NCBI GenBank assembly: GCA_963844965.1
Contig: CAWJQC010000007.1
Coordinates: 64,001 to 128,000 of the forward strand
DNA from: an uncultured bacterium
GTDB lineage: Bacteria; Patescibacteriota; Minisyncoccia; UBA6257; 2-01-FULL-56-20
Direction: 5' to 3'
Length of the DNA stretch: 64,000 nucleotides
Part shown: positions 1 to 64,000 of the stretch, piece after piece
Layout: each line of letters opens with the position of its first letter
Numbering within the stretch: position 1 is the stretch's first letter
Made by a program: the position numbers and the translations under genes
Notes under the pieces: generated by a model
The model's input: the letters and a program-made list of their open reading frames with translations, nothing else
What the model was told of the DNA's origin: nothing
Database searches by the model: none

Positions 1-193
1 CGAGGCGTTGTCCAGGGAATCCTTGGGGGCTCAGCTTAAGTTGGCGAACAAGGAGGGGATATCGCTCGCCTTGATATTGGGGCAGAAAGAGATTTACGAA
101 TCGTCGGTCATAATCCGCGACATGAGGACGGGGTTGCAAGAATCCGTGCCTTTAGATAGACTGGTTGATGAAATTAAAAAGCGCTCGAAGTAG
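1..193 (+). CDS. C-terminal anticodon-binding domain of a class II aminoacyl-tRNA synthetase, most like histidyl-tRNA synthetase (5' end outside the window)
   Basis: Translation ...QLKLANKEGISLALILGQKEIYESSVIIRDMRTGLQESV resembles the HisRS/ProRS/ThrRS anticodon-binding fold. The ORF is open to the window edge. Confidence 0.5.
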   Translation, partial: EALSRESLGAQLKLANKEGISLALILGQKEIYESSVIIRDMRTGLQESVPLDRLVDEIKKRSK

Positions 194-280
194 AGTAATC
201 GCTAATGACGCGAATGATAGCAAATAACGCAAATAAAATTCGCATTATTGGTAAAAATTAGCATTATTCGCGAACACTCT

Positions 281-712
281 ATGGAAGATTGTATCTTTTG
301 TAAAATAGCGGTCAAGAAAAATCCGGCCTTCGTCGTCTACGAGGACGAAGAAACGATGGCGTTTTTGGATGTTACTCCGCGCGCGGAGGGGCACACCATG
401 GTCATACCGAAGCAGCATTACGCCACGCTCGTTGACTTGCCGGAATCGGAGGTTAAGGCGCTTTTTCTGGCCGTGAAGTCGGTATCGGAGCTTCTTCTTA
501 AGAACCTGAACGCGGAAGGGCTTACGATCGGCATCAATCACGGCGCGGTGAGCGGCCAGGTTGTGGGGCACCTACACGTTCACGTTCTGCCAAGATTCAG
601 CAATGATGGTGGCGGCATGATTCAGTCTATCGTGCACCAGCCACCCACGAGTTCGCTAGGAGATACGCTCAAAAAAATACTGGCGAAATCAAAAGGCCGA
701 AAATTAAATTAA
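281..712 (+). CDS. HIT-family (histidine triad) nucleotide hydrolase
   Basis: Carries the HxHxHxx triad as HLHVHVLPR and an N-terminus MEDCIFCKI typical of HIT proteins. The start was moved to the internal ATG that fits the family N-terminus. Confidence 0.8.
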   Translation: MEDCIFCKIAVKKNPAFVVYEDEETMAFLDVTPRAEGHTMVIPKQHYATLVDLPESEVKALFLAVKSVSELLLKNLNAEGLTIGINHGAVSGQVVGHLHVHVLPRFSNDGGGMIQSIVHQPPTSSLGDTLKKILAKSKGRKLN

Positions 713-787
713 AGATGAAAAATGAAATATTAAAAATTAGTACCCATGCGCATTTTTAATTTTTAATATTTAATTTTTTATTTTTCG

Positions 788-1006
788 ATGTCAAGCGTTG
801 AAGCAAAAAGAAAACAGGGCGAGTCGGCTTCAAGCCTTCTCTATAATTTCACCAAAAGGGTAAAACGCAGCGGCGTTTTAAAGGAAGCGCGCAAACGCCG
901 TTTCCACACGCGCCGGATAAGCCGTCTGAAGCGGCGCCTTTCGGCGATTCACCGCGACAATAAGCGGAAAGAAATGGAAAGGGCGCGCAAGCTGGGCATT
1001 CTATGA
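788..1006 (+). CDS. rpsU: 30S ribosomal protein S21
   Basis: Small, very basic protein with the FKRxxxRSGVLxExRKRRF pattern of S21. Confidence 0.6.
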   Translation: MSSVEAKRKQGESASSLLYNFTKRVKRSGVLKEARKRRFHTRRISRLKRRLSAIHRDNKRKEMERARKLGIL

Positions 1007-1018
1007 ACCATATATTTT

Positions 1019-1474
1019 ATGTCTACCCACGACAAAATTAAAGAAGACCTGACGGTGGCGTTGAAGAGTGGCTTGAAAGACCGCATCAGTGTTTTGCGCA
1101 TGATTATGGCGGAGCTTCACAATAAAGAAAAAGAAAAGCCGGCGGATAAGCAATCTTTGATCGAAGAAGAAACGCTCGCGGTTTTGAAAAAAGAAGTTAA
1201 AAAAAGAAAGGAGGCCATAGAACTTTTCCGAAAAGGAAACCGGGAAGATTTGGCAAAAAAAGACGAAGCCGAACTCAAGATTATCGGCGAGTATCTGCCG
1301 CCGGAGATTGACCCCGCAGAAATCAAAGCGGTCGTTGAGCGGCTCTTCACCGCGGGTAACAAAGAATTCAACACGCTGATGCGCGAAACGATGAAAGAAC
1401 TCGCGGGCCGCGCCGATGGCAAGATTGTGAGTGAGAATCGTGAAAGAGAAGTTGGCAAAATAAGCCGTGGTTGA
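1019..1474 (+). CDS. GatB/YqeY domain protein
   Basis: N-terminal LKxxLKxxLKxRxxxxLxxLRMIxAExxNKE pattern and ~150-aa length, as in YqeY. Confidence 0.7.
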   Translation: MSTHDKIKEDLTVALKSGLKDRISVLRMIMAELHNKEKEKPADKQSLIEEETLAVLKKEVKKRKEAIELFRKGNREDLAKKDEAELKIIGEYLPPEIDPAEIKAVVERLFTAGNKEFNTLMRETMKELAGRADGKIVSENREREVGKISRG

Positions 1475-1550
1475 CGCTGTATTGCAGCGGTCGGGCGTTG
1501 CTCGGCTTTTTTGTTATTGACTATGGCCGTTTTTTCAGCGAAGATATGTC

Positions 1551-1958
1551 TTGATGGTTAGAAAATTGGGAAAAACACCACTCGAAACGCGGCTTGAATC
1601 GCTCTCTCAGCGGCTGTTTCGCGTTCTCAAAATTAAAAACTCCTACGCGGAGGTTTTTTTATTGAGCGGGGCGGAAATGCGGCGTTTAAGCAGGAAATAC
1701 CTCAAAAAAAAGAAGGGCTATACGCCGGATGTCCTAAGTTTTGTTGAGCCAAAAGGATTCCCGCACCCGGAAAAATCAAAGAAGCTTCTGGGTGAAATTT
1801 GTATAAATGAAGACATTGCCCGTCGCGACCCGAGGCGCGCGCGGGTGCTCCTCCTGCATGGACTTTTGCACATCTTGGGCTACACACACGACAAGAAAGG
1901 TGATACGCTGAAGATGGAGCGGTTAGAACGAAAGCTGATTAAAAAATTAACGAATTAA
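1551..1958 (+). CDS. ybeY: rRNA maturation endoribonuclease YbeY
   Basis: Metal-binding motif HGLLHILGYTHD (HxxxHxxGxxH) and ~135-aa size. Confidence 0.8.
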   Translation: MMVRKLGKTPLETRLESLSQRLFRVLKIKNSYAEVFLLSGAEMRRLSRKYLKKKKGYTPDVLSFVEPKGFPHPEKSKKLLGEICINEDIARRDPRRARVLLLHGLLHILGYTHDKKGDTLKMERLERKLIKKLTN

Positions 1959-2030
1959 CGAGTTCACGAGTTAGCGCGACGCTTATTGTTTTTATTTAAC
2001 CCGTTAACCGATTAATTGTATTTACTAATT

Positions 2031-3257
2031 ATGTCTTCTAACTTTATAACCGGCTTAGATATCGGAACTTCCGCGATTAAAGTCGCTGTTGCCGAGAACA
2101 AAGACAACCGGCCGGCGCTAAAAGCGGTTTTTAAGGAACCGTCCATGGGATTGAGGAAGGGCGCCATTACCGAGCTCGCGGAGGCCTCCCAGGCCATAAG
2201 CCGCGCCCTCGCGGAGGTCAAAAAGATTTCCAAATCCGCGGCGAAGAACATTTACGTGAACATAGGAACTTCGCAGGTCAAGGCACAGGTTTCAAAAGGA
2301 ATAGTAGCGGTATCCCGCGCCGACACGGAAATTTATCGCGACGACGTAGATAGGGCAGTCAAGGCGAGTCAGGCGGTAAATCTCCTGCCGAATCGGACTA
2401 TCATACATAACGTCACGAGGGAATTCGTAGTTGACGGAGTCGGAGACATTCCTGACCCCTTGGGATTGTCTGGCAGCCGCCTTGAGGTGCAGAGTCTGGT
2501 CATAGACGCATTCTCTCCTCACGTGAAAAGCCTGGTCAAGGCCGTGGAACTTGCCGGTGGTCAAGTATCGGGACTCGTATTCAGTCCGCTTGTCGCAAGC
2601 CGTTCGTCTTTGAGCAGGAGCCAGAAGGATCTGGGAGTCGCGCTCATAGATATCGGATTCGGCACGACGGGCCTCGCGATTTACGAGGAGAACAAATTGT
2701 TGAGCGCGGTGAAGTTCCCGGTCGGCGCCTCCAACATTTCCAACGATTTGGCCGTCGGTTTGAAGATTCCCGTTCCGGCCGCGGAGAGTTTGAAATTGAA
2801 TTATGGCTACGCCTTGGCTCGCGACGTCGGGCAGAAAGAGTCCGTGGACCTCAAGAAATTTTTCCCGGAGGCTAAAGGAACAGTTTCGCGCCGTTTTGTG
2901 GCGGAGATTATAGAATCGCGGCTTGCCGAAATTCTGGATTTTATTAATAATGAATTGAAACTTTTGGAGAATCGAGGAAAGTTGCCCGGCGGAGTTATGT
3001 TAGTTGGGGGCGGAGCGAAGATGCCGGGCTTGAGCGACCTCGTCAAACAGGAACTGAAGCTTCCGAGCCAGGTAGGATTGTCTCTCGGCGATGAATGGGG
3101 AACCGAGGGCGCAAATTTTGAAGAATTTTTGGAAGATCCGGAATTTGTCACAGCCTTGGGGCTGGTCCTTTGGGGAACAGATAATGAGGGTTGGAATCGG
3201 AGCGGAGCGCTTTCCGGTTTCAGTGTCAGAAATGTCGTGAAATTGTTTTTGCCATAA
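2031..3257 (+). CDS. ftsA: Cell division protein FtsA
   Basis: Actin-like ATPase signatures (LDIGTSAIKVAV ... MLVGGGAKMPGL). It sits immediately upstream of ftsZ. Confidence 0.85.
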   Translation: MSSNFITGLDIGTSAIKVAVAENKDNRPALKAVFKEPSMGLRKGAITELAEASQAISRALAEVKKISKSAAKNIYVNIGTSQVKAQVSKGIVAVSRADTEIYRDDVDRAVKASQAVNLLPNRTIIHNVTREFVVDGVGDIPDPLGLSGSRLEVQSLVIDAFSPHVKSLVKAVELAGGQVSGLVFSPLVASRSSLSRSQKDLGVALIDIGFGTTGLAIYEENKLLSAVKFPVGASNISNDLAVGLKIPVPAAESLKLNYGYALARDVGQKESVDLKKFFPEAKGTVSRRFVAEIIESRLAEILDFINNELKLLENRGKLPGGVMLVGGGAKMPGLSDLVKQELKLPSQVGLSLGDEWGTEGANFEEFLEDPEFVTALGLVLWGTDNEGWNRSGALSGFSVRNVVKLFLP

Positions 3258-3387
3258 CCTTCCAATACATGAATCCCGTTAGAAGCCGCGATCGCCATAT
3301 CAAACAACAAATCAGTCCCATGTACTACAGTCGTTGTTATAAAATAATTTTACAGACTCGCATCAATCGCGATCTGCTTCTAACGGG

Positions 3388-4638
3388 ATGAAAGAGAGCA
3401 AGAAGCAGCGCCATATTCAGAAGAAGAAGGAGAAGCCCCAAGAAATCTTGGCGAATATAAAAGTGGTCGGCATTGGCGGCGGAGGGGGAAATGCGGTGGC
3501 GCGCATGAGCAAGAACTTCATCCGCGGAGTTGAATTTGTTGCCATCAATACCGACCATCAGGACCTTGACCGGTGCAGCGTGCGCAGGAAAATTTATATC
3601 GGTAAAAATCTCACGAAAGGATTGGGCACCGGCATGAATCCGGACCTCGGGAGGCAGGCGGCGGAAGAGAATAAGTCGGAGATTGCGGAGGCGCTCGCAG
3701 GCGCGGATATGGTTTTTGTGGCGGCGGGGTTGGGCGGCGGAACCGGTTCCGGCGGAGCGCCGGTCATTGCCGAGGTCGCGAAGCACAGCGGAGCGCTCAC
3801 GATTGCCGTTGTCACGAAACCCTTCGCTTTTGAAGGAGCCCAGCGCGACAGGATCGCCCGCGAGGGCCTCGTGAAGCTGAAGGACAAGGTGGACGCCATA
3901 ATCGTGGTTCCGAACGATAGGATTTTCAGTATCATCAGCAAGGATACGCCGATCATGAAGGCCTTTGACGCAATTGACGACGTTCTGAGGAACGCGCTCC
4001 GCGGCATTGTTGAGCTGATTGTTTCTCCGGGGATAATCAACGTTGACTTCGCCGATGTCAAAACGATAGTTCAGGACGCCGGCGCCGCCGTTATCGGGGT
4101 CGGGATTGGGTCTGGTGCTGACAGGGCCGCGAGCGCCGTCAATCTGGCGCTAAGCTCGCCGCTCGTTGAGGCGACTGCCGAAGGCGCGAAAGCGGTGCTT
4201 TTGGGAATTTCCGGCGGGCGCGATTTGAAAATGAACGAGATAAATGAGGCGGCAAAAGTTGTCGCTCAGGTAGTAGATCCGGGCGCGCGCATAATATTCG
4301 GTGCGTATCACGATAAGAACTTGCGGCCGAACCAGGTCAAGGTCACTTTGATCGCTACCGGTTTTAACGGCAATCAGCCAAGCTCCCTTTTTCCCGGCGG
4401 CCAGTCGGGCGAGAAACATCCGGGTTATGGCGTGGAGTCGGCGCATGGCGACGACAAATCCAAAACCGGCATTGCTGATGCGAGAAAGACACAAGTTTTC
4501 AAATCTAAGCAGGAAAGCGGCGCGGTGCAGGCCGTTGCTGATAAAAGAAGAGACGATAATTTTCCGCAGAAAACCGAGGCGGCAAAAAGCGACAGCGACT
4601 GGGACTTCCCGACGTTTTTGAGAAAAAAGAAAAAATAA
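3388..4638 (+). CDS. ftsZ: Cell division GTPase FtsZ
   Basis: Tubulin signature GGGTGSG and VVGIGGGGGNAV, followed by a C-terminal low-complexity tail. Confidence 0.95.
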   Translation: MKESKKQRHIQKKKEKPQEILANIKVVGIGGGGGNAVARMSKNFIRGVEFVAINTDHQDLDRCSVRRKIYIGKNLTKGLGTGMNPDLGRQAAEENKSEIAEALAGADMVFVAAGLGGGTGSGGAPVIAEVAKHSGALTIAVVTKPFAFEGAQRDRIAREGLVKLKDKVDAIIVVPNDRIFSIISKDTPIMKAFDAIDDVLRNALRGIVELIVSPGIINVDFADVKTIVQDAGAAVIGVGIGSGADRAASAVNLALSSPLVEATAEGAKAVLLGISGGRDLKMNEINEAAKVVAQVVDPGARIIFGAYHDKNLRPNQVKVTLIATGFNGNQPSSLFPGGQSGEKHPGYGVESAHGDDKSKTGIADARKTQVFKSKQESGAVQAVADKRRDDNFPQKTEAAKSDSDWDFPTFLRKKKK

Positions 4639-4654
4639 TCCGCTTAAGAATTTC

Positions 4655-4678
4655 AACCCCCTCTGTTGCGAGGGGGTT
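4655..4678. terminator. Bidirectional intrinsic terminator between ftsZ and rmuC
   Basis: Hairpin AACCCCCT-N8-AGGGGGTT flanked by T-runs, lying between two convergent genes. Confidence 0.6.
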
Positions 4679-4701
4679 TCACTTCTGGCTGAGGTCGTTT
4701 C

Positions 4702-5748
4702 CTAATCGTCGCTTTCAGTGTCTGGTCCTTCAATCGCCATGGGCTCTATATTCATGCCTTCGCCGGTGATTTTCAGAACGTCTTTGTCCACTTTTTTCAG
4801 TTCTTTGTAGGCTTTTGTATACATTCCTACCGTTGTTCCGAGGTGTGTTCCCAATTTTTGCATGTAGGCATCGTAGCTCCCGAGATGTCTTCCCAATTCT
4901 TCCACGCGGGCGCGGATTTCCTTTGCCGATTCTTCAATTTGCATCGCCTTTAGTCCCTGGAGGACCGTTTGCAGATAGGCGAGAAACGAAGTGGGGGAGA
5001 CGATGATCACCTTCTTATCTTTTGTCGCGTACTCCACGAGGTCGCGCGTGTTCGCCTTTACCGAGCCGATTTTGTTGACGAGAAGATCGTAGTAAATGGC
5101 TTCGGAGGGGATGAACATGAAGGCGAAGTCCATCGTGCCTTCGTTGGGCTTGATGTATTTTGACGTTTCGTCAATTCTGGTTTTGAGGTCGTTTTTGAAT
5201 ACTTCCTCAAGTCGTTCCCGCTCGGCGTCATTTTTCGCTTCAAGAATGCGGTTGTAATTATCAAGACTGAATTTGGAATCAATCGGTATGATCCTGTCTT
5301 TTACGAAAATGATGGCATCCACAATCGTTCCGTCCTTGAATCCGTACTGCATTTGATACGTACCCGGCGGCATGACATTCTTCAAAACCGTTTCCAGGTA
5401 ATATTCGCCGAGTATCCCGCGCTGTTTCGGGTTTTTCAGGATATCCTGGAGATTTTTCAGCTGGTCGGTTATGTTCATGACCTGCTTTTGCCCTTCGCCC
5501 ACCTTTGTGAGCTCGGTCGTGATTTCCTTGATGATTTTGGCGCTTTCGCCGAATTGTTGCTGGATCACCTTCGTAGATTCGCCGAGTTTTGTATCAAGCG
5601 TGCGTGAGAGTTCATTGATTTGGTTCTGAATCAGTAGAAACGCCTGATCTTTTTGATCGGTTTTCTTGTGAGCTCTTACGAAATTCCAGAAGATGGCGAT
5701 TCCCGCAGCTAAGACTATTAAGACGATTATGAGGAGTATTGTTTCCAT
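4702..5748 (-). CDS. rmuC: DNA recombination protein RmuC
   Basis: N-terminal transmembrane segment, a long coiled coil, and a C-terminal RmuC-type domain (FAFMFIPSEAIYYDL). Confidence 0.8.
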   Translation of the reverse strand: METILLIIVLIVLAAGIAIFWNFVRAHKKTDQKDQAFLLIQNQINELSRTLDTKLGESTKVIQQQFGESAKIIKEITTELTKVGEGQKQVMNITDQLKNLQDILKNPKQRGILGEYYLETVLKNVMPPGTYQMQYGFKDGTIVDAIIFVKDRIIPIDSKFSLDNYNRILEAKNDAERERLEEVFKNDLKTRIDETSKYIKPNEGTMDFAFMFIPSEAIYYDLLVNKIGSVKANTRDLVEYATKDKKVIIVSPTSFLAYLQTVLQGLKAMQIEESAKEIRARVEELGRHLGSYDAYMQKLGTHLGTTVGMYTKAYKELKKVDKDVLKITGEGMNIEPMAIEGPDTESDD

Positions 5749-5788
5749 TTTTTTAATTCTAACTTTTTTCGTAAAAATTTAAAACAAA

Positions 5789-5818
5789 ACCGCCGAGCAC
5801 GTATACCCGGCGGTTTTA
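5789..5818. terminator. Hairpin plus T-run, a possible bidirectional terminator
   Basis: ACCGCCG-N11-CGGCGGT palindrome flanked by AAAA on one side and TTTT on the other. Confidence 0.5.
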
Positions 5819-6164
5819 TAAAAGGCGTTTCATTTCGACCGTTATCTCAAGATGATTTTCGCCACAGTGCACAGTGGCGAGCGCACTAAACCATCTCAAT
5901 CAAACGCGTTCTACTTTGAAATCTTCTCGTTAGCCTTAGCCGCTGGATTGCTCCAAGCCGTAGGCGGTGGGCCGATAAATCGACTCTGCCTGTATGGGGG
6001 AGGCCTTTCAGCATTCCCGACTTACCTTAAGTATAGCTCCTATATTCCTCAAAGTCAAATTGTTTTATCCACAGGACAAAACATCCCCAATTTGAGCCGG
6101 GGTGTTTTTTGGGTTGCGTTTACCAGCGTCCCTGTCCGCCGCGATCTCCGCGCAGAGCCGGTTC

Positions 6165-6190
6165 AAAGAAAAAAGCTGCCATACGGCAGC
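6165..6190 (-). terminator. Intrinsic terminator of the small minus-strand ORF at 6217-6387
   Basis: Perfect GCTGCC-ATAC-GGCAGC hairpin followed on the minus strand by TTTTTTCTTT. Confidence 0.65.
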
Positions 6191-6216
6191 TATCTGGAGG
6201 ATTTACCTCCCGCACT

Positions 6217-6387
6217 TCATTTTTTTGAGGCGCGTTTTTTGCGCTTAGTACTTTTTGTGGCTGTCTCGTCAATAATTGACTCTATCTGCTTACGCCTTTT
6301 TTCTGAAACCCCCAGAATTTTCGCGACTTCTTTTGTTGTCGGGTATGGTGTGGTGATTAGGACCGGTTTCTTCTTTTGTTTTGCCAT
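6217..6387 (-). CDS. Unannotated 56-aa basic protein (MAKQKKKPVLITTPYPTTKEVAKILGVSEKRRKQIESIIDE...), possibly a small HTH-like DNA-binding protein
   Basis: Not in the ORF track because it is under 60 aa. A strong GGAGG Shine-Dalgarno sits 7 nt upstream, and its own terminator follows immediately. Confidence 0.55.
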   Translation of the reverse strand: MAKQKKKPVLITTPYPTTKEVAKILGVSEKRRKQIESIIDETATKSTKRKKRASKK

Positions 6388-6499
6388 TTTCTAGCCTCCT
6401 CGTACGAGTTAATTGATGCTAAATTTATTATATCGTCATATATACAATAAAACAACCCCGACTTTGTGTCGGGGTTGTTTTATTGTCTCAAGCGGTAAA

Positions 6500-6805
6500 T
6501 TACCAACGTCCCTGTCCGCCGCCGTAACCGCCCCTGTCTCCGCGAGGAGCCCGGGGTTCTAACGGCCGCGCTTCGTTGACCGTGAGCGTGCGTCCGCCGA
6601 ATTCCTTTCCGTTCCACATTTCAATTGCCTTGTTTGCCTCATCGTCAGAGGACATCTCAACAAAGCCGAAGCCCTTGGAGCGGCCGGACATCTTGTCAAC
6701 GATTACCGTTGCCGAGGTGACCGTGCCGGCCTGGGCGAAGGCGTTTTGCAATTCGTCCTGCGTCGTAGAGTAGGGCAGACCGCCAACGTATAACTTCTTA
6801 GCCAT
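6500..6805 (-). CDS. Glycine-rich RNA-binding protein with an RRM domain
   Basis: RNP-1 motif KGFGFVEM and RNP-2 motif LYVGGL, with a C-terminal RGDRGGYGGGQGRW tail. A ~290-nt upstream region has no ORF and is likely a long 5' leader. Confidence 0.9.
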   Translation of the reverse strand: MAKKLYVGGLPYSTTQDELQNAFAQAGTVTSATVIVDKMSGRSKGFGFVEMSSDDEANKAIEMWNGKEFGGRTLTVNEARPLEPRAPRGDRGGYGGGQGRW

Positions 6806-7118
6806 TAATTAATAAATTAACTTCTAGCTTTTAGCTCAAAGCTTTTAGTAATTTTAGTCTTCTAAAACCTAACAGCTAACACCTAAAAACTATTTTCTTG
6901 TAAGGCGACCGATTTCTCTTTATTTCGCGCACACCTCGCACACAGTTTGCTGTTGCGCGGGGCATATCCACACCTTATTTGTGCGTAGATTCGCGTTTGC
7001 GAGAACACTTACAAACATATGTAGTATACACCAATATGAAAAATAAAGCAAGAGGCGGGCTTTTTAGGCTATTTGCTTCACGCCGCTACCTCGGGCGGTG
7101 TATACTTTTTGTATATAT

Positions 7119-7589
7119 ATGCCCAAAACCAGCGCGGGAATAATTTTATATCGCAAACGCGAGGGTGGATTGGAAGTTTTGCTTGTGCACCCAGGAGGAC
7201 CGTTTTGGGCTAAAAAAGATTCGGGCGCATGGAGCGTGCCGAAGGGGGAGATTGAATCCGGCGAGGACTTGCTATCCGCCGCCAAGCGGGAATTTGAAGA
7301 GGAACTGGGGTTTACGCCGCCGTCCGTAGAGCTCTTGCCACTCGGGACGATTATTCAGAAGGGCGGGAAGGTAGTTTATGCCTGGGCGATTGAAGGGGAT
7401 TGTGACGTCCGGGCGATAAGAAGCAACACTGTTAAGGTTGAATGGCCGCCGCACTCGGGAAGACTTCAAGAGTTTCCGGAAGTGGATCGCGCGGAGTTTT
7501 TCGGAATTGAAGAAGCGAAGAAAAAAATCAACCCGGCGCAGGTTGAGCTTCTGGAGAGAGCTGGAGAGAAAAAAGGATTAGGAGCGTAA
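7119..7589 (+). CDS. NUDIX hydrolase
   Basis: Nudix box GEIESGEDLLSAAKREFEEELG. Confidence 0.85.
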   Translation: MPKTSAGIILYRKREGGLEVLLVHPGGPFWAKKDSGAWSVPKGEIESGEDLLSAAKREFEEELGFTPPSVELLPLGTIIQKGGKVVYAWAIEGDCDVRAIRSNTVKVEWPPHSGRLQEFPEVDRAEFFGIEEAKKKINPAQVELLERAGEKKGLGA

Positions 7590-7614
7590 TTTGTCGCCCC
7601 CCCTTATTTCTGTG

Positions 7615-8253
7615 TCATGCTCGGCCGAACAGCAGATAATCCTTCGGGAATATGTATTTTGTAATATGGAAAATACCGAAAGAGATAAAGAGTGCGGAGA
7701 AAACGTCTATGGAATAGTGAAGATGCCCTAAAAGGACGCTTGTGCCGCCGATCGCGGTTGAAAGAAGGAAGAAATACCTTGGAAGTTTTTCTTTCCAGAA
7801 GATGATCGCAAAGAGAAACGGCAAGCCGGTGTGCGCGGAGAAGAACAGATCGTCGCCGGAGCTCAGCTTGTGGAGAATTTCGGTCGGGTCTATATACGAT
7901 TGGGCAAGGGGAGGAGCAAGATGCGTGAGGACCATAAAAAGCGAGCGCACGAGCGTGAAAAGCGCCGCACCCTTCAAGACGAAGGGAATTCGCCGCGGTT
8001 CGTGGAGAAGCATTATCACGACTATGCATATAAAAATTAAAGCGCCCTCGTTGAAAACGAAGTCCACGTTTACTACTGGCAAATTGTCCAGAATGATATC
8101 CGTGACGGCGTTGCTCGCGCGAATGGTGGTGTAAATGTTGGCGTAATACGTCGCGACCAAACTTGCCGCAAGTAGCAGCAAGCCGAACAAAACCTGCCAA
8201 ATGAACGATTTATTTGGCCAAAGTAACTTGTGCTTTTGGAGAATTTCGCGCAT
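7615..8253 (-). CDS. PAP2-superfamily membrane protein (phosphatase / sphingomyelin-synthase-like)
   Basis: Polytopic membrane protein with SAHTG and HYSIDV motifs, the PAP2_C-type SGH...H..D pattern. Confidence 0.5.
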   Translation of the reverse strand: MREILQKHKLLWPNKSFIWQVLFGLLLLAASLVATYYANIYTTIRASNAVTDIILDNLPVVNVDFVFNEGALIFICIVVIMLLHEPRRIPFVLKGAALFTLVRSLFMVLTHLAPPLAQSYIDPTEILHKLSSGDDLFFSAHTGLPFLFAIIFWKEKLPRYFFLLSTAIGGTSVLLGHLHYSIDVFSALFISFGIFHITKYIFPKDYLLFGRA

Positions 8254-8336
8254 TTATCGCTTTGTTGCCGTCCCCGGCTGCTTGTATGGTAGTATACCAC
8301 TCCCGCGCACAGCGCGGGAGTGGTGGCTGGGGAAGA

Positions 8337-8813
8337 TTACTGCTGTGGGTTTGCTTGCTGTCCGGGATTACCTGCGGGGCTATTGGTCGGCCGTATTTGT
8401 ATTGACTGCGCGGTTACGCTGCCGTCGGAATTGGCCGTGCCGACAACGGTTACATTTTCTCCCGTCGTGAGGTCGTCAAGAGTGCCGTTCACCGATTTCG
8501 TTATGGGCGTGGAGTTTGAGACAAGGACTATTTTCGTGGAATTCCCGGAACTTGTAGAACTGCCATTGCTCAATTCCACGATTATGCTCTGGTTATCTTT
8601 GGAGATAATTTGTCCGGATACGAATCCGCCGCTATTTCCTCCGCCGGATCCACCGTTCCTCATCCTTCCTGTTCCAAACCCTTGGCCTCCTGCCGATGTG
8701 CCGCTAGACGGACTTTTAGTTCCGGTTTGCGACTTGCCATATATCATGCCGCCGTAAAACACGGCTATCACAACTATGAGTGCGCCGACGATTGTAATGA
8801 TGCGTTTTTTCAT
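8337..8813 (-). CDS. Secreted / membrane-anchored hypothetical protein, paralogous to the 14311-14789 gene
   Basis: N-terminal signal anchor, a G/S-rich linker, and a C-terminal TGENVTVVGTANSDGSVTAQSIQI block shared with the 14311-14789 gene. Confidence 0.6.
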   Translation of the reverse strand: MKKRIITIVGALIVVIAVFYGGMIYGKSQTGTKSPSSGTSAGGQGFGTGRMRNGGSGGGNSGGFVSGQIISKDNQSIIVELSNGSSTSSGNSTKIVLVSNSTPITKSVNGTLDDLTTGENVTVVGTANSDGSVTAQSIQIRPTNSPAGNPGQQANPQQ

Positions 8814-8895
8814 CTTACGGTTTTTATTTAAGCCACCCGACTAAGTGGCCGGTTTATTTGTGCTCAAGTGTTTTTTATCGGATTAGGTTCAGCGT

Positions 8896-10575
8896 CTATT
8901 TTCCGGCATTGAGCGCCGCCCGTGTCGCAGGGCCAACGTTGCCAAGTGGCTCAATGCCGTTGAGTGTTTGATATTTCTCAACAGCCGTTTCCGTGAGGGA
9001 GCCATAGTATCCCGTGATTGGTCCTGAATATATTCCTTCAGTAGTAAGCCGCTGTTGAAGTTCCGTGACATCCTGACCTGTGGAGCCGAGTGTCAGCGGA
9101 TTGAGGAATTTGTAAGTGGTAGCGGCGCTGTTGCTTTGCTGGGCTTGGGTTTGCAGTTGTGCAAGCTGGGTCTGCAATGCCTGAATTTGAGCTGTTAACG
9201 CGCTTGTGCCCGAAGCTTGAATTGTCGCGGTTGCTCCTGTCTGAACGGTGAATGGGGAAATAAAGAGCTGATTGCTGGTATTCCCGGAATAGTCGGTGAC
9301 CGTAATAGAGCAATTACTGTGTGTTCCGTCAGCCAAACTGTTAAAAATTATGTTATTCGTGCCAGCAATGGCGTTCGCCACAGAACCTGAGCAGTCCCCG
9401 CCGTAACGTATGATGCCGGCAACGTTTGAGACGAAGCCATAGCTTGGGTTTGCCGTCGTAACCACGCTTGGCACCGAAGTTACCACATAAATGAACGGCG
9501 CTGAGGAGTTAGTGTTGATTGTCCTCACCACGTCATAACCGGAAATGGGATAACTTGTGTTGCCGTTCTCGTCTGTCACCGTCACGCCGGTTATCTGAAG
9601 CGGTGTGGATTGGTTGGCTTGGCCACCTGCAACGATATAAGTGGCCGTGTATGTCGCTCCGCCGTCATTTGTATACCAAGAAAGGAGAACGCCATTGTAA
9701 TAGCCGGTTACTTTCGCGTTGGGCAGCGCCGTCCCGAGATGCAGGGTGAAGATGATTGAACCTCCCACGCTCAACACGCCTGCCGTCGTGGCGTCAGACG
9801 TGATATAACCGCTTATGGCCGCTGACGAATTCGTGCTGCCATAGATGTTTACCGTTGCCCGCCCGGAATTTCCTTGGGCATCCGTGAAGGAAACAATGAC
9901 GGGAATGGTTCCTTCCTGATCACCGCTTACTAATGTGTAGTTTACCGTGTACGGGCCGGAACCATTCCCGTTCACCGCGATCGTGTGGCCTAAAATGGTT
10001 ACGGTCGGATTCACCACGGTCTCGTTCGTGGTGAACGAAATTGTTACCATACTGCCGACGGTAGAGAAGGCGTTGTTTATATTATTGAAGTTTGCGGAAA
10101 ATGACTGAAGGATGGGCACGACGGCGCTTGTGACCTGAAATGTTCCGCCGGAGAAATAAGTTGTGTCGCTTATGCCGTAAACACCGCTGCCGATGTAGAG
10201 GTAGCCGGTCGCGCCAGGCTGGAACGGCGTGCCGTTGAAGGTAAGGGTGATGGTGTTCGTGCCGCTGCCGTTCACCGACATCAAAGCGGCTCCGGAAAGT
10301 GACCCCGTGAAGCCGCTGTAATCGCCGGGACTTGTAGCCACCGGCTCCGACCACAGAAGCGTTATCGTATTGGTACTTGTCACTTTCGCGCTTATAAGCG
10401 ACGGTCCCGCCGCGTAGACCGGATAGATGGGGGCGCTTAGCGCGATAATGCCCATGGCAAGGAAAATACTTAAGAAGGTGGACTTGTTTTTACTTGAAAC
10501 CATATTTGTTGTGTTTTTATTTTTAGTAATGGACTTTTTTTTGCAATCGTTCGACCAAACCCGCCGGAATTTCAA
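8896..10575 (-). CDS. Large secreted surface protein with a C-terminal peptidoglycan-binding domain
   Basis: Signal peptide, T/S/G-rich Ig-like repeats, and a C-terminal PG_binding_1-like segment (GSTGQDVTELQQRL...GPATRAALN). Confidence 0.7.
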   Translation of the reverse strand: MKFRRVWSNDCKKKSITKNKNTTNMVSSKNKSTFLSIFLAMGIIALSAPIYPVYAAGPSLISAKVTSTNTITLLWSEPVATSPGDYSGFTGSLSGAALMSVNGSGTNTITLTFNGTPFQPGATGYLYIGSGVYGISDTTYFSGGTFQVTSAVVPILQSFSANFNNINNAFSTVGSMVTISFTTNETVVNPTVTILGHTIAVNGNGSGPYTVNYTLVSGDQEGTIPVIVSFTDAQGNSGRATVNIYGSTNSSAAISGYITSDATTAGVLSVGGSIIFTLHLGTALPNAKVTGYYNGVLLSWYTNDGGATYTATYIVAGGQANQSTPLQITGVTVTDENGNTSYPISGYDVVRTINTNSSAPFIYVVTSVPSVVTTANPSYGFVSNVAGIIRYGGDCSGSVANAIAGTNNIIFNSLADGTHSNCSITVTDYSGNTSNQLFISPFTVQTGATATIQASGTSALTAQIQALQTQLAQLQTQAQQSNSAATTYKFLNPLTLGSTGQDVTELQQRLTTEGIYSGPITGYYGSLTETAVEKYQTLNGIEPLGNVGPATRAALNAGK

Positions 10576-10599
10576 ATAAATTGGGCGGGCAAACGATTT

Positions 10600-11838
10600 T
10601 TATTCATATCTCAGGGCCTCTATGGGATTGAGGCCGGCCGCGCGGCGGGCGGGATAATATCCGAAAACGATTCCCGTTAGCGCCGACACGCCTACGGCCA
10701 GGAAGACCGACCACCAAGAAACGCTCGTGGTAATGCTTGCGAATCTGGTTATCAGGAATGAAACTATCCAGCCGAGTATCACCCCCACAATGCCGCCGAC
10801 AAACGTGAGCATCACGGATTCCAGCAAAAACTGTATGCTTATGTCCCTTTTTTTCGCGCCAATTGCTTTGCGCAGCCCTATTTCCCTCGTCCTTTCGGTC
10901 ACGGTCGTGAGCATCATGTTCATGATCCCTATGCCGCCGACGATAAGTGAAATTCCGGCGATGGAAGCGAGAAGCATGGTGAACGTATTCGTAACGCTTG
11001 AGGCCGTGGCGACAATGTCCGATTGAGTTTGAACGGTGAAATCCGCTTGCGAAGAATCGGAAATGTTATGCCTGCCCAAAAGCAGATCGGTGATCTCGTT
11101 CTGCACTTGTGAAATTGAATTCTGGTCTTGCGCCTGGACGTCTACTTCGGAAACGTAGGACGTGCTTCCCAAAAGATAATGTTGGCCCGTTGTAAGCGGG
11201 ACATAGATGACGTTGTCCTGATTGCCGAATCCGGTGCCGCCTTTGGATACAGTGACGCCGACAACCTTGAAGTTAATGCTTTTTATCCTGATGGTATTTC
11301 CGATCGCCTCGTCCGGAGTAGCGGTGGCATTTACGCCAAAGAGGTCTTGCAGGACCGTAGGACCAATAACCGCAATCTTGTCGGATTTTGTCACGTCCGC
11401 ATCCGTGATAAAAGCGCCCTGATCGATTGCCACGTTGCGTACTTGTGTATACGCCGGGACAGTTCCCACAACGCTTGTGTTGGTGTTCGCACCCTTGTAG
11501 ATAACTTGGTATCTGCCGCTGATTTGGGAGCCGTCGCTTCCACGCCGCTCAGCCCTGCGATCGCGTCTGCGTCGTCCGGCGTCAAGGTTTGCGCGCTTCC
11601 TTGCCCTGCCCGCACACCGTAGCCCAAAGTTCTTTGTTGCCCCGGAGTTACCATTAGAAGATTTGATCCAATTGATTGGATTCGCGCGGTGATCGAATCC
11701 TTGCGCACCTTGGCCGATGGAAACCATGGCGATGACGGAGCCGATGCCGATTACGATGCCCAATATTGTGAGGCCCGACCGCACCTTGTTCACCGTTATG
11801 GCGGACGAGGCCTCGTGAAATAGTTCGGAGATGATCAT
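10600..11838 (-). pseudogene. MacB/FtsX-family ABC transporter permease with two apparent compensating frameshifts (near 11700 and 11515)
   Basis: Frame A encodes TM1 and then an implausible R-rich stretch. Frame B over the same ~190 bp encodes the conserved periplasmic segment ITARIQSIGSNLLMVTPG...LTPDDADAIAGLSGV. Frame A resumes with canonical MacB sequence and a C-terminal FtsX domain. Confidence 0.65.
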
Positions 11839-12548
11839 TGATGGTTAACGTGAACAATGCGGCGGTCGTGACTTTTGCCGTCTGTGGCTATTTCGCCGTC
11901 GAGTATGTGAATTATGCGTTCGGCGTGTTCGGCGATGTATTTTTCGTGCGTGATGAGCACGATGGTGCGTCCTTCTTCGTGCAGGTTCTGGAATGTGTCA
12001 ATGACTATTTCGCCGGTTTTTGAATCAAGATTGCCGGTCGGTTCGTCAGCTAAGATAAGCGTCGGATTATTCACGAGCGCCCGGGCAATGGCTACTCTCT
12101 GCATTTGTCCTCCCGATAGCTGATTTGAATGGTGTTGCCACCATGCTTCGGGCAGGGCCGCACCTCTAAGTGCGCGCTTCGCCTCCTCCTCCCTTTTCTC
12201 TTTCGCCGCGCCGGCGTAAATGAGGGGCAGCATTACGTTGCGGAATACCGTAGCGCGGGGCAATAGATTGAATTGCTGGAATACGAAACCTATTTTTTCG
12301 TTGCGGATGTCGGCGAGCTCGTCTTCGGAGAACTTTGAAACGTCTTTTCCATCGAGAAGATATTCTCCGCTCGTCGGCGTATCAAGAGCTCCCAGGATAT
12401 GCATCAGGGTTGACTTGCCGGAACCGGAAGGTCCCATAATCGAAACAAATTCCCCGTCTTTTATGGTGAAAGAAATGTTTTTCAGCGCCACCGTTTCAAC
12501 ATCGTCGCCGATTTTATATATTTTCGTGATGTTGCGCAGTTCGATCAT
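11835..12548 (-). CDS. ABC transporter ATP-binding protein (MacB/LolD-like)
   Basis: Walker A GPSGSGKST, signature LSGGQMQRV, and Walker B ILADEPT. Confidence 0.9.
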   Translation of the reverse strand: MIELRNITKIYKIGDDVETVALKNISFTIKDGEFVSIMGPSGSGKSTLMHILGALDTPTSGEYLLDGKDVSKFSEDELADIRNEKIGFVFQQFNLLPRATVFRNVMLPLIYAGAAKEKREEEAKRALRGAALPEAWWQHHSNQLSGGQMQRVAIARALVNNPTLILADEPTGNLDSKTGEIVIDTFQNLHEEGRTIVLITHEKYIAEHAERIIHILDGEIATDGKSHDRRIVHVNHQ

Positions 12549-12580
12549 TGTGATTTAGCCGCCGCCAGATCTACCGCCGC

Positions 12581-14278
12581 CTATGAGTATCCCGCCCCCT
12601 CCCCCAAGACCCGGAAGTCTGGTTCCCCTCCGCCCGTAGTAGCTTGCGAAGTGCCAGAAGTTATGGTTTGCGTAACGACGGCGTCTCCTTCGTTCAGGCC
12701 TGAAACTATTTCCGTCATCGTGTCGTTCGATAGGCCGACGGTTACCTCCTGTTGTTTCGGCTTACCGTCTGACCCTAGGACGCTCACATGCGAAGTTCCT
12801 TGTTTTGTCGTAACGGCAGAATTTGGCACAAGAAGCACGCCTGATTTTACGTTTGTGATAATGTTAACCGTGTCGCTCATGCTGGGTTTTACGTCCGAAG
12901 TGGAATTGTCCAGCACGATTTGCACGCCGTAGCTCACAACTCCCTGAGATACGGTTCCTACCGGATCAACCTCCGAAACTTTTCCAGTAAAGGTAACGTC
13001 CGGCAGTGCGTCAAGCGTTATTGTGGTCTCCTGCCCGACTTTTACGTTGACTATGTCGGTCTCGTTGAATGTCGCCTGCGCGAATTTCTGGTCGGAAACG
13101 ATTGTTGCGACGGCGCCGCTTGCCGTATCGCCGACTTTCACGCTGACCGAAGCAATGGTGCCGTCAAACGGTGCAACGATCGTGTAGTAACTCAAATCAT
13201 TTTGCAGGTCAACAAGATTTTGCTCCTCGGTTATAAGATTGTTATTAGCGATCTGAAGGCTTATTGGATTGTCGCCGTTGGGATTGCCGACCTGGAGTAG
13301 CGCGATGTTCTGCTTGTCGGCTGTAATCGTCTGCTTGTCTGTATCGATCGTGTTTTTCTGGGACAAGAGAGCGCTCAGGTCGTTATTCACCGTCGACAAA
13401 TAGTTCCGCGTATTTGTCTGCAGCGTATTTACCGCCGTCGGGAGGTAACGATTATACTGAGTCGCGAGATCGTTCGCCGCCCCAAGTAGATTCAACTCGT
13501 CCTGTAATGTTTGCGCAACGTCAGTCGCCATATCAATCGATTGTTCAAGTATGGTTTCAATCTGGTCGCCGCTCGAATTCCGACTTAATTGTTTATAGGC
13601 AATAACGCTCGGGTCATATTCTGCAGTCGCGGTCGCGTAGCTACTTTTTGCGCTGTCTGCAAGTGTTTCCATTGTTGATGTGGTTTTGTCGCTGAATAAG
13701 TTGATAAGTGTGTCTACGTTCCACTGGCTGGCCTTCGGGTTGATGTCTGTGCCATAGAGGACGTCTTGCATGCCGGTCATGACGTTTGGCAGGTCCAAGT
13801 AGGTGTTCGATAGCGTGTTGAACGCATCGTTATATTGGGTTTGCAAATTATCTTGATCGGTGGTGAGGGTATCAAGCGCTTTTTGGTAATCGATCGGGGC
13901 CTGAGCCGTACTTTGCTGGAGTTGGAGCTTTGCTGTTACGAGGGATTGCTTTGCGTTTGCAACTGCCTGTTGCGCATCGGTGTCATCCATCTTCATTATC
14001 GCCTGATTGGCTTTGACCTTGTCGCCCGCGCTTACCCCTATCCACGTTATCTCTCCGGCAACCTGCGCTTTTATGTCAATTTGGTACAAGGCCGCGATCT
14101 GCCCGCTGCCCGAAACAGAAACGACAAGCGTTCCTTTCTGGGCCTTAGTTGTGACGTATTGCAACTTAGTGGAAGTGCCACCTCTGATTGCGCCGTAGGC
14201 GTAGTAGGCGGCGATAATGATAACGATTGCTGCTATAACGAGAAATTTTTTATTTGTTAATATCTTTTTCATGTTCAA
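12581..14278 (-). CDS. HlyD/MacA-family periplasmic adaptor (membrane fusion protein)
   Basis: N-terminal transmembrane segment, biotin-lipoyl-like halves flanking a long coiled coil, and a C-terminal beta-barrel. It lies upstream of the ABC ATPase and permease in one operon. Confidence 0.75.
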   Translation of the reverse strand: MNMKKILTNKKFLVIAAIVIIIAAYYAYGAIRGGTSTKLQYVTTKAQKGTLVVSVSGSGQIAALYQIDIKAQVAGEITWIGVSAGDKVKANQAIMKMDDTDAQQAVANAKQSLVTAKLQLQQSTAQAPIDYQKALDTLTTDQDNLQTQYNDAFNTLSNTYLDLPNVMTGMQDVLYGTDINPKASQWNVDTLINLFSDKTTSTMETLADSAKSSYATATAEYDPSVIAYKQLSRNSSGDQIETILEQSIDMATDVAQTLQDELNLLGAANDLATQYNRYLPTAVNTLQTNTRNYLSTVNNDLSALLSQKNTIDTDKQTITADKQNIALLQVGNPNGDNPISLQIANNNLITEEQNLVDLQNDLSYYTIVAPFDGTIASVSVKVGDTASGAVATIVSDQKFAQATFNETDIVNVKVGQETTITLDALPDVTFTGKVSEVDPVGTVSQGVVSYGVQIVLDNSTSDVKPSMSDTVNIITNVKSGVLLVPNSAVTTKQGTSHVSVLGSDGKPKQQEVTVGLSNDTMTEIVSGLNEGDAVVTQTITSGTSQATTGGGEPDFRVLGEGAGYS

Positions 14279-14310
14279 TAAAATTCAATATTTAAATATT
14301 AATTAATTTA

Positions 14311-14789
14311 TTACCGCAGAATACGTATGAAACTTGCTTCTATTTGGCCGCTTTCGTCCGGAGAGCCGATGACAACGACCGGGTCACCGGTTTTAAAATC
14401 AGCAATCTGGATTTCTTCACCGCCTTCACGCATGATTGTAGAAGGAAGGATGGTTGCGGTCCTCTCGATCCGTCTTGGCCGCTTATGGCTATGCTGGAAC
14501 TCGTTGTGTTTAGAACCGTGCCGAAAGCGCCGTGCGCATTTATGGGGCCAGGGTTTGGAGGAGTTCCTGGGGCGCCTATAAATCCTGGGCCTGCTGGAAT
14601 TCCTAATATGTTATGACGTTCTCCTCCGAAATTGCGGCCATAGTTCTCTCCCCAGGCGTACGAAAACCGCGCCTTGTTATAGCCAACCAAAATCCCTGCG
14701 CCGAAAGATATTAAAACTATAATAAGCAGGCCGACGCCGATGACGATTCTCTTGAAAAGTTTTGATTGGAGAAAATTATTGTAGTTCAT
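14311..14789 (-). pseudogene. Secreted hypothetical protein (paralog of 8337-8813) with an apparent frameshift near 14455
   Basis: The ORF-track frame loses protein-like character after ...SSSIAISGQDG. An alternative frame gives ...TATILPSTIMREGGEEIQIADFKTGDPVVVIGSPDESGQIEASFIRILR, which matches the C-terminal block of the 8337-8813 paralog. Confidence 0.5.
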
Positions 14790-14792
14790 CGC

Positions 14793-15221
14793 TTAGTTGC
14801 TCTTTACAAGTTTTGAGAACGAGAAGGTGTCGCTCGCGTATTTGGCGGCATATTTGAGCGACTCAAGGAGGACGAGAAGTGTAGTCAGGAAAACTGCCAG
14901 GTAAACAACGGGGAGTGACTCCAGGAGGAACGAACCGAAGTCCAACCAATTGGCCGCGATTGACAGAGGGTCGGAGACGATAAGCGAAAGGAGTTTGAAT
15001 ATTTGTGACTCCGCAAGCGCACCCTCCAGCGATAAGAACGCGGCCAAAAAAGCGATTGCCGAACCGAAAAGCGCGAAAACGAAAAATACCGTTCTCTTTC
15101 GAACCACTTCAAATTTTTTCTCGGCGCGTATGCGGTTCATTATCTTGCCACAAAGACAAGAAGGCGGCGTCGCCGCTTCCTTGTTGTCAAGGAAAATATC
15201 AGTTTTATCGCCTTGTTCCAT
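14793..15221 (-). CDS. Putative membrane anti-sigma factor (partner of the adjacent ECF sigma factor)
   Basis: Lies directly downstream of the ECF sigma gene in the same orientation. It has a cytoplasmic N-terminus with Cys residues and a central transmembrane region. The call rests on position only. Confidence 0.4.
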   Translation of the reverse strand: MEQGDKTDIFLDNKEAATPPSCLCGKIMNRIRAEKKFEVVRKRTVFFVFALFGSAIAFLAAFLSLEGALAESQIFKLLSLIVSDPLSIAANWLDFGSFLLESLPVVYLAVFLTTLLVLLESLKYAAKYASDTFSFSKLVKSN

Positions 15222-15256
15222 AACAATAATACGGCGGGACCGGCGTTTTTGGTGCG

Positions 15257-15880
15257 TTAATCCTCGTTTTCCGGCGCTTTGGCGTAGCTGCGCAAAAGAT
15301 GGATGGCGCGCCAGTAATGGCTTTTGACTGTGTTCAGCGGTTTCTTTAATTTTTTGGCTATTTCCTTGAACGTTAGATATTCTTTGTTCCGCATCGTTAT
15401 TACCGCTTGGTAGTGTTCCGGCAAACTGTTGGCGGCCGCATTCACTTTCTCGGCGGCCATCTTAATGTCCAGTGTGGCGTCGGGCAGGGCAAGCGAATCG
15501 GCCACTTCAAGAATCGGATTTTCGTTTTCTTCTCTGGTCGCGAGCGAAGAGAACGGCAAGGCCCCGCGCTTCTTCAGCCAATCAAGCGCCGTGTTTTTGG
15601 CGATGGCGTAGAGCCACGGTTTGAATTGTTTTGTCCGGTCAAATTTTTTCAGATTGCGCCAGACCTTGATGAATGTTTCCTGCGCGATATCGGCGGCTTT
15701 GTCGGTGTCGCCGGTATAGCGCCGCGAAAAACCATAAATCAACGGTAGGTATCTTTTAATAAGAACCTCCAAAGCCGTTTCATCGCCTTTGCGCGATAAG
15801 AGAATAAGTTCTTCGTCTTTTAGATTTTCCAAATTATTCATGCCTACAGTGTCCATTTTAGCACAACCAAAAGAAATCAC
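15257..15880 (-). CDS. RNA polymerase ECF-type sigma-70 factor
   Basis: Sigma70 region 2 (LIYGFSRRY...AQETFIKVW) and region 4 (LTFKEIAKKLKKPLNTVKSHYWRA). The true start is probably an internal Met (MDTVG or MNNLEN). Confidence 0.85.
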   Translation of the reverse strand: MISFGCAKMDTVGMNNLENLKDEELILLSRKGDETALEVLIKRYLPLIYGFSRRYTGDTDKAADIAQETFIKVWRNLKKFDRTKQFKPWLYAIAKNTALDWLKKRGALPFSSLATREENENPILEVADSLALPDATLDIKMAAEKVNAAANSLPEHYQAVITMRNKEYLTFKEIAKKLKKPLNTVKSHYWRAIHLLRSYAKAPENED

Positions 15881-16136
15881 GCAAGCTCAGTATGGTTGTT
15901 TGTGGTGTTTTTGGAGGTTTATCTAAACATAGACGTTAAATTATGAATAATATCTGAAGAATCATGGGCATGGGTATGACGCATTTCGGGCGTTTACACG
16001 AATCCCGGAAAGAAATCGGTTTTGATTCGTCGCCTTTCTAACCCAATGTTTTTTGATACTTCTTCAAATGCGACGACCATGGAGCGCGGGCCCGAGGGGT
16101 AGAACATTCTTTTCCGATAGTCCGGGATTTCTTTTT

Positions 16137-16535
16137 CTAATTCCAGTTTAGGGCCGTTATGGTGAGTTGCAACACTGTCGCGAATAAGACCCAGAGGAGG
16201 TACGGAATATTTACGAGGGCGATCCAATTCGCGTAGGGATAGATCGCGGCGATTGTCCAGACAAGTGTAGCGAGTACGAGGAGAATGTCGATTGCCGCCA
16301 GGATATTATTTCGCAGGCCGAATTGGATCGGCGCGAAGGCAAGATTGGAAACGAGATTCAGGGCGAACGGCAGAGCCGTTATCTTTGGCAATTGGCCCTC
16401 TGCGATTTTATAGAATGTCGCGCCAAAAGAAACAGCGATAATCGCGTAGAGTACTGTCCAGACCGGCCCGAAGAGCCAGGCGGGCGGAGCCCACGACGGC
16501 TTCGTTAATGTTTGATACCAAGCGTAAGCGCTCAC
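16137..16535 (-). CDS. TspO/MBR tryptophan-rich sensory protein
   Basis: Five-transmembrane, Trp-rich sequence (WYQTLTKPSWAPPAWLFGPVWTVLY), as in the TspO family. Confidence 0.8.
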   Translation of the reverse strand: MSAYAWYQTLTKPSWAPPAWLFGPVWTVLYAIIAVSFGATFYKIAEGQLPKITALPFALNLVSNLAFAPIQFGLRNNILAAIDILLVLATLVWTIAAIYPYANWIALVNIPYLLWVLFATVLQLTITALNWN

Positions 16536-16690
16536 CTGTTAATTCTATATTTTTTTGGGAAATTTGAAAGTTTCGGGCGCAATGATTTTTTCGGCTGGCT
16601 GGATTTTGGTTTGGATTCGAGCTCATTAAGTAAATCCAGTTATTCTGGTACTATAATAGTGTTCTGGCTGAGAAAAAATAAAAGTTCTCA

Positions 16691-19208
16691 ATGCGCAAAC
16701 AAGATGTTCTCGGGATAAGTTTGAGCGGGCTTTTTGGCGAATTGAGATCGTCCGAGAACGGTCTCACCGAAGAAGAAGCCGCCAAACGTTTTCGCGAGCA
16801 CGGTCCGAATATTCTCAAAAAAGAAGGCGTTAGCGCGCTCGGAGTTTTGCTTCGCCAATTCCAAAGCTCACTGATTTATCTTCTTGTCGCGGCGAGCGCG
16901 ATATCTTTTTGGATTAGGGATTATTCGGATGGGACGATTATCGCCGTTATTCTCCTCGTCAACGCCTCCCTGGGATTTTTTCAGGAATATAGATCGGAAA
17001 AGATCGTTGAGAAACTTTCAAAGTTTATCAGCCACCAAGTTCGCCTCAGGAGAAGCGGGCAGATTGTGTTATTGGACGAATCACGGATTGTTGTCGGAGA
17101 CGTGCTTGTCGTTCGCGAAGGCGATATTGTTCCGGCGGACATGCGGCTGTTTGAAGCCGACAATCTGGAAGTGAACGAGTCGCAGCTTACGGGCGAGTCG
17201 GTGCCGGTCGTTAAGCGTGTCTCAAATGATATCGCCAAAAATCCCGACTGCCTCGTTTTCACTGGCAGCGTCATTGAGAAAGGTGAGGGCGTTGGGATTG
17301 TCTATGCGATCGGCAACGACACGGAATTGGGAACTATCGCCAGGTTGTCAACGGAAACAAAGAAAGAAACGCAGTATGAGAAATCACTGCGGTCATTCAG
17401 TTCTTCTTTGATGAAAGTTGTTCTCCTCGGCTTGGCCCTGGTTTTCGCGCTCAAGTTGATTTTGAACGGAGGATTTTCAAACGCAGCGGGTCTTTTGCTT
17501 TTTATCATAGCCATGGCCGTTGCCGTGGTGCCCGAAGTTCTGCCGGTTATCGCCACGGTTACCTTGTCAAACGGAGCATTGAAACTCGCCAAAAGGCATG
17601 TGGTAGTTAAACGCCTGTCGTCGCTGGAGGATCTCGGCAATGTGGATTTGCTGTGCGCCGATAAGACAGGGACCATCACCGAAAACAGAATGGTCATAAA
17701 CAAAATTGTTTCCGCCGATGATAAATTGTTTCAGGAGCTTGCCTACGCCGCCATTACGCCCCTGAAAGGCAGAAAGAGAAGGATGCAGAATTCGTATGAC
17801 GACGCGTTCAACCGATATGTTTCCGACGCCGTGAGGAAAGAGGCGGTGAATTTCAGAGATCTTGAAAGAACTTCCTTTTGACCCGTATGACAGGAGAAGC
17901 CGGGTGGTGCTTGAGGATGCGGCGCACGGAAAACACTTTCTGCTTTCAATCGGCGCCCCCGAAGCGGTCTTTGAAATTAGCGGGAGCGAGCAAAAAGCGA
18001 AATATCTGGAAGACATCGCCGCGGAAGGCAGAAAAGGCCTGCATCATCTGGCGATAGCGTACAAGGAAGTATCATATGCTAACGATTTTGATATTTTGAA
18101 AAACGAACGCGATTTGAAATTCCTCGGATATGTGAGTTTAGAAGATCCGTTGCGGCCTACGGCCAAGAATACCGTTTACCTTGCCGAAAAACTTGGCATA
18201 AAAATCAAAATCCTGACGGGAGACAGCAAAGAGGTCGCCGAGTATGTCGGAAAGCAAATAGGGTTGGTGAAAGAGGGAGATAAAGAGGAAGATAAGGTGT
18301 ATCTCGGCGGCGAACTTGAGAAAATGTCGGAGGACGAATTCAGGACAGCCGTTCGGAGATGCAATGTGTTCGCCAGAGTTTCTCCGACCGATAAATACAA
18401 TATTATAAGGGCTCTCAAGGAAACTAATGTCGTCGGCTACGAGGGAGACGGCATCAATGACGCTCCGGCGCTGAAACTGGCGGACGTGGCGATCGCGGTC
18501 AACTCGGCCACGGACATCGCCAAGGAAAATTCCGACATTGTTCTTCTCAACAAAAGCCTTGAGGTCGTTATCAACGGCATAAAATACGGCAGGTCCATAT
18601 TCGTGAATATCAATAAGTATATTAAATACACCATGGTAAATAATTTTGGCACCTTTATTGCACTGGCCGTTTTATACTTGCTGTCTGCCTATTTACCAAT
18701 GCTCCCGATTCAAATACTTTTGACGAATGTGATTACAGACATTCCTCTCGTCACAATTTCGTCCGACACGGTTGAAGATGTAGAAGTAGTGCGGCCGGAA
18801 AAACACAATACGAAAGAACTGGTGTTCATCTCGCTTATTCTGGGAATTCCAACGGCTTTTTTTGAACTTCTCTACTTCTTGATTATCCGCTCACATCCCC
18901 GAGAGTTCGTGGCAACAGGCCTTTACGTCTTCCTTACCTTCTTGGCATTAATTGTTTTCTATGCGATAAGAAACAAAGAAAATTTCTGGAAAACAAAGCA
19001 GCCATCCCGTCTTTTGAACGTCTCTTTTGTGCTCGCTTTTGTCTTCTCGCTCGCGATCATTTATATGCCCCAGTTTCAGGCGTGGTTTTCCTTCGTGCCG
19101 TTGCCCGCGGCGTCGGTGATTGTCATTCTAATTCTGATGGTGCTCTACCTTTTCGCGGTGGATTTCGTCAAGGTGAGGTATTACAAGTTTTCTGCGGGGG
19201 AGAAATGA
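16691..19208 (+). pseudogene. P-type cation-transporting ATPase split by an apparent frameshift near 17855
   Basis: ORF1 (16691-17881) carries TGESVPV and DKTGTIT. ORF2 (17862-19208, TTG start) carries ELPFDPYDRR, GDGINDAPAL and C-terminal transmembrane helices. The two ORFs overlap by 20 nt in different frames. Confidence 0.75.
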
Positions 19209-19320
19209 GGTTTATATCATAACCGGTTATTTTTCCGTTGTTGTGTGTTTGATGGTTACAAATCGTTGGGCCATTACGATAGATTTTGCAATATCATACC
19301 GGACAGTTGGTTAGAAAATA

Positions 19321-19350
19321 AAAACGCCCCGTTTGTTTCGGGGCGTTTTT
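19321..19350. terminator. Bidirectional intrinsic terminator between the P-type ATPase and the CBS gene
   Basis: AAAACGCCCCG-TTTGTTT-CGGGGCGTTTTT. Confidence 0.7.
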
Positions 19351-19388
19351 ATAGCTTACTGGGCATTTATTTATAGCATAGCGTTTTG

Positions 19389-19862
19389 TCAGAACCCCAA
19401 ATGTTTCTTGAAAATGGTGCCGTAGATGTCTCTGCGGGTTATGATGCCGATCAGCTTTTTATTTTCCACCACGGGCAAGCGATGGAGGCCTCGGCCGAGC
19501 ATAAGGCCGCCGGCGCTCAGGATGCAGGCGTCGGCGTCAATCGTGACTACGCGCCTGTTCATATATTTTTCTATCGGCTGCGCGCGAATCTCTTCAATTT
19601 CATCTTCCTGAAGCTCCGGGTCGTGGTACACGTAAGGTTCCCGTGCGTAGTTCTCGTAGGACGGGAACATTGCCCGGAAGAGATCTTTCTCCGAAACAAT
19701 GCCGATGAGATTCCCCGCGTCGTCCACCACTGGCATGCCACTGATTTTGTGCTTATGAAGAAGCGCCGCCGTCTCCTCGTAGCTTGTCTTCGGCGAGACC
19801 GTGACGACAGGCGCAATCATTACTTCACGCACCTTCATGCAGTTTATCGTAGCGCTTGCCAC
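19389..19862 (-). CDS. CBS-domain pair protein
   Basis: Two CBS motifs. The likely true start is the internal MKVREVM at about 19838. Confidence 0.8.
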   Translation of the reverse strand: MASATINCMKVREVMIAPVVTVSPKTSYEETAALLHKHKISGMPVVDDAGNLIGIVSEKDLFRAMFPSYENYAREPYVYHDPELQEDEIEEIRAQPIEKYMNRRVVTIDADACILSAGGLMLGRGLHRLPVVENKKLIGIITRRDIYGTIFKKHLGF

Positions 19863-19969
19863 GCAAAAGGGAAGTCACAGTTTGTGCACCGATTTCCTTA
19901 CACAAAATTAAAAAATATTGCTTGCTATGACAACAGGAATCGAACCTAAAATTGGAAGCCCCCGATATC

Positions 19970-20030
19970 CAGAGGCTATTATAAGTGTCCTTTCAGATAG
20001 AAATTATATGGAAAATCTGCATTTTAAATT
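19970..20030 (+). repeat. Copy 1 of a ~65-bp direct repeat (CCAGARGCTATTATAAGTGTC...AATTATATGGAAAATCTG...)
   Basis: About 85% identical to the copy at 22484-22545. Preceded 20 nt upstream by a tRNA T-arm-like motif (GGTTCGATTCC on the minus strand). Confidence 0.7.
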
Positions 20031-20296
20031 CTGTTTCATAAAGGCGTTACAACGCTCAGAAACGGCACATTAACGGCGGCAAGAAATTATTATAACAAAG
20101 GACCTCTTCTTGCGCGGCATAGTAGACGACGCTAGAGCCGTCATCCAGCGATAAAATGAGTATATTTACATCCCAAATTTGAGGGCAGAAGCAATGAGGG
20201 TATAATTTCACCTACTGCATTATTCACTATTTCTCTTGCCATAATATCCTGCGCTTGACACCTGTTTTTAATTTTTGGAAGGGATATAATTATATT

Positions 20297-20572
20297 ATGA
20301 ATAAAAAATTACTAATAAGCGTCTTAGGTGTCTTCGTGTTATTAATTTTAGGCCTAGCCGGTTATTATTTGTGGTTTTATAAAAAACCAATGTCTCCTAC
20401 CGCCGAACAAGCGGTTACGGATATTCAAAAAACGGTTCAGTCTATTGATCAGAATGTAGCCGGGAGTGTTTTCGGCACCACAACGGCTAATCCAATGGAG
20501 AATGTCCCCGATGTTAATCCCTATAAAAATACCAACCCATTTTCAGATATTAAAACCAATCCTTTTCAATAA
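20297..20572 (+). CDS. Small signal-anchored protein with a C-terminal NPY/NPF-repeat tail
   Basis: Begins MNKKLLISVLGVFVLLILGLAGYYLW, a transmembrane anchor. A TATAAT box lies 7 nt upstream. Confidence 0.55.
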   Translation: MNKKLLISVLGVFVLLILGLAGYYLWFYKKPMSPTAEQAVTDIQKTVQSIDQNVAGSVFGTTTANPMENVPDVNPYKNTNPFSDIKTNPFQ

Positions 20573-20577
20573 AAACT

Positions 20578-22263
20578 ATGAATAAAAAAACTTTAAGCGT
20601 ATTGATACTAATTTCTTCAGTAATGATCTCCGGTGTTATTGTCGGTTCGGCGATGGCGCAGACCCCGGCCGATCAAAGTACGACAACTTTATCCGCAAGT
20701 ATCACGTATCCGATTCCGGAATTGGGCAATTGTCAAAGTCAGGCGGATTGTAAAACCTTTTGCGACGATACCAAGAATACCGATGCCTGTTTGGCTTTTG
20801 CCCAAGCCAATAATTTAATGAGTTCCGACCAAGTGGCTGCCGCTAAAAAATTTGCGGATAGCGGAATGGTTGGTCCGGGCGGATGCAAGGGAGAAACCGA
20901 ATGCGACACGTATTGCGGCGATACGAGCCACATAGAAGAGTGTATTACGTTTGCGCAAAATAACGGATTGATGTCCGAACAAAAGCTACAGGAATCGCAA
21001 AAGGTTTTGGCAGCCATTAAAACAGGTGTCAAACCTTTGGGCTGCAATAGTGAGCAGGAATGTGAAGCATATTGTGCGACCGCTGAACATATGGAGGAGT
21101 GCATAAATTTCGGCACCGAGGCAGGAATATTGCCGGCTCAGGATCAGGAGAATGCGCGCAAAGTTTTGACCGCTATAAAAAATGGTGCCGTGCCTCCGTG
21201 CGAAGGTGATGCGTGTCCGGCTTTTTGCAGCAAACCGCAGAACGCGGATGCTTGCGAGAAGTTCCGTATCGAGGCTGGAATTCCGTCACGCTCCGAAATG
21301 ATAGTAGTTCAGGCAATACTTACTCTTATAGCAAAAGGAACTACTATGTCTACTTGCAGCGGTGCGCAAGGATGCCAGGATTATTGTTCTCAAGATGCCC
21401 ATGCTGAAGAATGCGCTAAATTTGCCGAGGATAATGGGGCGATTACGTCTTCAGAGGCAGAAGCAGCTATAGGCGGAGAAGCAGCGCCCGAAGGACCGGG
21501 TGGATGTAAGACTAAAGACGAGTGCGATGCTTATTGCAATAATCCGGATAATTCCGAAACTTGCTTTAATTATGCCAAGGATAACGGACTGATTTCCTCG
21601 GAAGACCTAAAGAAAATAGAAGATAGCCAGCAGCAAATGAAAGATTCTTTTAATAATATGCCCGCAGAGATATTAACCTGTTTAACTACTTCTTTAGGCG
21701 CAGACACGGTTGAAAAATTAAAAAGCGGAAACGCTATACCAGATCAGAAAACGGCCGAACAAATGAAGACTTGTTTTGACCAATACACTCCAACCGCTCC
21801 AACCGCTCCGGCTGGTCCGGGGAGTCAAGCCGGACAAAATCAGGGCGGACAAGGACAGGGTGGCGGAGGAGGTGGCAACGGTGGTGGTAGCGGCGGAGGT
21901 AGTGGCGGGGGAGGACAGGGCCAAGGTAACCAACCAACCCAACCTACTCAACCGAGCCAACCTATGCAACCAACCCAACCTACTCAACCGGGCCAGCCGA
22001 CTCAGCCCAGCCAACCATCACAGCTACTACCTCAGACGGGCCCCGGTGGATGCAAAACCATCGAAGAATGTAAGACGTATTGCCAGGCGCATCCGGAAGC
22101 TAAAACAGAGTGTCAGCAATTTAAGCAGAGTCAACAGGGACAATCTGGACAGAATCAGCCGACGCAAGGCCCGAATAATCAACAACCCAGTCAACCCAGC
22201 CAGCCGACTCCACCGCAACCTCCGACTCAGCCTACTCCACCAAGTCAACCAAGCCCGCCATAA
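20578..22263 (+). CDS. Secreted cysteine-rich repeat protein with a G-rich and (PTQ)n-rich C-terminal tail
   Basis: Signal peptide followed by at least six ~40-aa repeats of the pattern GGCKxxxECDxYCx6-8CxxFAxxNGLxS. Then a GGGGGNGGGSGGGSGGGG stretch and PTQPTQPSQP repeats. Confidence 0.8.
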   Translation: MNKKTLSVLILISSVMISGVIVGSAMAQTPADQSTTTLSASITYPIPELGNCQSQADCKTFCDDTKNTDACLAFAQANNLMSSDQVAAAKKFADSGMVGPGGCKGETECDTYCGDTSHIEECITFAQNNGLMSEQKLQESQKVLAAIKTGVKPLGCNSEQECEAYCATAEHMEECINFGTEAGILPAQDQENARKVLTAIKNGAVPPCEGDACPAFCSKPQNADACEKFRIEAGIPSRSEMIVVQAILTLIAKGTTMSTCSGAQGCQDYCSQDAHAEECAKFAEDNGAITSSEAEAAIGGEAAPEGPGGCKTKDECDAYCNNPDNSETCFNYAKDNGLISSEDLKKIEDSQQQMKDSFNNMPAEILTCLTTSLGADTVEKLKSGNAIPDQKTAEQMKTCFDQYTPTAPTAPAGPGSQAGQNQGGQGQGGGGGGNGGGSGGGSGGGGQGQGNQPTQPTQPSQPMQPTQPTQPGQPTQPSQPSQLLPQTGPGGCKTIEECKTYCQAHPEAKTECQQFKQSQQGQSGQNQPTQGPNNQQPSQPSQPTPPQPPTQPTPPSQPSPP

Positions 22264-22483
22264 CAACCAACTCCACCACAACTGCCGACTCCGCCAAGCA
22301 GTTTCTTGCGACAAACGCAGAAGTTTTTAGGGAGCATCTTGGATGTATTCACGAGGTAAGGATTTTTGCAATAAAATAGATTGTTATTCCTCCCGGCCCT
22401 CTCCTTCGGTTCGAATCCAGACTGTCAAAACGAGAAATAAAAATGAACGGCGCAAGACCGTTCATTTTTATTTTAGCTCCAGG

Positions 22484-22545
22484 TTCCAGAAGCTATTATA
22501 AGTGTCTTATCGGATAGGAATTATATGGAAAATCTGTATTCCAAG
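22484..22545 (+). repeat. Copy 2 of the ~65-bp direct repeat
   Basis: Aligns with 19970-20030. It lies 43 bp from the IS3 copy A end and is preceded by a bidirectional hairpin terminator (22437-22470) and a T-arm-like GGTTCGAATCCAG motif. Confidence 0.7.
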
Positions 22546-22644
22546 TTTTACATTTTGAGGGAGATGGAGCGGTTGGAAATATCTAAATGTAAAGGATAGG
22601 TTTCTTTAGACAGTGATTCGACGGCTTTTTGCCGTTTTTTTTCG

Positions 22645-23427
22645 TTAAGCCGCAATCTTCTCGGCAAACACGGACGGCGGCATCTTGAGGGCGGAGTGGA
22701 TCCGCGTGTGGTTGTACTGCCACAAGGTGCTGTAGATCTCCGCCACGAGCTCGCCGAAGGTCCCGAACCGGTTGGGATCACCGAGGTCAATCTTGAACTT
22801 GTCATAGAACGATTCCTGGTAGCCGTTTTCCCATGGGGCACCGGGCCGCGACCGCGAGATCGTGATGCCACAGTCCCCCAGTGTATCGGTGAACGCTCGT
22901 GCCTTGTACTCGCTGCCGTTGTCCGAATGGAAGATGACCGGATGCGGATGGTGGAAAAGCGCGTTGGCCAGGGTCTGTATCGTGAGGGGCGATCCTTTCC
23001 GCAACGCCACATGGACGCCCATCAATCGTCTCGTGAAAAGATCGAGTATCGTGGACACGTACACTTTCTTGCCGCGATACAGGAACTCCGTGAAATCGGT
23101 TGCCCAGACGTGGTTCGCGTACGAGGGCATGATGGCAAGTAAGAGGTTCGGAAAGGCCCGCGATGCCTTTGATTTCCGGTATTTCCTGCCTCGCCTCCGG
23201 TACGGCCTTATGCCGAAGATTCGCATGACGCGCTGCGCTCGCGGACGGCTCACGCCCAGAGCTTGTCCCAAGCGCCGGGAACCGTATGCCGGATGGCGCT
23301 GCAATTCTTCTTCCATGCGGATCTTGAGCGCCCAATCTTTCTTGTCCTGCCGTGATACGTAGTAGAGCGATGCCCGCGAGACGCCCATGGCCCGCGCCAT
23401 GGCGGACTTGTTCCGCTTTTCCGTCAA
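22645..23427 (-). CDS. IS3-family transposase OrfB (DDE integrase, rve domain)
   Basis: HSDNGSEYKARAF...PGAPWENGYQESFY rve-type DDE motif. Confidence 0.9.
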   Translation of the reverse strand: MTEKRNKSAMARAMGVSRASLYYVSRQDKKDWALKIRMEEELQRHPAYGSRRLGQALGVSRPRAQRVMRIFGIRPYRRRGRKYRKSKASRAFPNLLLAIMPSYANHVWATDFTEFLYRGKKVYVSTILDLFTRRLMGVHVALRKGSPLTIQTLANALFHHPHPVIFHSDNGSEYKARAFTDTLGDCGITISRSRPGAPWENGYQESFYDKFKIDLGDPNRFGTFGELVAEIYSTLWQYNHTRIHSALKMPPSVFAEKIAA

Positions 23428-23687
23428 TTCTTTTTTTGGGCCTGGGAGAGCTTCACGGTGAGCTCGCCCACCACTTCAAACAGCTCCCTGTTCTGCTTCT
23501 GGAGACGGCTGAACTCGCCCCAGGAAGGGACGCCCGATGCTCCTGCGCCTAGCCAATTGTAGATGGTGGACTCGTGCAAACCGTGGTCCTTCGCAGCCTG
23601 CGCTACGGGGACTCCTTCTTCCTTCACCCGGCGGAGGATGTCCGCCTTCACTTCCTTCGCAATCCGATGCCCTTTTTTGTTGCTCAT
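23424..23687 (-). CDS. IS3-family transposase OrfA (HTH)
   Basis: HTH segment VPVAQAAKDHGLHESTIYNWL. The ORF ends at an A AAA AAG slippery site that overlaps the start of orfB. Confidence 0.85.
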   Translation of the reverse strand: MSNKKGHRIAKEVKADILRRVKEEGVPVAQAAKDHGLHESTIYNWLGAGASGVPSWGEFSRLQKQNRELFEVVGELTVKLSQAQKKN

Positions 23688-23741
23688 GACACAATGGTAG
23701 TTTGTTTCGACCTTTGTGTCTAAATTATCCTATCCGGGTCA

Positions 23742-23773
23742 ACCTTTGTGTCTAAATTATCCTATCCGGGTCA
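23742..23773. repeat. 32-bp tandem duplication of the IS3 left terminal repeat
   Basis: CCTTTGTGTCTAAATTATCCTATCCGGGTCA occurs twice in tandem at 23711-23741 and 23743-23773. Confidence 0.8.
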
Positions 23774-23777
23774 AGTG

Positions 23778-23951
23778 ATGGTTGATTTAAGTAAGCTCTA
23801 TCCCGATATTGATATTGCCGAAACGCTCTCGAACCTAACGGGAAAATGGATCAAGACAATCAAGGGCAATAAGGTTGAATTTTCTGATGGTAGCGAGATA
23901 GATACAAGCGATATGGATTACAAACTTATTAAGCCATTGATTTGGTGGTAA
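23778..23951 (+). CDS. 57-aa ORF whose N-terminus resembles that of the downstream helicase (possible 5' duplicate fragment)
   Basis: MVDLSKLYPDIDIAETL...GKW versus MSKLYLQDIVEDIPFDDLPAKW in the next gene. It overlaps that gene's start by 10 nt. Confidence 0.35.
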   Translation: MVDLSKLYPDIDIAETLSNLTGKWIKTIKGNKVEFSDGSEIDTSDMDYKLIKPLIWW

Positions 23952-23953
23952 AT

Positions 23954-26650
23954 ATGTCGAAGTTGTATTTACAAGACATAGTTGAGGACATCCCGTTTGA
24001 TGATCTGCCCGCGAAATGGCAGGACTTTGACTTCGGCAGGTTTTCTTCCGATAAAACACTATTTGGCTTCCAGCAAAATGGCTTACGGAACGCTCTGAAA
24101 GCGCTCTGGCTTTTTTATAAAGATAGGAAGGGAAACAAAATAGAGCTTTATGAACAATATAAGGCAAATGGCTTGGGCGCGGATTTTGATTATGATTTGA
24201 CGCGAGAAAGAAAAGCCGCTGACCATCTTTTGGAATTTGATACGGATTATCCGAAAACAGACGGCAAAATTGCTTTTGCCCACTTCTTAAACCGCATGAG
24301 CTTTTGGATGGCTACGGGCTCTGGAAAGACGCTGATTATCGTAAAACTCATTGATATGCTCGGCGCTTTAATGAGGCAAAAAGAGATTCCTCAAAACGAT
24401 ATTCTGTTCTTGGCTCATAGGGACGACCTTTTGGAACAATTCAAAAATCATGTGGATCAATTCAATAGCTTCAATTTTGAAACAAGAATCAACTTCAAGA
24501 GCTTGAAAGATTATGAGAGCGTCAAGCGCGAGAACGCTCTGCCATTTGCAAAAAACGAGATAACGGTATTCTACTACCGCTCGGATTTAATATCAGACGA
24601 GCACAAAGAAAAAATTGTCAATTTCAAAAATTATGATAACGGCGGCAAGTGGTATGTTCTTCTCGATGAGGCGCACAAAGGCGATAGAGAGGACAGCAAA
24701 AGACAGATTCTATATTCAATCCTTTCAAGAAGCGGCTTTCTGTTCAATTTTTCCGCTACCTTTACCGATCCGCGGGATTACGCAACCTGTGCCTTTAATT
24801 TCAATCTTTCAAAATTCATTGAGGATGGTTACGGCAAGCATATTTATGTATCAAGCGCGGAAGTAACGGCTTTCCGCGATCAAGACGACTTCTCAAAAAT
24901 TACGAAGCAGAAAATCGTTTTGAAAACGCTGATACTGCTTACATATATCAATAAGTATTTTGAGAAGGTTCGGAAACAGGATAAAAAGCTGTATCATCGC
25001 CCACTCCTTCTTACTCTCGTCAATTCCGTTGATACGAAAGATGCGGACTTAAAGCTGTTCTTTTCCGAACTGGAAAAGATAGCCAAAAATGAAATAAGAG
25101 GCGACTTGATTGAAAAAGCCAAAGAGGAACTCATAAAAGAATTTGAAGAAAATCCGCAATATGAATTTGAGGGCATAAATGTAGAGATTGATAAGGCCTC
25201 GCTCAAAAAAATCTGCTATAAGGATATTTTGAAGCAGATTTTCAACGCAAAATCTTCTGGTAATATCGAGGTTTTGAAAATTCCGAATAACAGAAACGAA
25301 ATAATCTTTAAGCTGCAAACTTCTGAAAAACCATTCGGGCTGATTAAGATCGGGGATATTTCGGGATGGCTTAAGGAAACGCTTGAGGGTTATGAAATAA
25401 TCGAGAGCTTTGAGAATGAAAGCGTATTTAAGCGGATCAACCACGATGACTCCGAAATTAACATTCTGATGGGCTCCCGTGCCTTTTACGAGGGCTGGGA
25501 CTCAAACAGGCCGAACATTCTCTTATTCGTAAATATCGGCATCGGAAGCGACGCAAAGAAGTTTGTCCTGCAATCCGTTGGCCGAGGCGTAAGAATTGAA
25601 CCGCAAAAGAATAAACGGAAAAGAATTTTGGAATTGCACAACGCAAAAGAAATAAAGACAGAGCTATTTAATAAAATCCGAAGCAATATACAAGCGCTTG
25701 AGAGCTTGTTCGTATTCGGAACAAACGCCGATAATCTGAAGGAAATAATCAAGGCGCTGAAAGAAGAAAAACAAGAGCAAGATTTAGGTGCCGAATTTAT
25801 TATAAATAAAGATGCTGAAAAACGGCTGTTGCTTATACCTACTTACCGAGAATCGGAAAAGATATTTGCCGAAGAAAAAGAGCCGCAGAAATACGGAATC
25901 AGCCGAGAGGACTTGGCACTCGCAAAATCAATGTTCAGCTATCTTGGCGATAAAGTAACTCTGGCAAAATTTGAGTGTGAAGTAAGGGTTATTAAAAAGA
26001 CAGCCGAGAGTTTTGAAACAGCCGAGCAATACTTTGACCTTAACGAGGAGAGGTCAATTTCCGAGCCAGATTTGCTGGTTGATAGGATACTGGACTACTT
26101 CAGCGTCAGGGATAAAGAATTTGATAAATTCAAAAAACTGGAAAACGAGATCGTCCACTTCAAGCGGATAAGGTTTAATGACGGCGAGAAGTTTGAAGAA
26201 ATAAAACAGAAAATCGGCAAAATAAAGGAGTATCCAGAAAGACAGCGAGAACTGGATAAACAATACGGAAAAATATCGCGGGAAGAATTTGCGAGAAAGC
26301 AGGCGAGTTTGTTTGACGCGCAGACCTTTGAATACAAGAGCAAAAAGCTAAAAATCAAATATATCCAAAACCATTACTACATTCCTCTGATTATTTCAGA
26401 AAATGAAAAAGTTGATTATCTCAACCACATTATTGATGTTGAAAGCGAAGTCCGTTTCATAGAACAATTGGAAGAATACCTACAGCAGGACGACAATGTA
26501 TTCAAACAATTTGATTGGTGGATGTTCTCAAAGCTCGATCAAACGCTGGACGAAGTTCATGTGCCGTATTACAGCCCAAAAGAAAACAATATGGCAAGGT
26601 TTAAGCCCGACTTTATCTTCTGGCTGCAAAAGGTGACCCGGATAGGATAA
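23954..26650 (+). CDS. SF2 helicase / Type III restriction Res-like protein (DEAH box), C-terminally truncated by IS3 copy B
   Basis: Motif I MATGSGKT, motif II LLDEAHKG, and motif VI QSVGRGVR. The C-terminus ...FKPDFIFWLQK runs 17 nt into the IS terminal repeat and stops (KVTRIG*), as if the PD-(D/E)xK nuclease motif were cut off. Confidence 0.7.
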   Translation: MSKLYLQDIVEDIPFDDLPAKWQDFDFGRFSSDKTLFGFQQNGLRNALKALWLFYKDRKGNKIELYEQYKANGLGADFDYDLTRERKAADHLLEFDTDYPKTDGKIAFAHFLNRMSFWMATGSGKTLIIVKLIDMLGALMRQKEIPQNDILFLAHRDDLLEQFKNHVDQFNSFNFETRINFKSLKDYESVKRENALPFAKNEITVFYYRSDLISDEHKEKIVNFKNYDNGGKWYVLLDEAHKGDREDSKRQILYSILSRSGFLFNFSATFTDPRDYATCAFNFNLSKFIEDGYGKHIYVSSAEVTAFRDQDDFSKITKQKIVLKTLILLTYINKYFEKVRKQDKKLYHRPLLLTLVNSVDTKDADLKLFFSELEKIAKNEIRGDLIEKAKEELIKEFEENPQYEFEGINVEIDKASLKKICYKDILKQIFNAKSSGNIEVLKIPNNRNEIIFKLQTSEKPFGLIKIGDISGWLKETLEGYEIIESFENESVFKRINHDDSEINILMGSRAFYEGWDSNRPNILLFVNIGIGSDAKKFVLQSVGRGVRIEPQKNKRKRILELHNAKEIKTELFNKIRSNIQALESLFVFGTNADNLKEIIKALKEEKQEQDLGAEFIINKDAEKRLLLIPTYRESEKIFAEEKEPQKYGISREDLALAKSMFSYLGDKVTLAKFECEVRVIKKTAESFETAEQYFDLNEERSISEPDLLVDRILDYFSVRDKEFDKFKKLENEIVHFKRIRFNDGEKFEEIKQKIGKIKEYPERQRELDKQYGKISREEFARKQASLFDAQTFEYKSKKLKIKYIQNHYYIPLIISENEKVDYLNHIIDVESEVRFIEQLEEYLQQDDNVFKQFDWWMFSKLDQTLDEVHVPYYSPKENNMARFKPDFIFWLQKVTRIG

Positions 26651-26687
26651 TTTAGACACAAAGGTCGAAACAAACTACCATTGTGTC

Positions 26688-26951
26688 ATGAGCAACAAAA
26701 AAGGGCATCGGATTGCGAAGGAAGTGAAGGCGGACATCCTCCGCCGGGTGAAGGAAGAAGGAGTCCCCGTAGCGCAGGCTGCGAAGGACCACGGTTTGCA
26801 CGAGTCCACCATCTACAATTGGCTAGGCGCAGGAGCATCGGGCGTCCCTTCCTGGGGCGAGTTCAGCCGTCTCCAGAAGCAGAACAGGGAGCTGTTTGAA
26901 GTGGTGGGCGAGCTCACCGTGAAGCTCTCCCAGGCCCAAAAAAAGAATTGA
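26688..26951 (+). CDS. IS3-family transposase OrfA (HTH)
   Basis: Identical to the product of 23424-23687. Confidence 0.85.
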   Translation: MSNKKGHRIAKEVKADILRRVKEEGVPVAQAAKDHGLHESTIYNWLGAGASGVPSWGEFSRLQKQNRELFEVVGELTVKLSQAQKKN

Positions 26952-27730
26952 CGGAAAAGCGGAACAAGTCCGCCATGGCGCGGGCCATGGGCGTCTCGCG
27001 GGCATCGCTCTACTACGTATCACGGCAGGACAAGAAAGATTGGGCGCTCAAGATCCGCATGGAAGAAGAATTGCAGCGCCATCCGGCATACGGTTCCCGG
27101 CGCTTGGGACAAGCTCTGGGCGTGAGCCGTCCGCGAGCGCAGCGCGTCATGCGAATCTTCGGCATAAGGCCGTACCGGAGGCGAGGCAGGAAATACCGGA
27201 AATCAAAGGCATCGCGGGCCTTTCCGAACCTCTTACTTGCCATCATGCCCTCGTACGCGAACCACGTCTGGGCAACCGATTTCACGGAGTTCCTGTATCG
27301 CGGCAAGAAAGTGTACGTGTCCACGATACTCGATCTTTTCACGAGACGATTGATGGGCGTCCATGTGGCGTTGCGGAAAGGATCGCCCCTCACGATACAG
27401 ACCCTGGCCAACGCGCTTTTCCACCATCCGCATCCGGTCATCTTCCATTCGGACAACGGCAGCGAGTACAAGGCACGAGCGTTCACCGATACACTGGGGG
27501 ACTGTGGCATCACGATCTCGCGGTCGCGGCCCGGTGCCCCATGGGAAAACGGCTACCAGGAATCGTTCTATGACAAGTTCAAGATTGACCTCGGTGATCC
27601 CAACCGGTTCGGGACCTTCGGCGAGCTCGTGGCGGAGATCTACAGCACCTTGTGGCAGTACAACCACACGCGGATCCACTCCGCCCTCAAGATGCCGCCG
27701 TCCGTGTTTGCCGAGAAGATTGCGGCTTAA
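26948..27730 (+). CDS. IS3-family transposase OrfB (DDE)
   Basis: Identical to the product of 22645-23427. Probably expressed as an OrfAB fusion through a -1 frameshift. Confidence 0.9.
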   Translation: MTEKRNKSAMARAMGVSRASLYYVSRQDKKDWALKIRMEEELQRHPAYGSRRLGQALGVSRPRAQRVMRIFGIRPYRRRGRKYRKSKASRAFPNLLLAIMPSYANHVWATDFTEFLYRGKKVYVSTILDLFTRRLMGVHVALRKGSPLTIQTLANALFHHPHPVIFHSDNGSEYKARAFTDTLGDCGITISRSRPGAPWENGYQESFYDKFKIDLGDPNRFGTFGELVAEIYSTLWQYNHTRIHSALKMPPSVFAEKIAA

Positions 27731-27861
27731 CGAAAAAAAACGGCAAAAAGCCGTCGAATCACTGTCTAAAGAAACCTATCCTTTACATCGGGCAAAAAGT
27801 TAGAGTTTACAATGCGAAAACCGTTTGATGCGGTCCTCGAATTGGCTACTTGTCCAACTGG

Positions 27862-27933
27862 GCTCCGGCGCCTGGATTCGAACCAGGAACCTTCTCCTTA
27901 ACAGGGAGCCGCTCTACCGTTGAGCTACGCCGG
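27862..27933 (-). tRNA. tRNA-Asn (GTT anticodon)
   Basis: Cloverleaf with acceptor TCCGGCG/CGCCGGA, D-arm GCTC-AACGGTA-GAGC, anticodon loop CTGTTAA, and T-arm CCTGG-TTCGAAT-CCAGG. The first base is U1, as in E. coli tRNA-Asn. CCA is not encoded. Confidence 0.8.
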
Positions 27934-28087
27934 AATCCTTATTCTTATTAATGTATCAAAAAAACAGATTTTTTTCAATCTCGCCAGCCGCAATGCTGCG
28001 AGATCATACTTTAATGTTGAAAAAAAAGAAAAAAGCCGAGTGGTTGGAAAAGTTAGGAAAGGCGGCGTAAAAATTAAAACGTCCCGG

Positions 28088-28831
28088 TTAGAATCGGGGC
28101 GTTCTTGTTTGGTGCCAGGCGCGCAATTTTTTCCAGGCGAGCTTTAATATCTTCGTTTCGTCAGTGACGTCAGTGAACGGTATTGGAAAAGCGTTGAGTA
28201 CGATAAGGAAGATAGAGAAGAATCCTCCAATAATTAGCCACACAACAATATTGCCGTAGTCAGGGGCGGATGTCCCTGCGGCGTGCGCGGTAGTGGTTGT
28301 GACGGCGTTGTGGTGGATTATAAAAGCGCAGAAGGTGTAGTAGGAGAGAAGTCCGGCGGCTATCGGGCCAAGAAGCGGCAATACGTAGGCACAGAATATT
28401 TTTGAGAAAATAATCAATACGGAAATTACCGCGCAGCTCGCGGCGGCAATTATCATAAACCACTGGTTTTTTGGACAGTAGCCGATAAGGAAAGCGGCGG
28501 AAAGCAAGGTTATTCCGAATACAATATTTGCTAACATGCCGGCTCCGTGAAAAAGAGCAGCGTCTTTGTATGCGAGTTTCCCGAATTTCTCTGTGGTATC
28601 GGGCGACGTTTCAAGGTTGATTCCAACGAAAAATAGTGGATTTATTGTTATCGGATATTTGCGGAATTTCAGCTGCAAGGAGGGGAGCCATTTTATTTTC
28701 ATGCCTAAGCCGATTTTCACTATTTTTATGCCGAGATTGCGCATGGCAAGCCAATGTCCAGTTTCGTGTACGGCGGCAACCAAAGCGATCAAAAAGACAG
28801 TAGAAATAATGGGTAACACAGCAGCCTCCAC
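28088..28831 (-). CDS. Site-2 protease family membrane metalloprotease (M50)
   Basis: HETGHWL zinc-binding HExxH within a transmembrane helix; polytopic. Confidence 0.75.
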   Translation of the reverse strand: MEAAVLPIISTVFLIALVAAVHETGHWLAMRNLGIKIVKIGLGMKIKWLPSLQLKFRKYPITINPLFFVGINLETSPDTTEKFGKLAYKDAALFHGAGMLANIVFGITLLSAAFLIGYCPKNQWFMIIAAASCAVISVLIIFSKIFCAYVLPLLGPIAAGLLSYYTFCAFIIHHNAVTTTTAHAAGTSAPDYGNIVVWLIIGGFFSIFLIVLNAFPIPFTDVTDETKILKLAWKKLRAWHQTRTPRF

Positions 28832-28967
28832 ATAAAATATAAAAGCAACGCTGTTTTATTTATACAGCAGGCGCGATTTTTTGTATAGTCGACGGTTTAT
28901 CGGTGGCAAGCGATCAGCCACGGGTAGTTGTGCGGCAGGCGCGATTCTTCCGGCGCGGTATCTTTGG

Positions 28968-31274
28968 TTAGGAAGTATATTTGGCCAGATTTTCGTCGCC
29001 GATTTTCGCCACGGCCTCGTCTATTTCGCAAACGCCGCCGACGCACGCCAATTCTTTCTTTACGTCCGTTTCATCATCTTTCTCGTAGAGAAGGATCTGC
29101 GAGAAATCTATCTCGGGCATTTTCGCTGCCATTTCTTCGTACCTCTCTTTCGTGATCTCTTCGTACGGCGCGAGAAGGTAAGAATGGTCGTCGCGCGGCA
29201 GGAAAGAAAGTCCGCCGATTATTTCCCAATTGTCGTAGACCCAGTTCGCAACTCCGATCCATTCTTTATCGCCGACGGAAATGGTCACCGAAGGATTGTG
29301 CTCCGTGTAATTCACCTTCACTTTTTTCCAGTAGTCCAGTTGTTCAAGCGCGGTGAGGTCGTCTTTCACGACGGCTCCTTCCGGCGACTTTATGGGGAAT
29401 TCAATCACGAAAGTGTTTGCCGCGTTCGTTGATTGTCCGACTTCCGGATAGTAGGGGATCTTCTGGTCCTTGAGCATTTGGAAGAGAGCGTCGGTGGAAG
29501 CGATGCGCACGCGCCGGATGTAATACTTGGAGTGACGCGGATGGAGGCCGGAAGAGGCGTCAACGGTTTGCGAAAGATTTCCGGATGGTTTGATGCAGGT
29601 GATCGCGGCGGAGGGGTTGATGCCGAACCTCGCTGCATATTCCTTATTGACTTCAATGGCGCGATTCAGCAGTTTGCGGAGCGTTTGTTCGTTCCTCACT
29701 GCTTCGCAATCCCATTGGCCGGTGATGGAGACACCAAGGAGTCGCTCCTCGTCGCAGTGTTTTTTCCATTCGCTTGAAAGGAAAGGAAAGTTTGTGAGCG
29801 TTGACTGGTATGTCCCCAAAATCGTGGCCAAGCTGATTTTTTTGAGCAGGGTTTCTTCGGTGTCCTTGGCGCGGGCGACAACTTCCGACAGATTGCAGAA
29901 TTCCTTCGGCTCAAGAAGTATTTCGCCGCAGGGATTTGTACCGATTTTTGAGATATAGGGTTTTATTGTTTTGCGGCGACGCTCGGGAATTTGGTTTAAG
30001 ATGCTACCGCGGTTGAATATGCCGCGCTCGCCCGTGCCGCTTCTCGCCAAGGCGAGCCATTCTTCCAAGAATTGCGTCGCGCTCGGCTTTTCGGTATAGA
30101 CGGCGGAGTTGTTGGCCATGGAGCGCTGCGGTTCTGTGATGTAGAATTGTCCTTTTTTCGCGTCGCGCATTAGTGGATCGTCCAGATCGGAGAGGGAGAT
30201 CATCGCGCTCCTTCGCACGCCGCCCGACACCACGACTTCGCCGATCTTGCAGATGATGTCGTGGACGTCAATGTTCGAGAGCCGCTTGTTCTGGTTAGCC
30301 AAAATTTTGCGGCGGGTGAAATCCAAGAGCGCGCGCAACGGTTCCGGTCCAGAACTTTTGCCTCCCATGGTCTTAAGGCGAGCTCCCGCCGGCCGGAGTT
30401 TTGAATAGTCAAATGTGATATCTTTGCCGCCGAACCAAGCTTTGAGGCCGAACGTGAGTGCTCCGCACCATCCTTCCTTGCTGTCCTCTATAATGTGGGT
30501 CGGCAATTTTTTTCCGGTTTGTTTTTTTATTTGCGGGAGTTGCTGGACTGATTGGCTTTCAACGCTGAAGCCCGCGCCGGTGCCGCACATGGAGATGTAC
30601 ATGATCTCAGCGAAGTCCTCGAGCTTCTCCGGCGTTATGAATGAGCAATTGAAAGCGGCGACGTTCGTCGCGCGCGCCGCGCGGCCCGCGAATTGCAGAA
30701 GCCGCATTGAAGGCATCGCTTCCTGACGGAGAATTCCTTCGCGCAATTCCGCGTATTCATCGTCGTTGAGCTTCCCTCCAAGATTTTCTTTCATGAAGTT
30801 CATGTAGCGGTCAACGGTCTCTATCCAGGTTTCGCGGCGGCCTTCCTCGTCTACCCAACGGGAGTAGGTGCGGTAATACACGAACTCGGCGAGCTGATTT
30901 CTGAAATATTTTTTGCTTTCGGCGGCAAGGTGCGCGACGTGTTCCGGGATCTGTCTCCTTTGTTCCCTGATTTCGGCGCGCTTTTTTCTGTATAAGATGT
31001 AGGCTTTCGCGGTTTTGGCGAAGTCCATCATCACGAGCTGTTCCTCAACGACATCCTGTATCTCTTCAATGGAGGGAACATGGTCTTTGTCAATTTTTTT
31101 TGCGAGCGAACTTATCACCTGGTCGGCGACTTTCTCCGCGTCGTCCTTCGGATCGCCTTCCTGAGCCGCCTGCATCGCGCGCGAAACTGCGCTTACTATT
31201 CTCGTTTGATCAAAAGGCGCGATTCTCCCATCGCGCTTTCTTACTTCCGTGAACGGAAACTTCTTGAAGAGCAT
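28968..31274 (-). CDS. nrdJ: Class II (adenosylcobalamin-dependent) ribonucleotide reductase with an N-terminal ATP-cone
   Basis: ATP-cone (KRDGRIAPFDQTRIVSAV), a monomeric ~770-aa RNR with active-site Cys segments (NPCGEI) and a C-terminal Cys pair (CVGGVC). Confidence 0.85.
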   Translation of the reverse strand: MLFKKFPFTEVRKRDGRIAPFDQTRIVSAVSRAMQAAQEGDPKDDAEKVADQVISSLAKKIDKDHVPSIEEIQDVVEEQLVMMDFAKTAKAYILYRKKRAEIREQRRQIPEHVAHLAAESKKYFRNQLAEFVYYRTYSRWVDEEGRRETWIETVDRYMNFMKENLGGKLNDDEYAELREGILRQEAMPSMRLLQFAGRAARATNVAAFNCSFITPEKLEDFAEIMYISMCGTGAGFSVESQSVQQLPQIKKQTGKKLPTHIIEDSKEGWCGALTFGLKAWFGGKDITFDYSKLRPAGARLKTMGGKSSGPEPLRALLDFTRRKILANQNKRLSNIDVHDIICKIGEVVVSGGVRRSAMISLSDLDDPLMRDAKKGQFYITEPQRSMANNSAVYTEKPSATQFLEEWLALARSGTGERGIFNRGSILNQIPERRRKTIKPYISKIGTNPCGEILLEPKEFCNLSEVVARAKDTEETLLKKISLATILGTYQSTLTNFPFLSSEWKKHCDEERLLGVSITGQWDCEAVRNEQTLRKLLNRAIEVNKEYAARFGINPSAAITCIKPSGNLSQTVDASSGLHPRHSKYYIRRVRIASTDALFQMLKDQKIPYYPEVGQSTNAANTFVIEFPIKSPEGAVVKDDLTALEQLDYWKKVKVNYTEHNPSVTISVGDKEWIGVANWVYDNWEIIGGLSFLPRDDHSYLLAPYEEITKERYEEMAAKMPEIDFSQILLYEKDDETDVKKELACVGGVCEIDEAVAKIGDENLAKYTS

Positions 31275-31398
31275 GGTGATAACGATAAATCTGTTTTTTC
31301 AACCCAATATGATTTTAGCACGTCAAGCTATCCGCTTTTCACGGAAACTGGGGATAACTTTCGCCTGGATATTGAAGTCCGGCTCGGATCCGGGAAAT

Positions 31399-31415
31399 TT
31401 TTACCCCAGATACAC
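31399..31415. promoter_or_regulatory. 17-bp palindrome ATACACA-TTT-TGTGTAT upstream of nrdJ, a candidate operator
   Basis: Perfect 7-bp arms, ~125 bp upstream of the ATP-cone RNR start. Its ACAC...GTGT ends recall NrdR boxes, but the spacing differs. Confidence 0.3.
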
Positions 31416-31598
31416 ATTTTGTGTATGGCATGAACCGTTCGCACTGCCATTTCAATGGAAATACGCTTGGAGGCGCTGGTAACTGATGTTTTTTGTCGGT
31501 GCGGTGATTTTTTTGGGGGCGTATTGACGCGAAGAGGCCGTCTTTGATAGGGTAGTGGTGATTTTATTTGGGATTCCGTGTGTTAGATTCCCGCGAAT

Positions 31599-33539
31599 AT
31601 GGACACTTTTGGCTTGGAAGAAGAAAAACAAAAGGAGAAAAATAGCCGCAGATTGCGATTCGTGCTTATTATTGTTGTGGTCGCCGCCGTTTTGGTGGTT
31701 GGCATATGCGGATTTATTTACGGATTTGACGTACCGGAGGCATTTTTGAGCAAAACCGCGGCTTTGACGCTTAATACGTTCCGTGATGTGCTTGGTTCGG
31801 GAGGCGGAGGAAAATTGGCCTTCGAGATTGACATGAGCGGCGAGCCGCAGTCGTCTTCGCCGCTGTCCGCGATTTCCGAAACGGCGTCATCCGGCGCCGT
31901 CCAAGATTACGCGAGCGGTGAAATGGTCTCCGTGTCTCAAATTTTGAATGCGAGCGGCGAAAAAAGCGCGGCTTTGGGCGGCTCCAACGGGGAATCGTCA
32001 TCAGCTTCTTCGCTTGGAGCGGGTTTCGGAAGCGATTCCGCGCCTTCCGACGCCACGGCAAAGACGTCTTCAGGTAAGTCGGCGAAAAATTCTTCGGCTC
32101 CAGCCACGTCTCTTTGCGGTTTTGCCTCGGCTGGTAGTCCGGCTCGTAAGGTTATCTTTAATGAAATTGCTTGGATGGGTTCCGCGCCGCAAGCCGGTGA
32201 AACCGCGGCTCACGCCGCGAACAGAGAGTGGATTGAACTCAAGAATATTTCCCGCGACGACATTGATCTGACCGGCTGGCAGATTTCGGACAGTTCGGGA
32301 AAATTTAAAGTTATTTTCGGCGCCGGAGATAAAATCGGCACTGGCGGTTCGGTCACGTTCAACGCTGGCGGATTTTACCTGCTTGAACGCGCGAGCGATA
32401 ATTCCGTGCCTGGGATCAAAGCGAACGAAATTTATTCGGGCGTTCTTACGAATTCCGGAATGAGTTTGCGCCTCTTCGGTGCGGATTGCACGCTCTCCGA
32501 TGAAATTGTAAACGCTTCCTCCGGTTGGGCTGCCGGGGATAATCCAACCAAAGCGACGATGGAGCGGAATGCCCACGATTTTGGCTGGCACACGAGTGTC
32601 TCTCCCGGCGGAACGCCCAAAGCGGAGAATTCTGTTCCAGCGGTTGTCGCAAGCGCAACTACAACCGCAAGTACCTCCACGATTACTGCAGCGACAACAA
32701 CGGCGGTGACGGTGACGACGACAACCGTTTCGGCGGCCACAACCACTCCGATTTCCTCAATCGTGTCCTATACGGTCGGCGTTTCGTCCCAGGGCGACGG
32801 CTCCGGTATGGTTATTTCCAGTCCGGTTGGAATTTATTGCGGCACGGATTGCGTGGAATCGTATATCTCGGGGACATTACTCACTCTCGCCGCCATGCCG
32901 GACAGCAATTCGGAATTTGCCGGCTGGTCCGGCCCCTGCAGCGGCACTGGCGTTTGTGTGTTTGCCGTGAACGGCACGACGGCGGTTGTTGGTATGTTCA
33001 AGTCGCTCGCGCCGTCTTCGCCAACGGCCTCGCAAAGTTCAGGCGATGATCAAAGTGGGGAGAATCCTACTTCAACTCCTGCCGTACCAGCTTCTGGCGG
33101 CATCGTTGTCAGCGAAATTTTTTATGATGCCGTGGGCAGCGACGCGGGAAAAGAATTCGTTGAACTTTACAACGGGGGCACTGCCGCCGTTGACCTTCCC
33201 GGCTGGTCGCTCAAGAACGGCACGAGCTCGCTTGTTTCAATAGGTTCAAAGACCGAGGACAAGACCAGCGTGAACGGCGGCGGATATTTCCTGATCGGCT
33301 TCAGCAGCTACAACTCAACGCCGCCGGCGGACGCCGTGCGCTCGGCTTCTTTGCCGAACACGACCACCACACTTACTTTTTACAATAAGGACGGTGGCAT
33401 TGTTGATTCCGTTACTTATCCTGCTTCTTGCTCAGGCTGCCTTTTGTCGGCCGGCCAAAGCTATGAACGCGATCCTCTTTCGGGTGACCAGTTTGTCGTA
33501 GAGCCTAATCCCAATCCGCAAAATTCCGGGAATTTATGA
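31599..33539 (+). CDS. Cell-surface protein with two lamin-tail domains (LTD) and an InlB B-repeat-like Cys domain
   Basis: VIFNEIAWMGS...EWIELKN and IVVSEIFYDAVGS...EFVELYN are LTD signatures. GWSGPCSGTGVC is a B-repeat. The N-terminus has a transmembrane anchor. Confidence 0.75.
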   Translation: MDTFGLEEEKQKEKNSRRLRFVLIIVVVAAVLVVGICGFIYGFDVPEAFLSKTAALTLNTFRDVLGSGGGGKLAFEIDMSGEPQSSSPLSAISETASSGAVQDYASGEMVSVSQILNASGEKSAALGGSNGESSSASSLGAGFGSDSAPSDATAKTSSGKSAKNSSAPATSLCGFASAGSPARKVIFNEIAWMGSAPQAGETAAHAANREWIELKNISRDDIDLTGWQISDSSGKFKVIFGAGDKIGTGGSVTFNAGGFYLLERASDNSVPGIKANEIYSGVLTNSGMSLRLFGADCTLSDEIVNASSGWAAGDNPTKATMERNAHDFGWHTSVSPGGTPKAENSVPAVVASATTTASTSTITAATTTAVTVTTTTVSAATTTPISSIVSYTVGVSSQGDGSGMVISSPVGIYCGTDCVESYISGTLLTLAAMPDSNSEFAGWSGPCSGTGVCVFAVNGTTAVVGMFKSLAPSSPTASQSSGDDQSGENPTSTPAVPASGGIVVSEIFYDAVGSDAGKEFVELYNGGTAAVDLPGWSLKNGTSSLVSIGSKTEDKTSVNGGGYFLIGFSSYNSTPPADAVRSASLPNTTTTLTFYNKDGGIVDSVTYPASCSGCLLSAGQSYERDPLSGDQFVVEPNPNPQNSGNL

Positions 33540-33722
33540 CCTCGCGAAATCTCGCGAGAGGGAGATCAAACCAGCCGCCACTCATCCCACGCGTACTTTT
33601 GGTATGTGTGGTTAATCGACTAACAGAAAATTTTGTGATAGATTAAAAGGTGTAGTTTTCGCGGTTCACAGAGTTTTGCCATTCCTCGCGTCACCTTGAG
33701 CCCGCCGCCAATAATTTATAAG

Positions 33723-34436
33723 ATGAACACGCAAAATTTGGACAAGTCCGGGATATGCTTCATCATTCTGCACGGTTTCGCTTCAGATCCCGATCCGCTC
33801 AAGCCTATAAAAAGTTATCTTGAGAAGATCGGATGCGCGGCGATAGCGACAAATTTTTGGGGCGACGGCGTCGTATCCGATTTTTCCAAGTTGAGAATTG
33901 AGCCGTGCATTGAGAATCTTGATTCTTTGGTCAAAAAAGTCAGGAGCAAATGCCGACTTGTGGTTGGTGTCGGTATAAGCCTCGGCGGTTCAATATTGAT
34001 TGAATACGCCAAAAATCATTCAGAATTGGATTATATCGTGAGCGTTGGGACGCCGTTCAGATTAAAGAACAGAAAATTAATATCTATCGGCCTTTTTTTG
34101 CTTCCCATCATCAATCCTGTGTGGAATTTAATAGATAAAATAAAAATATTGAGGTTGCCTCCAATCGGTGCCTCAAAAACAGTTGTGAATTTTTTGGAGA
34201 GGCAATGTTTGGAAAATTTGGACAAAGTAAAGACACCCCTTCTCTTCCTCCATAGCTGCAAGGATCCCATAGCCGATTACAGAGCGGTAGGCGAGTACGC
34301 GGAAAAAATTTTGAACGCGCCCAAAAAGATAATTTTATTTGAGAACGGGAGCCACGAGATAAATTACGATTCGGAAACCATATGCGAGAATATAATGAAA
34401 TTCGTCGGGCTGACGCGAAACGTCAACCGGAAATGA
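33723..34436 (+). CDS. Alpha/beta hydrolase
   Basis: HGF oxyanion motif and GISLGG nucleophile elbow. Confidence 0.7.
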   Translation: MNTQNLDKSGICFIILHGFASDPDPLKPIKSYLEKIGCAAIATNFWGDGVVSDFSKLRIEPCIENLDSLVKKVRSKCRLVVGVGISLGGSILIEYAKNHSELDYIVSVGTPFRLKNRKLISIGLFLLPIINPVWNLIDKIKILRLPPIGASKTVVNFLERQCLENLDKVKTPLLFLHSCKDPIADYRAVGEYAEKILNAPKKIILFENGSHEINYDSETICENIMKFVGLTRNVNRK

Positions 34437-34508
34437 CGCATTTCAGATTCTGGTTGCGGCTGGTCGTTTCGCATTTTTGTATCATGGGCGCGAGAGGTTA
34501 TAATAATA

Positions 34509-35234
34509 GTGATGCTTGAGATAAAAAATCTCGTAAAAAAGTTCGGTCCGGTGGGGGCGGTGAACAAAGTGACGCTTAACGTGAAAGCCGGAGAAATTTA
34601 TGCACTGATTGGGCCGAACGGTTCCGGAAAGACCACGCTTATAAAAACCGTCGCCGGACTTCTGCGGCCGACGGCGGGCGAGGTGCGCGTCGGCGGGGCG
34701 GATGTGAAAAAGGATCCCGCCGCGACAAAACAGCTGATAGGCTATGTTCCGGACGAACCGTCCGTCTGGCCGGCGATGACCGGGGAGGAGTTTTTGCATT
34801 TCACGGGCGCGCTTTTCGGAGTCGCGGAGAACGAACGCGCGAAAAAAATAAGCGGGTTGCTCAAAATTTTCGGCTTGGAAGGAATAGAAAAGGGGTATTT
34901 TGAGGATTATTCCCGCGGCAACAAGCAGAAGTTCACAATTATCGCGGCACTGCTCCATAAACCGAAACTGCTTCTGGTTGACGAACCGATCGTAGGCCTT
35001 GACCCGACATCCGCCGAGGTCGCGAAAAACGAATTCAAGAAATTCGCCGCCGGAGGCGGCGCCGTGCTTCTCGCGACTCACACGCTTCCCGTGGCGCAGG
35101 AGATCGCGGACACTATCGGCGTCTTGAGGGAAGGAAAACTTCTTGCTTCGGCGCCCTTCCCGAAACTCGTTTCGCGGGCCAGGCTCGGGCGTAGCGCCTC
35201 GCTTGAGGATGTGTACCTCGTGCTCACAAAATAA
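34509..35234 (+). CDS. ABC transporter ATP-binding protein
   Basis: GPNGSGKTT Walker A, LSGGQ-like signature, and LLVDEP Walker B. Confidence 0.9.
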   Translation: MMLEIKNLVKKFGPVGAVNKVTLNVKAGEIYALIGPNGSGKTTLIKTVAGLLRPTAGEVRVGGADVKKDPAATKQLIGYVPDEPSVWPAMTGEEFLHFTGALFGVAENERAKKISGLLKIFGLEGIEKGYFEDYSRGNKQKFTIIAALLHKPKLLLVDEPIVGLDPTSAEVAKNEFKKFAAGGGAVLLATHTLPVAQEIADTIGVLREGKLLASAPFPKLVSRARLGRSASLEDVYLVLTK

Positions 35235-36919
35235 TGTTCGCTTATTTACTTCGTTTCCGGTTTTTACAGGCCCGCCGTTATTTCAAAAACAGGCGCCTCG
35301 CCAAGGCCATAACGGCCTTGATCTTCCTCGCAGTCATATTCCTTGTGGCGGTCGGCATCTACGTTTTTTTCCGCTGGGAGTTCCGGCTCACGTCCGCGGA
35401 CCAGTATCTGAAATCCGCCCTGCCTCTCTATCTCTTTGAGTGGCTTTTCTTCGTTGTTTTCGCTCTCGTCGCGGCGAGTGCCTTCGTTACCGGCCTCTTC
35501 ACGCTTTTCCGCGGTGAGAACGACGGCTGGCTCATCGCCTCGCCGAAATTCAAAACTGTTTTCTGGAGCGCTTACGCGAGAATTTTTCTTTCCTCCGTCT
35601 GGCCGCTTTTGATCGTTGCCCTGCCTGCCTTCCTCGGTTTCCGCGCCTCATACAATATCGGACTCGCGGGAATTGCGCTCGGACTTTTGGCAATGGTGTT
35701 TTTGGTCGGATTCGCCGTTTCGCTCGCGGTTTTTATCGTGATGCTTTGCGCGTATATCTTGTCCGTTCCGTCAAAGAAAAATTTTTTGACCATTGGGCGG
35801 GTCGCGCTTCTCGTCGCGCTTATTTTCGTGGCATTCGTTTTCTTCGCCTGGCAGAGGATCGGAACGGCGGATATTTTGAAACTGTTCGCGCCGGTCAGTC
35901 CGTCGTGGAATTTCTCCCGTACAGATGTTATTCTCGGGCAGTTCAGGATTTTCCCGTCGCATCTTGTTGCGCTCACCCTTTTCGCTTTGCAAAATAATCT
36001 GGTGGGTGAGGCGTTTCTCGCGGTTATCCAGCTCGGTGTTATGTTTATTTTGGGATTTCTTCTCGTATGGATTTCGTCCCTGACATATCTGGAGTTGTGG
36101 CAAATTTTGCGCGAGGGGCATCTTCAGGCGAAAACTGCGGTGCGCGGAGTGAGAACGGGGCCGGTTCGCTTCCCGCGGTATTTGAAGAGTCCGCTCGGCG
36201 CGTTCTTTGAAAAGGAAGCGCTCGTCAACTTCCGCGAACTTCGGAACGTCCTTTGGTTCGGTTTTCTCTTTTTCCTCTGGCTCGTGCAGGTGGCGGCCGG
36301 GTTTTTCATCCGCCGCAACATGGTTCATTACGGGACAAGCCAGCTCGCGTCCGTGGCTTTGCTTGAAGCGCTGGAAATAGTCGTCGCGGTTTATTTCGCG
36401 AGCGCCTTCGTTCTGCGCTTCGCTTTTCCTTCGTTCAGCACGGAGCGCAAGACCGCCTGGATCTTCGGCAGCGCGCCTTTGAAGCTTGAAAAAGTTTTTT
36501 TGGCAAAACTTTTGTTTTACGGAGCGGTTTTCATGGCGATGGGGTTAGCCGTGGGCGCCGCGAATTCCTTCATCATCGGCGTTCCTCTCGCGGATGCGGT
36601 GCTATTCCTCTTTTTTGTCGCGCTCGCTATCGCTTTTGTCACCACATTCGGGCTTTGCATGGGAACAGTTTACCCGAATTTTGACACCGACGACCCGGAA
36701 GTTCTGAGCACGTCGCTTGCCGGCCTCGGATTCATTTTCGGCTCGCTCATATACGGCGGCGCGGGCTCGCTTGCGTTCTATGTGTTCCTCGCGGGCGGCG
36801 GCCCGCTTGGCCTCGTCGCTTTCGGAATTTTATCCGTCCTCGGCATCGCGGTGCTTTTGGATTGGGCGTTCCGCTCGCTCCGCACATTTGAATTCGTGAA
36901 AGAAATTTCGGCAGGTTGA
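35234..36919 (+). CDS. Polytopic membrane protein, putative permease partner of the upstream ABC ATPase
   Basis: At least ten hydrophobic helices. Its start codon overlaps the ATPase stop. Confidence 0.6.
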   Translation: MFAYLLRFRFLQARRYFKNRRLAKAITALIFLAVIFLVAVGIYVFFRWEFRLTSADQYLKSALPLYLFEWLFFVVFALVAASAFVTGLFTLFRGENDGWLIASPKFKTVFWSAYARIFLSSVWPLLIVALPAFLGFRASYNIGLAGIALGLLAMVFLVGFAVSLAVFIVMLCAYILSVPSKKNFLTIGRVALLVALIFVAFVFFAWQRIGTADILKLFAPVSPSWNFSRTDVILGQFRIFPSHLVALTLFALQNNLVGEAFLAVIQLGVMFILGFLLVWISSLTYLELWQILREGHLQAKTAVRGVRTGPVRFPRYLKSPLGAFFEKEALVNFRELRNVLWFGFLFFLWLVQVAAGFFIRRNMVHYGTSQLASVALLEALEIVVAVYFASAFVLRFAFPSFSTERKTAWIFGSAPLKLEKVFLAKLLFYGAVFMAMGLAVGAANSFIIGVPLADAVLFLFFVALAIAFVTTFGLCMGTVYPNFDTDDPEVLSTSLAGLGFIFGSLIYGGAGSLAFYVFLAGGGPLGLVAFGILSVLGIAVLLDWAFRSLRTFEFVKEISAG

Positions 36920-37001
36920 TTTTGAGCCGGAAAGGGCAATAATGCAGTGGAGATTTGCGGTTGAGGAAATTTAAAAAGTATGATAAAATAAGAACAACGG
37001 G

Positions 37002-38027
37002 ATGGATAAAAAACAGATTATACAATATATAGAAGGCGCGCGGCACTCGCGCATTATAACCTACCTTACGAGCGACAGGCAGGGGCCGTTTAACGCGCGG
37101 ATAGCGATGGACATTGTGCCGCTTGTGAGCAAACAGCTTCGGAATATAGGGAAAACGCAGAATATAGACCTTTACCTTTATAGTGTGGGCGGGGATACGA
37201 TGGCGCCGTGGCGGCTGGTGTCTATGATCCGCGAATATTGCGACAAATTTTCCGTGCTGGTGCCATATAAAGCGCACAGTGCGGCAACGATGGTTGCGCT
37301 TGGAGCGGATGAAATTGTGATGAGCGACCTTTCGGAGCTTTCGCCGATTGATCCCTCCACCGCGAACGTTTTCAATCCGATTGACCCGGCGAATCCGCAA
37401 AATCGCATTCCGATTTCGGTTGAGGATGTGATGGCATATTTTGAACTGGCAAAAAATAAATTCGGCATAAAAAGCGACGAAGATTTAGCCCGCATATTTA
37501 TGAAATTCGTTGAAGCCAATCCGCAAATTCATCCGCTCGCGCTTGGAAACGTAAACCGCATCCATAACCTTATTCGTATCCTTGCGAAGCGGTTGATCAA
37601 AAGCCACAAAACGCCGCTCAAAGAAGAAGAGGTGGAAAAAATCGTTGATTACTTCACCGAAAAATTATATTCTCACCAGTATTTCATCGGTAGAAAAGAA
37701 GCGAAAGACGATTTGGGGCTTAAAACCGTCGTTGACGCCGACGCCAATCTTTCCAAAGCGATGTCCGACCTCCTGGAGGAATACAACAAAGATTTGGATT
37801 TTGGGAAAATCTGGAATCCCGAAGGCGAATTGGGCGCGAACGCCGTGCAGACCCGAAAGGATTATAAAATTGCCTACATTGAGAGCCGCCAGCTTTCAAA
37901 TTATTATGATATCTCCGTTGAGTACAGAAAACAGCAGGTAAATATGGTCCAACAAACGCCGCAAGGACCAATTCAGGTTCCGCAGGAACAAGTCGGGTTC
38001 AAAATCATCGGGCAAGGGTGGAAATAG
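37002..38027 (+). CDS. ClpP-fold (SDH / S49-like) serine peptidase
   Basis: ClpP/crotonase-fold core LYLYSVGGDTMAPWRLV...YKAHSAATMVALGADEIVMS. No ATPase domain. Confidence 0.6.
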   Translation: MDKKQIIQYIEGARHSRIITYLTSDRQGPFNARIAMDIVPLVSKQLRNIGKTQNIDLYLYSVGGDTMAPWRLVSMIREYCDKFSVLVPYKAHSAATMVALGADEIVMSDLSELSPIDPSTANVFNPIDPANPQNRIPISVEDVMAYFELAKNKFGIKSDEDLARIFMKFVEANPQIHPLALGNVNRIHNLIRILAKRLIKSHKTPLKEEEVEKIVDYFTEKLYSHQYFIGRKEAKDDLGLKTVVDADANLSKAMSDLLEEYNKDLDFGKIWNPEGELGANAVQTRKDYKIAYIESRQLSNYYDISVEYRKQQVNMVQQTPQGPIQVPQEQVGFKIIGQGWK

Positions 38028-38029
38028 CC

Positions 38030-38710
38030 ATGAATTTTTCTGATTACAAGAATTCTATTTTACTGCCCGATCAATCTGCTTGGCAACAGGCGGAGTATTG
38101 GATTACTGAATCGAATATCAATGTTTTCAGCTTTCTTTCCTCTCAAAACGTTTCCATCAAAACTACGAGTTCTTCTGCTAGAGAGCTTTCATTCCAGTCG
38201 TACGTTCAGAATTTGTTTGTCAACGACCTTTCGAATACAGCGTCAGAATTAAATAGTAAGGAATCCTTTGTTTTGTCTTCCATTAATGGCTCTTTGACTT
38301 TTGAAAAATTAAGCCCCTTGGGATTTCCGGCACAAGTTATTCCAGATAAAGAGTTGGGTTCTTTAATAAAATCAAACCAATTTCCACTTTGGGATTCCTC
38401 GCCCTTCTTTTTGAGAATGAAAAGGAATAGGCGCAGTCAAGCTGATATCGAGCATTTTTATCTTGGGAGATATTTACAGAAGAATAAGCAGCCATTTTTC
38501 GTTTTTACAAATGACGACGACCAGATCCGGCAGGCTCAGCTTGAAGGATTTAAATTTATGCGGCCGCCAGACCTTCTGGTGTGGATGGTTAAAGATACGT
38601 TTGTCACGCGACAAAAAGCCGTGTGGGCTTACGAGAAAGCAAAAAAACATAATGCGCGATGGGCGAAAGCAGGCCTAAGATTCAGAGATATTCTGAACAA
38701 GTGTAGGTAA
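38030..38710 (+). CDS. Hypothetical protein, translationally coupled to the ClpP-like peptidase
   Basis: The ATG lies 3 nt after the upstream stop, with a GGTGGA ribosome-binding site. No recognisable domain. Confidence 0.55.
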   Translation: MNFSDYKNSILLPDQSAWQQAEYWITESNINVFSFLSSQNVSIKTTSSSARELSFQSYVQNLFVNDLSNTASELNSKESFVLSSINGSLTFEKLSPLGFPAQVIPDKELGSLIKSNQFPLWDSSPFFLRMKRNRRSQADIEHFYLGRYLQKNKQPFFVFTNDDDQIRQAQLEGFKFMRPPDLLVWMVKDTFVTRQKAVWAYEKAKKHNARWAKAGLRFRDILNKCR

Positions 38711-38775
38711 CTTAGCGCAATGCCCTCTCTTAACTGGATTGGGAAAGAAAAAATCGTAAATCACGACAAAGTTAA

Positions 38776-39795
38776 ATGACCGAGTTGAAAAATCGGACTT
38801 TATATTTCGGCGACAATCTGGAAATCCTACGCGAGAAAATTCCCGACGAGAGTTTTGATTTGATTTACCTTGACCCGCCGTTCAATTCCAACCGTGCCTA
38901 CAATGTAATTTATAAGGAAGGGTTGCAGGACAGCCCGGCACAAATTAAGGCCTTTGAGGATTCTTGGCATTGGACGCCGGAGGCGCAGGCAACTTTTGAG
39001 GAACTTGTCGGCATGCGGCAATCAAGGACGAAAATCAACGCTGACATTGTCAATTTGATGCAGGCGATGGAAAAACTCGTGGGACACAATGATATGCTTG
39101 CGTACCTTACAATGATGACAGTTCGGCTCATTGAACTGCGGCGCGTTTTGAAGTCAACCGGCAGTATTTATCTGCATTGCGACCCGACCGCAAGCCATTA
39201 TTTGAAAATCGTGATGGACACGATTTTCGGAAAACAGAATTTCCAAAACGAAATTATTTGGTGTTATGAAATCGGAGCTAGAAGTAAAACACACTGGGGG
39301 AGTAAACACGATGTAATTCTCTTTTATACAAAATCAGGAAACTTTATCTTTAACACAAGGGCCGTTGCTGTGCCACGGAAAGAAGGGACACACATGAAAA
39401 CCGCAGTAGACGAAGAAGGAAGAGAATATCAAGAAAAGAAGGATGCAAAAAGTGGTAAGGTCTATAGATATTATCTTGATGAAGGCGCCATCCCTCCCGA
39501 TTGGTGGGTGGGAATTCAGCAATTAAATCGTGAAGCACAAGAAAGATTGCATTATCCCACCCAAAAACCCGAAGCGCTTCTGGAAAGAATTATTAAGGCA
39601 TCGTCTAACGGACCTCCGCCAAGTCCTTCGCTGATTGCGACAGAGACAGAGGAGGTGGAGGAGAATAGAGGCGATTGGGTTCTTGACCCGTTTTGCGGTT
39701 GCGGCACGACGGTTGCCGTCGCCGAGCGGCTGAAAAGAAACTGGGTCGGCATTGACCCGCTCCGCCGCAAGCCCCGGCCTTTAGGCCGAGGATAA
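38776..39795 (+). pseudogene. N4/N6 DNA methyltransferase (beta class) whose 3' end is interrupted by an IS200/IS605 element
   Basis: DPPFN motif IV near the N-terminus and DPFCGCGTT motif I near the C-terminus. The reading frame runs into IS sequence after ...NWVGID. Confidence 0.8.
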
Positions 39796-40320
39796 GGCGA
39801 CCCCGTAGCCCCGAGCGAAGCGAGGGGCGGAGGGCTTATTTGCCTGTTCCCACTGGTTTCTGCCGGTGCGATAATGAAGATAATGCCCTCTGGATTCTGG
39901 CCAAGCAACCACAGCTATACGCGATGTTTGTACCACGTTGTTTTCTGCCCAAAGTACCGCCGCTCGATACTGCGAGGGGACATGGTCGGGCGACTCAAGA
40001 CATTGTTCTTTCAAGCCGCCAAGATGAATAAATGGTTCATCCATGAAGCGCAGATAATGCCCGACCATGTCCATCTATTGCTTCAAATTCCTGCTACCCT
40101 GACGGTTGCCAAAGCGGTGTTTTATCTCAAAGGCGGTACGTCCAGGGCTGTCAGAAAAGAATTTCCCGAGCTGGAAGAATTCCTCTGGGGAGACAGCTTG
40201 TGGCAGGATGGTTACTTTGCCGAAACCGTTGGCCGTCAAAACGAAAAAGCGATGAGAGAATATATCAGAAACCAGTGGGAACAGGAGCCGAACACAAGCC
40301 GCGGGCTTTAGCCCGCGGTG
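39757..40320 (+). mobile_element. IS200/IS605-family element (tnpA only)
   Basis: Y1 HuH transposase ORF and subterminal hairpins (CCGCGGGC-TTTA-GCCCGCGG at 40297-40317). A 20-bp inverted repeat CCTGTTCCCACTGGTTTCTG occurs at 39844-39863 and 40266-40285. An ATTGAC hexamer abuts both ends. Confidence 0.75.
39874..40311 (+). CDS. tnpA: IS200/IS605 TnpA (Y1 HuH transposase)
   Basis: YHVVFCPKYRR ... MPDHVHLLLQIP (HuH motif) ... YIRNQ C-terminus. Confidence 0.9.
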   Translation: MKIMPSGFWPSNHSYTRCLYHVVFCPKYRRSILRGDMVGRLKTLFFQAAKMNKWFIHEAQIMPDHVHLLLQIPATLTVAKAVFYLKGGTSRAVRKEFPELEEFLWGDSLWQDGYFAETVGRQNEKAMREYIRNQWEQEPNTSRGL

Positions 40321-40935
40321 ATTGACATTACGATGCTTGCCATCAATTTAATAAAACACCGGCTGATAGACGGCTTGGGAGTGGGACGGAACGAAATATG
40401 CACCGACGGTATTCCAAAGGACTTGAGCGGAGCGGAGGAACTGGCCAAAAAGGACAGATTTGCCTTTGAGTATTGGGTTTTGGATTTGGTGAACGCCGTT
40501 CCGGCGCAAAGCAAGACGAAAGAAAATATGCGCGGCGCGGACAAGGGGATTGACGGCATAATTACCATCGTAAAGTCGGTCAAGGACAATAAAAAAGAGC
40601 TTGGGAAAATTTTGGTTCAGGTGAAAAGCGGCGGCGTCCATCGCGACGACGTAGCCACGCTTAAGAGCGACGTTGAACGGGAAAAGGCCGTCGGCGGCGT
40701 TTTCATCACGCTGGAAAAGCCGACTCAGCCGATGAGAACGGAGGCGGTTGAGGCGGGAACGTTCAGGGTTGACTACTCCCAGGAAAATTTGCCGAAAATT
40801 CAGATTATAACGGTTGAGGACTTGTTGAGCGGCAAGAAACTGGACCTGCCTCCGGCCGTGGCGCTTCAGGAAACCTACTATAAGGAAGCAAAACCTGCGA
40901 AACCCGAAAACAGGGCAAAAAAATTGGGAATATAG
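40318..40935 (+). pseudogene. Mrr-like PD-(D/E)xK restriction endonuclease domain, separated from the methyltransferase by the IS200 insertion (likely the C-terminal part of one fusion protein)
   Basis: FAFEYWVLDLV...GADKGIDGII...ILVQVKSG is the Mrr_cat pattern. The frame is open from the IS end with no ATG (GTG only). Joining ...NWVGID to ITMLAINLIKHRL... gives a typical methyltransferase C-terminal helix. Confidence 0.65.
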
Positions 40936-40941
40936 AATTTT

Positions 40942-41595
40942 ATGAATTTGGATGAATTTAAACTGCAGAATTTGGGCATTGACAAAGAAAAATTCGGAAA
41001 AATTCTCAGCTTTGTAGACTTCGGCAACGTTAATTATTGGTATGAGAAAGACCGGCGCGACTGGGAGGACAACACCATTAAGCCGAATCAAAGATTAATA
41101 ATTGATATCGCAAAACTCGCTCAATTTTTGAATCTTTTCTCTGATCAAAAGCGCTTTTACTACGGATGGCACAAGCGCATGAAGAGATCTTGGCATATTT
41201 TGGTATTGGCGGAGAGAAATGGATTTGTTAAAATTACCAAACCAATACAATTCATAAAGCATTATCTTGAAGAGTTAGAGTTGGCGAGCGCAAACGGGAG
41301 GCTTGTTAAAGAAGACTTGATGGGCAGGTATATTGAAATTCCAAAAAGCAATTTTGATGTAGAGATAAGCGTTGATTCAATTCGTTTGCTGGACAAATAC
41401 AATACATTTTGCTTGCTTTCCGGCGATAGCGATTTTACTTATTTAAACCGATTTTTAAAAAGAAGGGGGAAGAAAATTATTGTTATTGCTGCAGGTCAAA
41501 TACTTCATTCCCTAAAAGAAACCGCGGACTTATATATAAACGCGCAGACAATTAAGGGAAGCATTGCCGCCGTAAAAGAAACCTCGCCCGGTTAA
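40942..41595 (+). CDS. NYN-domain (LabA-like, PIN fold) protein
   Basis: FVDFGNVNYW, DVEISVD and LLSGDSDF acidic motifs. Confidence 0.7.
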   Translation: MNLDEFKLQNLGIDKEKFGKILSFVDFGNVNYWYEKDRRDWEDNTIKPNQRLIIDIAKLAQFLNLFSDQKRFYYGWHKRMKRSWHILVLAERNGFVKITKPIQFIKHYLEELELASANGRLVKEDLMGRYIEIPKSNFDVEISVDSIRLLDKYNTFCLLSGDSDFTYLNRFLKRRGKKIIVIAAGQILHSLKETADLYINAQTIKGSIAAVKETSPG

Positions 41596-41724
41596 GGGCG
41601 AGGTTTGGATATCGGATCCGTCTCCGACGGACAGGGTAGCTTGAGGCTACAAAGTAAGCATAGCATGGGCAATTATTAAAAGTCAATGAACTGTGGATAA
41701 TTAAAGGAGTAATCAAAATACAAC

Positions 41725-42507
41725 ATGTCCCAATATTACAAGCCGAAACGCGGCAGGAATTTATACAATCCGGCGAATCCGGAGCCGTTCGTCGTCAGCC
41801 GTTCCGGCATTGACCTATATATAGAGTGCCCGCGGTGTTTTTATCTGGACAGGCGTCTTGGCACCGCTAGGCCGCCGGGTTTTCCTTTCAGTTTGAACAC
41901 GGCGGTTGATGCTTTGCTCAAAAAAGAATTTGACATCCACCGCGCCGCGAACACGCAGCATCCCTTGATGAAAAAATATGGCATTGACGCCGTGCCCTAT
42001 GCGCACGAAAAGCTGGAAGAGTGGCGCGATTCCCGCCTTCGGGGCATAAAATTTTTCCACGAGCCGACGAATCTCACGATAAAAGGCGGCATTGACGACG
42101 TCTGGGTAAATCCGAAAGGAGAATTGCATATCGTGGATTACAAAGCTACCTCAAAAACATCGGAAGTTAACATTGACGCCGAGTGGCAGAGCGGATACAA
42201 GCGGCAGATGGAAGTTTACCAGTGGCTTTTCCGCAAGAACGGCTTTGATGTTTCCGACATCGGCTATTTCGTTTACTGCAACGGCGACACGGACAAAAAA
42301 GCGTTTGACGCCAAGCTGGAATTTAACGTCAAGGTGATTCCCTACAAAGGAAACGACGGCTGGGTGGAGGAAACGATTCGCGAGGTAAAAAGCTGCCTTG
42401 ATTTTGATGAACTTCCCGCGGCGAACGACAGCTGCGACTGGTGTGCCTACTTCGGCGCGAGAGAACGGCTGGAGAAAGGAAACAGCGACTTTATTGAGAG
42501 CGCGTGA
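41725..42507 (+). CDS. PD-(D/E)xK nuclease with a four-Cys cluster (Cas4/RecB-like)
   Basis: GIDDVWVNPKGELHIVDYKATSK core; N-terminal CPRC and C-terminal CDWC. Confidence 0.65.
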   Translation: MSQYYKPKRGRNLYNPANPEPFVVSRSGIDLYIECPRCFYLDRRLGTARPPGFPFSLNTAVDALLKKEFDIHRAANTQHPLMKKYGIDAVPYAHEKLEEWRDSRLRGIKFFHEPTNLTIKGGIDDVWVNPKGELHIVDYKATSKTSEVNIDAEWQSGYKRQMEVYQWLFRKNGFDVSDIGYFVYCNGDTDKKAFDAKLEFNVKVIPYKGNDGWVEETIREVKSCLDFDELPAANDSCDWCAYFGARERLEKGNSDFIESA

Positions 42508-42558
42508 TTTGGAGGCGTTCTTCATCAAATATTTCGGTGTCTCCATTAGCTTTTTAAT

Positions 42559-43248
42559 ATGCTTAGGAGTTTTCTGGGCAAACGTTTGCTTGTTCTTGTG
42601 GCGCATCCCGACGACGAGAGTTTCGCGGCCGCCGGAACTATCCACAAGAATCGCGAGGCGGGCGGAAAGAACGCCATCATTTGCGTTACCCGCGGCGAGA
42701 GGGGAAAGTCCCATCTCGCAAGGCCGCATACGTCGCGCGAGCTTAAAGCCATCCGTTCAAAGGAGCTTGAAGCCGCGGCGCGGTTTTTGAAGGTGATGGA
42801 ACTGCGCATTCTTGATTTTCCCGATGGAAGAGTCACGGAGAATAAAAATAAAATTTACGAAAGATGCCTGCCACTTGCGCGGTGTTTGAAGCCCGACGTG
42901 ATTTTGAGCTTCGGTCCGGACGGAATTTCCGGGCATCTTGACCACATCGCCGTCGGTTCCGTGGCGAAAAAAATAGCAAGAGACCTGAAAGTTCCTTTCA
43001 TAGCTTTCGCTGCTTCGCCGCATCTCGTCAAGAATTTCCGAAGTCTTGAACAACGTAGGAAATTCGGCGTGTATTCAAAGAGCGTCCGTCACGCGGCGCA
43101 CGATCTGAAGATAGCCGTCAATTCTAAAATAAAATCAAAGACGCTGCGGTTCCATAGATCGCAGATAGGCGATGTTGGGCAGTTCCGCTCCGAAAACAGG
43201 GTGATTGCCAAAAATTTTTTGCGATACGAATATTTTCGCGTGTTGTGA
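42559..43248 (+). CDS. LmbE/PIG-L family N-acetylglucosaminyl deacetylase
   Basis: VAHPDDESFAAAG motif. Confidence 0.75.
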   Translation: MLRSFLGKRLLVLVAHPDDESFAAAGTIHKNREAGGKNAIICVTRGERGKSHLARPHTSRELKAIRSKELEAAARFLKVMELRILDFPDGRVTENKNKIYERCLPLARCLKPDVILSFGPDGISGHLDHIAVGSVAKKIARDLKVPFIAFAASPHLVKNFRSLEQRRKFGVYSKSVRHAAHDLKIAVNSKIKSKTLRFHRSQIGDVGQFRSENRVIAKNFLRYEYFRVL

Positions 43249-43333
43249 GCAGCGGGCGCGGCTTGCGCGAGCGTTTCAGCGCCGGGGAAAATCCGGAGAA
43301 AAAATCGCGATGTCGGGAGATTTGCTGCGGAGG

Positions 43334-43930
43334 TTATCGGGAATATTTTTTTGTTATCCTGCGGTAAATTCTTACTAGTACAAAAATTACGACTCCGACG
43401 GCAACGATGCCGGCGATGGTGCTTTGGATACCGGAAAAATCGCCCCAATAGCTTCCTGCGGCGTATCCAAGGGACAGCGCAACGAAAGGTTCAATAAAGT
43501 TACCTAAGAAATCATATGTGATGAAGGTTTTGAACGGCACCTTCACGAGGCCGGCGAGAATCGCCGCAATTGGGCTTAGCGATCCCGCAAAGCGGGTCGC
43601 GAATACCGTCGCCGCGGCATCAGCAACCAGTTCTTCTTTGAGCCGGGTAAAAAAGACAATTTTTTCCAGCCGCAGGACGCGGACAATCCACCTGCTGTAT
43701 TTTCTTGTAACCGCGTAGTCGGTTAAGTCGCCGAGCGTGTTGGCGGTAACGGCAACGGTGAGCGCCAGCCAATAACTGAAATACCCCTGGCTTGAAAACG
43801 CTCCTATGGCGAGGAGCATGGCATTGCCGGGAAGCGGCAGAATCACCGCGGCGGAATAGACGATGATGAAGATCGCCTCATATCTATATAGTAGTACGTA
43901 GGATAGAAGAGAACCGAGCAGGGGAATCAT
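43334..43930 (-). CDS. DedA/VTT-family membrane protein
   Basis: Polytopic, with a GDLTDYAVTRK-type DedA motif. Confidence 0.6.
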   Translation of the reverse strand: MIPLLGSLLSYVLLYRYEAIFIIVYSAAVILPLPGNAMLLAIGAFSSQGYFSYWLALTVAVTANTLGDLTDYAVTRKYSRWIVRVLRLEKIVFFTRLKEELVADAAATVFATRFAGSLSPIAAILAGLVKVPFKTFITYDFLGNFIEPFVALSLGYAAGSYWGDFSGIQSTIAGIVAVGVVIFVLVRIYRRITKKYSR

Positions 43931-44391
43931 TTTGTTGCGCTGGGTACCGTGCTTGTTGAGTAGGTGCGCACCGCGTTTTGGACGACGGCTAAGAACACGG
44001 TTGCCGTGATGTGCTGGTTACTCGCGCAGCGGTTAAGAGAAACGCGCGGATAATGCGGGTCCGATATCCCCAGTTTTGTTTTGAGATAATACGGCTGCAG
44101 GTTGAAAATTCTGTTTATGTAGTCAAATGTCATCCAGCCCTGGATGATGCCGGAGTTTTCTGGTGAAAGCGGGCCGCGCCCGCGAAGAGTGTTCAAAAAG
44201 GAGGTGTGGTCGCGCATAATTTGCGACCTGCGCAAGGTCCGGTATTCCCTGTAGAGCGCGAAACACAAAACGACCAGTATGATGCCGAGAACCGCGATGA
44301 CGTACTTCAGGTACGAACCGGTGTGGTTTGGTTTTGATATTGTCATACCGTTAATTATAATCCTTTTAGTTTTAGAAAACCCGATATTCAC
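43927..44391 (-). CDS. Hypothetical membrane protein (operon partner of DedA)
   Basis: Single transmembrane segment. Its stop overlaps the DedA start (4-nt overlap). Confidence 0.4.
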   Translation of the reverse strand: MNIGFSKTKRIIINGMTISKPNHTGSYLKYVIAVLGIILVVLCFALYREYRTLRRSQIMRDHTSFLNTLRGRGPLSPENSGIIQGWMTFDYINRIFNLQPYYLKTKLGISDPHYPRVSLNRCASNQHITATVFLAVVQNAVRTYSTSTVPSATK

Positions 44392-44421
44392 GAATCTTTA
44401 CTTTGCGGCTAAAATAAAGAG

Positions 44422-45042
44422 ATGAGAGGCGCTTATTTTTTTATTGTATTAGCGGGAATCGCGGCACTGTCTGCTCCCGTGGCGCGGGTCGCGGCGGATG
44501 TGAATGCGGCTTCGTCAACGGGGAATATTCGCCCGACCATTCCTGCCGGTGTGGACGTGAACCGCGTGCCGGTTACGGAGCGCGGCTGGGAAGTCGGGAG
44601 GACAGACGATATAGAAATTGTCGGATTGAAAGCTCCAGCCGTTGTGCCGGCTGTCGCGACGACAAGCGACCCTTTGCTCGTTCAAACCGTGAGCGACATG
44701 AGAACGTTCGGGCGGGACGTAGCGGAGCGTGACGCGAATATCAGATTGATTATGGTCAGTCCCGAGACGACGGAGGTGGATTATGCCGTCCAGGGAAAGT
44801 TTCTTTGGATCGTGCCAATGAAAGTAAACGTAGATGTGTCGGTTGATAAGGAAGACGACGTGAAAGTAGAACTGCCGTGGTACGGAGCTTTCGTGAAAAT
44901 GGCGGCGAGATTTGACGTTTGGGACATTGAACAGACGCTTGATGAGCGCGCCGTCTCGGCGCCGGAGGATGAGTTCAGCCGTCAGGCGTGGACCCTGCAG
45001 GAATTGGCCGCGATCATGAAGGAATATACCGCGCGTAATTAG
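44422..45042 (+). CDS. Secreted hypothetical protein
   Basis: Signal peptide MRGAYFFIVLAGIAALSAPVARVAA. No recognisable domain. Confidence 0.5.
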   Translation: MRGAYFFIVLAGIAALSAPVARVAADVNAASSTGNIRPTIPAGVDVNRVPVTERGWEVGRTDDIEIVGLKAPAVVPAVATTSDPLLVQTVSDMRTFGRDVAERDANIRLIMVSPETTEVDYAVQGKFLWIVPMKVNVDVSVDKEDDVKVELPWYGAFVKMAARFDVWDIEQTLDERAVSAPEDEFSRQAWTLQELAAIMKEYTARN

Positions 45043-45697
45043 ATTCGTTTTTTCTTAATCGGTTTGTTGGGAAGTGTTCGGTCACGGCGCGTGAGCTTGA
45101 CCACGCCCGCAGTTCGCGCTAAACTGCGGCTGGCGTTAATTTTTGAGAAAACACGGGAGGCGCGGAGTGGAAATACAGATTGTTGGTATTGGGTGTGCGT
45201 TGCTTAGCGGGATATGGGTTGCCCATCTGGATATGGGCATTTTGTTGCTTGCCATCATGCTCTTTGTGGTGATCATCGCGGCGAGACATTTACTGCCCAA
45301 AATGTCCCAGGCTTCACATGAACCGCTGGCGAAAGATGGCAAAAGATAGAGAATCGCGGTGAGGAGGGCGAGGAGAAGGAAGTATCCCGGGGTTATCGCC
45401 GAAATCAAGAAAGTGAAATCGGCCAGAGACCTTATGGATATTGTCGGCAGGTATAATTGCTTGGTCGGGAAAGAGAACAATGTTTTCCTAGTGAAAGCAC
45501 AGTTGTTTGAAAACCATCTCTCTGAGTGTGACTGGGCCAATATCTATTGCATCGCGGAAGAAGGGAGCGAGCTTGAAAAAGTCGCCAGAGAAAAAGCCGG
45601 CGATGCGTTGGATTTTCCTGAACCGATTTGAGTTTTTACGGCCGCGCGGTCAAGAACCGGCGGCCTGTTTTATTTTTAGTTGTGTTAAAATTACCTT

Positions 45698-46597
45698 ATG
45701 AAGTTGCCAAAGAAAGAAATTCCTACGCTCGCGGGAGTCGCCGCGGTGATTTTGCTTTTGGTTTTCGGGGGATATTATTTCTGGAAACTGAACGAAGAGA
45801 AGAAAATTCTTGAGGCGCGGAATACCACGCTCACGCAGTCCTTGAAGACCACCGAGGAAGCGCTTACGCGCCTCGAGGGGAATTTGTCGCAGTCCCAGAA
45901 AGACAACTCCGATCTCTCGGAGTCGCTCACGGCGGAAAAAACTAGGAACGATTCGTTCGCGTCGCAGATCAGCGACCTTTCGGGAACGGTCGGCACGCTT
46001 CAGAAGCTGGCCGCGACCGACCCGGAGCTTTTGATGAAATATTCCAAAGTTTATTTTTTGAGCGAAAATTACGTGCCCGCCCAACTTTCACCTATCGGTT
46101 CGGATTATCTTTACGACGAGAAAAAACCCCAGCTCATACTTTCCGGCGTTCTGCCGTACATCACGGCGATGCTCGCGTCGGCCAAGCGTGACGGAGTTGA
46201 ACTGCGCGTTCTTTCCGCCTACCGGTCTTTCTATGAGCAATTTTCGCTTAAGTACGAATACAAAATGGTCTACGGTTCGGGCGCCAACCAATTTTCTGCC
46301 GACCAGGGATATTCTGAGCACCAGCTGGGGACGGCTTGCGACTTCACGACGCCCGCGGTCGGTGGAAACCTTTCAGAATTCGCGAGTTCAACCGCTTATG
46401 CTTGGCTTACGGCGAACGCTTACGAATTCGGTTTCACGCTTTCCTATCCGGAAAACAATTCCTATTACCAGTTTGAACCGTGGCACTGGCGTTTCGTCGG
46501 TGTGGCTTTGGCGACCCATCTCCACGAAACGAACGAATATTTTTACGAGATGGCCCAGCGCGACATAGACCAATATCTCGTTTCATTTTTTGATTAG
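45698..46597 (+). CDS. M15-family D-Ala-D-Ala carboxypeptidase (VanY-like) with an N-terminal anchor and coiled coil
   Basis: SEHQLGTACD and EPWHWRFVG zinc-peptidase motifs. Confidence 0.75.
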   Translation: MKLPKKEIPTLAGVAAVILLLVFGGYYFWKLNEEKKILEARNTTLTQSLKTTEEALTRLEGNLSQSQKDNSDLSESLTAEKTRNDSFASQISDLSGTVGTLQKLAATDPELLMKYSKVYFLSENYVPAQLSPIGSDYLYDEKKPQLILSGVLPYITAMLASAKRDGVELRVLSAYRSFYEQFSLKYEYKMVYGSGANQFSADQGYSEHQLGTACDFTTPAVGGNLSEFASSTAYAWLTANAYEFGFTLSYPENNSYYQFEPWHWRFVGVALATHLHETNEYFYEMAQRDIDQYLVSFFD

Positions 46598-47060
46598 GCG
46601 CGGTTCGTCTGTCCGCCGGAAAGAAGCAGCCGCGCAGATTTTATAAGGCGAAACCGGCTTATGCACAGGGGTGTGCACAACGCGCCACTTTACGGGCAGA
46701 CCGCGGCACTACAATTAAGGTGAGCCTCGGGATGAGGAGAACGAAGTCGTAAGGCAGAGTTGTTCAGCAGAAATGTTGATATGTGTCCCGGGGCTCACGA
46801 AAGACCGCGCCCGCGCGGCTTTTTGTTTTGGCTGGTATGAGTTCATTTGCGCGCAAGTTTTATCCACACAAGATTTGCCGAATTGATGTTTATTTAGTTT
46901 AGTTGAGGACGTCAGTAGCCTGTCTGGTTGGACAGGACGGCAAGAGACCTATCCCTCACAAGGCGAGTTGATTGAGTGTAGGTATTATGGTAAGATGTCC
47001 TTAATGGGTCGATGGATTGAATTAATTAAACATAATTATTAATTATCTATAAAATTTAAA

Positions 47061-48230
47061 ATGGTTTCCAAGAAATTGTTTTGTTTCGGCATTATTGTTT
47101 CTCTTGTTTCTTTCGCGGGAGCGATGTCCTTTGTTTTTGCTCGCCAGCCGATAGACGGTTTTGAAGCTCATCATCCTATCCATGTGAGAGGAGAAGATTC
47201 TCATGGGAATATAACGGCTATCGCCGCCGCTCTTAGGCCCGATCAGACAACCAGCCTTACGCCGACAGCGATAAAGAGCGCATATAAATTGCCGGCAACC
47301 GGCGGCAGCGGAACGACGATTGCCATCGTGGACGCATACAACGATCCGAACATAGAAAACGACCTCAATGTCTTCAGTAAACAGTTTGGCTTGCCTTCGG
47401 TTACCAGTGCGAACTTCAGCGAGGTTTTAATGTCCCCGAGAGTTCAGAACGACAGCGGCTGGGGGCTTGAGGAATCACTCGATACCCAGTGGGCTCATGC
47501 TGTTGCGCCAAGCGCAAAAATTCTTCTAGTGATTGCGAAATCGGCGAGCGGCAATGACCTTCTTGCGGCAGTTGATTACGCGCGATCTCAGCGTGGCGTT
47601 GTGGCGGTCTCTATGAGCTGGGGTGGCAGCGAATTTTCAGGCGAGTCAAGCTATGATTCGTATTTTACGAGCAAGAACGGCAATAGCATTACCTTCTTTG
47701 CCGCCTCGGGAGATGGCGGACACGGTGTTGAATGGCCTGCGGTTTCTTCAAATGTCGTTGGCGTAGGCGGGACAACACTTACGCTCGCGGCGAACGGCGC
47801 AGTATCTTCTGAAACGGCCTGGAGCGGGAGTGGTGGAGGATTGAGCGGCTACGAGTCTGAGCCGGGCTACCAGACAACGTATAATATTCCAAATGATGCA
47901 AAAAAGTATCGGGCGGTACCGGATGTGTCGTATGATGCCGATCCCAATTCCGGTGTTTCGGTATATGACAGTTACGCTTATCAGGGATATAAGGGTTGGT
48001 TTGTCGTTGGCGGCACAAGCGTCGGAGCACCTCAATGGGCGGCAATCAAAGCGCTCGGCGGCACAGCCTCAAACCAGAAATTCTATCCGGACGCTTCGGG
48101 TGTCTCCTATGCATCCTACTTCCGCGACATCATGAGCGGCGGAAATGGTTCGTGTGCTCTTTATTGTACGGCCTCAGGTGGCTACGATTACGTTACTGGA
48201 CTCGGAAGTCCGCTTACGACAAAGTTCTAG
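47061..48230 (+). CDS. Secreted S8/S53-family serine peptidase (sedolisin-like)
   Basis: Signal peptide, IAIVDAY (catalytic Asp), and GGTSVGAPQWAAIKAL (catalytic Ser motif). Confidence 0.6.
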   Translation: MVSKKLFCFGIIVSLVSFAGAMSFVFARQPIDGFEAHHPIHVRGEDSHGNITAIAAALRPDQTTSLTPTAIKSAYKLPATGGSGTTIAIVDAYNDPNIENDLNVFSKQFGLPSVTSANFSEVLMSPRVQNDSGWGLEESLDTQWAHAVAPSAKILLVIAKSASGNDLLAAVDYARSQRGVVAVSMSWGGSEFSGESSYDSYFTSKNGNSITFFAASGDGGHGVEWPAVSSNVVGVGGTTLTLAANGAVSSETAWSGSGGGLSGYESEPGYQTTYNIPNDAKKYRAVPDVSYDADPNSGVSVYDSYAYQGYKGWFVVGGTSVGAPQWAAIKALGGTASNQKFYPDASGVSYASYFRDIMSGGNGSCALYCTASGGYDYVTGLGSPLTTKF

Positions 48231-48263
48231 TTCCCCTTCGGAAACGGAAAAGACAATCCAATT

Positions 48264-48290
48264 AAAAACCGGGCGTATGCCCGGTTTTTA
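48264..48290 (+). terminator. Intrinsic terminator of the peptidase gene
   Basis: ACCGGGC-GTAT-GCCCGGT followed by TTTTTA. Confidence 0.75.
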
Positions 48291-48363
48291 ATTTGTCCGT
48301 GCGTTACCGGGCACCGGCTGTTTCTGTTATACTTAAACCAGATCTTGCGAAGGAGGTGGAATT

Positions 48364-48498
48364 ATGTTCGGTCAGATCTTTGCTATAGTATTTATCGTGG
48401 CCGAAGCCGCTGCAGTAACTTTTATTTTTGCCGGCGCCAGGCCGAAAAAGCCGAAAGAGTCCAGAGAGGAGAAGCAGGAGAAAAAGAAAGATAAGTAG
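48364..48498 (+). CDS. Unannotated 44-aa membrane peptide (MFGQIFAIVFIVAEAAAVTFIFAGARPKKPKESREEKQEKKKDK)
   Basis: Strong AAGGAGGTG Shine-Dalgarno 5 nt upstream of the ATG. One hydrophobic helix plus a charged tail, followed by its own terminator. Below the 60-aa threshold of the ORF track. Confidence 0.6.
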   Translation: MFGQIFAIVFIVAEAAAVTFIFAGARPKKPKESREEKQEKKKDK

Positions 48499-48533
48499 GC
48501 CGCCCATCGCGCTTCACCGGGCGGCTTTTTTTG
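48499..48533 (+). terminator. Intrinsic terminator
   Basis: GGCCGCCC-N13-GGGCGGC followed by TTTTTTT. Confidence 0.7.
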
Positions 48534-48673
48534 ATTACGTTGCGACACATCGCGCTTGCCTTGCGGAACCGCTCCATCATTCGGGCGAATGGTGGAATAG
48601 TTGATGAAATCGCTTAAATGTAGGATGATGCAGGGACCGCGGAAATTCCCGGCAAACGGCAAATTTTAAGCAG

Positions 48674-49420
48674 ATGAAAATAAGGAACATCGGCGCGGGG
48701 AAGGCAACAGTCCTCGTGGGCGTTCTCAAGCGCAAGCGGGATTTGGACATATTTCTCAAAGAACATTGGTATAGGATCCCGCTTCTTAAAGTGCCCAAGC
48801 GGAAGTTTCGTTATTTGGCGCTGTACGAACCGGCGCGCTTTGGACGGCGAAGCAAGTGCATCAGATATTACGCCCGCGTCGCGCGGTGCCTTGTGGAGAA
48901 GCGGCGCGAACTGCTGCCGGACGAAAGGGAGCATCCGAACGCCGAAGAGAGGTATCTGAGGATTCGCGTCGGCAGGGTCACGCGGTTGCCGCGGCCAATT
49001 CGGAACGTGCCGCCGCGCCGCCTGTCTTTCGGTTTCGCCGACCTTGACCGGCTGCTTGCCGTGAAGACCATTTTACAGCTTTACCACGTCGCTCCGACCG
49101 AGGAGATCGTCGGCGCGGCGCTCAAGCGTTCTCACATCCGCGCCATTCCCCAGTGCCATGTTTCGTGCGCCGGGAAACATTACTGTTTGGATTTCGCGGT
49201 CCATTGCGAACGCGGCTCAATTGCCGTTGAGTGCGACAATAAGAAAGCGCATGCCGGCGCCCGCCAGCAAGCGTACGATAGCGCCAAAGACACTTTTCTT
49301 TTTAATCATGGCTGGACGGTCATCCGGCTGAAGGAGGAAGCGATACTCTCCGATGTCCAATCCTGTGTTTTGCGGATACGGCGCGCCATAAAAAACTTCG
49401 GTGGAATGGCCTGTCGGTAG
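48674..49420 (+). CDS. DUF559-type (Vsr-like) endonuclease-domain protein, GC-rich and probably foreign
   Basis: C-terminal DFAVHCERGSIAVECDNKKAH...D..R...L...GWTVIRL pattern of DUF559. Arg-rich and visibly higher GC than neighbouring genes. Confidence 0.55.
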   Translation: MKIRNIGAGKATVLVGVLKRKRDLDIFLKEHWYRIPLLKVPKRKFRYLALYEPARFGRRSKCIRYYARVARCLVEKRRELLPDEREHPNAEERYLRIRVGRVTRLPRPIRNVPPRRLSFGFADLDRLLAVKTILQLYHVAPTEEIVGAALKRSHIRAIPQCHVSCAGKHYCLDFAVHCERGSIAVECDNKKAHAGARQQAYDSAKDTFLFNHGWTVIRLKEEAILSDVQSCVLRIRRAIKNFGGMACR

Positions 49421-49580
49421 TTGCCAGAAATTCGCGCCGCCATAAAAATTTCCGCGGGTGTTTGCCTGCTGGTAGGGCGGTTATGTTTTCGGATTTTTTC
49501 CGATTTCGTTTCCGCCGAGGGCGGATTAGCTTCCGATAGAAACCTACGGCGAGCCGTCGGGTAATTCAAGCGTCCTCACC

Positions 49581-50367
49581 GCCCGCCGGTTAACAATTGT
49601 TAACCGGCGGGCGGGAAGAGCAGGGTGTAATGAGGCGCGTAGCTCACCTGGCTGCTAATGGCGCGGCGCGATTTTCTCGCGCTAATTTCCGGGATGCGAA
49701 CCATTTCAGGATTTTCGGCAGATCGTTTTTGCTGATAACAAAAGCCCTCCCGATGCGGGTTGCCGGAATTCTCTTTTTGTCTATATTTTTGAAAACCGCG
49801 ACGCGGCTGATGCCCAAAACTTTCGCAAGTTCCGCCGTGGATATGAATTCCTTGTTGATCTCGTCCGCCATTCTCCGCATTTTCATTTTTCCACCTTAGC
49901 ACAATATCCGCGGGTTAACAATTGTTAACTTTGTCGGAATGGTAATCGGCCATAGTTAAAATCATAGTCAAAATGGTGGCTCATCTAGTGATTTGCCTCT
50001 GGTTGGGGGCTCTGAGTATCAACCAGTACCGGTTAACAATTGTTAACTTTGTCAGAATAGTGATTTGACATAGTTAGAACAATTAGAATGGTGACCTGCC
50101 ATAGTCGCATAGTCACGTGGCTCGTCCTTGGTGGTGGACTTTGGGCATCAATCGGCGCGGGTTAACAATTGTTAACTTTGTCAGAATGGTAATCTGTAGC
50201 CGGCGGGATCTCTGGCGGAGTCCTCCGCCAGGGGCGTGGTATCCCGGACATCAACTGGCGCCGGTTAACAATTGTTAACCGAGCAACAGAAAACAAAACC
50301 GAGAAAAAATCCCCCCAGTCATTTTTTCATCGTTTTTCCGTCCGCAGGTTAACAATTGTTAACCTGC
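49581..50367. repeat. Array of six perfect 16-bp palindromes GTTAACAATTGTTAAC. Copies 2-5 sit within ~100-130-bp degenerate tandem repeat units.
   Basis: Palindrome cores at 49589, 49914, 50032, 50161, 50264 and 50348. Three are extended to 22-32-bp perfect palindromes (for example GCCCGCCGGTTAACAATTGTTAACCGGCGGGC at 49581-49612). Copies 2-4 share a TTTGTCRGAATRGTRATY extension, and repeat units share ...ATCAAYNNNNCSGGTTAAC. Confidence 0.85.
49644..49886 (-). CDS. Excisionase-family / MerR-like helix-turn-helix DNA-binding protein
   Basis: ISTAELAKVLGISRVAVFKNIDKKRIPATRIGRAFVISKNDL matches the excisionase-family HTH pattern. Confidence 0.7.
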   Translation of the reverse strand: MKMRRMADEINKEFISTAELAKVLGISRVAVFKNIDKKRIPATRIGRAFVISKNDLPKILKWFASRKLARENRAAPLAAR

Positions 50368-50484
50368 ACTGTGCGCTGCCTGTTGACTATTACTGACTAT
50401 TAAAAAATGCGGGTAGATAAAGCGAGCACGGTATGGAGTTGGGGCCGCTTGACGATGCGCGGTCGCGGTGTTAATTTCATAAAT

Positions 50485-50967
50485 ATGAACGAGGAAAAGA
50501 GGGGGAAATATTGGAAGTTCGCGGTCGGGCTCGTCGCGCTCGTTCTTTTGGCGTTAGGGGCTTTTGTCGCGGCGAGGTATTATGGGCGACTGGAAGAGCA
50601 GCGGGCGGCGAACGACGCCACACAGTCGCTCCAAAAAGAAATCGCGGACTACAACGCGCGTCTCGCCTTGGACACCTACGGCGGCAAAACGCCGCAGGAA
50701 ACGCTGCAGCTCTACGTTGACGCCGTGGAGAAAGGCAACTACGTCCTCGCGAGCAAGTATTTCATAGGGGACAATCAGGAGAAGGAATTAAGCAGTTTAC
50801 AGAACAGTCCGAAGGAAAACACACAAAATGTTTTGCGTCTGCTTAAAACCGATCTTCAATCCGAAGGAAGTTTTTCTGAGAATAAAGATACGTATGGTAT
50901 AGAGAAGCCGCTTTTTGTTGATTTCAGACTTTATCCCAACGGCATCTGGAAGATTATAGAAATTTAG
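50485..50967 (+). CDS. Membrane-anchored hypothetical protein
   Basis: MNEEKRGKYWKFAVGLVALVLLALGAFVAA transmembrane anchor. Lies downstream of the palindrome array and is followed by a weak hairpin terminator at 51075-51096. Confidence 0.5.
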   Translation: MNEEKRGKYWKFAVGLVALVLLALGAFVAARYYGRLEEQRAANDATQSLQKEIADYNARLALDTYGGKTPQETLQLYVDAVEKGNYVLASKYFIGDNQEKELSSLQNSPKENTQNVLRLLKTDLQSEGSFSENKDTYGIEKPLFVDFRLYPNGIWKIIEI

Positions 50968-51100
50968 TAGTTCTTGTGGCTCTTGCCTGCCGGCAGGCAG
51001 GCAATAGGGTTTGGCCAACAGTCGTCTGTCATCTATCTGTCCGTCACAGCATCGCTTGGCACTGGCTTGAAAAAATCCGCCGAGAAGCGGTTTTTATTGA

Positions 51101-51130
51101 CTGGAAAAATTCGCGAAAAAGTGGGACAAT
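51101..51130 (+). promoter_or_regulatory. 30-bp motif CTGGAAAAATTCGCGAAAAAGTGGGACAAT immediately upstream of the RhuM-Fic gene (copy 1)
   Basis: 29 of 30 nt identical to the motif at 52340-52369. Contains the palindromic core TTCGCGAA. Confidence 0.6.
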
Positions 51131-51141
51131 AAGACAAAACC

Positions 51142-52107
51142 ATGAAAAAGAAGGCGATAAAAAATGAAATTGTAATATATCAGGCCAAAAACGGAGCGAT
51201 AGAATTTCGTAAGGACTTGCGCGCAGAAACGATTTGGGCAACGCAGGCGCAGATCGTTAAACTTTTTGATATTGATCAGTCAGTAGCTTCGCGGCACATA
51301 AGCAATATCTTCAAGGACGGCGAGGTTGACAAAAAAAGCAATATGCAAAAAATGCATATTGCAAATTCGGACAAACCAGTTGTTCTTTATTCACTCGATA
51401 TGATTTTAGCAGTCGGATATAGGACGAACTCGGGACGGGCGATAACTTTCCGCCAGTGGGCAACCAAGACCTTGCGGGCGCATATTATAGATAGCTATAC
51501 CATCAACCGTGCTCGCATTGCCCAGAATTACGAAGTTTTTCTGAAAGCGGTGGAAGATGTAAAAAAACTTCTTCCAACGGGCGGAGCAGTGGATATTGTC
51601 AATGTATTGGAATTGATCAAGACATTCGCGAGTACCTGGGTATCGCTGGATGCCTACGACAAATCCGCTCTGCCAAAGAGCGGCGCTACAAAAAAACAGG
51701 TTAAACTGACGGCGCAGGATTTCTCGGCCGCGCTCCTTGAACTTAGGCGGGAATTAACGGCCAAAAAAGAAGCCAGTGAACTTTTCGCGGTTGAACACCA
51801 GAAAGGAAACGTGACCGGTATAGTCGGCAACGTACTCCAATCCTTCGGCGGCAAAGACCTCTATCCAAGTGTTGAAGAAAAAGCGGCCCACCTTTTGTAT
51901 TTTATGGTTAAGAATCATCCGTTCACTGACGGCAACAAACGAGCAGGCGCATTTTCGTTCGTATGGTTTTTGAGAAAAGCCGGATTGCTGAATACCGCGC
52001 GCCTTACTCCCGAAGCCTTGACGGCGCTCACTCTGCTCGTTGCGGAAAGCAGTCCGAAAGACAAAGAGCGGGTAGTCGGATTGGCTCTTCTGCTTTTAAA
52101 AAAGTAG
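51142..52107 (+). CDS. RhuM-family N-terminal domain fused to a Fic/Doc domain
   Basis: N-terminal IVIYQAKNGAIEFRKD...WATQAQIVKLFD (RhuM-like). C-terminal HPFTDGNKRAG (Fic/Doc motif HxFx(D/E)GNKR). Confidence 0.7.
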   Translation: MKKKAIKNEIVIYQAKNGAIEFRKDLRAETIWATQAQIVKLFDIDQSVASRHISNIFKDGEVDKKSNMQKMHIANSDKPVVLYSLDMILAVGYRTNSGRAITFRQWATKTLRAHIIDSYTINRARIAQNYEVFLKAVEDVKKLLPTGGAVDIVNVLELIKTFASTWVSLDAYDKSALPKSGATKKQVKLTAQDFSAALLELRRELTAKKEASELFAVEHQKGNVTGIVGNVLQSFGGKDLYPSVEEKAAHLLYFMVKNHPFTDGNKRAGAFSFVWFLRKAGLLNTARLTPEALTALTLLVAESSPKDKERVVGLALLLLKK

Positions 52108-52339
52108 TTGCGACGAACCATCGAACAGTCCCACCCGTGCTCATCGGGGTTTAGTATTGGGGTGCGAAGCAGGGTGGTGAATGCGGCCTTTTTATATCCG
52201 GAGGATACCGCGTTCTACTGCTCTGGCCCGGCTAGGTTAATTGCCCCGACCTTGCGTCGGGGCTACTACCCATGAGCCCCATGGTGAAATTGCGACCAAA
52301 AATCGTGGCCGTAGGCCTTCGCAATTTCTACTATCGGGG

Positions 52340-52369
52340 CTGGAAAAATTCGCGAAAAAGTGGGAGAAT
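52340..52369 (+). promoter_or_regulatory. 30-bp motif CTGGAAAAATTCGCGAAAAAGTGGGAGAAT immediately upstream of the restriction endonuclease gene (copy 2)
   Basis: See copy 1. It ends 6 nt before the ATG at 52376. Confidence 0.6.
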
Positions 52370-52375
52370 GGGGAT

Positions 52376-53062
52376 ATGTCACAAGAGCAAATTAGGAAAA
52401 AAAATGGAGGCGCGGCAATCAAGGCTTTAGTCTCGGCAGGAGAAGAGATTTTGTCTAATTTGCAGCGAGTTATTGCTGTTGGCGGTTTCGATTATCGCAC
52501 TTTTGGTACGGCCATCGAGAAACACCTTAGCAATATTATTGTCAAAATTTTTAAAGAGAGAGGTTTTATTAGAAATAATCGGGATTACATTGTTGCACCA
52601 CATAAAAATTATTTTCCTGATTTTGAGTTAAAAACTGCGCCGCCCATTGCGATAGAGTTTAAATCCGGCAATAAAAGTCAGAACAGAAAGGGCAAATGGG
52701 TTACCGTTAAAAACAGCGAGAACGATATGGGCACGTTGAACGAGTGGCCCAAAAAGATTAAAAGATTTGGGGGAGAAAATATATACTATGTTTTTGTAAT
52801 CTATAATTTTAATAAAAAAACGAAACAGATCTTGAGTATAGAAATAGCCCCATTTTATAAATTTTTAGGACTTAGCAAGGGAAGCGTTCTTAAATATAGA
52901 GAAAAAGACGGAAATTTGCGGCCAAAAAATTTCGACGCCGAACCGCCGATAAAAAACCTGAGTCAGTTTGAGCAGTTATTTAATAAAACTATAATTTACA
53001 GATCAAAACGAATAATCAAAAAACACAAGCTAATTATTAAAAAAGCATCCTCGGGTTCTTGA
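52376..53062 (+). CDS. PD-(D/E)xK Type II restriction endonuclease candidate
   Basis: FPDFELKTAPPIAIEFKSG fits the PD...ExK pattern. Convergent with the methyltransferase and overlaps its 3' end by 26 bp. The start was chosen at the Met directly downstream of the conserved motif. Confidence 0.55.
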   Translation: MSQEQIRKKNGGAAIKALVSAGEEILSNLQRVIAVGGFDYRTFGTAIEKHLSNIIVKIFKERGFIRNNRDYIVAPHKNYFPDFELKTAPPIAIEFKSGNKSQNRKGKWVTVKNSENDMGTLNEWPKKIKRFGGENIYYVFVIYNFNKKTKQILSIEIAPFYKFLGLSKGSVLKYREKDGNLRPKNFDAEPPIKNLSQFEQLFNKTIIYRSKRIIKKHKLIIKKASSGS

Positions 53063-54617
53063 CGTTCACAGGGCTAGCTTTTTTATTAATTTGTTTTCTG
53101 GCAATAGCGAATGCGGGGTTATCTATCGGATAGATTCCTTCATCTTCGGATATCGTTAAATTTCTCAGATATTTTGATGCAACTTCTGGGGTATCGCCAT
53201 TGTATTTATAGCCGTTACTTGATCTATAATTAACTTTTTTGAGCTTGTCCGCAACAATTTTTTTATATTTTGGATCTATGTCAATACCGATATAGTTTCG
53301 GCCGAGTCGCTTTGCGGCCAATGCGGTTGTTCCTGCCCCAACGAAAGGATCTAGTACCACGTCGCCCTCGTCCGTCGTCATCAGAATCAAGCGTTCAAGT
53401 AGCGGCTCCGGAAGTTGGCACGGATGGGCGTCTCTGCGCGCATTATGTCTTATGCGGTGAATATCGGCCCAAACATCGCTTAGAAGTGTTCCGTGCGGGT
53501 GTATCTGACTTTTCTTTCCTCCGTAATCTTTGATCATTTTGCCACAACTCCGGCATTTCTTATGTGGCGCCCTAAGTTCGTGGAATTTAAATCCTTTGGG
53601 AAGTTTTGTATAGAATAGTATTCCGTAGTGTGCGGGTAATAAGGTTTTGCCTAAAGGCGTACTCATTGAATCCCACGCGATCCAGTGTTTAAAGACCGCA
53701 ATCTTATTGAGATGATTAGCATAATAAATTAACCACTTTGGTATATTGTGGACCAAAATAGAGCCCGTTGGTTTAGTTATTCTAACCATCTCGGTTAGCC
53801 ATTGCTCACACCACTTTATATAATCTTCCGCCGCTTTTTTGTCTTTATAGCTGCCGTATTTCTTATTTAGGTTAAATGGAGGGTCCGCGAAGGTCATATC
53901 AATTGAGTCGGCGGGAAGTTTTCTCATTTCCTCAATCGAATCTCCGCATAAAATTTCGTTGAGCGGTATCTTTTTGTATTGCTTATATTCTGTTTTTGTT
54001 TCCGGAAAGGTGACAGTAGAGGGAGTTTCTTCGCTGATAACATCGAGTACTATTCCTTGTATGGAAATATCCCGGCCATTTCGAAAGATTAGAGGCTCCA
54101 TGTTTTTGTTCGCCGGTTGTAAACGGATTCGGCCCCGTTCTTTATAGAATTTTTTAAGCGTTGCTTCGTGATTATCTATAAGTGCCACCACCTTTTGTCC
54201 ATTTTCGGCAACGCCCTGTTGTTTAACCAAGACGAGATCGCCATTGTTTATATTTTCGTCAACCATACTGTTTCCGACCACGCGTAGAGCGAAGAATTCT
54301 CCGGAGCGGGGAAGTTTGCTTTGCGGAACGGCAATGGTTTCTTTTTCCTCAACAGCTTCAATCGGCTGGCCGGCAGCTATGATGCCTAACAGGGGGATGC
54401 TAACCATTTTTTCCGATTCAGAAATTTGAATGCCGCGTCGCTTGTTCTCTTCTATTCGCAGGTGGCCGCCTTCCTGGAGCTTCTGAAGGTGTTCATGAAT
54501 GGTTCCGACTGCTCGCTTAAAATGTTTAGCTGTCTCCGGGATAGAAGGAGAGTAGCCATGTTTTTTTGAGTACGTTTTAAAAAAATCCAGAACCTCCTTT
54601 TGTTTTTTAGTGATCAT
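53037..54617 (-). CDS. LexA-like repressor (HTH plus S24 peptidase domain) fused to an N4/N6 DNA methyltransferase
   Basis: N-terminal ~200 aa: KQKEVLDFFK...HL, IPLLGIIAAGQPIEA, GNSMVDENINNGDLVLV and ATLKKF, the Ser/Lys dyad context of LexA. C-terminal ~320 aa: DPPFN, VLDPFVGAGTT and GIDIDPKY methyltransferase motifs. Confidence 0.75.
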   Translation of the reverse strand: MITKKQKEVLDFFKTYSKKHGYSPSIPETAKHFKRAVGTIHEHLQKLQEGGHLRIEENKRRGIQISESEKMVSIPLLGIIAAGQPIEAVEEKETIAVPQSKLPRSGEFFALRVVGNSMVDENINNGDLVLVKQQGVAENGQKVVALIDNHEATLKKFYKERGRIRLQPANKNMEPLIFRNGRDISIQGIVLDVISEETPSTVTFPETKTEYKQYKKIPLNEILCGDSIEEMRKLPADSIDMTFADPPFNLNKKYGSYKDKKAAEDYIKWCEQWLTEMVRITKPTGSILVHNIPKWLIYYANHLNKIAVFKHWIAWDSMSTPLGKTLLPAHYGILFYTKLPKGFKFHELRAPHKKCRSCGKMIKDYGGKKSQIHPHGTLLSDVWADIHRIRHNARRDAHPCQLPEPLLERLILMTTDEGDVVLDPFVGAGTTALAAKRLGRNYIGIDIDPKYKKIVADKLKKVNYRSSNGYKYNGDTPEVASKYLRNLTISEDEGIYPIDNPAFAIARKQINKKASPVNVKNPRMLF

Positions 54618-54798
54618 ATTTCCATTATATCATACCGACCCGAAAGAAAACCGAAAGTTATCCACAGGTTGGTTTTCGTTGATACGCGCGCTTGACGCCG
54701 CTCGTGTCGTTTGCTACCTTGTAGCGAATAGTAAATAGCCCATAACTCAATAACGAGTTCTGCCGCACTGGAGTAGCTTGCGGCGGAACATTTAATAT

Positions 54799-57700
54799 AT
54801 GCGAATAGCAAATAAGCTATCCGCGCACCAATCCCGCCTGGCGGGATGGTGCGGGATTTCGCTCCGCGGATCTACTCATTTGATAAAGCAAATGCGCGTT
54901 GGAAGCCGCGGAGCTCAACTTTTTGTTGTGTTGATTTTCTGTTTTGTTTTCCTGCCGTATCCCGGTGTCGTTTCGGCTTACGATAATTTGACGACACATC
55001 CGGCGCTCACGCAGGAGGTTGTTGATTTCTACAACAACGGCGGAAATTCCATAACGGCGGAGGAAAAAGAATGGATTATACAAGGGAGCGTTGAGGAAGA
55101 CACGCCGCCGAGGTGGCTGAACCATTTTTACGACCCGATAAGCGGGCAGGGTTGGACCGGCGAAAACACGGGAGAGTTGCCGTCAAGCTTTGTCTTGGAA
55201 TTTTCCGACCTATTTCTCGCGCCGGCAGACCCCGTCTCCGCCGTGCATTGGGTGAATGACGAGCTCACGCAATTGGAATACGGCCGCTATGGCGGCGACT
55301 GGACATGGAAACGCGGGCTCAGATATTTTGCCGACGGCGACAAGAAAGACGCCTATATTGCTTTGGGCCACACCCTGCATCTTTTGGAAGATATGGCCGT
55401 GCCGGAGCACACGAGGAACGATACGCACGTTGACCTGGGCGGCGTGGCGGGCGAATACGGTTCGCCGTACGAGGAATACGCGACCAAGTGGACGCGTACG
55501 ACGATTGGCGATTTGCACATTGTGGACGCGCTTCGCGCCGAGAACGCGACACCGCCCGCGAAAACATCAATTGAGGATTATTTGATTTCCGTCGCGCAAT
55601 ATTCCAATAAATATTTTTTCTCCAAGGATACGATTAACTCGGCGAAGTATTCTCTGCCGAAAATCGTCCGAGATGACGGGAATTTCGGATATGGAATTGA
55701 TGAAAATGAAACAGAGTTTCCGTTGGTAAAAGTTCATCAAACGAAAGATGCGAACAACAATATCCTTACGGGATATTCTATTGAGAACCTTCAAGATTAT
55801 CACCCTGTCCTTGATGCCTACTTTTCTCATCTCGCCCGGCAGGCGGTTCTGAACGGAGCGGGCGCGATAGCTTTATTCCAAAAGCAGGCGCAGGACGCCG
55901 TCGTCAACAAAGATTTCCAGTTCCAGACGGTGAACGAGGACGTGGTGAAGCCCGTCGTCTCCGGATTCTCTCTTTATGGTGAATTTGTGCAGGCGGCGAA
56001 TACGGTTGGAAGTTTCATCGGCAACGCTTTCTCCACGGTCGGCGGCTGGTTCGGCAGCGGCGGCGCGTTGATTGCCGACGCGTTCGGGACGATTACCGGC
56101 CCGAACGAGATAACGATTGTCCCTGAATTAACGACGTCGGACATCGTTAATTCGGGGAATAATGCAACATCAGGACATCCGACGTCCGAGAATTGCGTTA
56201 ATGTTGGGGACGTCGGATGTCCAAGCATTGGCGCGACAAATTCTACACAACATTCCAACATTCTTGAGAATGTTGGAATGTTGTCGTCCACCGTTGTCGG
56301 AGATGTTCCGGCTCAATCGTCGTCGCAGGAAGAACTCGCGGCCGCGCTTGGCAGGTTGGTTGAATTACTGCGGGGTCGGTTTGCGGCGAGTGTCGCGCCG
56401 ACATCCACCCAAATTGCGCCGGTTGCCGGCGGCGGTTCGGCGCTGCTTACCGCAAGCGGCGGCGGAAATTCTCCGGGCGGCGTGAGCATCGTGCTCGCGG
56501 ACGCGGGAGGAGCGTCAACGGCCGGATCGCAAACGGATTCAACGAGTTCCTCGCAGACGGATTCCACAAATTCCGCGAGTTCAACCGATTCACAGCAAGC
56601 CGGTTCCGGGCAGGCCTCCTCAACCGATTCGGGTCAAGCAACTTCAACCGATTCCTCCCAGCAAAATTCCAGCTCGGGAGAGACCACTTCCACCGGTTCA
56701 GGGATTGCCGTTTTGCTGGCCGACGTTCCCTCATCCATGTTTGCCCAGCGCGTTGATTCCACGGTATCAATTGGAAGCGATTACTCCGACAGCTGGTACG
56801 AGTTGGGAACTGGATTTTCCGGAACAATACACTCGCTCACGTTCTACGGATACGCCGATATCATCAGGCCGGATTTCGCCTCGCACATTTGGCTTGATGA
56901 GTTTAACGACCCGGGTTACGCAAGTTCCAGCAACCACTGGGTGATTTCCGATAACGCGCCGTTCGGCACGAGCGCCGGTTATGTCACGATTGGCGGCTTG
57001 AACATCACACTCTCGCCCGATAAATATTATCGCCTGGACACCTATCAGAGCGAGCAGAACAGAAATGTTTATCTCCTGGGCACGAGTTCCACGGGCACGG
57101 CGATGCGCAACTGGTTTTCCTATGGCACGGGGCGCGTGGAAGAACTTTATACTTTTTATCCGTACATCGTGGCGGATAAGCCGGTTCTAAATATTTCTTC
57201 ACTCGCGCAATATCAGCCGGACGGAACGACGGCGATCGGCGAAGGAGACGAGATAAGCGGGGACGCGGTTGCTCTCGGCGCGGTGCCGCAGTCATCGCCG
57301 GAGGGTCACCTGCAGCTGGAGGCACAAATGTTCACGACCGTGTCGCAGGGCGCGTGGTTCTCAAATCCTGTCGTTGACGCAGCCGGTTCTTTTGTTGCGT
57401 CCGGCGGCACGGCGACAGTTGCCGTAAAATTGCCGCGGAACGGATTTTACCATTGGCGCGCGAGGGCCGTGAATATTTGGGGCGACACTTCGGATTGGCT
57501 GGAGTTCGGAACACCGGGCAACACGGACTTCACGGCGCTTCACGTTTATCCAACACCGCCTCCGAGCCAGACGGTTTTTGATGCTTCTACAACATTGCCG
57601 ATGTCCGTCGGCTGCGAGAACGTGACAGGGGACGGGAGCGTGATAAGCAACGTCCGGGTTAAATACAAAACTGCAGATGCCGGCAACAATCCGCGTTTCA

Positions 57701-57990
57701 TAATAGAGACACCTCTTTATCCCGATGATTACAATAATTGCACGGGCAAGGATTCGCCGGCTTCCGCCGGCGCGGATAATCTCTACGACAGCGACTGGCA
57801 CGACATCAATTTCACTTTTCCGTCCACCACGCTTGAACTGGGAAAGCGTTATTTGTACCTTTTCATGTGCACGAACACTGGCTGTTATTTCGGCGGTTCC
57901 GCGTCCGATACTTATTCCGGCGGTAATTGGCTTTCCGGAAGCGGCATTGAGGACGCTTACTTCACGAGCGACGGCGTTGTCCAACAGTAG
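54799..57990 (+). CDS. 1063-aa secreted protein with an N-terminal zinc phospholipase C / P1-nuclease-like domain and long S/T-rich regions
   Basis: Signal anchor, then NHFYDP and LGHTLHLLEDMAVPEHT (PLC/P1 zinc ligands), then S/T/D/Q-rich low-complexity stretches. Confidence 0.55.
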   Translation: MRIANKLSAHQSRLAGWCGISLRGSTHLIKQMRVGSRGAQLFVVLIFCFVFLPYPGVVSAYDNLTTHPALTQEVVDFYNNGGNSITAEEKEWIIQGSVEEDTPPRWLNHFYDPISGQGWTGENTGELPSSFVLEFSDLFLAPADPVSAVHWVNDELTQLEYGRYGGDWTWKRGLRYFADGDKKDAYIALGHTLHLLEDMAVPEHTRNDTHVDLGGVAGEYGSPYEEYATKWTRTTIGDLHIVDALRAENATPPAKTSIEDYLISVAQYSNKYFFSKDTINSAKYSLPKIVRDDGNFGYGIDENETEFPLVKVHQTKDANNNILTGYSIENLQDYHPVLDAYFSHLARQAVLNGAGAIALFQKQAQDAVVNKDFQFQTVNEDVVKPVVSGFSLYGEFVQAANTVGSFIGNAFSTVGGWFGSGGALIADAFGTITGPNEITIVPELTTSDIVNSGNNATSGHPTSENCVNVGDVGCPSIGATNSTQHSNILENVGMLSSTVVGDVPAQSSSQEELAAALGRLVELLRGRFAASVAPTSTQIAPVAGGGSALLTASGGGNSPGGVSIVLADAGGASTAGSQTDSTSSSQTDSTNSASSTDSQQAGSGQASSTDSGQATSTDSSQQNSSSGETTSTGSGIAVLLADVPSSMFAQRVDSTVSIGSDYSDSWYELGTGFSGTIHSLTFYGYADIIRPDFASHIWLDEFNDPGYASSSNHWVISDNAPFGTSAGYVTIGGLNITLSPDKYYRLDTYQSEQNRNVYLLGTSSTGTAMRNWFSYGTGRVEELYTFYPYIVADKPVLNISSLAQYQPDGTTAIGEGDEISGDAVALGAVPQSSPEGHLQLEAQMFTTVSQGAWFSNPVVDAAGSFVASGGTATVAVKLPRNGFYHWRARAVNIWGDTSDWLEFGTPGNTDFTALHVYPTPPPSQTVFDASTTLPMSVGCENVTGDGSVISNVRVKYKTADAGNNPRFIIETPLYPDDYNNCTGKDSPASAGADNLYDSDWHDINFTFPSTTLELGKRYLYLFMCTNTGCYFGGSASDTYSGGNWLSGSGIEDAYFTSDGVVQQ

Positions 57991-58053
57991 GTTCATAATG
58001 TTCCAAACAAACGGTGTCCCGCGGGCACGAATTTTGGGGAACAGGCAAAGCGC

Positions 58054-58081
58054 TTGACGTTTTAATGGTTTTATGTATAAT
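58054..58081 (+). promoter_or_regulatory. Sigma70-like promoter (TTGACG-16 nt-TATAAT) upstream of the DksA-like gene
   Basis: TTGACG at 58054-58059 and TATAAT at 58076-58081, ~70 nt before the start codon. Confidence 0.5.
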
Positions 58082-58149
58082 GGGCAGTAGTACGACAGTT
58101 GTGAAGTAAGTAATCTTGCAAGCAATCTTCAGGTATAAGGAGGAAAAGG

Positions 58150-58533
58150 ATGACAGAAAGAGCGGATGTTAACGTTGTTAGAAAACGTTTGTTGGCCTTA
58201 TTGCCCAGGGTTAGCGCAGAGGTGGAAACTTTGCGCGAAACCGAGAAACTGAACTTGCTTGGATTTTTGGGTGATGACGCGCGGCTGGTTGTGGTCCAAG
58301 AGGAAACGACCGTGGCCGTTATCGGTGTGAAGGAAAATATAAGGCAAAACATCCTTTACGCCCTGCGGCGTCTCCGCGAAGGCCATTACCATTACGGGCA
58401 GTGCGAAGATTGCGGCGCCGAAATTCCGCAGGTGCCGCGCCTGGAAAGCGTTCCTTGGGCAACCCGTTGTGTGAGTTGCCAGGAATATTTTGAAACGTTC
58501 GGCGAACCACGAGTGCTTGCCCGGGCTGCGTAG
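58150..58533 (+). CDS. DksA/TraR-family C4 zinc-finger protein
   Basis: C-terminal CEDCGAEIP...RCVSCQ four-Cys finger after a coiled-coil N-terminus. Confidence 0.7.
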   Translation: MTERADVNVVRKRLLALLPRVSAEVETLRETEKLNLLGFLGDDARLVVVQEETTVAVIGVKENIRQNILYALRRLREGHYHYGQCEDCGAEIPQVPRLESVPWATRCVSCQEYFETFGEPRVLARAA

Positions 58534-58551
58534 GGCGCGGCAATCGCGGAC

Positions 58552-58583
58552 GTATCCTTGTGAGGCCTTTTTGTGCAAGGCCT
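58552..58583 (+). terminator. Intrinsic terminator
   Basis: GAGGCCT-N9-AGGCCTC followed by TTTTGTTTT. Confidence 0.75.
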
Positions 58584-58670
58584 CTTTTGTTTTCGGGAAA
58601 TAAAAATCCGAGCTTCTGGCTCGGTTTTTTGGTCTTAGTAATTGCTGTGTTGGAATTGCGGTTCGTGCTC

Positions 58671-59189
58671 TCAGCTCAGGCCTTTCGGAATTTTGTTCGT
58701 GTCAATGTTTCGTAAGAACTCCAATGCTTGCGCGTCGCTCATCCGCTCCGTTTTGTGCTCGCTTTGAAGACCCTGCTTCATTTTTTCAAGGACGCTTTCT
58801 TCTATATAGATAGGGCGAGTTGCGAGTACCGCTAAAACTATGGCTTCGTCAGGTGACGAATCAATTTTTATCACTTCGTTGCCGCGTTCTATGAATATCA
58901 GCGCTTGGAAGGCGTCACCTTGGCAATCGCTCACAACTACTTTCTGAACATGTCCGCCGAGCGCGTCAATGCAGTTGCTCAACGTCGCGTACACTTTGGA
59001 GCGCGGCGTCGGTATATTATCTCCGGCTCCCTTTGCCGCTAATATTGAAAGTACGGCTTCGGAGTCAATATTAAGACAGTAAAGGTCGGCTGGACCAGTT
59101 ATCTTCTGGCCTGACCTATGGAAGAATACCATTGATATCGGCAATTGTTCGGCCGCTATCACGCTTAAGACCTTAACCTCAACTTCCAT
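58671..59189 (-). CDS. Bifunctional nuclease (BFN/DUF151) family protein
   Basis: Pattern ...ALGGHVQKVVVSDCQGDAFQALIFIERGNEVIKIDSSPDEAIVLAV... matches the BFN domain. Confidence 0.6.
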   Translation of the reverse strand: MEVEVKVLSVIAAEQLPISMVFFHRSGQKITGPADLYCLNIDSEAVLSILAAKGAGDNIPTPRSKVYATLSNCIDALGGHVQKVVVSDCQGDAFQALIFIERGNEVIKIDSSPDEAIVLAVLATRPIYIEESVLEKMKQGLQSEHKTERMSDAQALEFLRNIDTNKIPKGLS

Positions 59190-59330
59190 CGTTTATCTCC
59201 TTTTGTCGTTGTCGGACAACTGTCAGTATAATAGCTGTTCTTCAATTCAAGTCAAGTGTGAGGGGCGCGGTCTGCGCGGAAACAAAAAGCCCCGCTCCGA
59301 CCGTGGTCGGAGCGGGATAGCCAAAGGATG

Positions 59331-59729
59331 TTATAAACTTCTCCGAACGAGGATTTTCTCCACCTGTTTCCTTAGCTCGGGATCATGTCCCTTGAGCCCG
59401 CGGGAGGCATCCATCAATTTGGTCGCCTCATCGTGGGGAAGGCCAATATCTTTGGCCGCAAGAGCCCATTGTTCAGGAGGATGATATTTTCCCTTGATGG
59501 CGTAGCACACCGCCGTAATCGGGCACAATTCACCTTCCAGGCTTTGAGCGTGTATGTGTCCATTCTCACCAATTTTCCAGTTGTAGCAATCGTGACACGC
59601 CGCGGCAAATCGCAGAACTTCTTTAGCGTTTATCATTCGTTGCTGTTCCACCCCCCCTCCTTTTGAAGCGTCATAGAATTGAACTTCGGTGAACTGTAAG
59701 CGATAATAGCATTCTACTTCTGAAGACAC
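59331..59729 (-). CDS. Hypothetical Cys/His-containing protein
   Basis: ORF only; no recognisable domain. Confidence 0.35.
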   Translation of the reverse strand: MSSEVECYYRLQFTEVQFYDASKGGGVEQQRMINAKEVLRFAAACHDCYNWKIGENGHIHAQSLEGELCPITAVCYAIKGKYHPPEQWALAAKDIGLPHDEATKLMDASRGLKGHDPELRKQVEKILVRRSL

Positions 59730-60225
59730 AAGGAAGCCGCGCCGAATTCTCTCCGTGTTGCCCGGAAATTATTGAACGCCCGCGGCATTTGACTTTTTAT
59801 GGGCTGGGAGTATTATTGTATGTGGTTCTACATTCCGGCGGAACCGATGTTCCGTCGCTGTCCCTGATAATCATTACGCCCGGTTGGCTGAAAGAGGCGG
59901 TTCGTCGCTCATTCTCCGCTCGAAACGCGGAGGAGCCGATGAAAATCGGATGCGTGAAGAGTACTGCCATCTAAGCGGTAAAACGTTGTGGCAGGAAAGT
60001 AGCGCTTTGACGAGGGCTGTCAACCCCACCGATTCGGCTTTTGAGGACGCGTTGCTTCTTTCTGGGAAGAAAGGAGGGCTAAAGACTCCCGAAAATGTTG
60101 CGATTGCGTTTTTCTTCGGTTTTTTTCGCGGTCCGGATGCGCGGCGACTATGTTCTGTCGCCGCGCATTCCCCCCTACCTAAATTCGTTACGTCGTAGTG
60201 GGTTTAGGCAGAGGAATAGGAAAAT

Positions 60226-60702
60226 ATGTCCGAGGTAGTCGTGGTTCTGCATAATATAAGAAGCTTGCACAACGTCGGTTCTATTTTCCGTACGGCGGAT
60301 GCCGCCGGCGTCTCCAAGATTTATTTGTGCGGTATAACGCCGGCGCTAATTGACCGGTTCGGAAAAATCCGCCCGCAGTTCGCGAAGGTTTCGCTGGGCG
60401 CGGAGAAATACGTGGAATGGGAAAAGGTTAATGCGACAAGCGCCTGTTTGAGAAAATTGAAAAAAGATAACTATAAAGTTTTTGCCGTTGAGCAATCAAA
60501 AAAATCAATTCCGTATTACAAATTGAAAATTGAAAATTTAAAATTGAAAATTGCTTTAGTGCTTGGCAACGAGGTCAATGGCCTGCCGCCGTCGGTTTTG
60601 AAACTTGCCGATAAAATTCTGGAGATTCCCATGGGGGGCGGGAAAGAATCGCTTAATGTGAGCGTGGCCGCCGGCGTTGTGCTTTTTGGGATTCAATACT
60701 AA
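60226..60702 (+). CDS. SpoU/TrmH-family RNA 2'-O-methyltransferase
   Basis: LVLGNEVNGL and SLNVSVAAGVVLF SPOUT motifs. Confidence 0.8.
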   Translation: MSEVVVVLHNIRSLHNVGSIFRTADAAGVSKIYLCGITPALIDRFGKIRPQFAKVSLGAEKYVEWEKVNATSACLRKLKKDNYKVFAVEQSKKSIPYYKLKIENLKLKIALVLGNEVNGLPPSVLKLADKILEIPMGGGKESLNVSVAAGVVLFGIQY

Positions 60703-60920
60703 AATTTCCGTCATACCCAGTAGGAAAATTTCGAATTGGCATCCCATATATTGCCCACCCATGAACATTCCCACTATCAACATAATAGGAACGAATCAAC
60801 GGCTTAGTCGAAAAAGCCGAAGAACTATTATAATGTGAAATTCTCCGGCAGAAGAGCAAAGCTCTCTACCGGACTTTAATCCCGTAGACAGCTTCGCTGT
60901 TCTACGGGGCTCTACTAGGT

Positions 60921-62156
60921 ATGGACAACGATAAAAAAATTTTCGGCGTCACGCGCAACGTATTTTTTCTGGGGCTCGTAAGTTTTTTCAACGACTTTTC
61001 CGCAGAGATGGTGCAGTCGGTGATGCCGGTTTTCATCACCAGCGTTCTGGGCGCGCCGGCTTTTTTTGTCGGCCTCATTGAAGGAGTGGCGGACGCCTTA
61101 TCAAGCGTGCTTAAGGTTTTTTCCGGCTGGTTTTCCGACAAAATAGGCCGGCGCAAGTTGCCGACCGTCCTGGGCTATGTGCTCTCGGTCGCCACGCGGC
61201 CGTTCCTAGCGCTGGTTTCCGGTTTTTGGCAGGTGTTTGAGCTTCGCGTCGTTGACCGCATCGGCAAGGGATTCCGCGACTCGCCGCGCGACGCCCTGAT
61301 TTCCGAATCCGTGGACAAAGCGGAGCTCGGAAAATCTTTCGGTTTTCACCGCTCGCTTGATACGCTCGGCGCGACGTTCGGTCCGCTTCTCGCGCTCGTG
61401 CTCCTGCCCCTGCTTCACGACAACTACCGCCATCTTTTTCTGATCGCCTTCGTGATAGGCGTAGGCGCGATTTTCAGTTTTATTTTCGTGAAAGAAAAGT
61501 CCCGACCCAGAGTCGGGACTCCGACCGAAGCGTCGGAGAAAGGAAAACCTCCGGCGGCGGAAGCGGTTAAGGCAAGGCCGAAGCTTAATTTTCAGCTCCT
61601 GCGAAATAACAAGAAATTTGCCCTCGCGGTTTTTTCTTTGTTTGTTTTCGGTCTCGGTACCCTGCCTATACTTTTGGTATTGCTGAAGGCAAAAGAGGCC
61701 GGCTTTCCCGGCGATATGGTACCGCTCATGTATTTTATATACAGTTTGACCTTTGTCCTGACCGCGGTTCCCTTGGGGCGGCTATCGGACAGAGTAGGTG
61801 AGCGCTATGTCATCGCCGGCGGGTTCTTGGCGGCGGCGCTCGCTTATTTCGGATTGGCAATGACCGCGAATCGGCTCGCTGTCATCGCGCTGTTCGTAGT
61901 CCTCGGGCTTTATTCCGCGGCAACTGACGGAATTGAGCGCGCGCTCGCGGCGAAGAATTTGGCGCCGGAAATTTTGGCGACGGGCCAGGGATTTTTGAAT
62001 ATGGCCATCGGTTTTTCATCTTTGTTCGCGGGAATTGTGGGTGGTCTTCTTTGGACGAACATCGGCTCTTCGGCGGCGCTCGTTTACGCCGGTGCATTCT
62101 CGGTGGTTGGCCTCATTTTCTTTCTCGTGATGACCCGCTCCAAGAGATATTCATAA
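60921..62156 (+). CDS. MFS transporter
   Basis: Twelve predicted transmembrane helices and an MFS loop motif GRLSDRVGER. Confidence 0.8.
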   Translation: MDNDKKIFGVTRNVFFLGLVSFFNDFSAEMVQSVMPVFITSVLGAPAFFVGLIEGVADALSSVLKVFSGWFSDKIGRRKLPTVLGYVLSVATRPFLALVSGFWQVFELRVVDRIGKGFRDSPRDALISESVDKAELGKSFGFHRSLDTLGATFGPLLALVLLPLLHDNYRHLFLIAFVIGVGAIFSFIFVKEKSRPRVGTPTEASEKGKPPAAEAVKARPKLNFQLLRNNKKFALAVFSLFVFGLGTLPILLVLLKAKEAGFPGDMVPLMYFIYSLTFVLTAVPLGRLSDRVGERYVIAGGFLAAALAYFGLAMTANRLAVIALFVVLGLYSAATDGIERALAAKNLAPEILATGQGFLNMAIGFSSLFAGIVGGLLWTNIGSSAALVYAGAFSVVGLIFFLVMTRSKRYS

Positions 62157-62211
62157 TGCGGAATTTTTCCGGTTTTTATTTTTCCCCGGCGCCGTATATA
62201 CTTAATACAAC

Positions 62212-62724
62212 TTGGTTGGGCAAATGACCAAAAACGTGTTTATAATCGCTGTTTTATTTGTGGTTTTGGCCGCGGTCGTTTTTGGTTACTACTTTTTGGG
62301 AATGCAAAACCCCGCGCTTCGCAAGGCTCAGGTTACGATTGGCACAAAAACTTTCCAGGTTGAAGTTGCCTCCACGACGCTTGAGCGTGCGCGCGGACTT
62401 TCGGGGCGCGACAGTTTGGCCGAGGACAGCGGAATGTTCTTCATTTTTGATGCGCCGTCCGATTACGGTTTCTGGATGAAGGATATGAAATTTCCTATAG
62501 ACATAATTTGGATAAAAGGTTCACCCTCCCAAATTTTGCCGGGCAAAACCTGGGAGGGCAAGGTGGCCGGCTTCGCGGAAAACGCCGCACCGGAACCTAG
62601 CAAGTCGGTTTGGGATTTGAAGATATATTATCCGCCGGAACCGGTTGACCGTGTGCTGGAAGTGAACGCCGGCGATGTCGCGAAATACGGCATAAAAGTC
62701 GGCGATAAAGTGTCGGCTCAGTAA
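62212..62724 (+). CDS. DUF192-domain protein
   Basis: RARGLSGRDSL...GMFFIF...FWMKDMKFPIDIIWI matches the DUF192 (COG1430) pattern. Confidence 0.65.
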   Translation: MVGQMTKNVFIIAVLFVVLAAVVFGYYFLGMQNPALRKAQVTIGTKTFQVEVASTTLERARGLSGRDSLAEDSGMFFIFDAPSDYGFWMKDMKFPIDIIWIKGSPSQILPGKTWEGKVAGFAENAAPEPSKSVWDLKIYYPPEPVDRVLEVNAGDVAKYGIKVGDKVSAQ

Positions 62725-62806
62725 TTGAGAACTGTCGGTTGCCGTTGGTATTGCGACCGGGCGTTTATTGGTATAGAATGGCTTCGGAAGAAATTTTGAA
62801 AAGGAG

Positions 62807-63541
62807 ATGACTAATATGGGAGAACTTGGCTGCTGTGTTGACCTTACTTGCCTTAAATCGTGGGCGACGCTGGGTGATTATGAAAAGCTGTGCCTGGATG
62901 CGATCGCTAACCGGGAAATTGTCCGCGCGGTTTGCATACCGCCCGTCTTGGAGATAATTTCTTATTGCAAGGGTTTCTCGCCGTCGATGGTGCCGATATG
63001 CGCGGTTGTGGACTTCCCGGAGGGATGGAGCGGTTTGGCTAAGATCTCCGAGGCACAAATTATGAAAGAAACGGGCGTCAACGAGGTTGATACGGTATTG
63101 AATGCCAGATTGATCATGTCCGCGGTGAAACACCCGGAGATGAAAGAGACATTCTACGATTTATTGGTTGCAGAGCTGAAGTCCGTTACGAGCAAATTTC
63201 CCGGACGGACCAAGGTTATCCTTGAAACCGGCCACGAGTTTTGGACCAAAGAGCTGATTCAGGAAGCGGTTCGGCTTGTCGGGAGGGCCGGAGTGTTCTG
63301 CGTCAAAACCAGCACCGGAGTTATTGATAATATCCCTCGCGCCGGAATACCGCTAGAGGTGAAAGTTCAGCACGTTGCCTGGATGTGGGAAGCTATCACA
63401 AGAGACAATTTGGGTCTTGCGATAAAGGTTGCCGGCGGCATAAAGACCATGAAAGACGCACGACTTTTTATGGATCTTGGCATTCCGCCGGAGAAACTTA
63501 TCTTCGGCGCCTCGGAAAAGTTCTGGGAGAAAGAAGAATAG
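62807..63541 (+). CDS. deoC: Deoxyribose-phosphate aldolase-like (DeoC family)
   Basis: CVKTSTGV Schiff-base lysine segment and an AGGIKT motif. Confidence 0.65.
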   Translation: MTNMGELGCCVDLTCLKSWATLGDYEKLCLDAIANREIVRAVCIPPVLEIISYCKGFSPSMVPICAVVDFPEGWSGLAKISEAQIMKETGVNEVDTVLNARLIMSAVKHPEMKETFYDLLVAELKSVTSKFPGRTKVILETGHEFWTKELIQEAVRLVGRAGVFCVKTSTGVIDNIPRAGIPLEVKVQHVAWMWEAITRDNLGLAIKVAGGIKTMKDARLFMDLGIPPEKLIFGASEKFWEKEE

Positions 63542-63656
63542 TTCATTATTGCAATAAGTTGTTATTGCAGCCGCCCCGGTTTGGACTTGGGCGGTTTTTT
63601 ATTTGGATTGCATTAATTTTTTAAAAGATGTAATATAAGCATAGCGCAATGTTTTT

Positions 63657-64000
63657 ATGAGGAGGCGGGAATGTTGTTTGCGGAACGAGAAGACGAAGAA
63701 TGTCACAAAAATTTATAAAGAAACGGAAAAGGAAGCGATTGCCTGGGGGCCGGTGAAATTTACCAAGGAAGAAGGCGACAGCTGGCGCATAAGTTTTAAG
63801 GCGCAATGGCAGGGGATGGAGCTGGTTCTCGAAAAACGGCATTCTATCGAATATGGTGGAAATGTTTCGAGAGATATTTGTTCTTTGACCGTCAGCAAGA
63901 ATGGCAAGAAGGAATTTTCGGCAGGTTATTCCACGGACGAAGATTACGTAGAGACGCTTGGCGCGACCGGCGTTCCGACTCTTGGATTACTCACGAGGCA
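63657..64000 (+). CDS. Hypothetical protein, 3' end outside the window
   Basis: Open frame from the ATG at 63657 (MRRRECCLRNEKTKNVTKIYKETEKEAIAWGPVKF...) to the window edge. Not in the ORF track because no stop codon is reached. Confidence 0.35.
   Translation, partial: MRRRECCLRNEKTKNVTKIYKETEKEAIAWGPVKFTKEEGDSWRISFKAQWQGMELVLEKRHSIEYGGNVSRDICSLTVSKNGKKEFSAGYSTDEDYVETLGATGVPTLGLLTR

What the first reader, a model, noticed from the sequence alone, without database searches (positions are those of the whole stretch)
37002..54700. An ~18-kb mosaic mobile/defence island
Reading 5' to 3': ClpP-like peptidase with partner, a disrupted methyltransferase-REase fusion with IS200, NYN, Cas4-like, LmbE, DedA, secreted peptidases, a GC-rich DUF559 gene, an HTH with palindrome iterons, RhuM-Fic, an REase, and the LexA-methyltransferase fusion. 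Composition shifts, several nuclease and toxin-like genes, two insertion elements and an iteron/operator array suggest a horizontally acquired island, possibly an integrated plasmid or integrative element. Several components look unlike described systems.
Basis: inference. Interest (0 to 1): 0.65.

Follow-up and report, generated by a model that had tools for sequence, protein, structure and literature searches.

The report
Patchwork chromosome stretch, not one island

Summary
The gene inventory is almost fully confirmed. One 529-aa methyltransferase-Mrr gene is split in frame by a 570-bp IS200/IS605 element. Six exact copies of GTTAACAATTGTTAAC flank a small HTH_17 gene. RhuM-Fic matches PADLOC candidate PDC-S23. 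The "REase" has an EcoRV/SwaI fold. The last gene is a full LexA fused to a beta-class DNA methyltransferase.

The reading as one acquired island, plasmid or integrative element is not supported. There is no integrase, Rep, relaxase, att repeat or bordering tRNA. GC spread and tetranucleotide signature match the flanks. The genome-wide TCGA depletion holds across most of the block.

One relative (L048) has VanY-p186-p1063 adjacent. Here those genes are separated by two ~3.8-kb inserts.

Only three pieces look recent: the IS, the 230-aa gene at 38018, and the LexA-methyltransferase/REase pair. That pair recurs in six different genomic contexts in Patescibacteria at 64-80% identity.

The "iterons" are operators. 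The same palindrome overlaps the promoter of HTH_17-Fic operons in relatives.

No close sibling genome exists, so presence/absence could not be tested.

The parts
37002..38027 (+). SDH/ClpP-like serine protease, 341 aa; accessory, defence-candidate gene
   Evidence: PF01972 3e-14. phrog_11747 5e-37 and NCBIfam Clp_like_SDH below its cutoff. A full-length 33%-identical homologue is a lone gene between Q antiterminator and holin on an E. coli phage-plasmid. TCGA 0 observed, 4.6 expected, which is host-like.
38018..38710 (+). 230-aa partner ORF overlapping the protease gene by 10 nt; no known family
   Evidence: No hit in Pfam, PADLOC, NCBIfam, PHROGs or PDB. GC 0.40. TCGA 3 observed, 2.9 expected, so not depleted and probably recent.
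38776..39756 (+). 5' part (327 codons) of a methyltransferase-Mrr fusion gene
   Evidence: N6_N4_Mtase 1e-43 and PADLOC MTase_II 2e-52. The frame continues at 40327.
39757..40326 (+). IS200/IS605-family element, 570 bp, TnpA at 39874-40311, inserted in frame into the fusion gene
   Evidence: Y1_Tnp 9e-39. Subterminal hairpins at 39772-39791 and 40299-40318. ATTGAC at both junctions. An independent Logan contig of the same strain ends exactly at 39756.
40327..40935 (+). 3' part of the fusion gene: end of the methyltransferase fold plus an Mrr_cat-type nuclease domain
   Evidence: Mrr_cat 3e-10 and NA-iREase1 8e-12. The reconstituted ORF is 529 aa with no internal stop.
40942..41595 (+). NYN-domain protein, 7 nt after the fusion gene
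   Evidence: PF01936 1e-14. PADLOC NYN is weak.
41725..42507 (+). PD-(D/E)XK nuclease (Cas4-like fold), probably chromosomal
   Evidence: PDDEXK_1 3.5e-13; Cas4 models are below threshold. A 54%-identical homologue lies about 1.9 kb from VanY in relative L036.
42559..46597 (.). Cell-envelope and housekeeping stretch: PIG-L/LmbE (42559-43248 +), DedA (43334-43930 -), p154 (43927-44391 -), p206 (44422-45042 +), VanY (45698-46597 +)
   Evidence: Pfam. TCGA 1 observed, 16.3 expected. VanY has more than 577 relatives in metagenomes at up to 61% identity.
47061..48230 (+). Secreted sedolisin-type (S53) peptidase
   Evidence: PDB sedolisin 1.7e-13 over residues 68-383. The N-terminus is hydrophobic.
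48674..49420 (+). DUF559/MTES_1575 (Vsr-like endonuclease domain) protein, GC 0.57
   Evidence: PF18741 4e-10 and PF04480 6e-8. A 48%-identical homologue abuts VanY in L022.
49644..49886 (-). HTH_17 (excisionase/MerR-like) DNA-binding protein, 80 aa; solo relative of the first gene of HTH_17-Fic operons
   Evidence: PF12728 2e-7. Homologues at 65-73% identity. In L099 and L101-L103 it is followed, overlapping, by a 143-aa Fic gene.
49589..50363 (.). Array of six exact 16-bp palindromes GTTAACAATTGTTAAC: one in a long hairpin after the HTH_17 stop codon, five in the 520-bp gap up to p186. These are operators of the HTH_17 protein.
   Evidence: The same palindrome overlaps the promoter of HTH_17 homologues in L099 and L101, and occurs 9 times around the solo homologue in L098. 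Hairpin dG -49 kcal/mol, z -6.8.
50407..50967 (+). p186, membrane-anchored protein; chromosomal backbone gene
   Evidence: A 55%-identical homologue lies directly between VanY and the p1063 homologue in L048.
51101..52369 (+). RhuM-Fic/Doc gene (51142-52107) bracketed by a 30-bp direct repeat (51101-51130 and 52340-52369)
   Evidence: PF13310 and PF02661. PADLOC PDC-S23 1.7e-101 over the full length. Doc-like toxin hits. Repeat 29/30 identical and absent from relatives.
52376..53062 (+). Type II restriction endonuclease, EcoRV/SwaI fold, 228 aa
53037..54617 (-). LexA (wHTH + S24 autopeptidase) fused to a beta-class DNA methyltransferase, 526 aa; convergent with the REase and overlapping it by 26 bp
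   Evidence: Pfam. PDB LexA 3k2z 4e-33 (residues 2-193); methyltransferases 9c3u, 8urk and M.MboIIA (residues 222-460). Ser and Lys of the S24 dyad conserved in at least 90% of 108 relatives, Ala-Gly in at least 60-90%. More than 100 clusters share the architecture.
54618..54670 (-). Promoter region of the LexA-methyltransferase gene: TGnTATAAT, tandem TTTCGG repeats (54639-54655), TGTGGATAA (54658-54666)
   Evidence: The same layout occurs in L007, L009 and L104, with variants in L005 and L105.
54799..57990 (+). p1063, large surface-type protein; right-flank backbone gene (the public gene call is 1032 aa, so the start is about 54892)
   Evidence: A homologue follows p186 directly in L048. Relatives are Parcubacteria lamin-tail-domain proteins. 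TCGA 0 observed, 12.9 expected.

Best explanation
The block is resident chromosome of a Patescibacteria (Parcubacteria-type) bacterium. It has picked up several small, independent accessory modules and did not arrive as one element.

Backbone genes:
- the PD-(D/E)XK nuclease, PIG-L, DedA, VanY, p186 and p1063.

Inserted or variable pieces:
1. An SDH/ClpP-like protease with a 230-aa partner.
2. A methyltransferase-Mrr fusion gene with a NYN gene. It is now dead because an IS200/IS605 element landed in the methyltransferase fold.
3. A ~3.8-kb stretch between VanY and p186. It holds a sedolisin peptidase, a DUF559 nuclease, and a solo HTH_17 repressor with an amplified set of its own 16-bp operator.
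4. A ~3.8-kb stretch between p186 and p1063. It holds a RhuM-Fic/Doc gene (PDC-S23) bracketed by a 30-bp repeat, and a two-gene Type II restriction-modification cassette.

How the pieces work:
- Shown: in the cassette an EcoRV-fold nuclease is paired with a methyltransferase that carries a complete LexA at its N-terminus.
- Inferred: the LexA part binds the tandem repeats at its own promoter and represses it. RecA-stimulated self-cleavage at Ala-Gly during DNA damage releases the DNA-binding domain. Methyltransferase output then rises, which protects newly made DNA from the partner nuclease.
- Shown by comparison: the HTH_17 protein binds GTTAACAATTGTTAAC.
- Inferred: it represses its own promoter and the promoters that face p186.
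For: Gene identities.

IS insertion resolved to the base.

Host-like signature:
- Tetranucleotide correlation 0.86-0.92 over most of the block (dip to 0.79 at 50-54 kb) against 0.85-0.93 in the flanks.
- TCGA ratio 0.23 inside against 0.17-0.32 in the flanks and 0.59 in the IS3 composite element.
- Per module, only p230 (3 observed, 2.9 expected), the IS (1, 0.8) and the R-M cassette (6, 8.1) escape the depletion. PIG-L..VanY (1, 16.3), p389..array (2, 12.0) and p1063 (0, 12.9) are depleted.
- GC spread is no larger than elsewhere in the window.

Backbone synteny: VanY-p186-p1063 are contiguous in L048 with 136-bp and 18-bp gaps.

Cassette mobility:
- The LexA-methyltransferase plus convergent REase pair occurs in six unrelated contexts: the window, L005, L007, L009, L104 and L105.
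- It is 64-80% identical, while backbone proteins reach only 41-61% in any relative.
- Its GC is 0.41 against 0.49 for the window.

No mobility genes, att repeats or bordering tRNA.

LexA module intact. REase fold.

Operator assignment.

Variable hotspot next to HTH_17-Fic in relatives: L099 and L101 share a backbone but carry different cargo.
Against: - Synteny rests on one 7-kb relative contig and three genes. The other relative loci with enough flanking sequence showed no p186 or p1063 homologue near VanY.
- No genome closer than about 60% protein identity exists in the collections searched, so presence/absence in siblings was not tested.
- Host-like oligonucleotide use could also result from old acquisition followed by amelioration, or from transfer among relatives under the same restriction pressure.
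- Only 64 kb of a 331,718-bp contig was visible. An integrase further away cannot be excluded.
- The regulatory steps (LexA cleavage, operator binding) are inferred from sequence only.
Confidence: 0.7

Rival explanations
1. The whole 37.0-54.7 kb block is one horizontally acquired genomic island or integrative element.
For: Clustering of nuclease, methyltransferase and toxin-like genes. One IS. An excisionase-family HTH. Low-GC patches at 38.0-38.7 and 52.2-54.6 kb.
Against: No integrase, relaxase or Rep. No bracketing repeats. No tRNA at either border. Host-like tetranucleotide use and TCGA depletion over about 80% of the block. Backbone genes inside it are contiguous with the right flank in L048. 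The HTH_17 is a Fic-operon regulator in relatives, not an excisionase next to an integrase.
Confidence: 0.1
2. The palindrome array with the HTH gene is the iteron origin or centromere of an integrated plasmid.
For: Six exact repeats of a 16-bp site in 0.8 kb next to a small DNA-binding protein. F-plasmid sopC-type centromeres are arrays of palindromes (general knowledge).
Against: No Rep, ParA/ParB or relaxase nearby. The identical palindrome overlaps the promoter (between the -35 TTGACA and the start codon) of HTH_17-Fic two-gene operons in L099 and L101, inside ordinary chromosomal neighbourhoods (FtsEX ... ABC ... VanY). Spacing is irregular at 84-325 bp. Cumulative GC skew rises steadily through the site. 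Only single, chance-level hits in 2.9 million viral contigs.
Confidence: 0.04
3. Nothing here is mobile: the block is ordinary, vertically inherited chromosome, and the apparent mosaic only reflects the poor synteny of candidate-phyla-radiation genomes.
For: Host-like composition. Relatives at 50-60% identity show almost no synteny anywhere.
Against: The IS insertion is a demonstrable event. The R-M cassette is far more conserved (up to 80%) than any backbone protein, sits in six different contexts, and is not TCGA-depleted. A 30-bp repeat brackets RhuM-Fic.
Confidence: 0.12

Closest known systems
Defence islands / variable chromosomal hotspots (clusters of R-M, toxin and nuclease genes)
   Same: Several defence-type genes lie within 18 kb: two methyltransferase-nuclease systems, PDC-S23, and NYN, PD-(D/E)XK and DUF559 nucleases, together with an IS. 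In relatives L099 and L101 the neighbourhood of HTH_17-Fic carries different cargo on a shared backbone.
   Different: This is not a discrete mobile island. About 6 kb of cell-envelope genes and backbone genes are interleaved, composition is host-like, and there is no integration machinery.
Type IIP restriction-modification systems with an EcoRV-family nuclease, and R-M systems controlled by C proteins or by an HTH fused to the methyltransferase (M.SsoII and M.EcoRII type; from general knowledge)
   Same: A beta-class N6/N4 methyltransferase (DPPF, FxGxG) is paired with a convergent EcoRV/SwaI-fold nuclease. A DNA-binding domain at the methyltransferase N-terminus could autoregulate. L007 also has a classical HTH_3 C-protein gene.
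   Different: The fused regulator is a complete LexA with an intact Ala-Gly cleavage site and Ser/Lys dyad. That would tie control to RecA and DNA damage. The conserved upstream element is a tandem direct repeat, not a C-box palindrome. No description was found in four literature searches.
LexA / SOS repressors (PDB 3k2z, 1jhh)
   Same: Full-length match over residues 2-193 at 4e-33, with wHTH, cleavage site and catalytic residues.
   Different: It carries 330 extra residues of methyltransferase. It sits in a mobile R-M cassette rather than next to SOS genes. No LexA-type palindrome was found in its promoter.
HTH-Fic/Doc type II toxin-antitoxin-like operons with an autoregulated operator
   Same: Relatives of the HTH_17 gene head two-gene operons with a 143-aa Fic. 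The same palindrome overlaps their promoter.
   Different: Here, and in L098, the HTH gene is solo and its operator is amplified to 6 and at least 9 copies. The only Fic domain nearby is the C-terminus of RhuM-Fic, 1.25 kb away (39-43% identity to those Fic partners).
IS200/IS605 family
   Same: 145-aa Y1 transposase, subterminal hairpins, no terminal inverted repeats, short element.
   Different: Nothing unusual. A 6-bp ATTGAC is present at both junctions, so the exact end cannot be assigned to one copy.

Membership tests
Genomic island / integrative element | Integrase or recombinase (or relaxase/Rep) encoded in or at the edge of the block | tested here: not met
   None among the ORFs scanned against Pfam. 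The only transposase is the IS200 TnpA.
Genomic island / integrative element | Bracketing direct repeats (att) and/or insertion next to a tRNA gene | tested here: not met
   No repeat pairs the two borders. The sole tRNA (Asn) is at 27859-27935.
Genomic island / integrative element | Composition distinct from the host | tested here: not met
   Tetranucleotide correlation is 0.86-0.92 over most of the block, with one dip to 0.79 at 50-54 kb. TCGA ratio is 0.23 against 0.17-0.32 in the flanks. GC spread is typical of the window. Only three sub-pieces deviate.
Genomic island / integrative element | Absent as a unit from close relatives | not testable with these tools
   No relative closer than about 60% protein identity was found. 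One distant relative shows backbone genes contiguous.
Defence island (statistical clustering of defence genes) | Several recognised defence genes adjacent to one another | tested here: met
   PADLOC: MTase_II twice, PDC-S23 at full length, weak Cas4/NYN/PDC-S02, plus an EcoRV-fold REase. However, the two clusters are split by 6 kb of envelope genes.
Type II restriction-modification system | DNA methyltransferase with catalytic and SAM motifs | tested here: met
   DPPF and LDPFVGAGTT are conserved. PADLOC MTase_II 1.7e-73. PDB M.MboIIA and M.RsrI relatives.
Type II restriction-modification system | Adjacent nuclease with a restriction-enzyme fold and catalytic residues | tested here: met
Type II restriction-modification system | The pair is inherited together | tested here: met
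   The partner is present, convergent and overlapping in 6 of 6 contexts examined.
Type II restriction-modification system | Sequence-specific cleavage blocked by cognate methylation | not testable with these tools
   Needs enzymology or methylome data. The recognition site is unknown.
LexA repressor | N-terminal wHTH, Ala-Gly cleavage site, Ser/Lys dyad | tested here: met
   IAAGQP, GNSM and TLKKF align with E. coli A84-G85, S119 and K156. Ser and Lys are kept in at least 90% of 108 relatives, Ala-Gly in at least 60-90%. The E. coli sequence was supplied from memory.
LexA repressor | Binds a palindromic SOS box at its own and SOS-gene promoters; cleaved on RecA activation | tested here: inconclusive
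   No LexA-type palindrome upstream. Tandem direct repeats are conserved there instead. Cleavage was not tested.
Plasmid iterons / origin | Rep gene beside tandem, regularly spaced direct repeats | tested here: not met
   No Rep. The sites are palindromes at 84-325 bp spacing.
HTH-Fic/Doc toxin-antitoxin-like operon | Small HTH gene immediately followed by a Fic/Doc gene | tested here: not met
   Met in L099 and L101-L103. In the window the HTH_17 gene is followed only by a hairpin and the convergent DUF559 gene.
IS200/IS605 | Y1 HUH transposase and subterminal hairpins, no terminal inverted repeats | tested here: met
PADLOC PDC-S23 (candidate, not a validated system as far as I know) | Full-length match to the family model | tested here: met
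   1.7e-101, residues 3-320 on profile positions 3-324 of 327.

The most novel reading that the evidence does not exclude
The LexA-methyltransferase/EcoRV-fold nuclease pair may be a DNA-damage-responsive Type II restriction-modification system. Self-cleavage of the methyltransferase's own LexA module, triggered by activated RecA, would reset the methylase-to-nuclease balance. That could give restriction alleviation during repair or, conversely, a damage-triggered suicide switch. This control logic has not been described for R-M systems, yet the cassette is spread through Patescibacteria in more than 100 sequence clusters. A second unexcluded oddity is that the amplified HTH_17 operator arrays (6 copies here, at least 9 in L098) form a distinct regulatory or DNA-organising device rather than simple autoregulation.
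Probability: 0.3. Interest if true: 0.7.

Novelty: new member of a known kind. Interest (0 to 1): 0.4.

Why it matters
As an 'island' it does not matter much. It is a typical variable stretch of a small candidate-phyla-radiation genome. Its main lesson is that clustered defence genes need not have arrived together.

Two pieces deserve their own follow-up:
- A widespread, uncharacterised R-M cassette whose methyltransferase is a LexA fusion. It offers a direct test of whether restriction systems can be wired to the SOS signal.
- A small repressor whose exact 16-bp operator is conserved across genomes and locally amplified into arrays.

The genome-wide TCGA depletion also gave a simple internal clock for telling resident DNA from recently arrived DNA when no sibling genomes exist.

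Tried and rejected
- Sibling comparison. A genome-contig scan with ABC_tran_2 found only 35-41% relatives, in Moraniibacteriota and Saccharibacteria.
- A metagenome scan with VanY gave 80 loci at 61% identity or less, almost all without synteny.
- Homologues of p1063 reach at most 55% identity over roughly a third to half of the protein.
- Exact-protein look-ups returned only the same strain, ERR10755942, or nothing. A true presence/absence test was therefore impossible.
- The palindrome as a LexA box for the fusion protein was rejected. No copy lies near the LexA-methyltransferase promoter. The site travels with HTH_17 instead.
- The palindrome in viral contigs gave 8 single hits and no arrays.
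- Close relatives of the LexA-methyltransferase and the SDH protease on viral contigs: none.
- Rfam: nothing but the tRNA at gathering thresholds, and only chance-level miRNA hits in the array.
- A single-sequence structure of the REase was useless (pLDDT 35). It was repeated with a 40-sequence alignment.
- Palindrome avoidance as a clue to R-M specificity. GTTAAC and CAATTG are not avoided. TCGA is, but the cassette itself is not depleted, so TCGA is probably not its site.
- The 30-bp repeat as a conserved regulatory site of the cassette is not present in relatives.
- The paper on the Patescibacteria SOS network (PubMed 28618189) is not held. Whether it mentions the fusion is unknown.

Full report
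**What is there.**
Read left to right:
- an SDH/ClpP-like protease (37002-38027) overlapping a 230-aa ORF with no family hit;
- an N6_N4 methyltransferase, an IS200 transposase and an Mrr-type nuclease domain;
- a NYN protein and a PD-(D/E)XK nuclease (the Cas4 models hit only below threshold);
- PIG-L/LmbE, DedA, two unknown ORFs and VanY;
- a peptidase that matches solved sedolisins at 1.7e-13;
- a GC-rich DUF559/MTES_1575 protein and an 80-aa HTH_17 protein on the minus strand;
- six exact copies of GTTAACAATTGTTAAC (none of 100 shuffles reached six, and no near-copy exists elsewhere in the window);
- a 186-aa membrane protein, RhuM-Fic, a 228-aa nuclease, and a 526-aa LexA-S24-methyltransferase fusion.

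Two details of the observation do not hold. Only one insertion sequence lies inside the block. GC variation inside (sd 0.052 in 500-bp bins) is no greater than outside (0.048), and 41% of equally long blocks of the window vary at least as much.

**The organism.**
The nearest relatives of every gene tested are Patescibacteria (candidate phyla radiation, Parcubacteria-type) from groundwater and sediment metagenomes. The window comes from a 331,718-bp contig. Two short Logan contigs from run ERR10755942 are 99.9% identical to it.

**The IS insertion.**
The methyltransferase ORF and the Mrr ORF are in the same frame. Deleting 39757-40326 (570 bp) joins ...RNWVGID to ITMLAINLIKHRL... and gives one uninterrupted 529-aa protein. 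The joint restores the 'GIDI' sequence that follows the SAM-binding motif in the other methyltransferase of the window. The element has hairpins near both ends and ATTGAC at both junctions. The independent Logan contig stops exactly at 39756. The system is dead, and the NYN gene 7 nt downstream was probably part of it.

**Is it one island?**
No integrase, recombinase, Rep, Par or relaxase domain was found. No repeat brackets the block. The only tRNA gene is 9 kb to the left.

Composition gives a sharper test than GC.
- TCGA is strongly avoided in this genome, with 70 sites against 252 expected (z = -11.5).
- The block is as depleted (ratio 0.23) as its flanks (0.17-0.32). An obviously recent IS3-bracketed segment at 22.6-27.8 kb is much less depleted (0.59).
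- Broken down by module, PIG-L..VanY (1 observed, 16.3 expected), the sedolisin..array stretch (2, 12.0) and p1063 (0, 12.9) are host-like.
- Only the 230-aa ORF (3, 2.9), the IS (1, 0.8) and the R-M cassette (6, 8.1) are not depleted.
- Tetranucleotide correlation with the rest of the window is 0.86-0.92 over most of the block. The single dip to 0.79 falls at 50-54 kb, over the cassette.

**Backbone running through the block.**
Among 80 metagenome loci carrying a VanY relative, one (L048) has VanY, a 55%-identical p186 homologue and a p1063 homologue in a row on one strand, with gaps of 136 and 18 bp. In the window the same three genes are separated by 3.8 kb (sedolisin, DUF559, HTH_17, palindromes) and 3.8 kb (RhuM-Fic, nuclease, LexA-methyltransferase). 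Two other relatives have a DUF559 gene abutting VanY (L022) and the PD-(D/E)XK homologue about 1.9 kb from VanY (L036). This is only one relative for the key trio. Still, it places chromosomal backbone inside and beyond the proposed island.

**The R-M cassette.**
The fusion protein has more than 100 full-length relatives (63-80% identity), all with the same three domains and all from Patescibacteria. In the five other contexts fetched (L005/L006, L007/L008, L009, L104, L105) it is always followed by a convergent, overlapping 225-230-aa gene that is 57-69% identical to 52376-53062. The surrounding genes differ every time.

The LexA part matches solved LexA over residues 2-193 (4e-33). It retains the Ala-Gly cleavage site and the Ser and Lys of the catalytic dyad; Ser and Lys are conserved in at least 90% of 108 relatives. 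The methyltransferase part has DPPF and FxGxG motifs and resembles M.MboIIA and M.RsrI.

The cassette is far better conserved than any backbone protein. It has low GC (0.41) and escapes TCGA depletion, so I regard it as a recently transferred mobile two-gene unit.

Upstream of the fusion gene, six family members share tandem direct repeats (TTTCGG / TTCGGG / GTTCGGTA, 11-bp period) abutting the -10 box. Four of them share an exact TGTGGATAAC. There is no LexA-type palindrome.

Mechanism, inferred only:
- The LexA module autoregulates the promoter.
- RecA-stimulated self-cleavage removes the DNA-binding domain.
- Methyltransferase expression rises during DNA damage.

I found no description of such a fusion in four literature searches. 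The one directly relevant paper is not held.

**The palindromes.**
Homologues of the HTH_17 protein (65-73% identity) settle what the sites are.
- In L099 and L101-L103 the homologue is the first gene of a two-gene operon with an overlapping 143-aa Fic/Doc gene. The same TTAACAATTGTTAA lies between a TTGACA -35 box and the start codon. That is a classical autoregulatory operator.
- In L098 the homologue is solo, as here, and nine copies of the palindrome surround it.
- In both solo cases the copy just after the stop codon is embedded in a longer perfect hairpin whose outer arms differ but stay complementary: CCCGCCGG.../...CCGGCGGG here, TGCGTCGG.../...CCGACGCA in L098. Here it folds at -49 kcal/mol, z -6.8.
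- The copy at 49914 overlaps a predicted promoter of the HTH gene.
- Units P2-P4 also share about 30 nt on the plus strand, facing p186.

These are therefore operators of a repressor, not plasmid iterons. Why they are amplified is unexplained. The Fic domain of RhuM-Fic is 39-43% identical to the small Fic partners in the relatives. A regulatory link between HTH_17 and RhuM-Fic is possible but not shown.

**RhuM-Fic and the protease.**
RhuM-Fic matches PADLOC candidate PDC-S23 over its full length (1.7e-101) and Doc-type toxins in its C-terminal part. A 30-bp direct repeat (29 of 30 identical) precedes both its start codon and that of the nuclease and is absent from relatives. This suggests the gene was slipped in front of the nuclease gene.

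The SDH-type protease has a full-length 33% homologue on an E. coli phage-plasmid. There it is a lone gene between the Q antiterminator and the holin, a typical accessory-gene slot. No equivalent of its 230-aa partner is annotated there.

**Verdict.**
The block is a stretch of resident chromosome in a Patescibacteria genome that has accumulated at least four or five independent small accessory or defence modules and one IS. It is not a single island, plasmid or integrative element.

Confidence is 0.7. It is limited by the lack of sibling genomes, by reliance on one syntenic relative, and by seeing only 64 kb of the contig.

Taken as a whole it is an ordinary member of a known kind (a variable, defence-rich region). 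The LexA-fused methyltransferase cassette and the operator arrays are the parts worth separate study.

Noticed in passing
window 22587-27788 and 27859-27935: Two 1162-bp, 100% identical IS3-family copies in inverted orientation bracket a 902-aa ResIII / Type III-restriction-like helicase (GC 0.40), right beside tRNA-Asn. It looks like a composite transposon and is the least TCGA-depleted part of the window (ratio 0.59).
   Followed up: partly
window 16691-19208: A P-type cation ATPase is split into two overlapping ORFs (16691-17881 and 17862-19208). This is probably a frameshifted pseudogene or a sequencing error.
   Followed up: no
whole window: TCGA is very strongly avoided (70 observed, 252 expected, z -11.5). 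GGCC, CTAG and GATC are also low. This implies long exposure to a TCGA-specific restriction enzyme that was not identified. The LexA-methyltransferase cassette itself is not depleted.
   Followed up: partly
window 6065(-), 41692(+), 46860(-), 54658(-); L007, L009, L104: The DnaA-box sequence TGTGGATAA occurs four times in 64 kb (about 0.5 expected). It is conserved as TGTGGATAAC at a fixed distance upstream of the -10 box of the LexA-methyltransferase gene in four different genomes. Another copy sits 33 nt before the PD-(D/E)XK gene.
   Followed up: partly
window 19968-20030 and 22485-22547: A 63-nt direct repeat (86% identical) brackets two unknown genes (20255-22263). One of them contains an 18-bp tandem repeat at 21915-22022.
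   Followed up: no
L048 147, 264, 1817, 6213, 6594: This relative carries its own dispersed 20-bp palindrome, GCTAATTCGTGCGAATTAGC, five times in 7.2 kb of intergenic DNA. The outer stems vary but stay complementary, like REP elements.
   Followed up: no
L107 (E. coli phage-plasmid NZ_CP081704) 6021-6997: A 108-aa 'LexA repressor' gene (33% identical to residues 2-82 of the fusion protein) overlaps a phage N6-adenine methyltransferase gene by 4 nt. This is the same pairing of a LexA-type DNA-binding domain with a DNA methylase, here as separate genes.
   Followed up: partly
L099 versus L101, around 6000-12000: Two Nealsonbacteria-type relatives share FtsE-FtsX-HTH_17-Fic ... ABC-ABC2(-VanY). 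Between them they carry different cargo: small unknown genes in one, and a C-protein / EcoRI-like methylase / GmrSD-HNH / AAA_15 set in the other. It is a variable hotspot next to the HTH_17-Fic operon.
   Followed up: partly
window 54831-54847; L005 about 9734-9822; L099 3177; L101 3144: Hairpins of the form (A)TCCCGC-N3-GCGGGA(T) recur in intergenic DNA of several of these genomes, including upstream of the LexA-methyltransferase gene. They may be terminators or another repeat family.
   Followed up: no

What the first reader, a model, noticed from the sequence alone, without database searches (positions are those of the whole stretch)
38776..40935. IS200/IS605 insertion splits an in-frame methyltransferase-Mrr endonuclease fusion
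The methyltransferase frame runs ...RNWVGID and then into IS sequence. After the IS right-end hairpin the same frame continues ITMLAINLIKHRL... into an Mrr-type PD-(D/E)xK domain with no start codon of its own. Deleting 39757-40320 yields a continuous ~540-aa methyltransferase-REase polypeptide, ...WVGID|ITMLAINLIK.... ATTGAC abuts both IS ends, consistent with Y1-transposase target-site insertion. The restriction half is thus silenced by the IS, while the element can in principle excise precisely.
Basis: seen in the sequence. Interest (0 to 1): 0.7.

Follow-up and report, generated by a model that had tools for sequence, protein, structure and literature searches.

The report
IS200 element splitting a restriction-modification gene
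A small, intact-looking jumping gene (570 bp, IS200 type) has landed inside a gene for a one-piece DNA methylase-plus-nuclease defence enzyme in what is probably a Patescibacteria (CPR) bacterium; removing it in silico restores the gene exactly, which makes this a clear but ordinary case of gene disruption by an insertion sequence.

Summary

1. **Element size.** The element is 570 bp (39757-40326), not 564 bp. Removing it gives ...RNWVGID|ITMLAINLI..., which matches uninterrupted ~500-aa homologs. All 120 listed hits carry PF01555 + PF04471.
2. **ATTGAC is not a target duplication.** TTGAC on the left is the target and left cleavage site. TTGAC on the right is the element's own right cleavage site. 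Each is read by a CAAG guide next to a subterminal hairpin. Guide and cleavage site co-vary perfectly across 13 related elements.
3. **The break is inside the methyltransferase domain.** It lies 9 residues before the domain end, so both activities are probably hit, not only restriction.
4. **There is a second lesion.** A private 57-bp in-frame insert sits just before the AdoMet-binding motif. A sister strain also carries a frameshift.

TnpA (HUH motif and catalytic Tyr) and both ends are intact, so precise excision is mechanistically plausible. ISDra2 is an experimental precedent.

Two contigs from an independent assembly stop exactly at the two ATTGAC copies. That is the pattern expected if occupied and empty alleles coexist.

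The most novel side observation is a clade-specific 20-bp inverted repeat, supported by covariation, that links the tnpA leader to the 3' end of tnpA.

Overall this is a new member of a known kind, of low-to-moderate interest.

The parts
38776..39756 (+). 5' part of the methyltransferase-nuclease gene (codons 1-327, ending ...RNWVGID). It carries motif IV DPPF and motif I DPFCGCGTT.
   Evidence: ORF list and translation. PF01555 E=1.9e-44. Alignment to 15 intact homologs. The natural start is confirmed by homolog N-termini.
39611..39667 (+). Private 57-bp in-frame insert (19 aa, ~GPPPSPSLIATETEEVEEN) between ...KASS and GDWVLDPF. Boundaries are ambiguous by a few nt. Its origin is unexplained.
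   Evidence: It appears as a gap in 15/15 aligned homologs and in the DNA of 2 intact genes. 0/108 homologs have more than 3 residues at this position. M.MboIIA also has a gap here. No similar sequence was found elsewhere. It is predicted as low-confidence coil.
39752..39756 (+). Target pentanucleotide and left cleavage site TTGAC. It belongs to the host gene, not to the IS.
   Evidence: Intact genes have a single ATTGAT at this site. TTGAC directly precedes the left end in all 12 related loci whose TnpA is >=56% identical, apart from L016, which has TTAAC. It is complementary to the guide.
39757..40326 (+). IS200-type insertion sequence, 570 bp, tnpA only.
   Evidence: In-silico excision restores the homolog sequence exactly. 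It aligns end to end with 12 related elements of 523-592 bp.
39757..39795 (+). IS-encoded tail of the truncated methyltransferase product (PLRRKPRPLGRG plus stop).
   Evidence: Translation.
39768..39791 (+). Left end: guide CAAG (39768-71) plus subterminal hairpin (39772-39791).
   Evidence: Direct repeat D1 and inverted repeat I21. The pattern is unique to the two ends. The helix is 98% paired with 4 compensatory pairs. Guide and cleavage site co-vary.
39802..39834 (+). Second left-end hairpin (core 39808-39828, GCCCCGAGCGAAGCGAGGGGC).
   Evidence: ViennaRNA fold. Relatives carry different sequences with a stem at the same place. Pair counts are weak because the alignment is poor there.
39843..39862 (+). 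5' arm of the long-range inverted repeat, in the tnpA leader 11 nt before the ATG.
   Evidence: 20/20 complementary to 40266-40285. Conserved with compensatory changes in relatives.
39874..40311 (+). tnpA, a 145-aa Y1 HUH transposase. Its stop codon lies in the loop of the right-end hairpin.
   Evidence: PF01797 E=9e-39 and NF033573 E=3.3e-38. Alignment to IS608 TnpA shows the HUH motif and the catalytic Tyr are conserved.
40266..40285 (+). 3' arm of the long-range inverted repeat, inside the last codons of tnpA (..RNQWEQE).
40295..40318 (+). Right end: guide CAAG (40295-98) plus subterminal hairpin (40299-40318).
   Evidence: DNA fold z=-4.15. The helix is 98% paired with 5 compensatory pairs.
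40322..40326 (+). Right cleavage site TTGAC, the last five bases of the IS.
   Evidence: Conserved at the 3' terminus of related elements whatever the flank. Complementary to the guide.
40327..40935 (+). 3' part of the gene (codons 328-529 plus stop): the last methyltransferase helix, a linker and the Mrr-type PD-(D/E)xK nuclease domain.
   Evidence: Same frame as 38776. Mrr_cat and NA-iREase1 hits. E375, D399/D403 and Q425-x-K427 are invariant in the 16 aligned sequences. Fold matches to the MspJI and AspBHI catalytic domains.

Best explanation
**What it is.** A 570-bp IS200-type insertion sequence (39757-40326, tnpA only) sits inside a 529-codon gene for a single-chain restriction-modification enzyme. 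The N-terminal part is a beta-class, probably N6-adenine, DNA methyltransferase. The C-terminal part is an Mrr-type PD-(D/E)xK nuclease. This architecture is very common in Patescibacteria.

**How it got there (inferred from the family mechanism).** It inserted by the family's single-strand 'peel and paste' route, 3' of the pentanucleotide TTGAC (39752-56). That site is read by the guide CAAG at the foot of the left hairpin. The element's own last five bases are again TTGAC, read by a second CAAG at the right hairpin.

**What it does to the gene.**
- Shown: the insertion cuts the protein after residue 327, between strand NWVGID and the next helix, inside the methyltransferase fold.
- Shown: the upstream product is a truncated methyltransferase with a 12-residue IS-encoded tail.
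- Shown: the nuclease half is separated from the gene's start.
- Inferred: both activities are lost or crippled.

**Reversibility.** TnpA and both ends look functional. TnpA-catalysed excision would rejoin ...GAC|ATT... with no gain or loss and restore the reading frame. Whether that would restore function is uncertain. The gene also carries a private 57-bp in-frame insert next to the AdoMet-binding loop, and a sister strain has a frameshift.
For: **In-silico excision and intact homologs**
- Removing 570 bp gives a 529-aa ORF. Its junction GID|ITMLAINLI is identical to that of intact homologs.
- P0001 is 73% identical (BLASTP; 77% in the MAFFT alignment) at 99% coverage.
- All 120 listed hits carry PF01555 + PF04471.
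- DNA of two intact genes has a single ATTGAT at the site.

**The element is an IS200-type IS**
- TnpA hits PF01797 and NF033573.
- The HUH motif and catalytic Tyr align to IS608 TnpA.
- The same subterminal hairpin occurs at both ends in direct orientation.
- Both hairpins are 98% paired with compensatory changes.

**Target and cleavage sites**
- TTGAC lies 5' of the left end, and TTGAC is the right terminus, across relatives at unrelated sites.
- The guide tetranucleotide co-varies in Watson-Crick fashion with the cleavage site. This holds in 13/13 left ends and 11/11 intact right ends, over five site variants.
- This matches the IS608 rules (PMC3201880).

**Position of the break**
- It lies inside Pfam domain 28-336.
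- M.MboIIA homology continues past it.
- It sits at a strand/helix boundary in the model.

**Excision and strand context**
- ISDra2 excision from TTGAT restores tetA (PMC2806898).
- Contigs L031 and L030 from run ERR10755942 end and start exactly at 39756 and 40321. These are the last and first bases shared by occupied and empty alleles.
- GC skew places the IS top strand on the presumptive lagging-strand template.
Against: - No uninterrupted copy of this particular gene (>=90% identity) was found. The best intact homolog is 73-77% identical.
- No read-level or direct sequence evidence exists for the empty allele or for an excised circle. The contig-end argument rests on how a k=31 de Bruijn assembler breaks contigs.
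- The exact TnpA was not found in the same run.
- Loss of methyltransferase activity is inferred from position only.
- In-frame GTG 40318 lies 7 nt after the tnpA stop, and ATG 40333 follows. Some expression of a free C-terminal fragment therefore cannot be excluded.
- The structure model is of modest quality (mean pLDDT 62).
Confidence: 0.85

Rival explanations
1. Only the restriction half is silenced. The truncated 339-aa methyltransferase stays active as an orphan methylase, and excision switches restriction back on, giving a reversible R-M switch.
For: - The 5' ORF is open and keeps motifs IV and I.
- The break is only 9 residues before the end of the Pfam domain.
- TnpA and both ends are intact.
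- Contig ends suggest that occupied and empty alleles coexist.
Against: - The helix after strand NWVGID is conserved in all homologs and in M.MboIIA, and it is replaced here by PLRRKPRPLGRG.
- A 19-aa insert sits right before the AdoMet-binding loop.
- The sister strain has a frameshift at codon ~238. That argues against selection to keep the methylase.
Confidence: 0.2
2. The gene was already dead, or dying, before or independently of the IS. The element landed in, or persists in, a pseudogene, so excision would restore the frame but not the function.
For: - The private 57-bp insert is found in none of 108 homologs.
- The sister-strain contig L031 has a 1-nt deletion that frameshifts the gene.
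- No close intact ortholog is on record.
Against: - Apart from the IS, both halves in the window are open, with no stops over 529 codons.
- All invariant catalytic residues are kept.
- The 57-bp insert is in frame and is predicted to be a surface coil, so it may be tolerated.
- The frameshift could be strain-specific or an assembly error.
Confidence: 0.3
3. The gene is naturally split. The methyltransferase and the nuclease are two separate genes here, and the IS merely sits in the spacer between them.
For: the ORF listing reports a 205-aa ORF starting at GTG 40318.
Against: - All 120 listed homologs carry both PF01555 and PF04471.
- Of these, 108 match the contiguous motif-I to junction pattern.
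- The junction residues GID|ITMLAINLI are part of the methyltransferase domain.
- GTG 40318 lies inside the IS right end.
- The 570-bp removal reproduces the homolog DNA exactly.
Confidence: 0.02
4. The IS junctions are an assembly artefact: a chimeric join at a repeat.
For: An independent assembly breaks at both junctions.
Against: - The junctions have the exact anatomy of a genuine IS200-type insertion. The target TTGAC is on the left and the IS terminus TTGAC on the right. The frame is restored on removal.
- Breaks exactly at the shared hexamer fit allele polymorphism better than a chimera.
Confidence: 0.03

Closest known systems
IS200/IS605 family, IS200 group (paradigms IS608, ISDra2, IS200)
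   Same: - ~140-aa Y1 HUH TnpA with catalytic Tyr.
- Subterminal hairpins in direct orientation, with no terminal inverted repeats and no target duplication.
- The left cleavage site lies outside the IS and 5' of the hairpin. The right cleavage site lies inside the IS and 3' of the hairpin.
- 4-nt guides sit 5' of each hairpin foot (PMC3201880).
- It uses a pentanucleotide target, like ISDra2's TTGAT (PMC2806898).
   Different: - It is only 570 bp. IS200 is about 0.7 kb (from my own knowledge).
- The tnpA stop codon lies in the right hairpin loop.
- Left and right cleavage sites are identical (TTGAC) and so are the guides (CAAG).
- The right cleavage site is only 3 nt from the hairpin, against 10 nt in IS608.
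- It has a clade-specific long-range inverted repeat of 12-23 bp (20 bp here), supported by covariation, that is absent from IS200C, IS1541B and IS200S.
Single-polypeptide restriction-modification enzymes (Type IIG/IIC such as MmeI and Eco57I; Type ISP LlaGI with an Mrr-family nuclease motif)
   Same: - Methyltransferase and nuclease are in one chain.
- An Mrr-family nuclease motif combined with a methyltransferase has a precedent in LlaGI (PMC2790908).
   Different: - Here the methyltransferase is beta-class (PF01555) and N-terminal, and the nuclease is C-terminal.
- There is no helicase, and the protein is only ~500 aa.
- No member of this architecture was found characterised in the searches made.
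- Classical Type IIG enzymes have an N-terminal nuclease and a gamma-class methyltransferase (from my own knowledge).
MspJI / AspBHI / E. coli Mrr catalytic domains (Mrr-like PD-(D/E)xK, D...QxK)
   Same: - Fold match of the C-terminal ~180 residues: 4f0p E=1.8e-4 and 4oc8 E=4.4e-3.
- Mrr_cat Pfam hit.
- Conserved E, D and QxK residues.
   Different: Those enzymes are modification-dependent and pair the nuclease with a methyl-base reader. Here the nuclease is fused to a methyltransferase, so the logic is presumably the opposite: it cuts unmodified DNA.
R-M genes fragmented or inactivated by transposable elements (e.g. the Haloferax HVO_A0006 Type IIG fragment flanked by transposase genes)
   Same: A fusion R-M gene is broken into pieces in association with mobile elements (PMC4389544).
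   Different: Here the disrupting element is intact, precisely delimited and mechanistically able to leave without a scar.

Membership tests
IS200/IS605 family (IS200 group) | Y1 HUH transposase with the HUH motif and catalytic tyrosine | tested here: met
   PF01797 132.8 bits (cut-off 23) and NF033573 130.8 bits (cut-off 55). DHVHLLL and REYIRNQ align to the HUH motif and Y127 region of IS608 TnpA.
IS200/IS605 family (IS200 group) | Subterminal imperfect palindromes at both ends in the same orientation, with no terminal inverted repeats | tested here: met
   Direct repeat 39768-91 / 40295-318, each containing a hairpin. The pattern is unique in the window. Both helices are 98% paired with 4-5 compensatory pairs across 13 elements.
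IS200/IS605 family (IS200 group) | Insertion 3' of a short conserved target, with no target-site duplication | tested here: met
   Intact genes have one ATTGAT at the site. TTGAC precedes the left end in relatives at unrelated loci, and the right TTGAC is the IS terminus.
IS200/IS605 family (IS200 group) | Guide tetranucleotides 5' of each hairpin foot that base-pair with the cleavage sites | tested here: met
   Watson-Crick covariation between cleavage-site positions 3 and 5 and guide positions 1 and 4. It holds in 13/13 left ends and 11/11 intact right ends over five variants. Biochemical pairing was not tested.
IS200/IS605 family (IS200 group) | Active (top) strand on the lagging-strand template | tested here: inconclusive
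   GC skew is positive in all 16 bins and the IS top strand is the + strand. This is consistent, but the replication direction is inferred from skew alone.
IS200/IS605 family (IS200 group) | Actual single-strand excision and integration | not testable with these tools
   Only indirect evidence: flank contigs of ERR10755942 stop exactly at the two ATTGAC copies.
Beta-class N6/N4 DNA methyltransferase (PF01555) | Domain match above the curated cut-off, with motif IV (DPPF) N-terminal to motif I (FxGxG) | tested here: met
   152.7 bits against a cut-off of 26.7. DPPF is at residues 33-36 and DPFCGCGTT at 304-312. The nearest structures are M.MboIIA, M.RsrI and M.BceJIV.
Mrr_cat / PD-(D/E)xK restriction nuclease (PF04471) | Domain match above the cut-off and catalytic E...D...(Q/E)xK residues | tested here: met
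   38.1 bits against a cut-off of 21. E375, D399/D403, Q425 and K427 are invariant in the 16 aligned sequences. Fold hits to MspJI and AspBHI. Nuclease activity was not tested.
Type IIG single-chain R-M enzymes (MmeI/Eco57I type) | N-terminal PD-ExK nuclease followed by a gamma-class methyltransferase and TRD | tested here: not met
   The domain order is reversed and the methyltransferase is beta-class. It works like a single-chain R-M enzyme but is not a member of that lineage.
Single-chain R-M enzyme (functional class) | Both methylation and cleavage by one polypeptide | not testable with these tools
   The architecture is conserved in all 120 listed homologs. No biochemical data were found.

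The most novel reading that the evidence does not exclude
This clade of ultra-compact, TTGAC-targeting IS200-type elements, mostly from Patescibacteria-like sources, has evolved a long-range inverted repeat of 12-23 bp (20 bp here). One arm lies in the tnpA leader and the other in the last codons of tnpA. In single-stranded DNA the two arms would zip the left and right ends together and promote synapsis and excision. In this genome the element would then act as a scarless, reversible on/off switch of a single-chain R-M enzyme that is segregating in the population.
Probability: 0.2. Interest if true: 0.6.

Novelty: new member of a known kind. Interest (0 to 1): 0.32.

Why it matters
- **As found.** It documents a clean, recent and probably still mobile IS200-type insertion that knocks out a defence gene in a reduced-genome (CPR-type) bacterium. 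It also gives exact coordinates for ends, guides and cleavage sites.
- **The IS clade.** The related elements form a natural data set in which guide and cleavage-site complementarity is visible by covariation alone. This supports the IS608 model outside the few elements studied biochemically.
- **If the side observations hold.** The allele polymorphism would show R-M systems being toggled by scarless single-strand transposition in uncultivated bacteria. The clade-specific long-range inverted repeat would be a new structural feature of IS200 elements that can be tested with oligonucleotide assays.
- **The fusion family.** The ~500-aa beta-methyltransferase-Mrr fusions are very abundant: all 8000 scored candidates reached E<=1e-10. 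They appear to be uncharacterised.

Tried and rejected
- **Other IS copies in the window:** none found.
- **Exact look-ups not on record:** TnpA (145 and 142 aa), the truncated methyltransferase, and ORF 38018-38707. The IS-bearing contig of ERR10755942 and the source genome could therefore not be retrieved.
- **Exact 31-mer of the right end in metagenome contigs:** no match.
- **Rfam on the whole window:** only tRNA-Asn, with no RNA family on the IS.
- **The 57-bp insert:** no similarity to the IS, the window or any fetched locus beyond chance 9-12-mers. The 75% complementarity to the IS left end (I2) is judged to be chance. A hairpin is possible but weak (z=-2.07).
- **Tiny ORF 38721-38780 (MPSLNWIGKEKIVNHDKVK):** I suspected a remnant N-terminus of this gene. 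This is rejected, because no homolog has such an N-terminus and all start 2-5 residues before NRTLYFGDN.
- **Promoter/terminator scan:** one promoter-like site against 2.5 expected, so it is not evidence.
- **Left-end fold energy:** not distinguishable from shuffles. The hairpin is supported by covariation instead.
- **AlphaFold model:** only modest quality (pLDDT 62). I used it only for local secondary structure and the nuclease-domain fold.
- **PADLOC:** added nothing beyond 'Type II MTase'.
Full report
**1. Observation**

- An ORF starts at 38776 and reads as a DNA methyltransferase up to ...RNWVGID (codon 327 ends at 39756). It then runs into unrelated sequence, PLRRKPRPLGRG, and stops.
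- A 145-aa ORF at 39874-40311 is a Y1 HUH transposase: PF01797 E=9e-39 and NCBIfam transpos_IS200 E=3e-38.
- In the same frame as 38776, the sequence ITMLAINLIKHRL... continues to 40935. It hits Mrr_cat (38.1 bits, cut-off 21) and NA-iREase1.
- ATTGAC occurs at 39751-56 and 40321-26.
- The two ends share a 24-nt motif, CAAG plus a GC-rich hairpin, in direct orientation. It occurs nowhere else in the window, and 0 of 100 shuffles gave a match.

**2. The split gene is one gene elsewhere**

I searched with the protein obtained by in-silico excision.
- All 8000 scored candidates had E<=1e-10. The 120 best are 487-605 aa (nearly all ~490-530) and carry PF01555 together with PF04471.
- The 117 with a reported alignment cover 95-100% of the query.
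- Source names, where given, are Patescibacteria lineages: Pacebacteria, Jorgensenbacteria, Staskawiczbacteria, Brennerbacteria and Doudnabacteria.
- In an alignment with 15 of them the junction reads ...RNWVGID-ITMLAINLI..., identical to P0001. P0001 is 73% identical by BLASTP and 77% in the MAFFT alignment.
- After G[IV][DE], the next six residues are ITTLAI, ITMLAI, ITALAI and similar in the 109 homologs matched by the junction pattern.
- At DNA level, two intact genes (L001, L004) have a single ATTGAT at the site.

The correct excision is therefore 570 bp (39757-40326), and the restored protein has 529 aa.

**3. What the ATTGAC copies are**

IS200/IS605 elements make no target duplication. 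In IS608 the left cleavage site (TTAC) lies outside the element and 5' of the left hairpin. The right cleavage site (TCAA) lies inside the element and 3' of the right hairpin. Both are recognised by 4-nt guide sequences 5' of each hairpin foot, and excision reseals the donor 'without DNA gain or loss' (PMC3201880).

I collected 25 loci encoding TnpA relatives at 51-69% identity. They include a Candidatus Andersenbacteria genome and a Parcubacteria genome.
- In every relative with TnpA >=56% identical and an intact left end except L016, TTGAC lies directly 5' of the element, 14-16 nt before CAAG plus hairpin. The flanks are unrelated to one another.
- The elements end with hairpin + 2-3 nt + TTGAC.
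- Relatives with variant sites have matching variant guides: TTGAC/CAAG, TTAAC/TAAG, TTTAC/AAAG (the IS608 pair), TTCAC/GAAG and TTCAT/GAAA.
- That is Watson-Crick at two positions in 13/13 left ends and in 11/11 intact right ends.

So in the window TTGAC 39752-56 is the target and left cleavage site, which belongs to the host gene. TTGAC 40322-26 is the element's own right cleavage site. Each is read by a CAAG guide (39768-71 and 40295-98). The apparent direct repeat is a consequence of identical guides. It is not a footprint of insertion.

**4. State of the element**

- TnpA aligns over its whole length with IS608 TnpA (E=4e-21). The HUH motif (DHVHLLL) and the catalytic tyrosine (REYIRNQ) are in place.
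- Both hairpins are intact. The right one folds with z=-4.15 as DNA. Both are 98% paired with compensatory changes across 13 elements.
- The element is very compact. The tnpA stop codon lies in the loop of the right hairpin.
- GC skew is positive in all 16 bins of the window. By inference, the + strand, which is the element's top strand, is the lagging-strand template. This is the orientation expected for the family.
[quoted passage not shown] Scarless excision is therefore an established property of the family.

**5. Consequences for the host gene**

- The Pfam methyltransferase domain covers residues 28-336 of the restored protein, and the break is after residue 327.
- Homology to M.MboIIA continues across the break...GRNFIGCDMNAEYVN aligns with ...KRNWVGIDITMLAIN.
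- In a modest AlphaFold model (mean pLDDT 62), the break falls between strand 322-327 and helix 329-342.
- The insertion therefore truncates the methyltransferase fold itself. It does not cleanly separate two domains.
- I infer that both activities are lost or crippled.
- The nuclease half keeps the invariant E375, D399/D403 and Q425-x-K427. Its fold matches the MspJI and AspBHI catalytic domains.
- The nuclease half has no conserved start. Reinitiation at GTG 40318, 7 nt after the tnpA stop, or at ATG 40333 cannot be excluded.

**6. Further lesions**

- The gene carries a 57-bp in-frame insert at ~39611-39667, encoding 19 aa (GPPPSPSLIATETEEVEEN). It sits between ...KASS and GDWVLDPFCGCGTT, directly before the AdoMet-binding loop.
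- The insert is absent from 15/15 aligned homologs, from both intact genes at DNA level, from M.MboIIA, and from 108/108 homologs scanned by motif.
- It has no detectable source and is predicted to be coil. Its origin and effect are unexplained.
- In an independent assembly of a nearly identical strain (Logan, run ERR10755942), contig L031 also has the insert. It carries in addition a 1-nt deletion (GGCGCC to GGCGC at ~39488) that frameshifts the methyltransferase.
- This suggests the gene is decaying in at least one population. Restoring the frame by excision need not restore function.

**7. Indirect evidence for occupied and empty alleles**

- L031 equals window 34355-39756 and ends exactly at ...GGCATTGAC.
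- L030 equals window 40321-41615 and starts exactly at ATTGACATTACG.
- In a k=31 de Bruijn graph a contig stops at the last base shared by two alternative continuations. For an occupied/empty polymorphism those bases are 39756 and 40321, exactly as observed.
- A multi-copy IS would instead leave about k-1 bases of IS sequence on the flank contigs.
- This is inference from contig ends, not read evidence. I put it at roughly 0.6-0.7.

**8. Side observation: a long-range inverted repeat**

- Window 39843-39862, in the tnpA leader 11 nt before the ATG, is 20/20 complementary to 40266-40285, the codons for ..RNQWEQE.
- Most relatives have a 12-23-nt exact complement at the homologous places, with different sequences. 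None of 200 shuffles reached the observed length.
- I made a MAFFT alignment of 13 full elements without reference to structure. On it the helix is 94-100% paired and 11 of 20 pairs show changes on both sides. There is a single wobble cell. Pairing drops to 38-59% when the register is slid by 1-3 columns.
- IS200C, IS1541B and IS200S have nothing comparable: their best matches are 6-8 nt, as in shuffles.
- The literature searches I made did not turn up such a feature.
- The near absence of G:U-type intermediates resembles the two terminal DNA hairpins. My favoured but untested reading is pairing in single-stranded DNA that brings the left and right ends together.
- Alternatives are an mRNA 5'-3' interaction or a shared protein-binding site.

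**9. Comparison and verdict**

- The element passes every sequence-level membership test for the IS200/IS605 family, IS200 group.
- The host gene works like a single-chain R-M enzyme. It is not a member of the classical Type IIG lineage, because it has a beta-class methyltransferase at the N-terminus and the nuclease at the C-terminus.
- Mrr-family nuclease motifs in single-chain R-M enzymes have a precedent in LlaGI (PMC2790908). Transposon-associated fragmentation of R-M fusion genes has a precedent in HVO_A0006 (PMC4389544).
- The finding is real and well delimited, but it is an ordinary kind of event: a new member of a known kind. Interest is 0.32.
- That score is raised slightly above a routine IS insertion by three things: the possible allele polymorphism, the clean guide/cleavage covariation, and the clade-specific long-range repeat.

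Noticed in passing
window 39843-39862 and 40266-40285; A2 columns 109-128 / 541-558 + 586-587: A 20-bp perfect inverted repeat links the tnpA leader to the last codons of tnpA. It is conserved with compensatory changes in relatives (94-100% paired, 11/20 pairs changed on both sides, almost no wobble). It is absent from IS200C, IS1541B and IS200S. It may zip the LE and RE together in ssDNA.
   Followed up: partly
window ~39611-39667: A private 57-bp in-frame insert (19 aa, GPPPSPSLIATETEEVEEN) sits directly before the AdoMet-binding motif of the methyltransferase. It is absent from all homologs examined, its source is unknown, and it may form a weak hairpin.
   Followed up: partly
L031 (= window 34355-39756) and L030 (= window 40321-41615), Logan run ERR10755942: Contigs of an independent assembly stop exactly at the two ATTGAC copies, as expected if IS-occupied and empty alleles coexist. 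L031 also has a 1-nt deletion at window ~39488 that frameshifts the methyltransferase.
   Followed up: partly
window 39802-39834 (core 39808-39828); A2 columns ~52-87: A second left-end hairpin varies in sequence between related elements while a stem is kept at the same place. L005 and L011 lack it. Its function is unknown; it could be a terminator or a leader structure.
   Followed up: no
window 40309-40333: The tnpA stop codon TAG lies in the loop of the right-end hairpin. In-frame GTG 40318, and ATG 40333 with a GGTGA 12 nt upstream, could allow reinitiation. The product would be a ~200-aa free nuclease fragment.
   Followed up: no
window 39847-39875: This is the only sigma-70-like site in 38500-41200 (TTCCCA-17-GATAAT, with TG). 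It lies inside the 5' arm of the inverted repeat and overlaps ATG 39874. If it is used, tnpA would start at ATG 39883 nearly leaderless. The match is statistically unremarkable.
   Followed up: no
window 38721-38780: A 19-codon ORF, MPSLNWIGKEKIVNHDKVK, overlaps the methyltransferase start (TAAATGA). From memory it resembles N-termini of other PF01555 methylases. No homolog of this gene has such an N-terminus, so it may be a remnant of another gene or a chance ORF.
   Followed up: partly
window 40942-41595 and 41725-42507: Immediately downstream are a NYN-domain protein (PF01936) and a Cas4-like PD-(D/E)XK nuclease (PF12705). Upstream are an SDH-type ClpP-like protease and an unannotated 230-aa ORF. 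This may be a small defence or mobile island. Intact homologs of the R-M gene sit in different contexts (L001 between greA and an aminoacyl-tRNA synthetase).
   Followed up: no
L005/L007, L009/L010/L012, L028/L029, L020/L021; L006, L017, L018, L019: Identical or near-identical relatives occur with different flanks, which indicates recent mobility in Patescibacteria-rich metagenomes. Decayed copies also exist. L006 is 5'-truncated and starts right after a TTGAC. L019 lacks the left hairpin. L017 and L018 have lost the right TTGAC.
   Followed up: partly
window 39683-39690 and 39752-39759: TTGACCCG occurs twice: once in the motif-I codons (VLDPF), and once as the target plus the first 3 nt of the IS. 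A second potential TTGAC target therefore lies 69 bp upstream in the same gene. This is probably chance.
   Followed up: no

Follow-up and report, generated by a model that had tools for sequence, protein, structure and literature searches.

Why should one small helix-turn-helix (HTH) gene be surrounded by copies of a single palindrome? The question arises from an initial annotation of the 64-kb stretch of DNA analysed here (the window), which had described six perfect 16-bp palindromes, and this count was borne out. The 16-mer GTTAACAATTGTTAAC has six exact matches (start positions in Table 1) and is confined to 49589–50363; the rest of the 64 kb contains no match, even when as many as 3 mismatches are tolerated. 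Six copies compare with an expectation of 0.26, and none of 100 shuffles reached six. The annotation had also named what would speak against a specific role, namely a generic repeat spread over the genome; the 16-mer is missing from the window outside the array.

Position and symmetry of the palindromes

Start-to-start distances between successive palindromes are 325, 118, 129, 103 and 84 bp, and the spacings of 84–129 bp do not keep a constant helical phase. We agree with the earlier exclusion of a CRISPR array: the elements are 16-bp perfect palindromes in place of the 23–50-bp direct repeats of such an array, their spacing of 84–325 bp is irregular and the would-be spacers are partly repeated. 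Each copy contains two HpaI sites (GTTAAC) and one MfeI site (CAATTG). Outside the array GTTAAC occurs six times in 63 kb, which is unremarkable.

Copy 1 had been described as a perfect palindrome of 32 bp just 3' of the HTH gene; symmetry and place are correct, but the palindrome extends over 36 bp. As RNA it folds into a stem of 16 bp (z = -5.2) with no U-tract after the hairpin. Possible roles for it are those of a hairpin in RNA, of a cruciform or of an operator on the 3' side. The upstream copy does lie near the HTH start, at a measured 27 nt between the end of copy 2 and the ATG at 49886 instead of the ~28 bp given before. Copy 6 is located about 40–120 bp upstream of the next plus-strand gene. 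An Rfam search of the array and the whole window returned chance matches to miRNA models and one tRNA, and no known RNA family. Short-read assemblies break at these palindromes; contig L164, for example, ends there.

Table 1. Positions of the palindromes, genes and promoter elements in and around the array.
Feature	Position	Strand	Description
Palindrome copy 1	49579..49614		36-bp perfect palindrome, 16-mer at 49589-49604, 30 nt 3' of the HTH stop codon
HTH gene	49644..49886	minus	orphan HTH_17 / excisionase-family winged-helix gene (Pfam and NCBIfam); 80 aa
Promoter-like site of the HTH gene	49901..49928	minus	TTAACA (inside copy 2), 16 nt, TATTGT
Palindrome copy 2	49914..49929		proximal predicted operator, over the -35 of the HTH promoter
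Conserved flank TTTGTCGGAATGGTAATC	49930..49947		again at 50048-50065 and 50177-50194; L008 form TTTGTCAAAATGGTGATC
Palindrome copy 3	50032..50047		unit resembles a diverged duplicate of the promoter-operator segment
Palindrome copy 4	50161..50176		unit resembles a diverged duplicate of the promoter-operator segment
Palindrome copy 5	50264..50279		in a 20-bp perfect palindrome
Palindrome copy 6	50344..50367		24-bp perfect palindrome, 16-mer at 50348-50363
186-aa ORF	50407..50967	plus	divergent neighbour; N-terminal membrane anchor; no family match
RhuM + Fic/Doc protein	51142..52107	plus	HPFTDGNKR motif; PADLOC candidate defence family PDC-S23

The HTH protein

The conserved start codon of the HTH gene may be the ATG at 49880, giving 78 aa, as in the related loci L008 and L001. 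Its earlier assignment to the excisionase family was confirmed by matches to PF12728 (31.5 bits at a cut-off of 27, E 2e-7) and to the TIGR01764 'excisionase family' model (36.3 bits, cut-off 28.8). An AF2 model (pLDDT 78.7) places strands at residues 14–16, 43–45 and 48–52 and helices at 17–24 and 28–36. This is the topology of HTH_17, a strand, a helix-turn-helix and a two-stranded wing, and it is followed in the model by a long C-terminal helix (residues 53–73). The top Foldseek matches were RacA, RdfS, Xis and BldC (probability about 1, TM <=0.8 on target), with weak E-values of 0.03–0.2 that reflect a shared fold only. Among the best structural neighbours are two DNA-bound structures, 5i44 with the DNA-binding domain of RacA and 8csh with that of pSK1 Par on centromere DNA, as well as TubR. 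By sequence the best PDB match is the Pukovnik Xis, at a marginal E of 0.003. As modelled, the fold of the protein is an Xis/MerR-like winged helix, and its nearest solved relatives (RacA, BldC, Xis and pSK1 Par) are all proteins that bind short repeats in arrays, in keeping with a multi-site operator.

Relatives of the HTH protein and their upstream regions

The relatives of the window protein make up a large family whose members, about 85 aa long, are encoded immediately 5' of a toxin gene of the Doc family; at most of these loci the toxin gene matches TIGR01550 DOC_P1 / PF02661. The two genes of these canonical relatives often overlap, and a profile search of the HTH family returned at least 2612 clusters. 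Over residues about 11–60 the window HTH is 44–72% identical to canonical members. The C-terminal tail AVKKTVKEYGETLKLLGKE, which presumably neutralises the toxin, was present in 14/14 canonical members aligned and is missing from the window protein and from P0002; the KEYGETLKLLG motif at the C-terminus of relatives is missing from the window HTH as well. A search of ORFs and by tblastn in the window, L008 and L001 gave no Doc gene or remnant 3' of the HTH gene, and no remnant of the C-terminal tail was found beside these solo genes. Since both toxin gene and tail are missing, the window locus is not a toxin-antitoxin (TA) module. What it has in common with the HTH_17-Doc modules is domain homology and GTTAAC-N4-GTTAAC on the HTH promoter; what it lacks is the downstream Doc gene and the tail.

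Scanning 185,579 species genomes for the exact 16-mer yielded at least 120 loci. Among the matches listed, 21 have a homolog of the window HTH (44–62% identical) 30–120 bp downstream of the site, in Patescibacteria/Saccharibacteria, Omnitrophota, Elusimicrobiota, Nitrospirae, Planctomycetales and Gammaproteobacteria, although fetching this genome sample by the exact 16-mer overstates exact conservation. In these public genomes the palindrome occurs in single copies, many of them directly before a homologous HTH gene. Loci fetched by HTH homology alone (L002–L007, L159–L163) all carry at least two GTTAAC within about 100 bp upstream, in the form of the 16-mer with one mismatch, GTTAAC-CTAT-GTTAAC or GTTAAC-N13-GTTAAC.

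We compared 28 distinct upstream regions, which contain 2–6 hexamers per 150 bp compared with 0.009 elsewhere in the same loci. The hexamers are spaced by 10 bp (28 times) or about 19 bp (17 times). TTGAYN-N5-GTTAAC was found in 19/28 regions and TATAGT-N3 before the operator in three more. The sites are strictly associated with this HTH clade, and the 16-mer or the GTTAAC pairs 10 and about 19 bp apart overlap promoter -35/-10 elements in at least six phyla. The motifs in these regions put the operator over the core promoter, where a repressor would be expected to bind, and this placement across loci and phyla argues that the palindrome is the operator of this HTH clade. No integrase or restriction-modification context is shared by the 28 HTH-Doc loci.

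In viral contigs the 16-mer gave 26 single matches, none with an HTH gene, which is consistent with chance. With a canonical member as tblastn query, 72,556 PLSDB plasmids returned no family member and only remote HTH_17 matches, and INPHARED phages likewise returned remote HTH_17 matches only, so that there is no sign of the family riding on sequenced plasmids or phages. A literature search for the 16-mer and for the HTH_17/excisionase-Doc pairing found no description of either.

Promoter and gene neighbourhood

The promoter-like site of the HTH gene is followed by a Shine-Dalgarno sequence GGTGGA and the ATG, an arrangement conserved in L008; the promoter call at the solo loci is a weak consensus with 9/12 matches. 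The distance from the TTGACA-like -35 to the palindrome is 2 nt in solo loci compared with 5 nt in the canonical family.

The start of the divergent 186-aa ORF is more likely at 50486 (MNEEKRG...). Its gene is a possible regulatory target of the array, and no palindrome clearly overlaps a promoter of it. Further along, the C-terminal domain of the RhuM-Doc protein shares 38% identity with the Doc toxins encoded together with canonical HTH relatives. This gene, separate and on the opposite strand, contains the sole Doc-like sequence near the window HTH. The neighbours of the array are defence and restriction genes, with a LexA-methyltransferase fusion and a putative endonuclease at a distance of 2–4 kb. 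GTTAAC or CAATTG as target of a neighbouring restriction-modification system was considered and rejected: a 273-aa ORF shows no similarity to solved endonucleases including HincII and MunI, and the specificity of the methyltransferase is not inferable.

The window belongs to a 331-kb contig with housekeeping genes. Within about 10 kb of the array we found no partition ATPase, Rep, relaxase or integrase, the ORFs from 38.7 to 63.5 kb gave no Pfam or NCBIfam matches to ParA/ParM/TubZ or Rep, and rve-domain genes are present only at 22.6–27.7 kb. Two suggestions of the initial annotation, a centromere-like or iteron origin site of an integrated plasmid and an integrative element at 48.6–54.7 kb, are not borne out by these surroundings, nor by the relatives of the HTH, which are antitoxin-like partners of Doc toxins and have no part in partition or replication.

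Repeat units, flanks and solo loci

Copies 2–5 had been thought to start degenerate tandem units of 100–130 bp. Flanks of about 18 nt on either side of the palindrome are indeed shared, but similarity among the units ends there: interiors are unalignable, column identity averages 57% and Tandem Repeats Finder detected no long-period array. The right-hand flank TTTGTCRGAATRGTRATY is shared by copies 2–4 and the left-hand flank CATCAAYnnGCGCSG by copies 3–5. Read on the minus strand, units 2–4 follow the pattern GATTACCATTCYGACAAA-palindrome-CCGCGSnGATTGATGC, which resembles the real HTH promoter, GATTACCATTCCGACAAA-palindrome-CCGCGGATATTGTGC. The conserved flank listed in Table 1 shows a TTGACA-like hexamer on the minus strand and a weak rightward promoter, TTAACA-17-AATRGT, on the plus strand. 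Left flanks of the six copies are about 34–77% identical, compared with 100% identity of the palindromes.

Two solo relatives of the window protein, L008 (97% identical) and L001 (73% identical), also have no Doc gene, and the C-terminal tail is missing from all three HTHs. The window has 6 palindromes, L008 at least 3 and L001 10, of which 6 are perfect and 4 have one mismatch; only three such solo/array loci are known and two of them are near-identical. In both L008 and L001 one copy precedes the ATG by about 27 bp and another lies in a GC-armed hairpin just past the stop codon, with arms in L001 (GCGTCG/CGACGC) that differ from those of the window. The wider flanks of L008 and L001 are unrelated, and L001 adjoins tsaD. 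Between window and L008 the inter-palindrome DNA is 63% identical and becomes unalignable further upstream, with both palindromes intact. The array layouts of window and L001 are completely different; a 13-mer, GTTAACCCGCGGA, is common to the window and one L001 unit. Perfect palindromes amid diverged flanks in the window and L008 point to purifying selection on the palindromes.

Three palindromes of L001 lie in a convergent intergenic region (1586–1789), flanked by an 84-aa ORF on one side and the tsaD 3' end on the other. As no promoter is expected there, repression of promoters cannot be the sole role of the extra copies.

More solo or array loci were sought with P0002 and the family profile, giving canonical 85-aa members only. 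A two-copy pattern of the palindrome was absent from the species genomes and among metagenome contigs matched only four unrelated (GTTAACAATT)n 10-bp satellite contigs; the pattern also missed L001, which shows that the metagenome collection does not contain every contig, and this negative is weak. Synteny with the Nealsonbacteria HTH-Doc locus L006 is limited to a VanY gene nearby (51% identical), and the 186-aa ORFs of window and L006 are unrelated, so that an origin in situ is not demonstrated.

A probable operator array and alternative explanations

Taking the sequence comparisons together, GTTAACAATTGTTAAC is very probably the cognate operator of the winged-helix protein encoded at 49644–49886, which would descend from an HTH_17-Doc antitoxin, the operator having been amplified by duplication. 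That the array serves the adjacent HTH protein as operators had been the first option of the initial annotation; it is strongly supported by the presence of the same palindrome on homologous HTH promoters in dozens of unrelated genomes, and by its retention in the 73%-identical L001 despite otherwise unrelated flanks. On this basis we infer binding by the HTH protein, its stoichiometry and cooperativity, and control of the neighbouring operon. Points that weigh against this reading are the weak promoter consensus and the shifted -35 of the solo loci, the inconstant helical phase of the sites, the L001 palindromes away from promoters, the want of a clear overlap with a promoter of the 186-aa gene and the small number of solo/array loci.

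The ancestor would have been the antitoxin/repressor of the large HTH_17-Doc two-gene family, with an operator of GTTAAC hexamers one and two helical turns apart over the -35/-10 of its operon. The window lineage would have lost the Doc toxin gene and the toxin-binding tail, and several duplications of the promoter-operator segment would have given rise to the array, in which selection would keep the palindromes perfect while the remainder of the duplicates decays. Most likely two subunits would bind per palindrome, one on each hexamer. Copy 2 would mediate autorepression of the HTH promoter, and copies 2–6 together with the 3' copy 1 would be occupied cooperatively or by looping, resulting in a repressed nucleoprotein complex over the HTH gene as well as over the divergent intergenic region of roughly 450 bp. 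Such a complex could also limit transcription toward the neighbouring operon (membrane protein, RhuM-Doc, restriction-modification), and it probably silences the divergent intergenic region next to this defence operon cooperatively. It is unlikely, though conceivable, that orphan gene and array form a self-contained module derived from a TA repressor, working in a bacterium of small, CPR-type genome as a chromatin-like silencer or insulator in cis or as a kinetochore-like anchor in the style of RacA/ram or pSK1 Par, or else as an anti-addiction sponge-repressor that would cross-silence HTH-Doc modules as they enter the cell, given the single operator of the family across phyla.

We consider it improbable that the array is a high-capacity sink for the HTH or for HTH-Doc complexes of canonical modules, located elsewhere in the genome or on incoming elements, which the orphan would cross-silence. 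Cross-talk is physically plausible because HTH-Doc modules across phyla share an identical operator; the orphan retains its DNA-binding domain without the toxin-binding tail, L001 has sites outside promoters and the array lies next to a defence gene with a Doc domain, within a defence island. Against this, six to ten sites are a small sink and the 64-kb window contains no canonical HTH-Doc module that could be silenced. Very improbable is a centromere- or kinetochore-like site, coated by the winged-helix protein for segregation or anchoring of a plasmid, an integrated element or the chromosome. A small DNA-binding gene beside an array of its own putative sites in a divergent intergenic region would fit, as would the structural neighbours RacA, pSK1 Par and TubR, a C-terminal helix that could mediate oligomerisation and the L001 sites away from promoters. 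However, ParA, ParM, TubZ, Rep, relaxase and integrase are all missing around the array, the contig carries housekeeping genes, the family occurs on none of the sequenced plasmids, the structural likeness is at the level of fold, and the sequence relatives are all antitoxin-like Doc partners with the site on their promoter.

Less probable again is that the extra copies are non-functional leftovers of duplication, generated through slippage at hairpins or cruciforms or through recombination events at the palindrome, with only the promoter-proximal copy acting. The units do resemble decaying promoter-operator copies, and the irregular spacing and the unlike architectures of window and L001 would be expected of such leftovers. 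Neutral decay at the rate of the flanks, however, would have struck the 16-mers too, whereas all six are perfect beside 18-nt flanks of low identity, both palindromes shared with L008 are intact and L001 has independently retained its perfect and one-mismatch copies; gene conversion between copies may also keep the 16-mers identical. Scarcely credible, finally, are excisionase sites at an attachment site or a restriction-site cluster tied to the restriction-modification system or LexA domain. The family annotation and the Xis and RdfS neighbours suggest the former, but the sites of recombination directionality factors (RDFs) are direct repeats confined to one end of an element and not perfect palindromes around their own gene, no integrase or recombinase is adjacent, and the relatives pair with Doc, not with integrases. 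For the latter speak the LexA-methyltransferase fusion and the putative endonuclease nearby; TAAC-N4-GTTA is also loosely like the LexA box GAAC-N4-GTTC. The 273-aa ORF is unlike any solved endonuclease, however, and the site lies on HTH-Doc promoters at 28 loci that share neither context.

Comparison with known systems

Some antitoxins also act as transcription factors outside their own operon, as MqsA does in binding its palindrome at other promoters. The window locus is similar in having an antitoxin-type DNA-binding domain and a short palindrome also away from a TA promoter, but here the toxin is wholly lost and the extra sites lie in cis around the gene itself, not at distant promoters. 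Autoregulated TA operators of the phd-doc type of phage P1 are resembled by the relatives, whose HTH gene precedes a DOC_P1 gene and whose palindromic operator covers their own promoter. The DNA-binding domain, however, is HTH_17 (Xis/MerR-like) and not of the Phd/YefM fold, the window locus has neither toxin gene nor tail, and it has six sites over 790 bp in place of one to three within about 60 bp. Antitoxins composed of a DNA-binding domain and a linear neutralising tail of the 'Phd-C' type have been described (PMC10440598), and the window relatives likewise combine an N-terminal DNA-binding domain with a conserved C-terminal tail. Truncated MerR-like HTH antitoxins have already been described for PIN toxins (PMC2701414).

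RacA with its ram sites, BldC with direct repeats, pSK1 Par with its centromere and Xis/RdfS share the predicted fold and the theme of multiple sites. They differ in site sequence, sequence similarity to them is marginal, and the window shows no integrase or replicon context and no sign of functions in segregation, development or recombination. F-plasmid sopC, R1 parC and iteron origins likewise consist of repeated units with a site beside the gene of the binding protein. Repeated sites next to an HTH gene are what the window shares with partition centromeres, but it lacks a partner NTPase or rep replicon; compared with iteron origins, whose direct repeats of 17–22 bp go together with a Rep initiator gene and an AT-rich region or DnaA boxes, it has irregular perfect palindromes in place of a regular tandem array and no Rep gene. 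It is moreover part of a chromosomal contig, and its palindromes belong to a promoter family shared with TA modules.

Implications

The locus points to a very large HTH_17-Doc TA-like family. Its sequence clusters number at least 2,600, most of them from uncultured Patescibacteria and Omnitrophota, and the operator predicted for it is specified base by base and is all but the same in at least six phyla. For annotation, the signature would be a promoter with GTTAAC hexamers at distances of 10 and about 19 bp, beside an ~85-aa HTH_17 gene, with the warning that short-read assemblies break at these repeats. The family offers a clean case for a repressor-operator pair frozen during horizontal spread and for cross-regulation between modules. 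The window suggests how an antitoxin can evolve into a repressor that stands alone and has an amplified array of operators, which bears on the domestication of TA components as regulators inside defence islands.

Palindrome array and the enclosed HTH gene

The 16-mer GTTAACAATTGTTAAC has six exact matches in the window, as the initial annotation reported, against a chance expectation of 0.26. Scanning the 64 kb with up to three mismatches returned nothing beyond these copies, whose start-to-start distances are 325, 118, 129, 103 and 84 bp. Copy 1, described as a perfect 32-bp palindrome, is perfectly symmetrical and slightly longer (36 bp). Tandem units of 100–130 bp had also been proposed; about 18 nt on either side of the palindrome are indeed conserved, but the unit interiors do not align and Tandem Repeats Finder detected no long-period array. 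A Logan contig (L164, ERR10755942, 1294 bp) corresponds to window positions 48315–49608 and stops 4 nt past copy 1, suggesting that short-read assemblies break at repeated palindromes; copy number therefore merits long-read confirmation. The same 16-mer arises many times in tandem from a 10-bp satellite, (GTTAACAATT)n, in four metagenome contigs (L009–L012: PVBE010585228.1, PVBE010801867.1, MPMD02376307.1, PVBE010745999.1). Having no connection with the HTH system, this satellite can mislead searches by pattern.

The profile matches of the enclosed gene agree with its earlier assignment to the excisionase-family HTH proteins. It is preceded by a Shine-Dalgarno sequence (GGTGGA) and a promoter-like TTAACA-16-TATTGT, whose -35 hexamer falls inside copy 2. 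The AF2 model of the product (pLDDT 78.7) consists of a strand, a helix-turn-helix, a two-stranded wing and a long helix. Among solved structures, the RacA DNA-binding domain on DNA, BldC, the pSK1 Par DNA-binding domain and two excisionases, RdfS and Pukovnik Xis, come closest to it. Close relatives are few: P0001 is 97–99% identical (674-bp contig L008) and P0002 73% identical (3.3-kb contig L001). Proteins of about 85 aa share 50–70% identity over the DNA-binding domain; a profile search places them in a very large family of no fewer than 2,612 clusters (E <= 1e-5).

The HTH_17-Doc family and its candidate operator

In all contexts examined, the 85–97-aa HTH gene is directly followed by a gene for a protein of about 141 aa, the stop codon of the first gene often overlapping the start codon of the second. 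This partner has an HPFQNGNKR motif and is hit by two profiles, TIGR01550 (death-on-curing family toxin) and PF02661 (Fic/DOC). Alignment revealed a C-terminal motif, AVKKTVKEYGETLKLLGKE, common to the canonical HTH proteins; by analogy with linear neutralising elements of the Phd-C type (PMC10440598) this tail probably binds the toxin. The window HTH and P0002 carry an unrelated basic tail in its place. Four members of 160–174 aa (P0023, P0024, P0028, P0040) look like fusions of two HTH units in tandem. Truncated MerR-like HTH antitoxins are already known for PIN toxins (PMC2701414); in the papers found by our literature search the HTH_17-Doc pairing was undescribed and the 16-mer absent.

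At the sequence level the palindrome is linked to this HTH clade by two independent routes, one starting from DNA and one from protein. An exact scan of one genome per species (596 Gb; about 140 chance matches expected) gave at least 120 loci. By tblastn, a homolog of the window HTH begins 30–120 bp downstream of the 16-mer in 21 of the matches listed (at least 120), the hosts being Patescibacteria/Saccharibacteria, Omnitrophota, Elusimicrobiota, Nitrospirae, Planctomycetales and Gammaproteobacteria. Exact copies occur at HTH_17-Doc promoters in at least six phyla. For the second route, loci were chosen by HTH homology only, without use of the palindrome. Just upstream of the HTH gene we found the 16-mer with one mismatch in L002–L007 and L162, GTTAAC-CTAT-GTTAAC in L163 and GTTAAC-N13-GTTAAC in L159 and L161.

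GTTAAC reaches 2–6 per 150 bp in 28 distinct upstream regions, compared with 0.009 per 150 bp in the remainder of these loci. Distances between hexamers concentrate at 10 bp (28 cases) and about 19 bp (17 cases), equivalent to one and two helical turns. In 19 of these regions GTTAAC follows a -35-like TTGAYN at a distance of exactly 5 nt, which puts the operator over the spacer and the -10 site; in three further regions the operator begins 3 nt past a TATAGT -10. Both layouts, in the spacer/-10 or directly after the -10, were seen among loci L042–L163. The hexamers on HTH-Doc promoters thus hold the position that is classic for a repressor operator. The recognition-helix region LGISRxAV is invariant among aligned relatives, which fits the invariance of the hexamer.

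Orphan loci and the origin of the extra copies

In the three solo loci (window, L008, L001) neither a Doc ORF nor a Doc pseudogene lies downstream of the HTH gene, and the canonical C-terminal tail is missing. Since these are two defining toxin-antitoxin features, the window locus is classed as an orphan and should be filed as a putative repressor derived from an antitoxin, with an amplified operator array, not as a toxin-antitoxin module. The window holds six palindromes, L008 at least three within 674 bp, and L001 six perfect and four one-mismatch copies. Each locus has one palindrome about 27 bp upstream of the ATG and one just past the stop codon within a longer GC-armed palindrome. The arms differ (CCGCCCGCCG in the window versus GCGTCG in L001) with complementarity kept; both fold as strong hairpins (z = -5.2 and -4.8), and no U-tract follows either. 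The window array lies between a DUF559 nuclease gene and a defence operon, L001 beside an 84-aa ORF and tsaD; because these wider contexts are unrelated, the unit in common is the HTH gene with its palindromes.

The additional copies resemble duplications of the HTH gene's promoter-operator that have since decayed. Read on the minus strand, units 2–4 have the form GATTACCATTCYGACAAA-palindrome-CCGCGSnGATTGATGC, and the actual promoter reads GATTACCATTCCGACAAA-palindrome-CCGCGGATATTGTGC; L008 retains a perfect TTGACA at the matching flank position. The L001 units resemble the L001 promoter; GTTAACCCGCGGA and GTTGATGTCC occur both in L001 and in the window, in each case with GTTGATGTCC near palindromes. 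Ahead of the HTH promoter, each of the three loci has a second short repeat, present twice each in L008 (GATCACCATTTTGAC, 150–210) and L001 (GGACATTTCTACTTTGC, 190–235); it could be an additional binding site or promoter debris.

Among the six copies, the left flanks show about 34–77% identity. Between the window and L008, the orthologous DNA separating the palindromes has 63% identity; farther upstream the two do not align. That every palindrome is intact amid such diverged flanks argues for selection on the sites, with gene conversion between copies as the alternative.

Neighbouring genes and other features

The Doc domain of the RhuM-Doc protein is homologous to the small Doc toxins (38% identity, E 6e-15) that accompany members of the HTH family. 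The LexA part of the methyltransferase fusion comprises a DNA-binding domain and an S24 self-cleaving peptidase (TIGR00498, E 1.7e-50). Convergent to it, with a 26-bp overlap, lies the 273-aa ORF, which had no match in Pfam, NCBIfam, PADLOC or PDB; the two may form a putative damage-responsive restriction-modification system. A further defence and mobile gene cluster spans 38776–42507. The inverted repeat is either composite-transposon-like or an assembly artefact. The VanY-type counterpart in L006, a Parcubacteria-type contig, is separated by about 4 kb from a canonical HTH-Doc module. It is the only hint of a common neighbourhood and suggests that the window comes from a related bacterium of CPR type.

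Features of the window (palindrome copies by start position)
Feature	Position	Strand	Remarks
Inverted-repeat arms	22587–23748; 26627–27788		1,162 bp, 100% complementary
rve (IS3-type) integrase-core transposase genes	22645–23427; 26948–27730	-; +	one per arm
ResIII/SNF2-type helicase gene	23942–26650		902 aa; between arms
tRNA-Asn	27859–27935		adjoins end of inverted-repeat structure
N6/N4 methyltransferase	38776–39795		second defence cluster
IS200-type Y1 transposase	39874–40311		second defence cluster
Mrr-like endonuclease	40318–40935		second defence cluster
NYN-domain protein	40942–41595		second defence cluster
PD-(D/E)XK nuclease	41725–42507		second defence cluster
VanY-type D-Ala-D-Ala carboxypeptidase	45698–46597	+	51% identity to L006 9071–9976
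389-aa ORF	47061–48230	+	secreted-looking; no Pfam match
Palindrome copy 1	49589		within perfect 36-bp palindrome, 49579–49614
HTH gene	49644–49886	-	80 aa; HTH_17 (PF12728), TIGR01764 'excisionase family DNA-binding protein'
Palindrome copy 2	49914		
Second short repeat	49930–50110		GAATGGTRAYnnGnCATAGT, three times (D4)
Palindrome copy 3	50032		
Palindrome copy 4	50161		
GTTGATGTCC	50246–50255	-	
Palindrome copy 5	50264		20-bp palindrome
Palindrome copy 6	50348		24-bp palindrome
186-aa ORF			membrane-anchored; faces array
RhuM + Fic/Doc protein	51142–52107	+	321 aa; end-to-end PADLOC candidate defence family PDC-S23, E 1.7e-101
273-aa ORF	52241–53062	+	PD-(D/E)XK-like motif FPDFE...IEFK
LexA-methyltransferase fusion	53037–54617	-	full-length LexA, beta-class N6/N4 DNA methyltransferase
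1,063-aa ORF	54799–57990	+	middle region Ser/Thr/Gly-rich; no Pfam match

Proposed role of the array

In the proposed mechanism the window HTH would bind each palindrome through two GTTAAC hexamers one helical turn apart, and by occupying copy 2 it would repress its own promoter. The extra copies would let a cooperative or looped complex extend over its gene and the divergent intergenic region, on the far side of which lie the 186-aa ORF, the RhuM-Doc gene and the putative restriction-modification pair. We consider it likely that the 16-mer is the operator of this HTH and that the array serves HTH regulation; the initial proposal of an operator array for the adjacent protein gains support from both routes leading to the palindrome on relatives' promoters. 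Additional control of the neighbouring operon is plausible, though somewhat less likely than not. No palindrome clearly overlaps the promoter of that operon, and L001 has three copies in a convergent intergenic region, where a promoter is not expected.

A role as a sponge or in anti-addiction is attractive because the operator is common to the whole family, yet we regard it as improbable. Slightly less probable is a centromere- or kinetochore-like function, to which the modelled fold's kinship with RacA and pSK1 Par could point. No partition ATPase, Rep, relaxase or integrase lies near the array, which also speaks against the plasmid, iteron or integrative-element site first suggested; the window is part of a 331-kb contig bearing housekeeping genes, and members of the HTH family were not found on sequenced plasmids or phages. 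A purely neutral origin of the extra palindromes clashes with the perfect conservation of the sites and seems very improbable, and reading them as excisionase/attachment sites or restriction sites, for which any supporting context is missing, is hardly credible.

Beyond the regulatory array favored here for the window, a base-pair-precise operator common to the huge, uncharacterised HTH_17-Doc family across phyla may be a more useful product than the locus itself.
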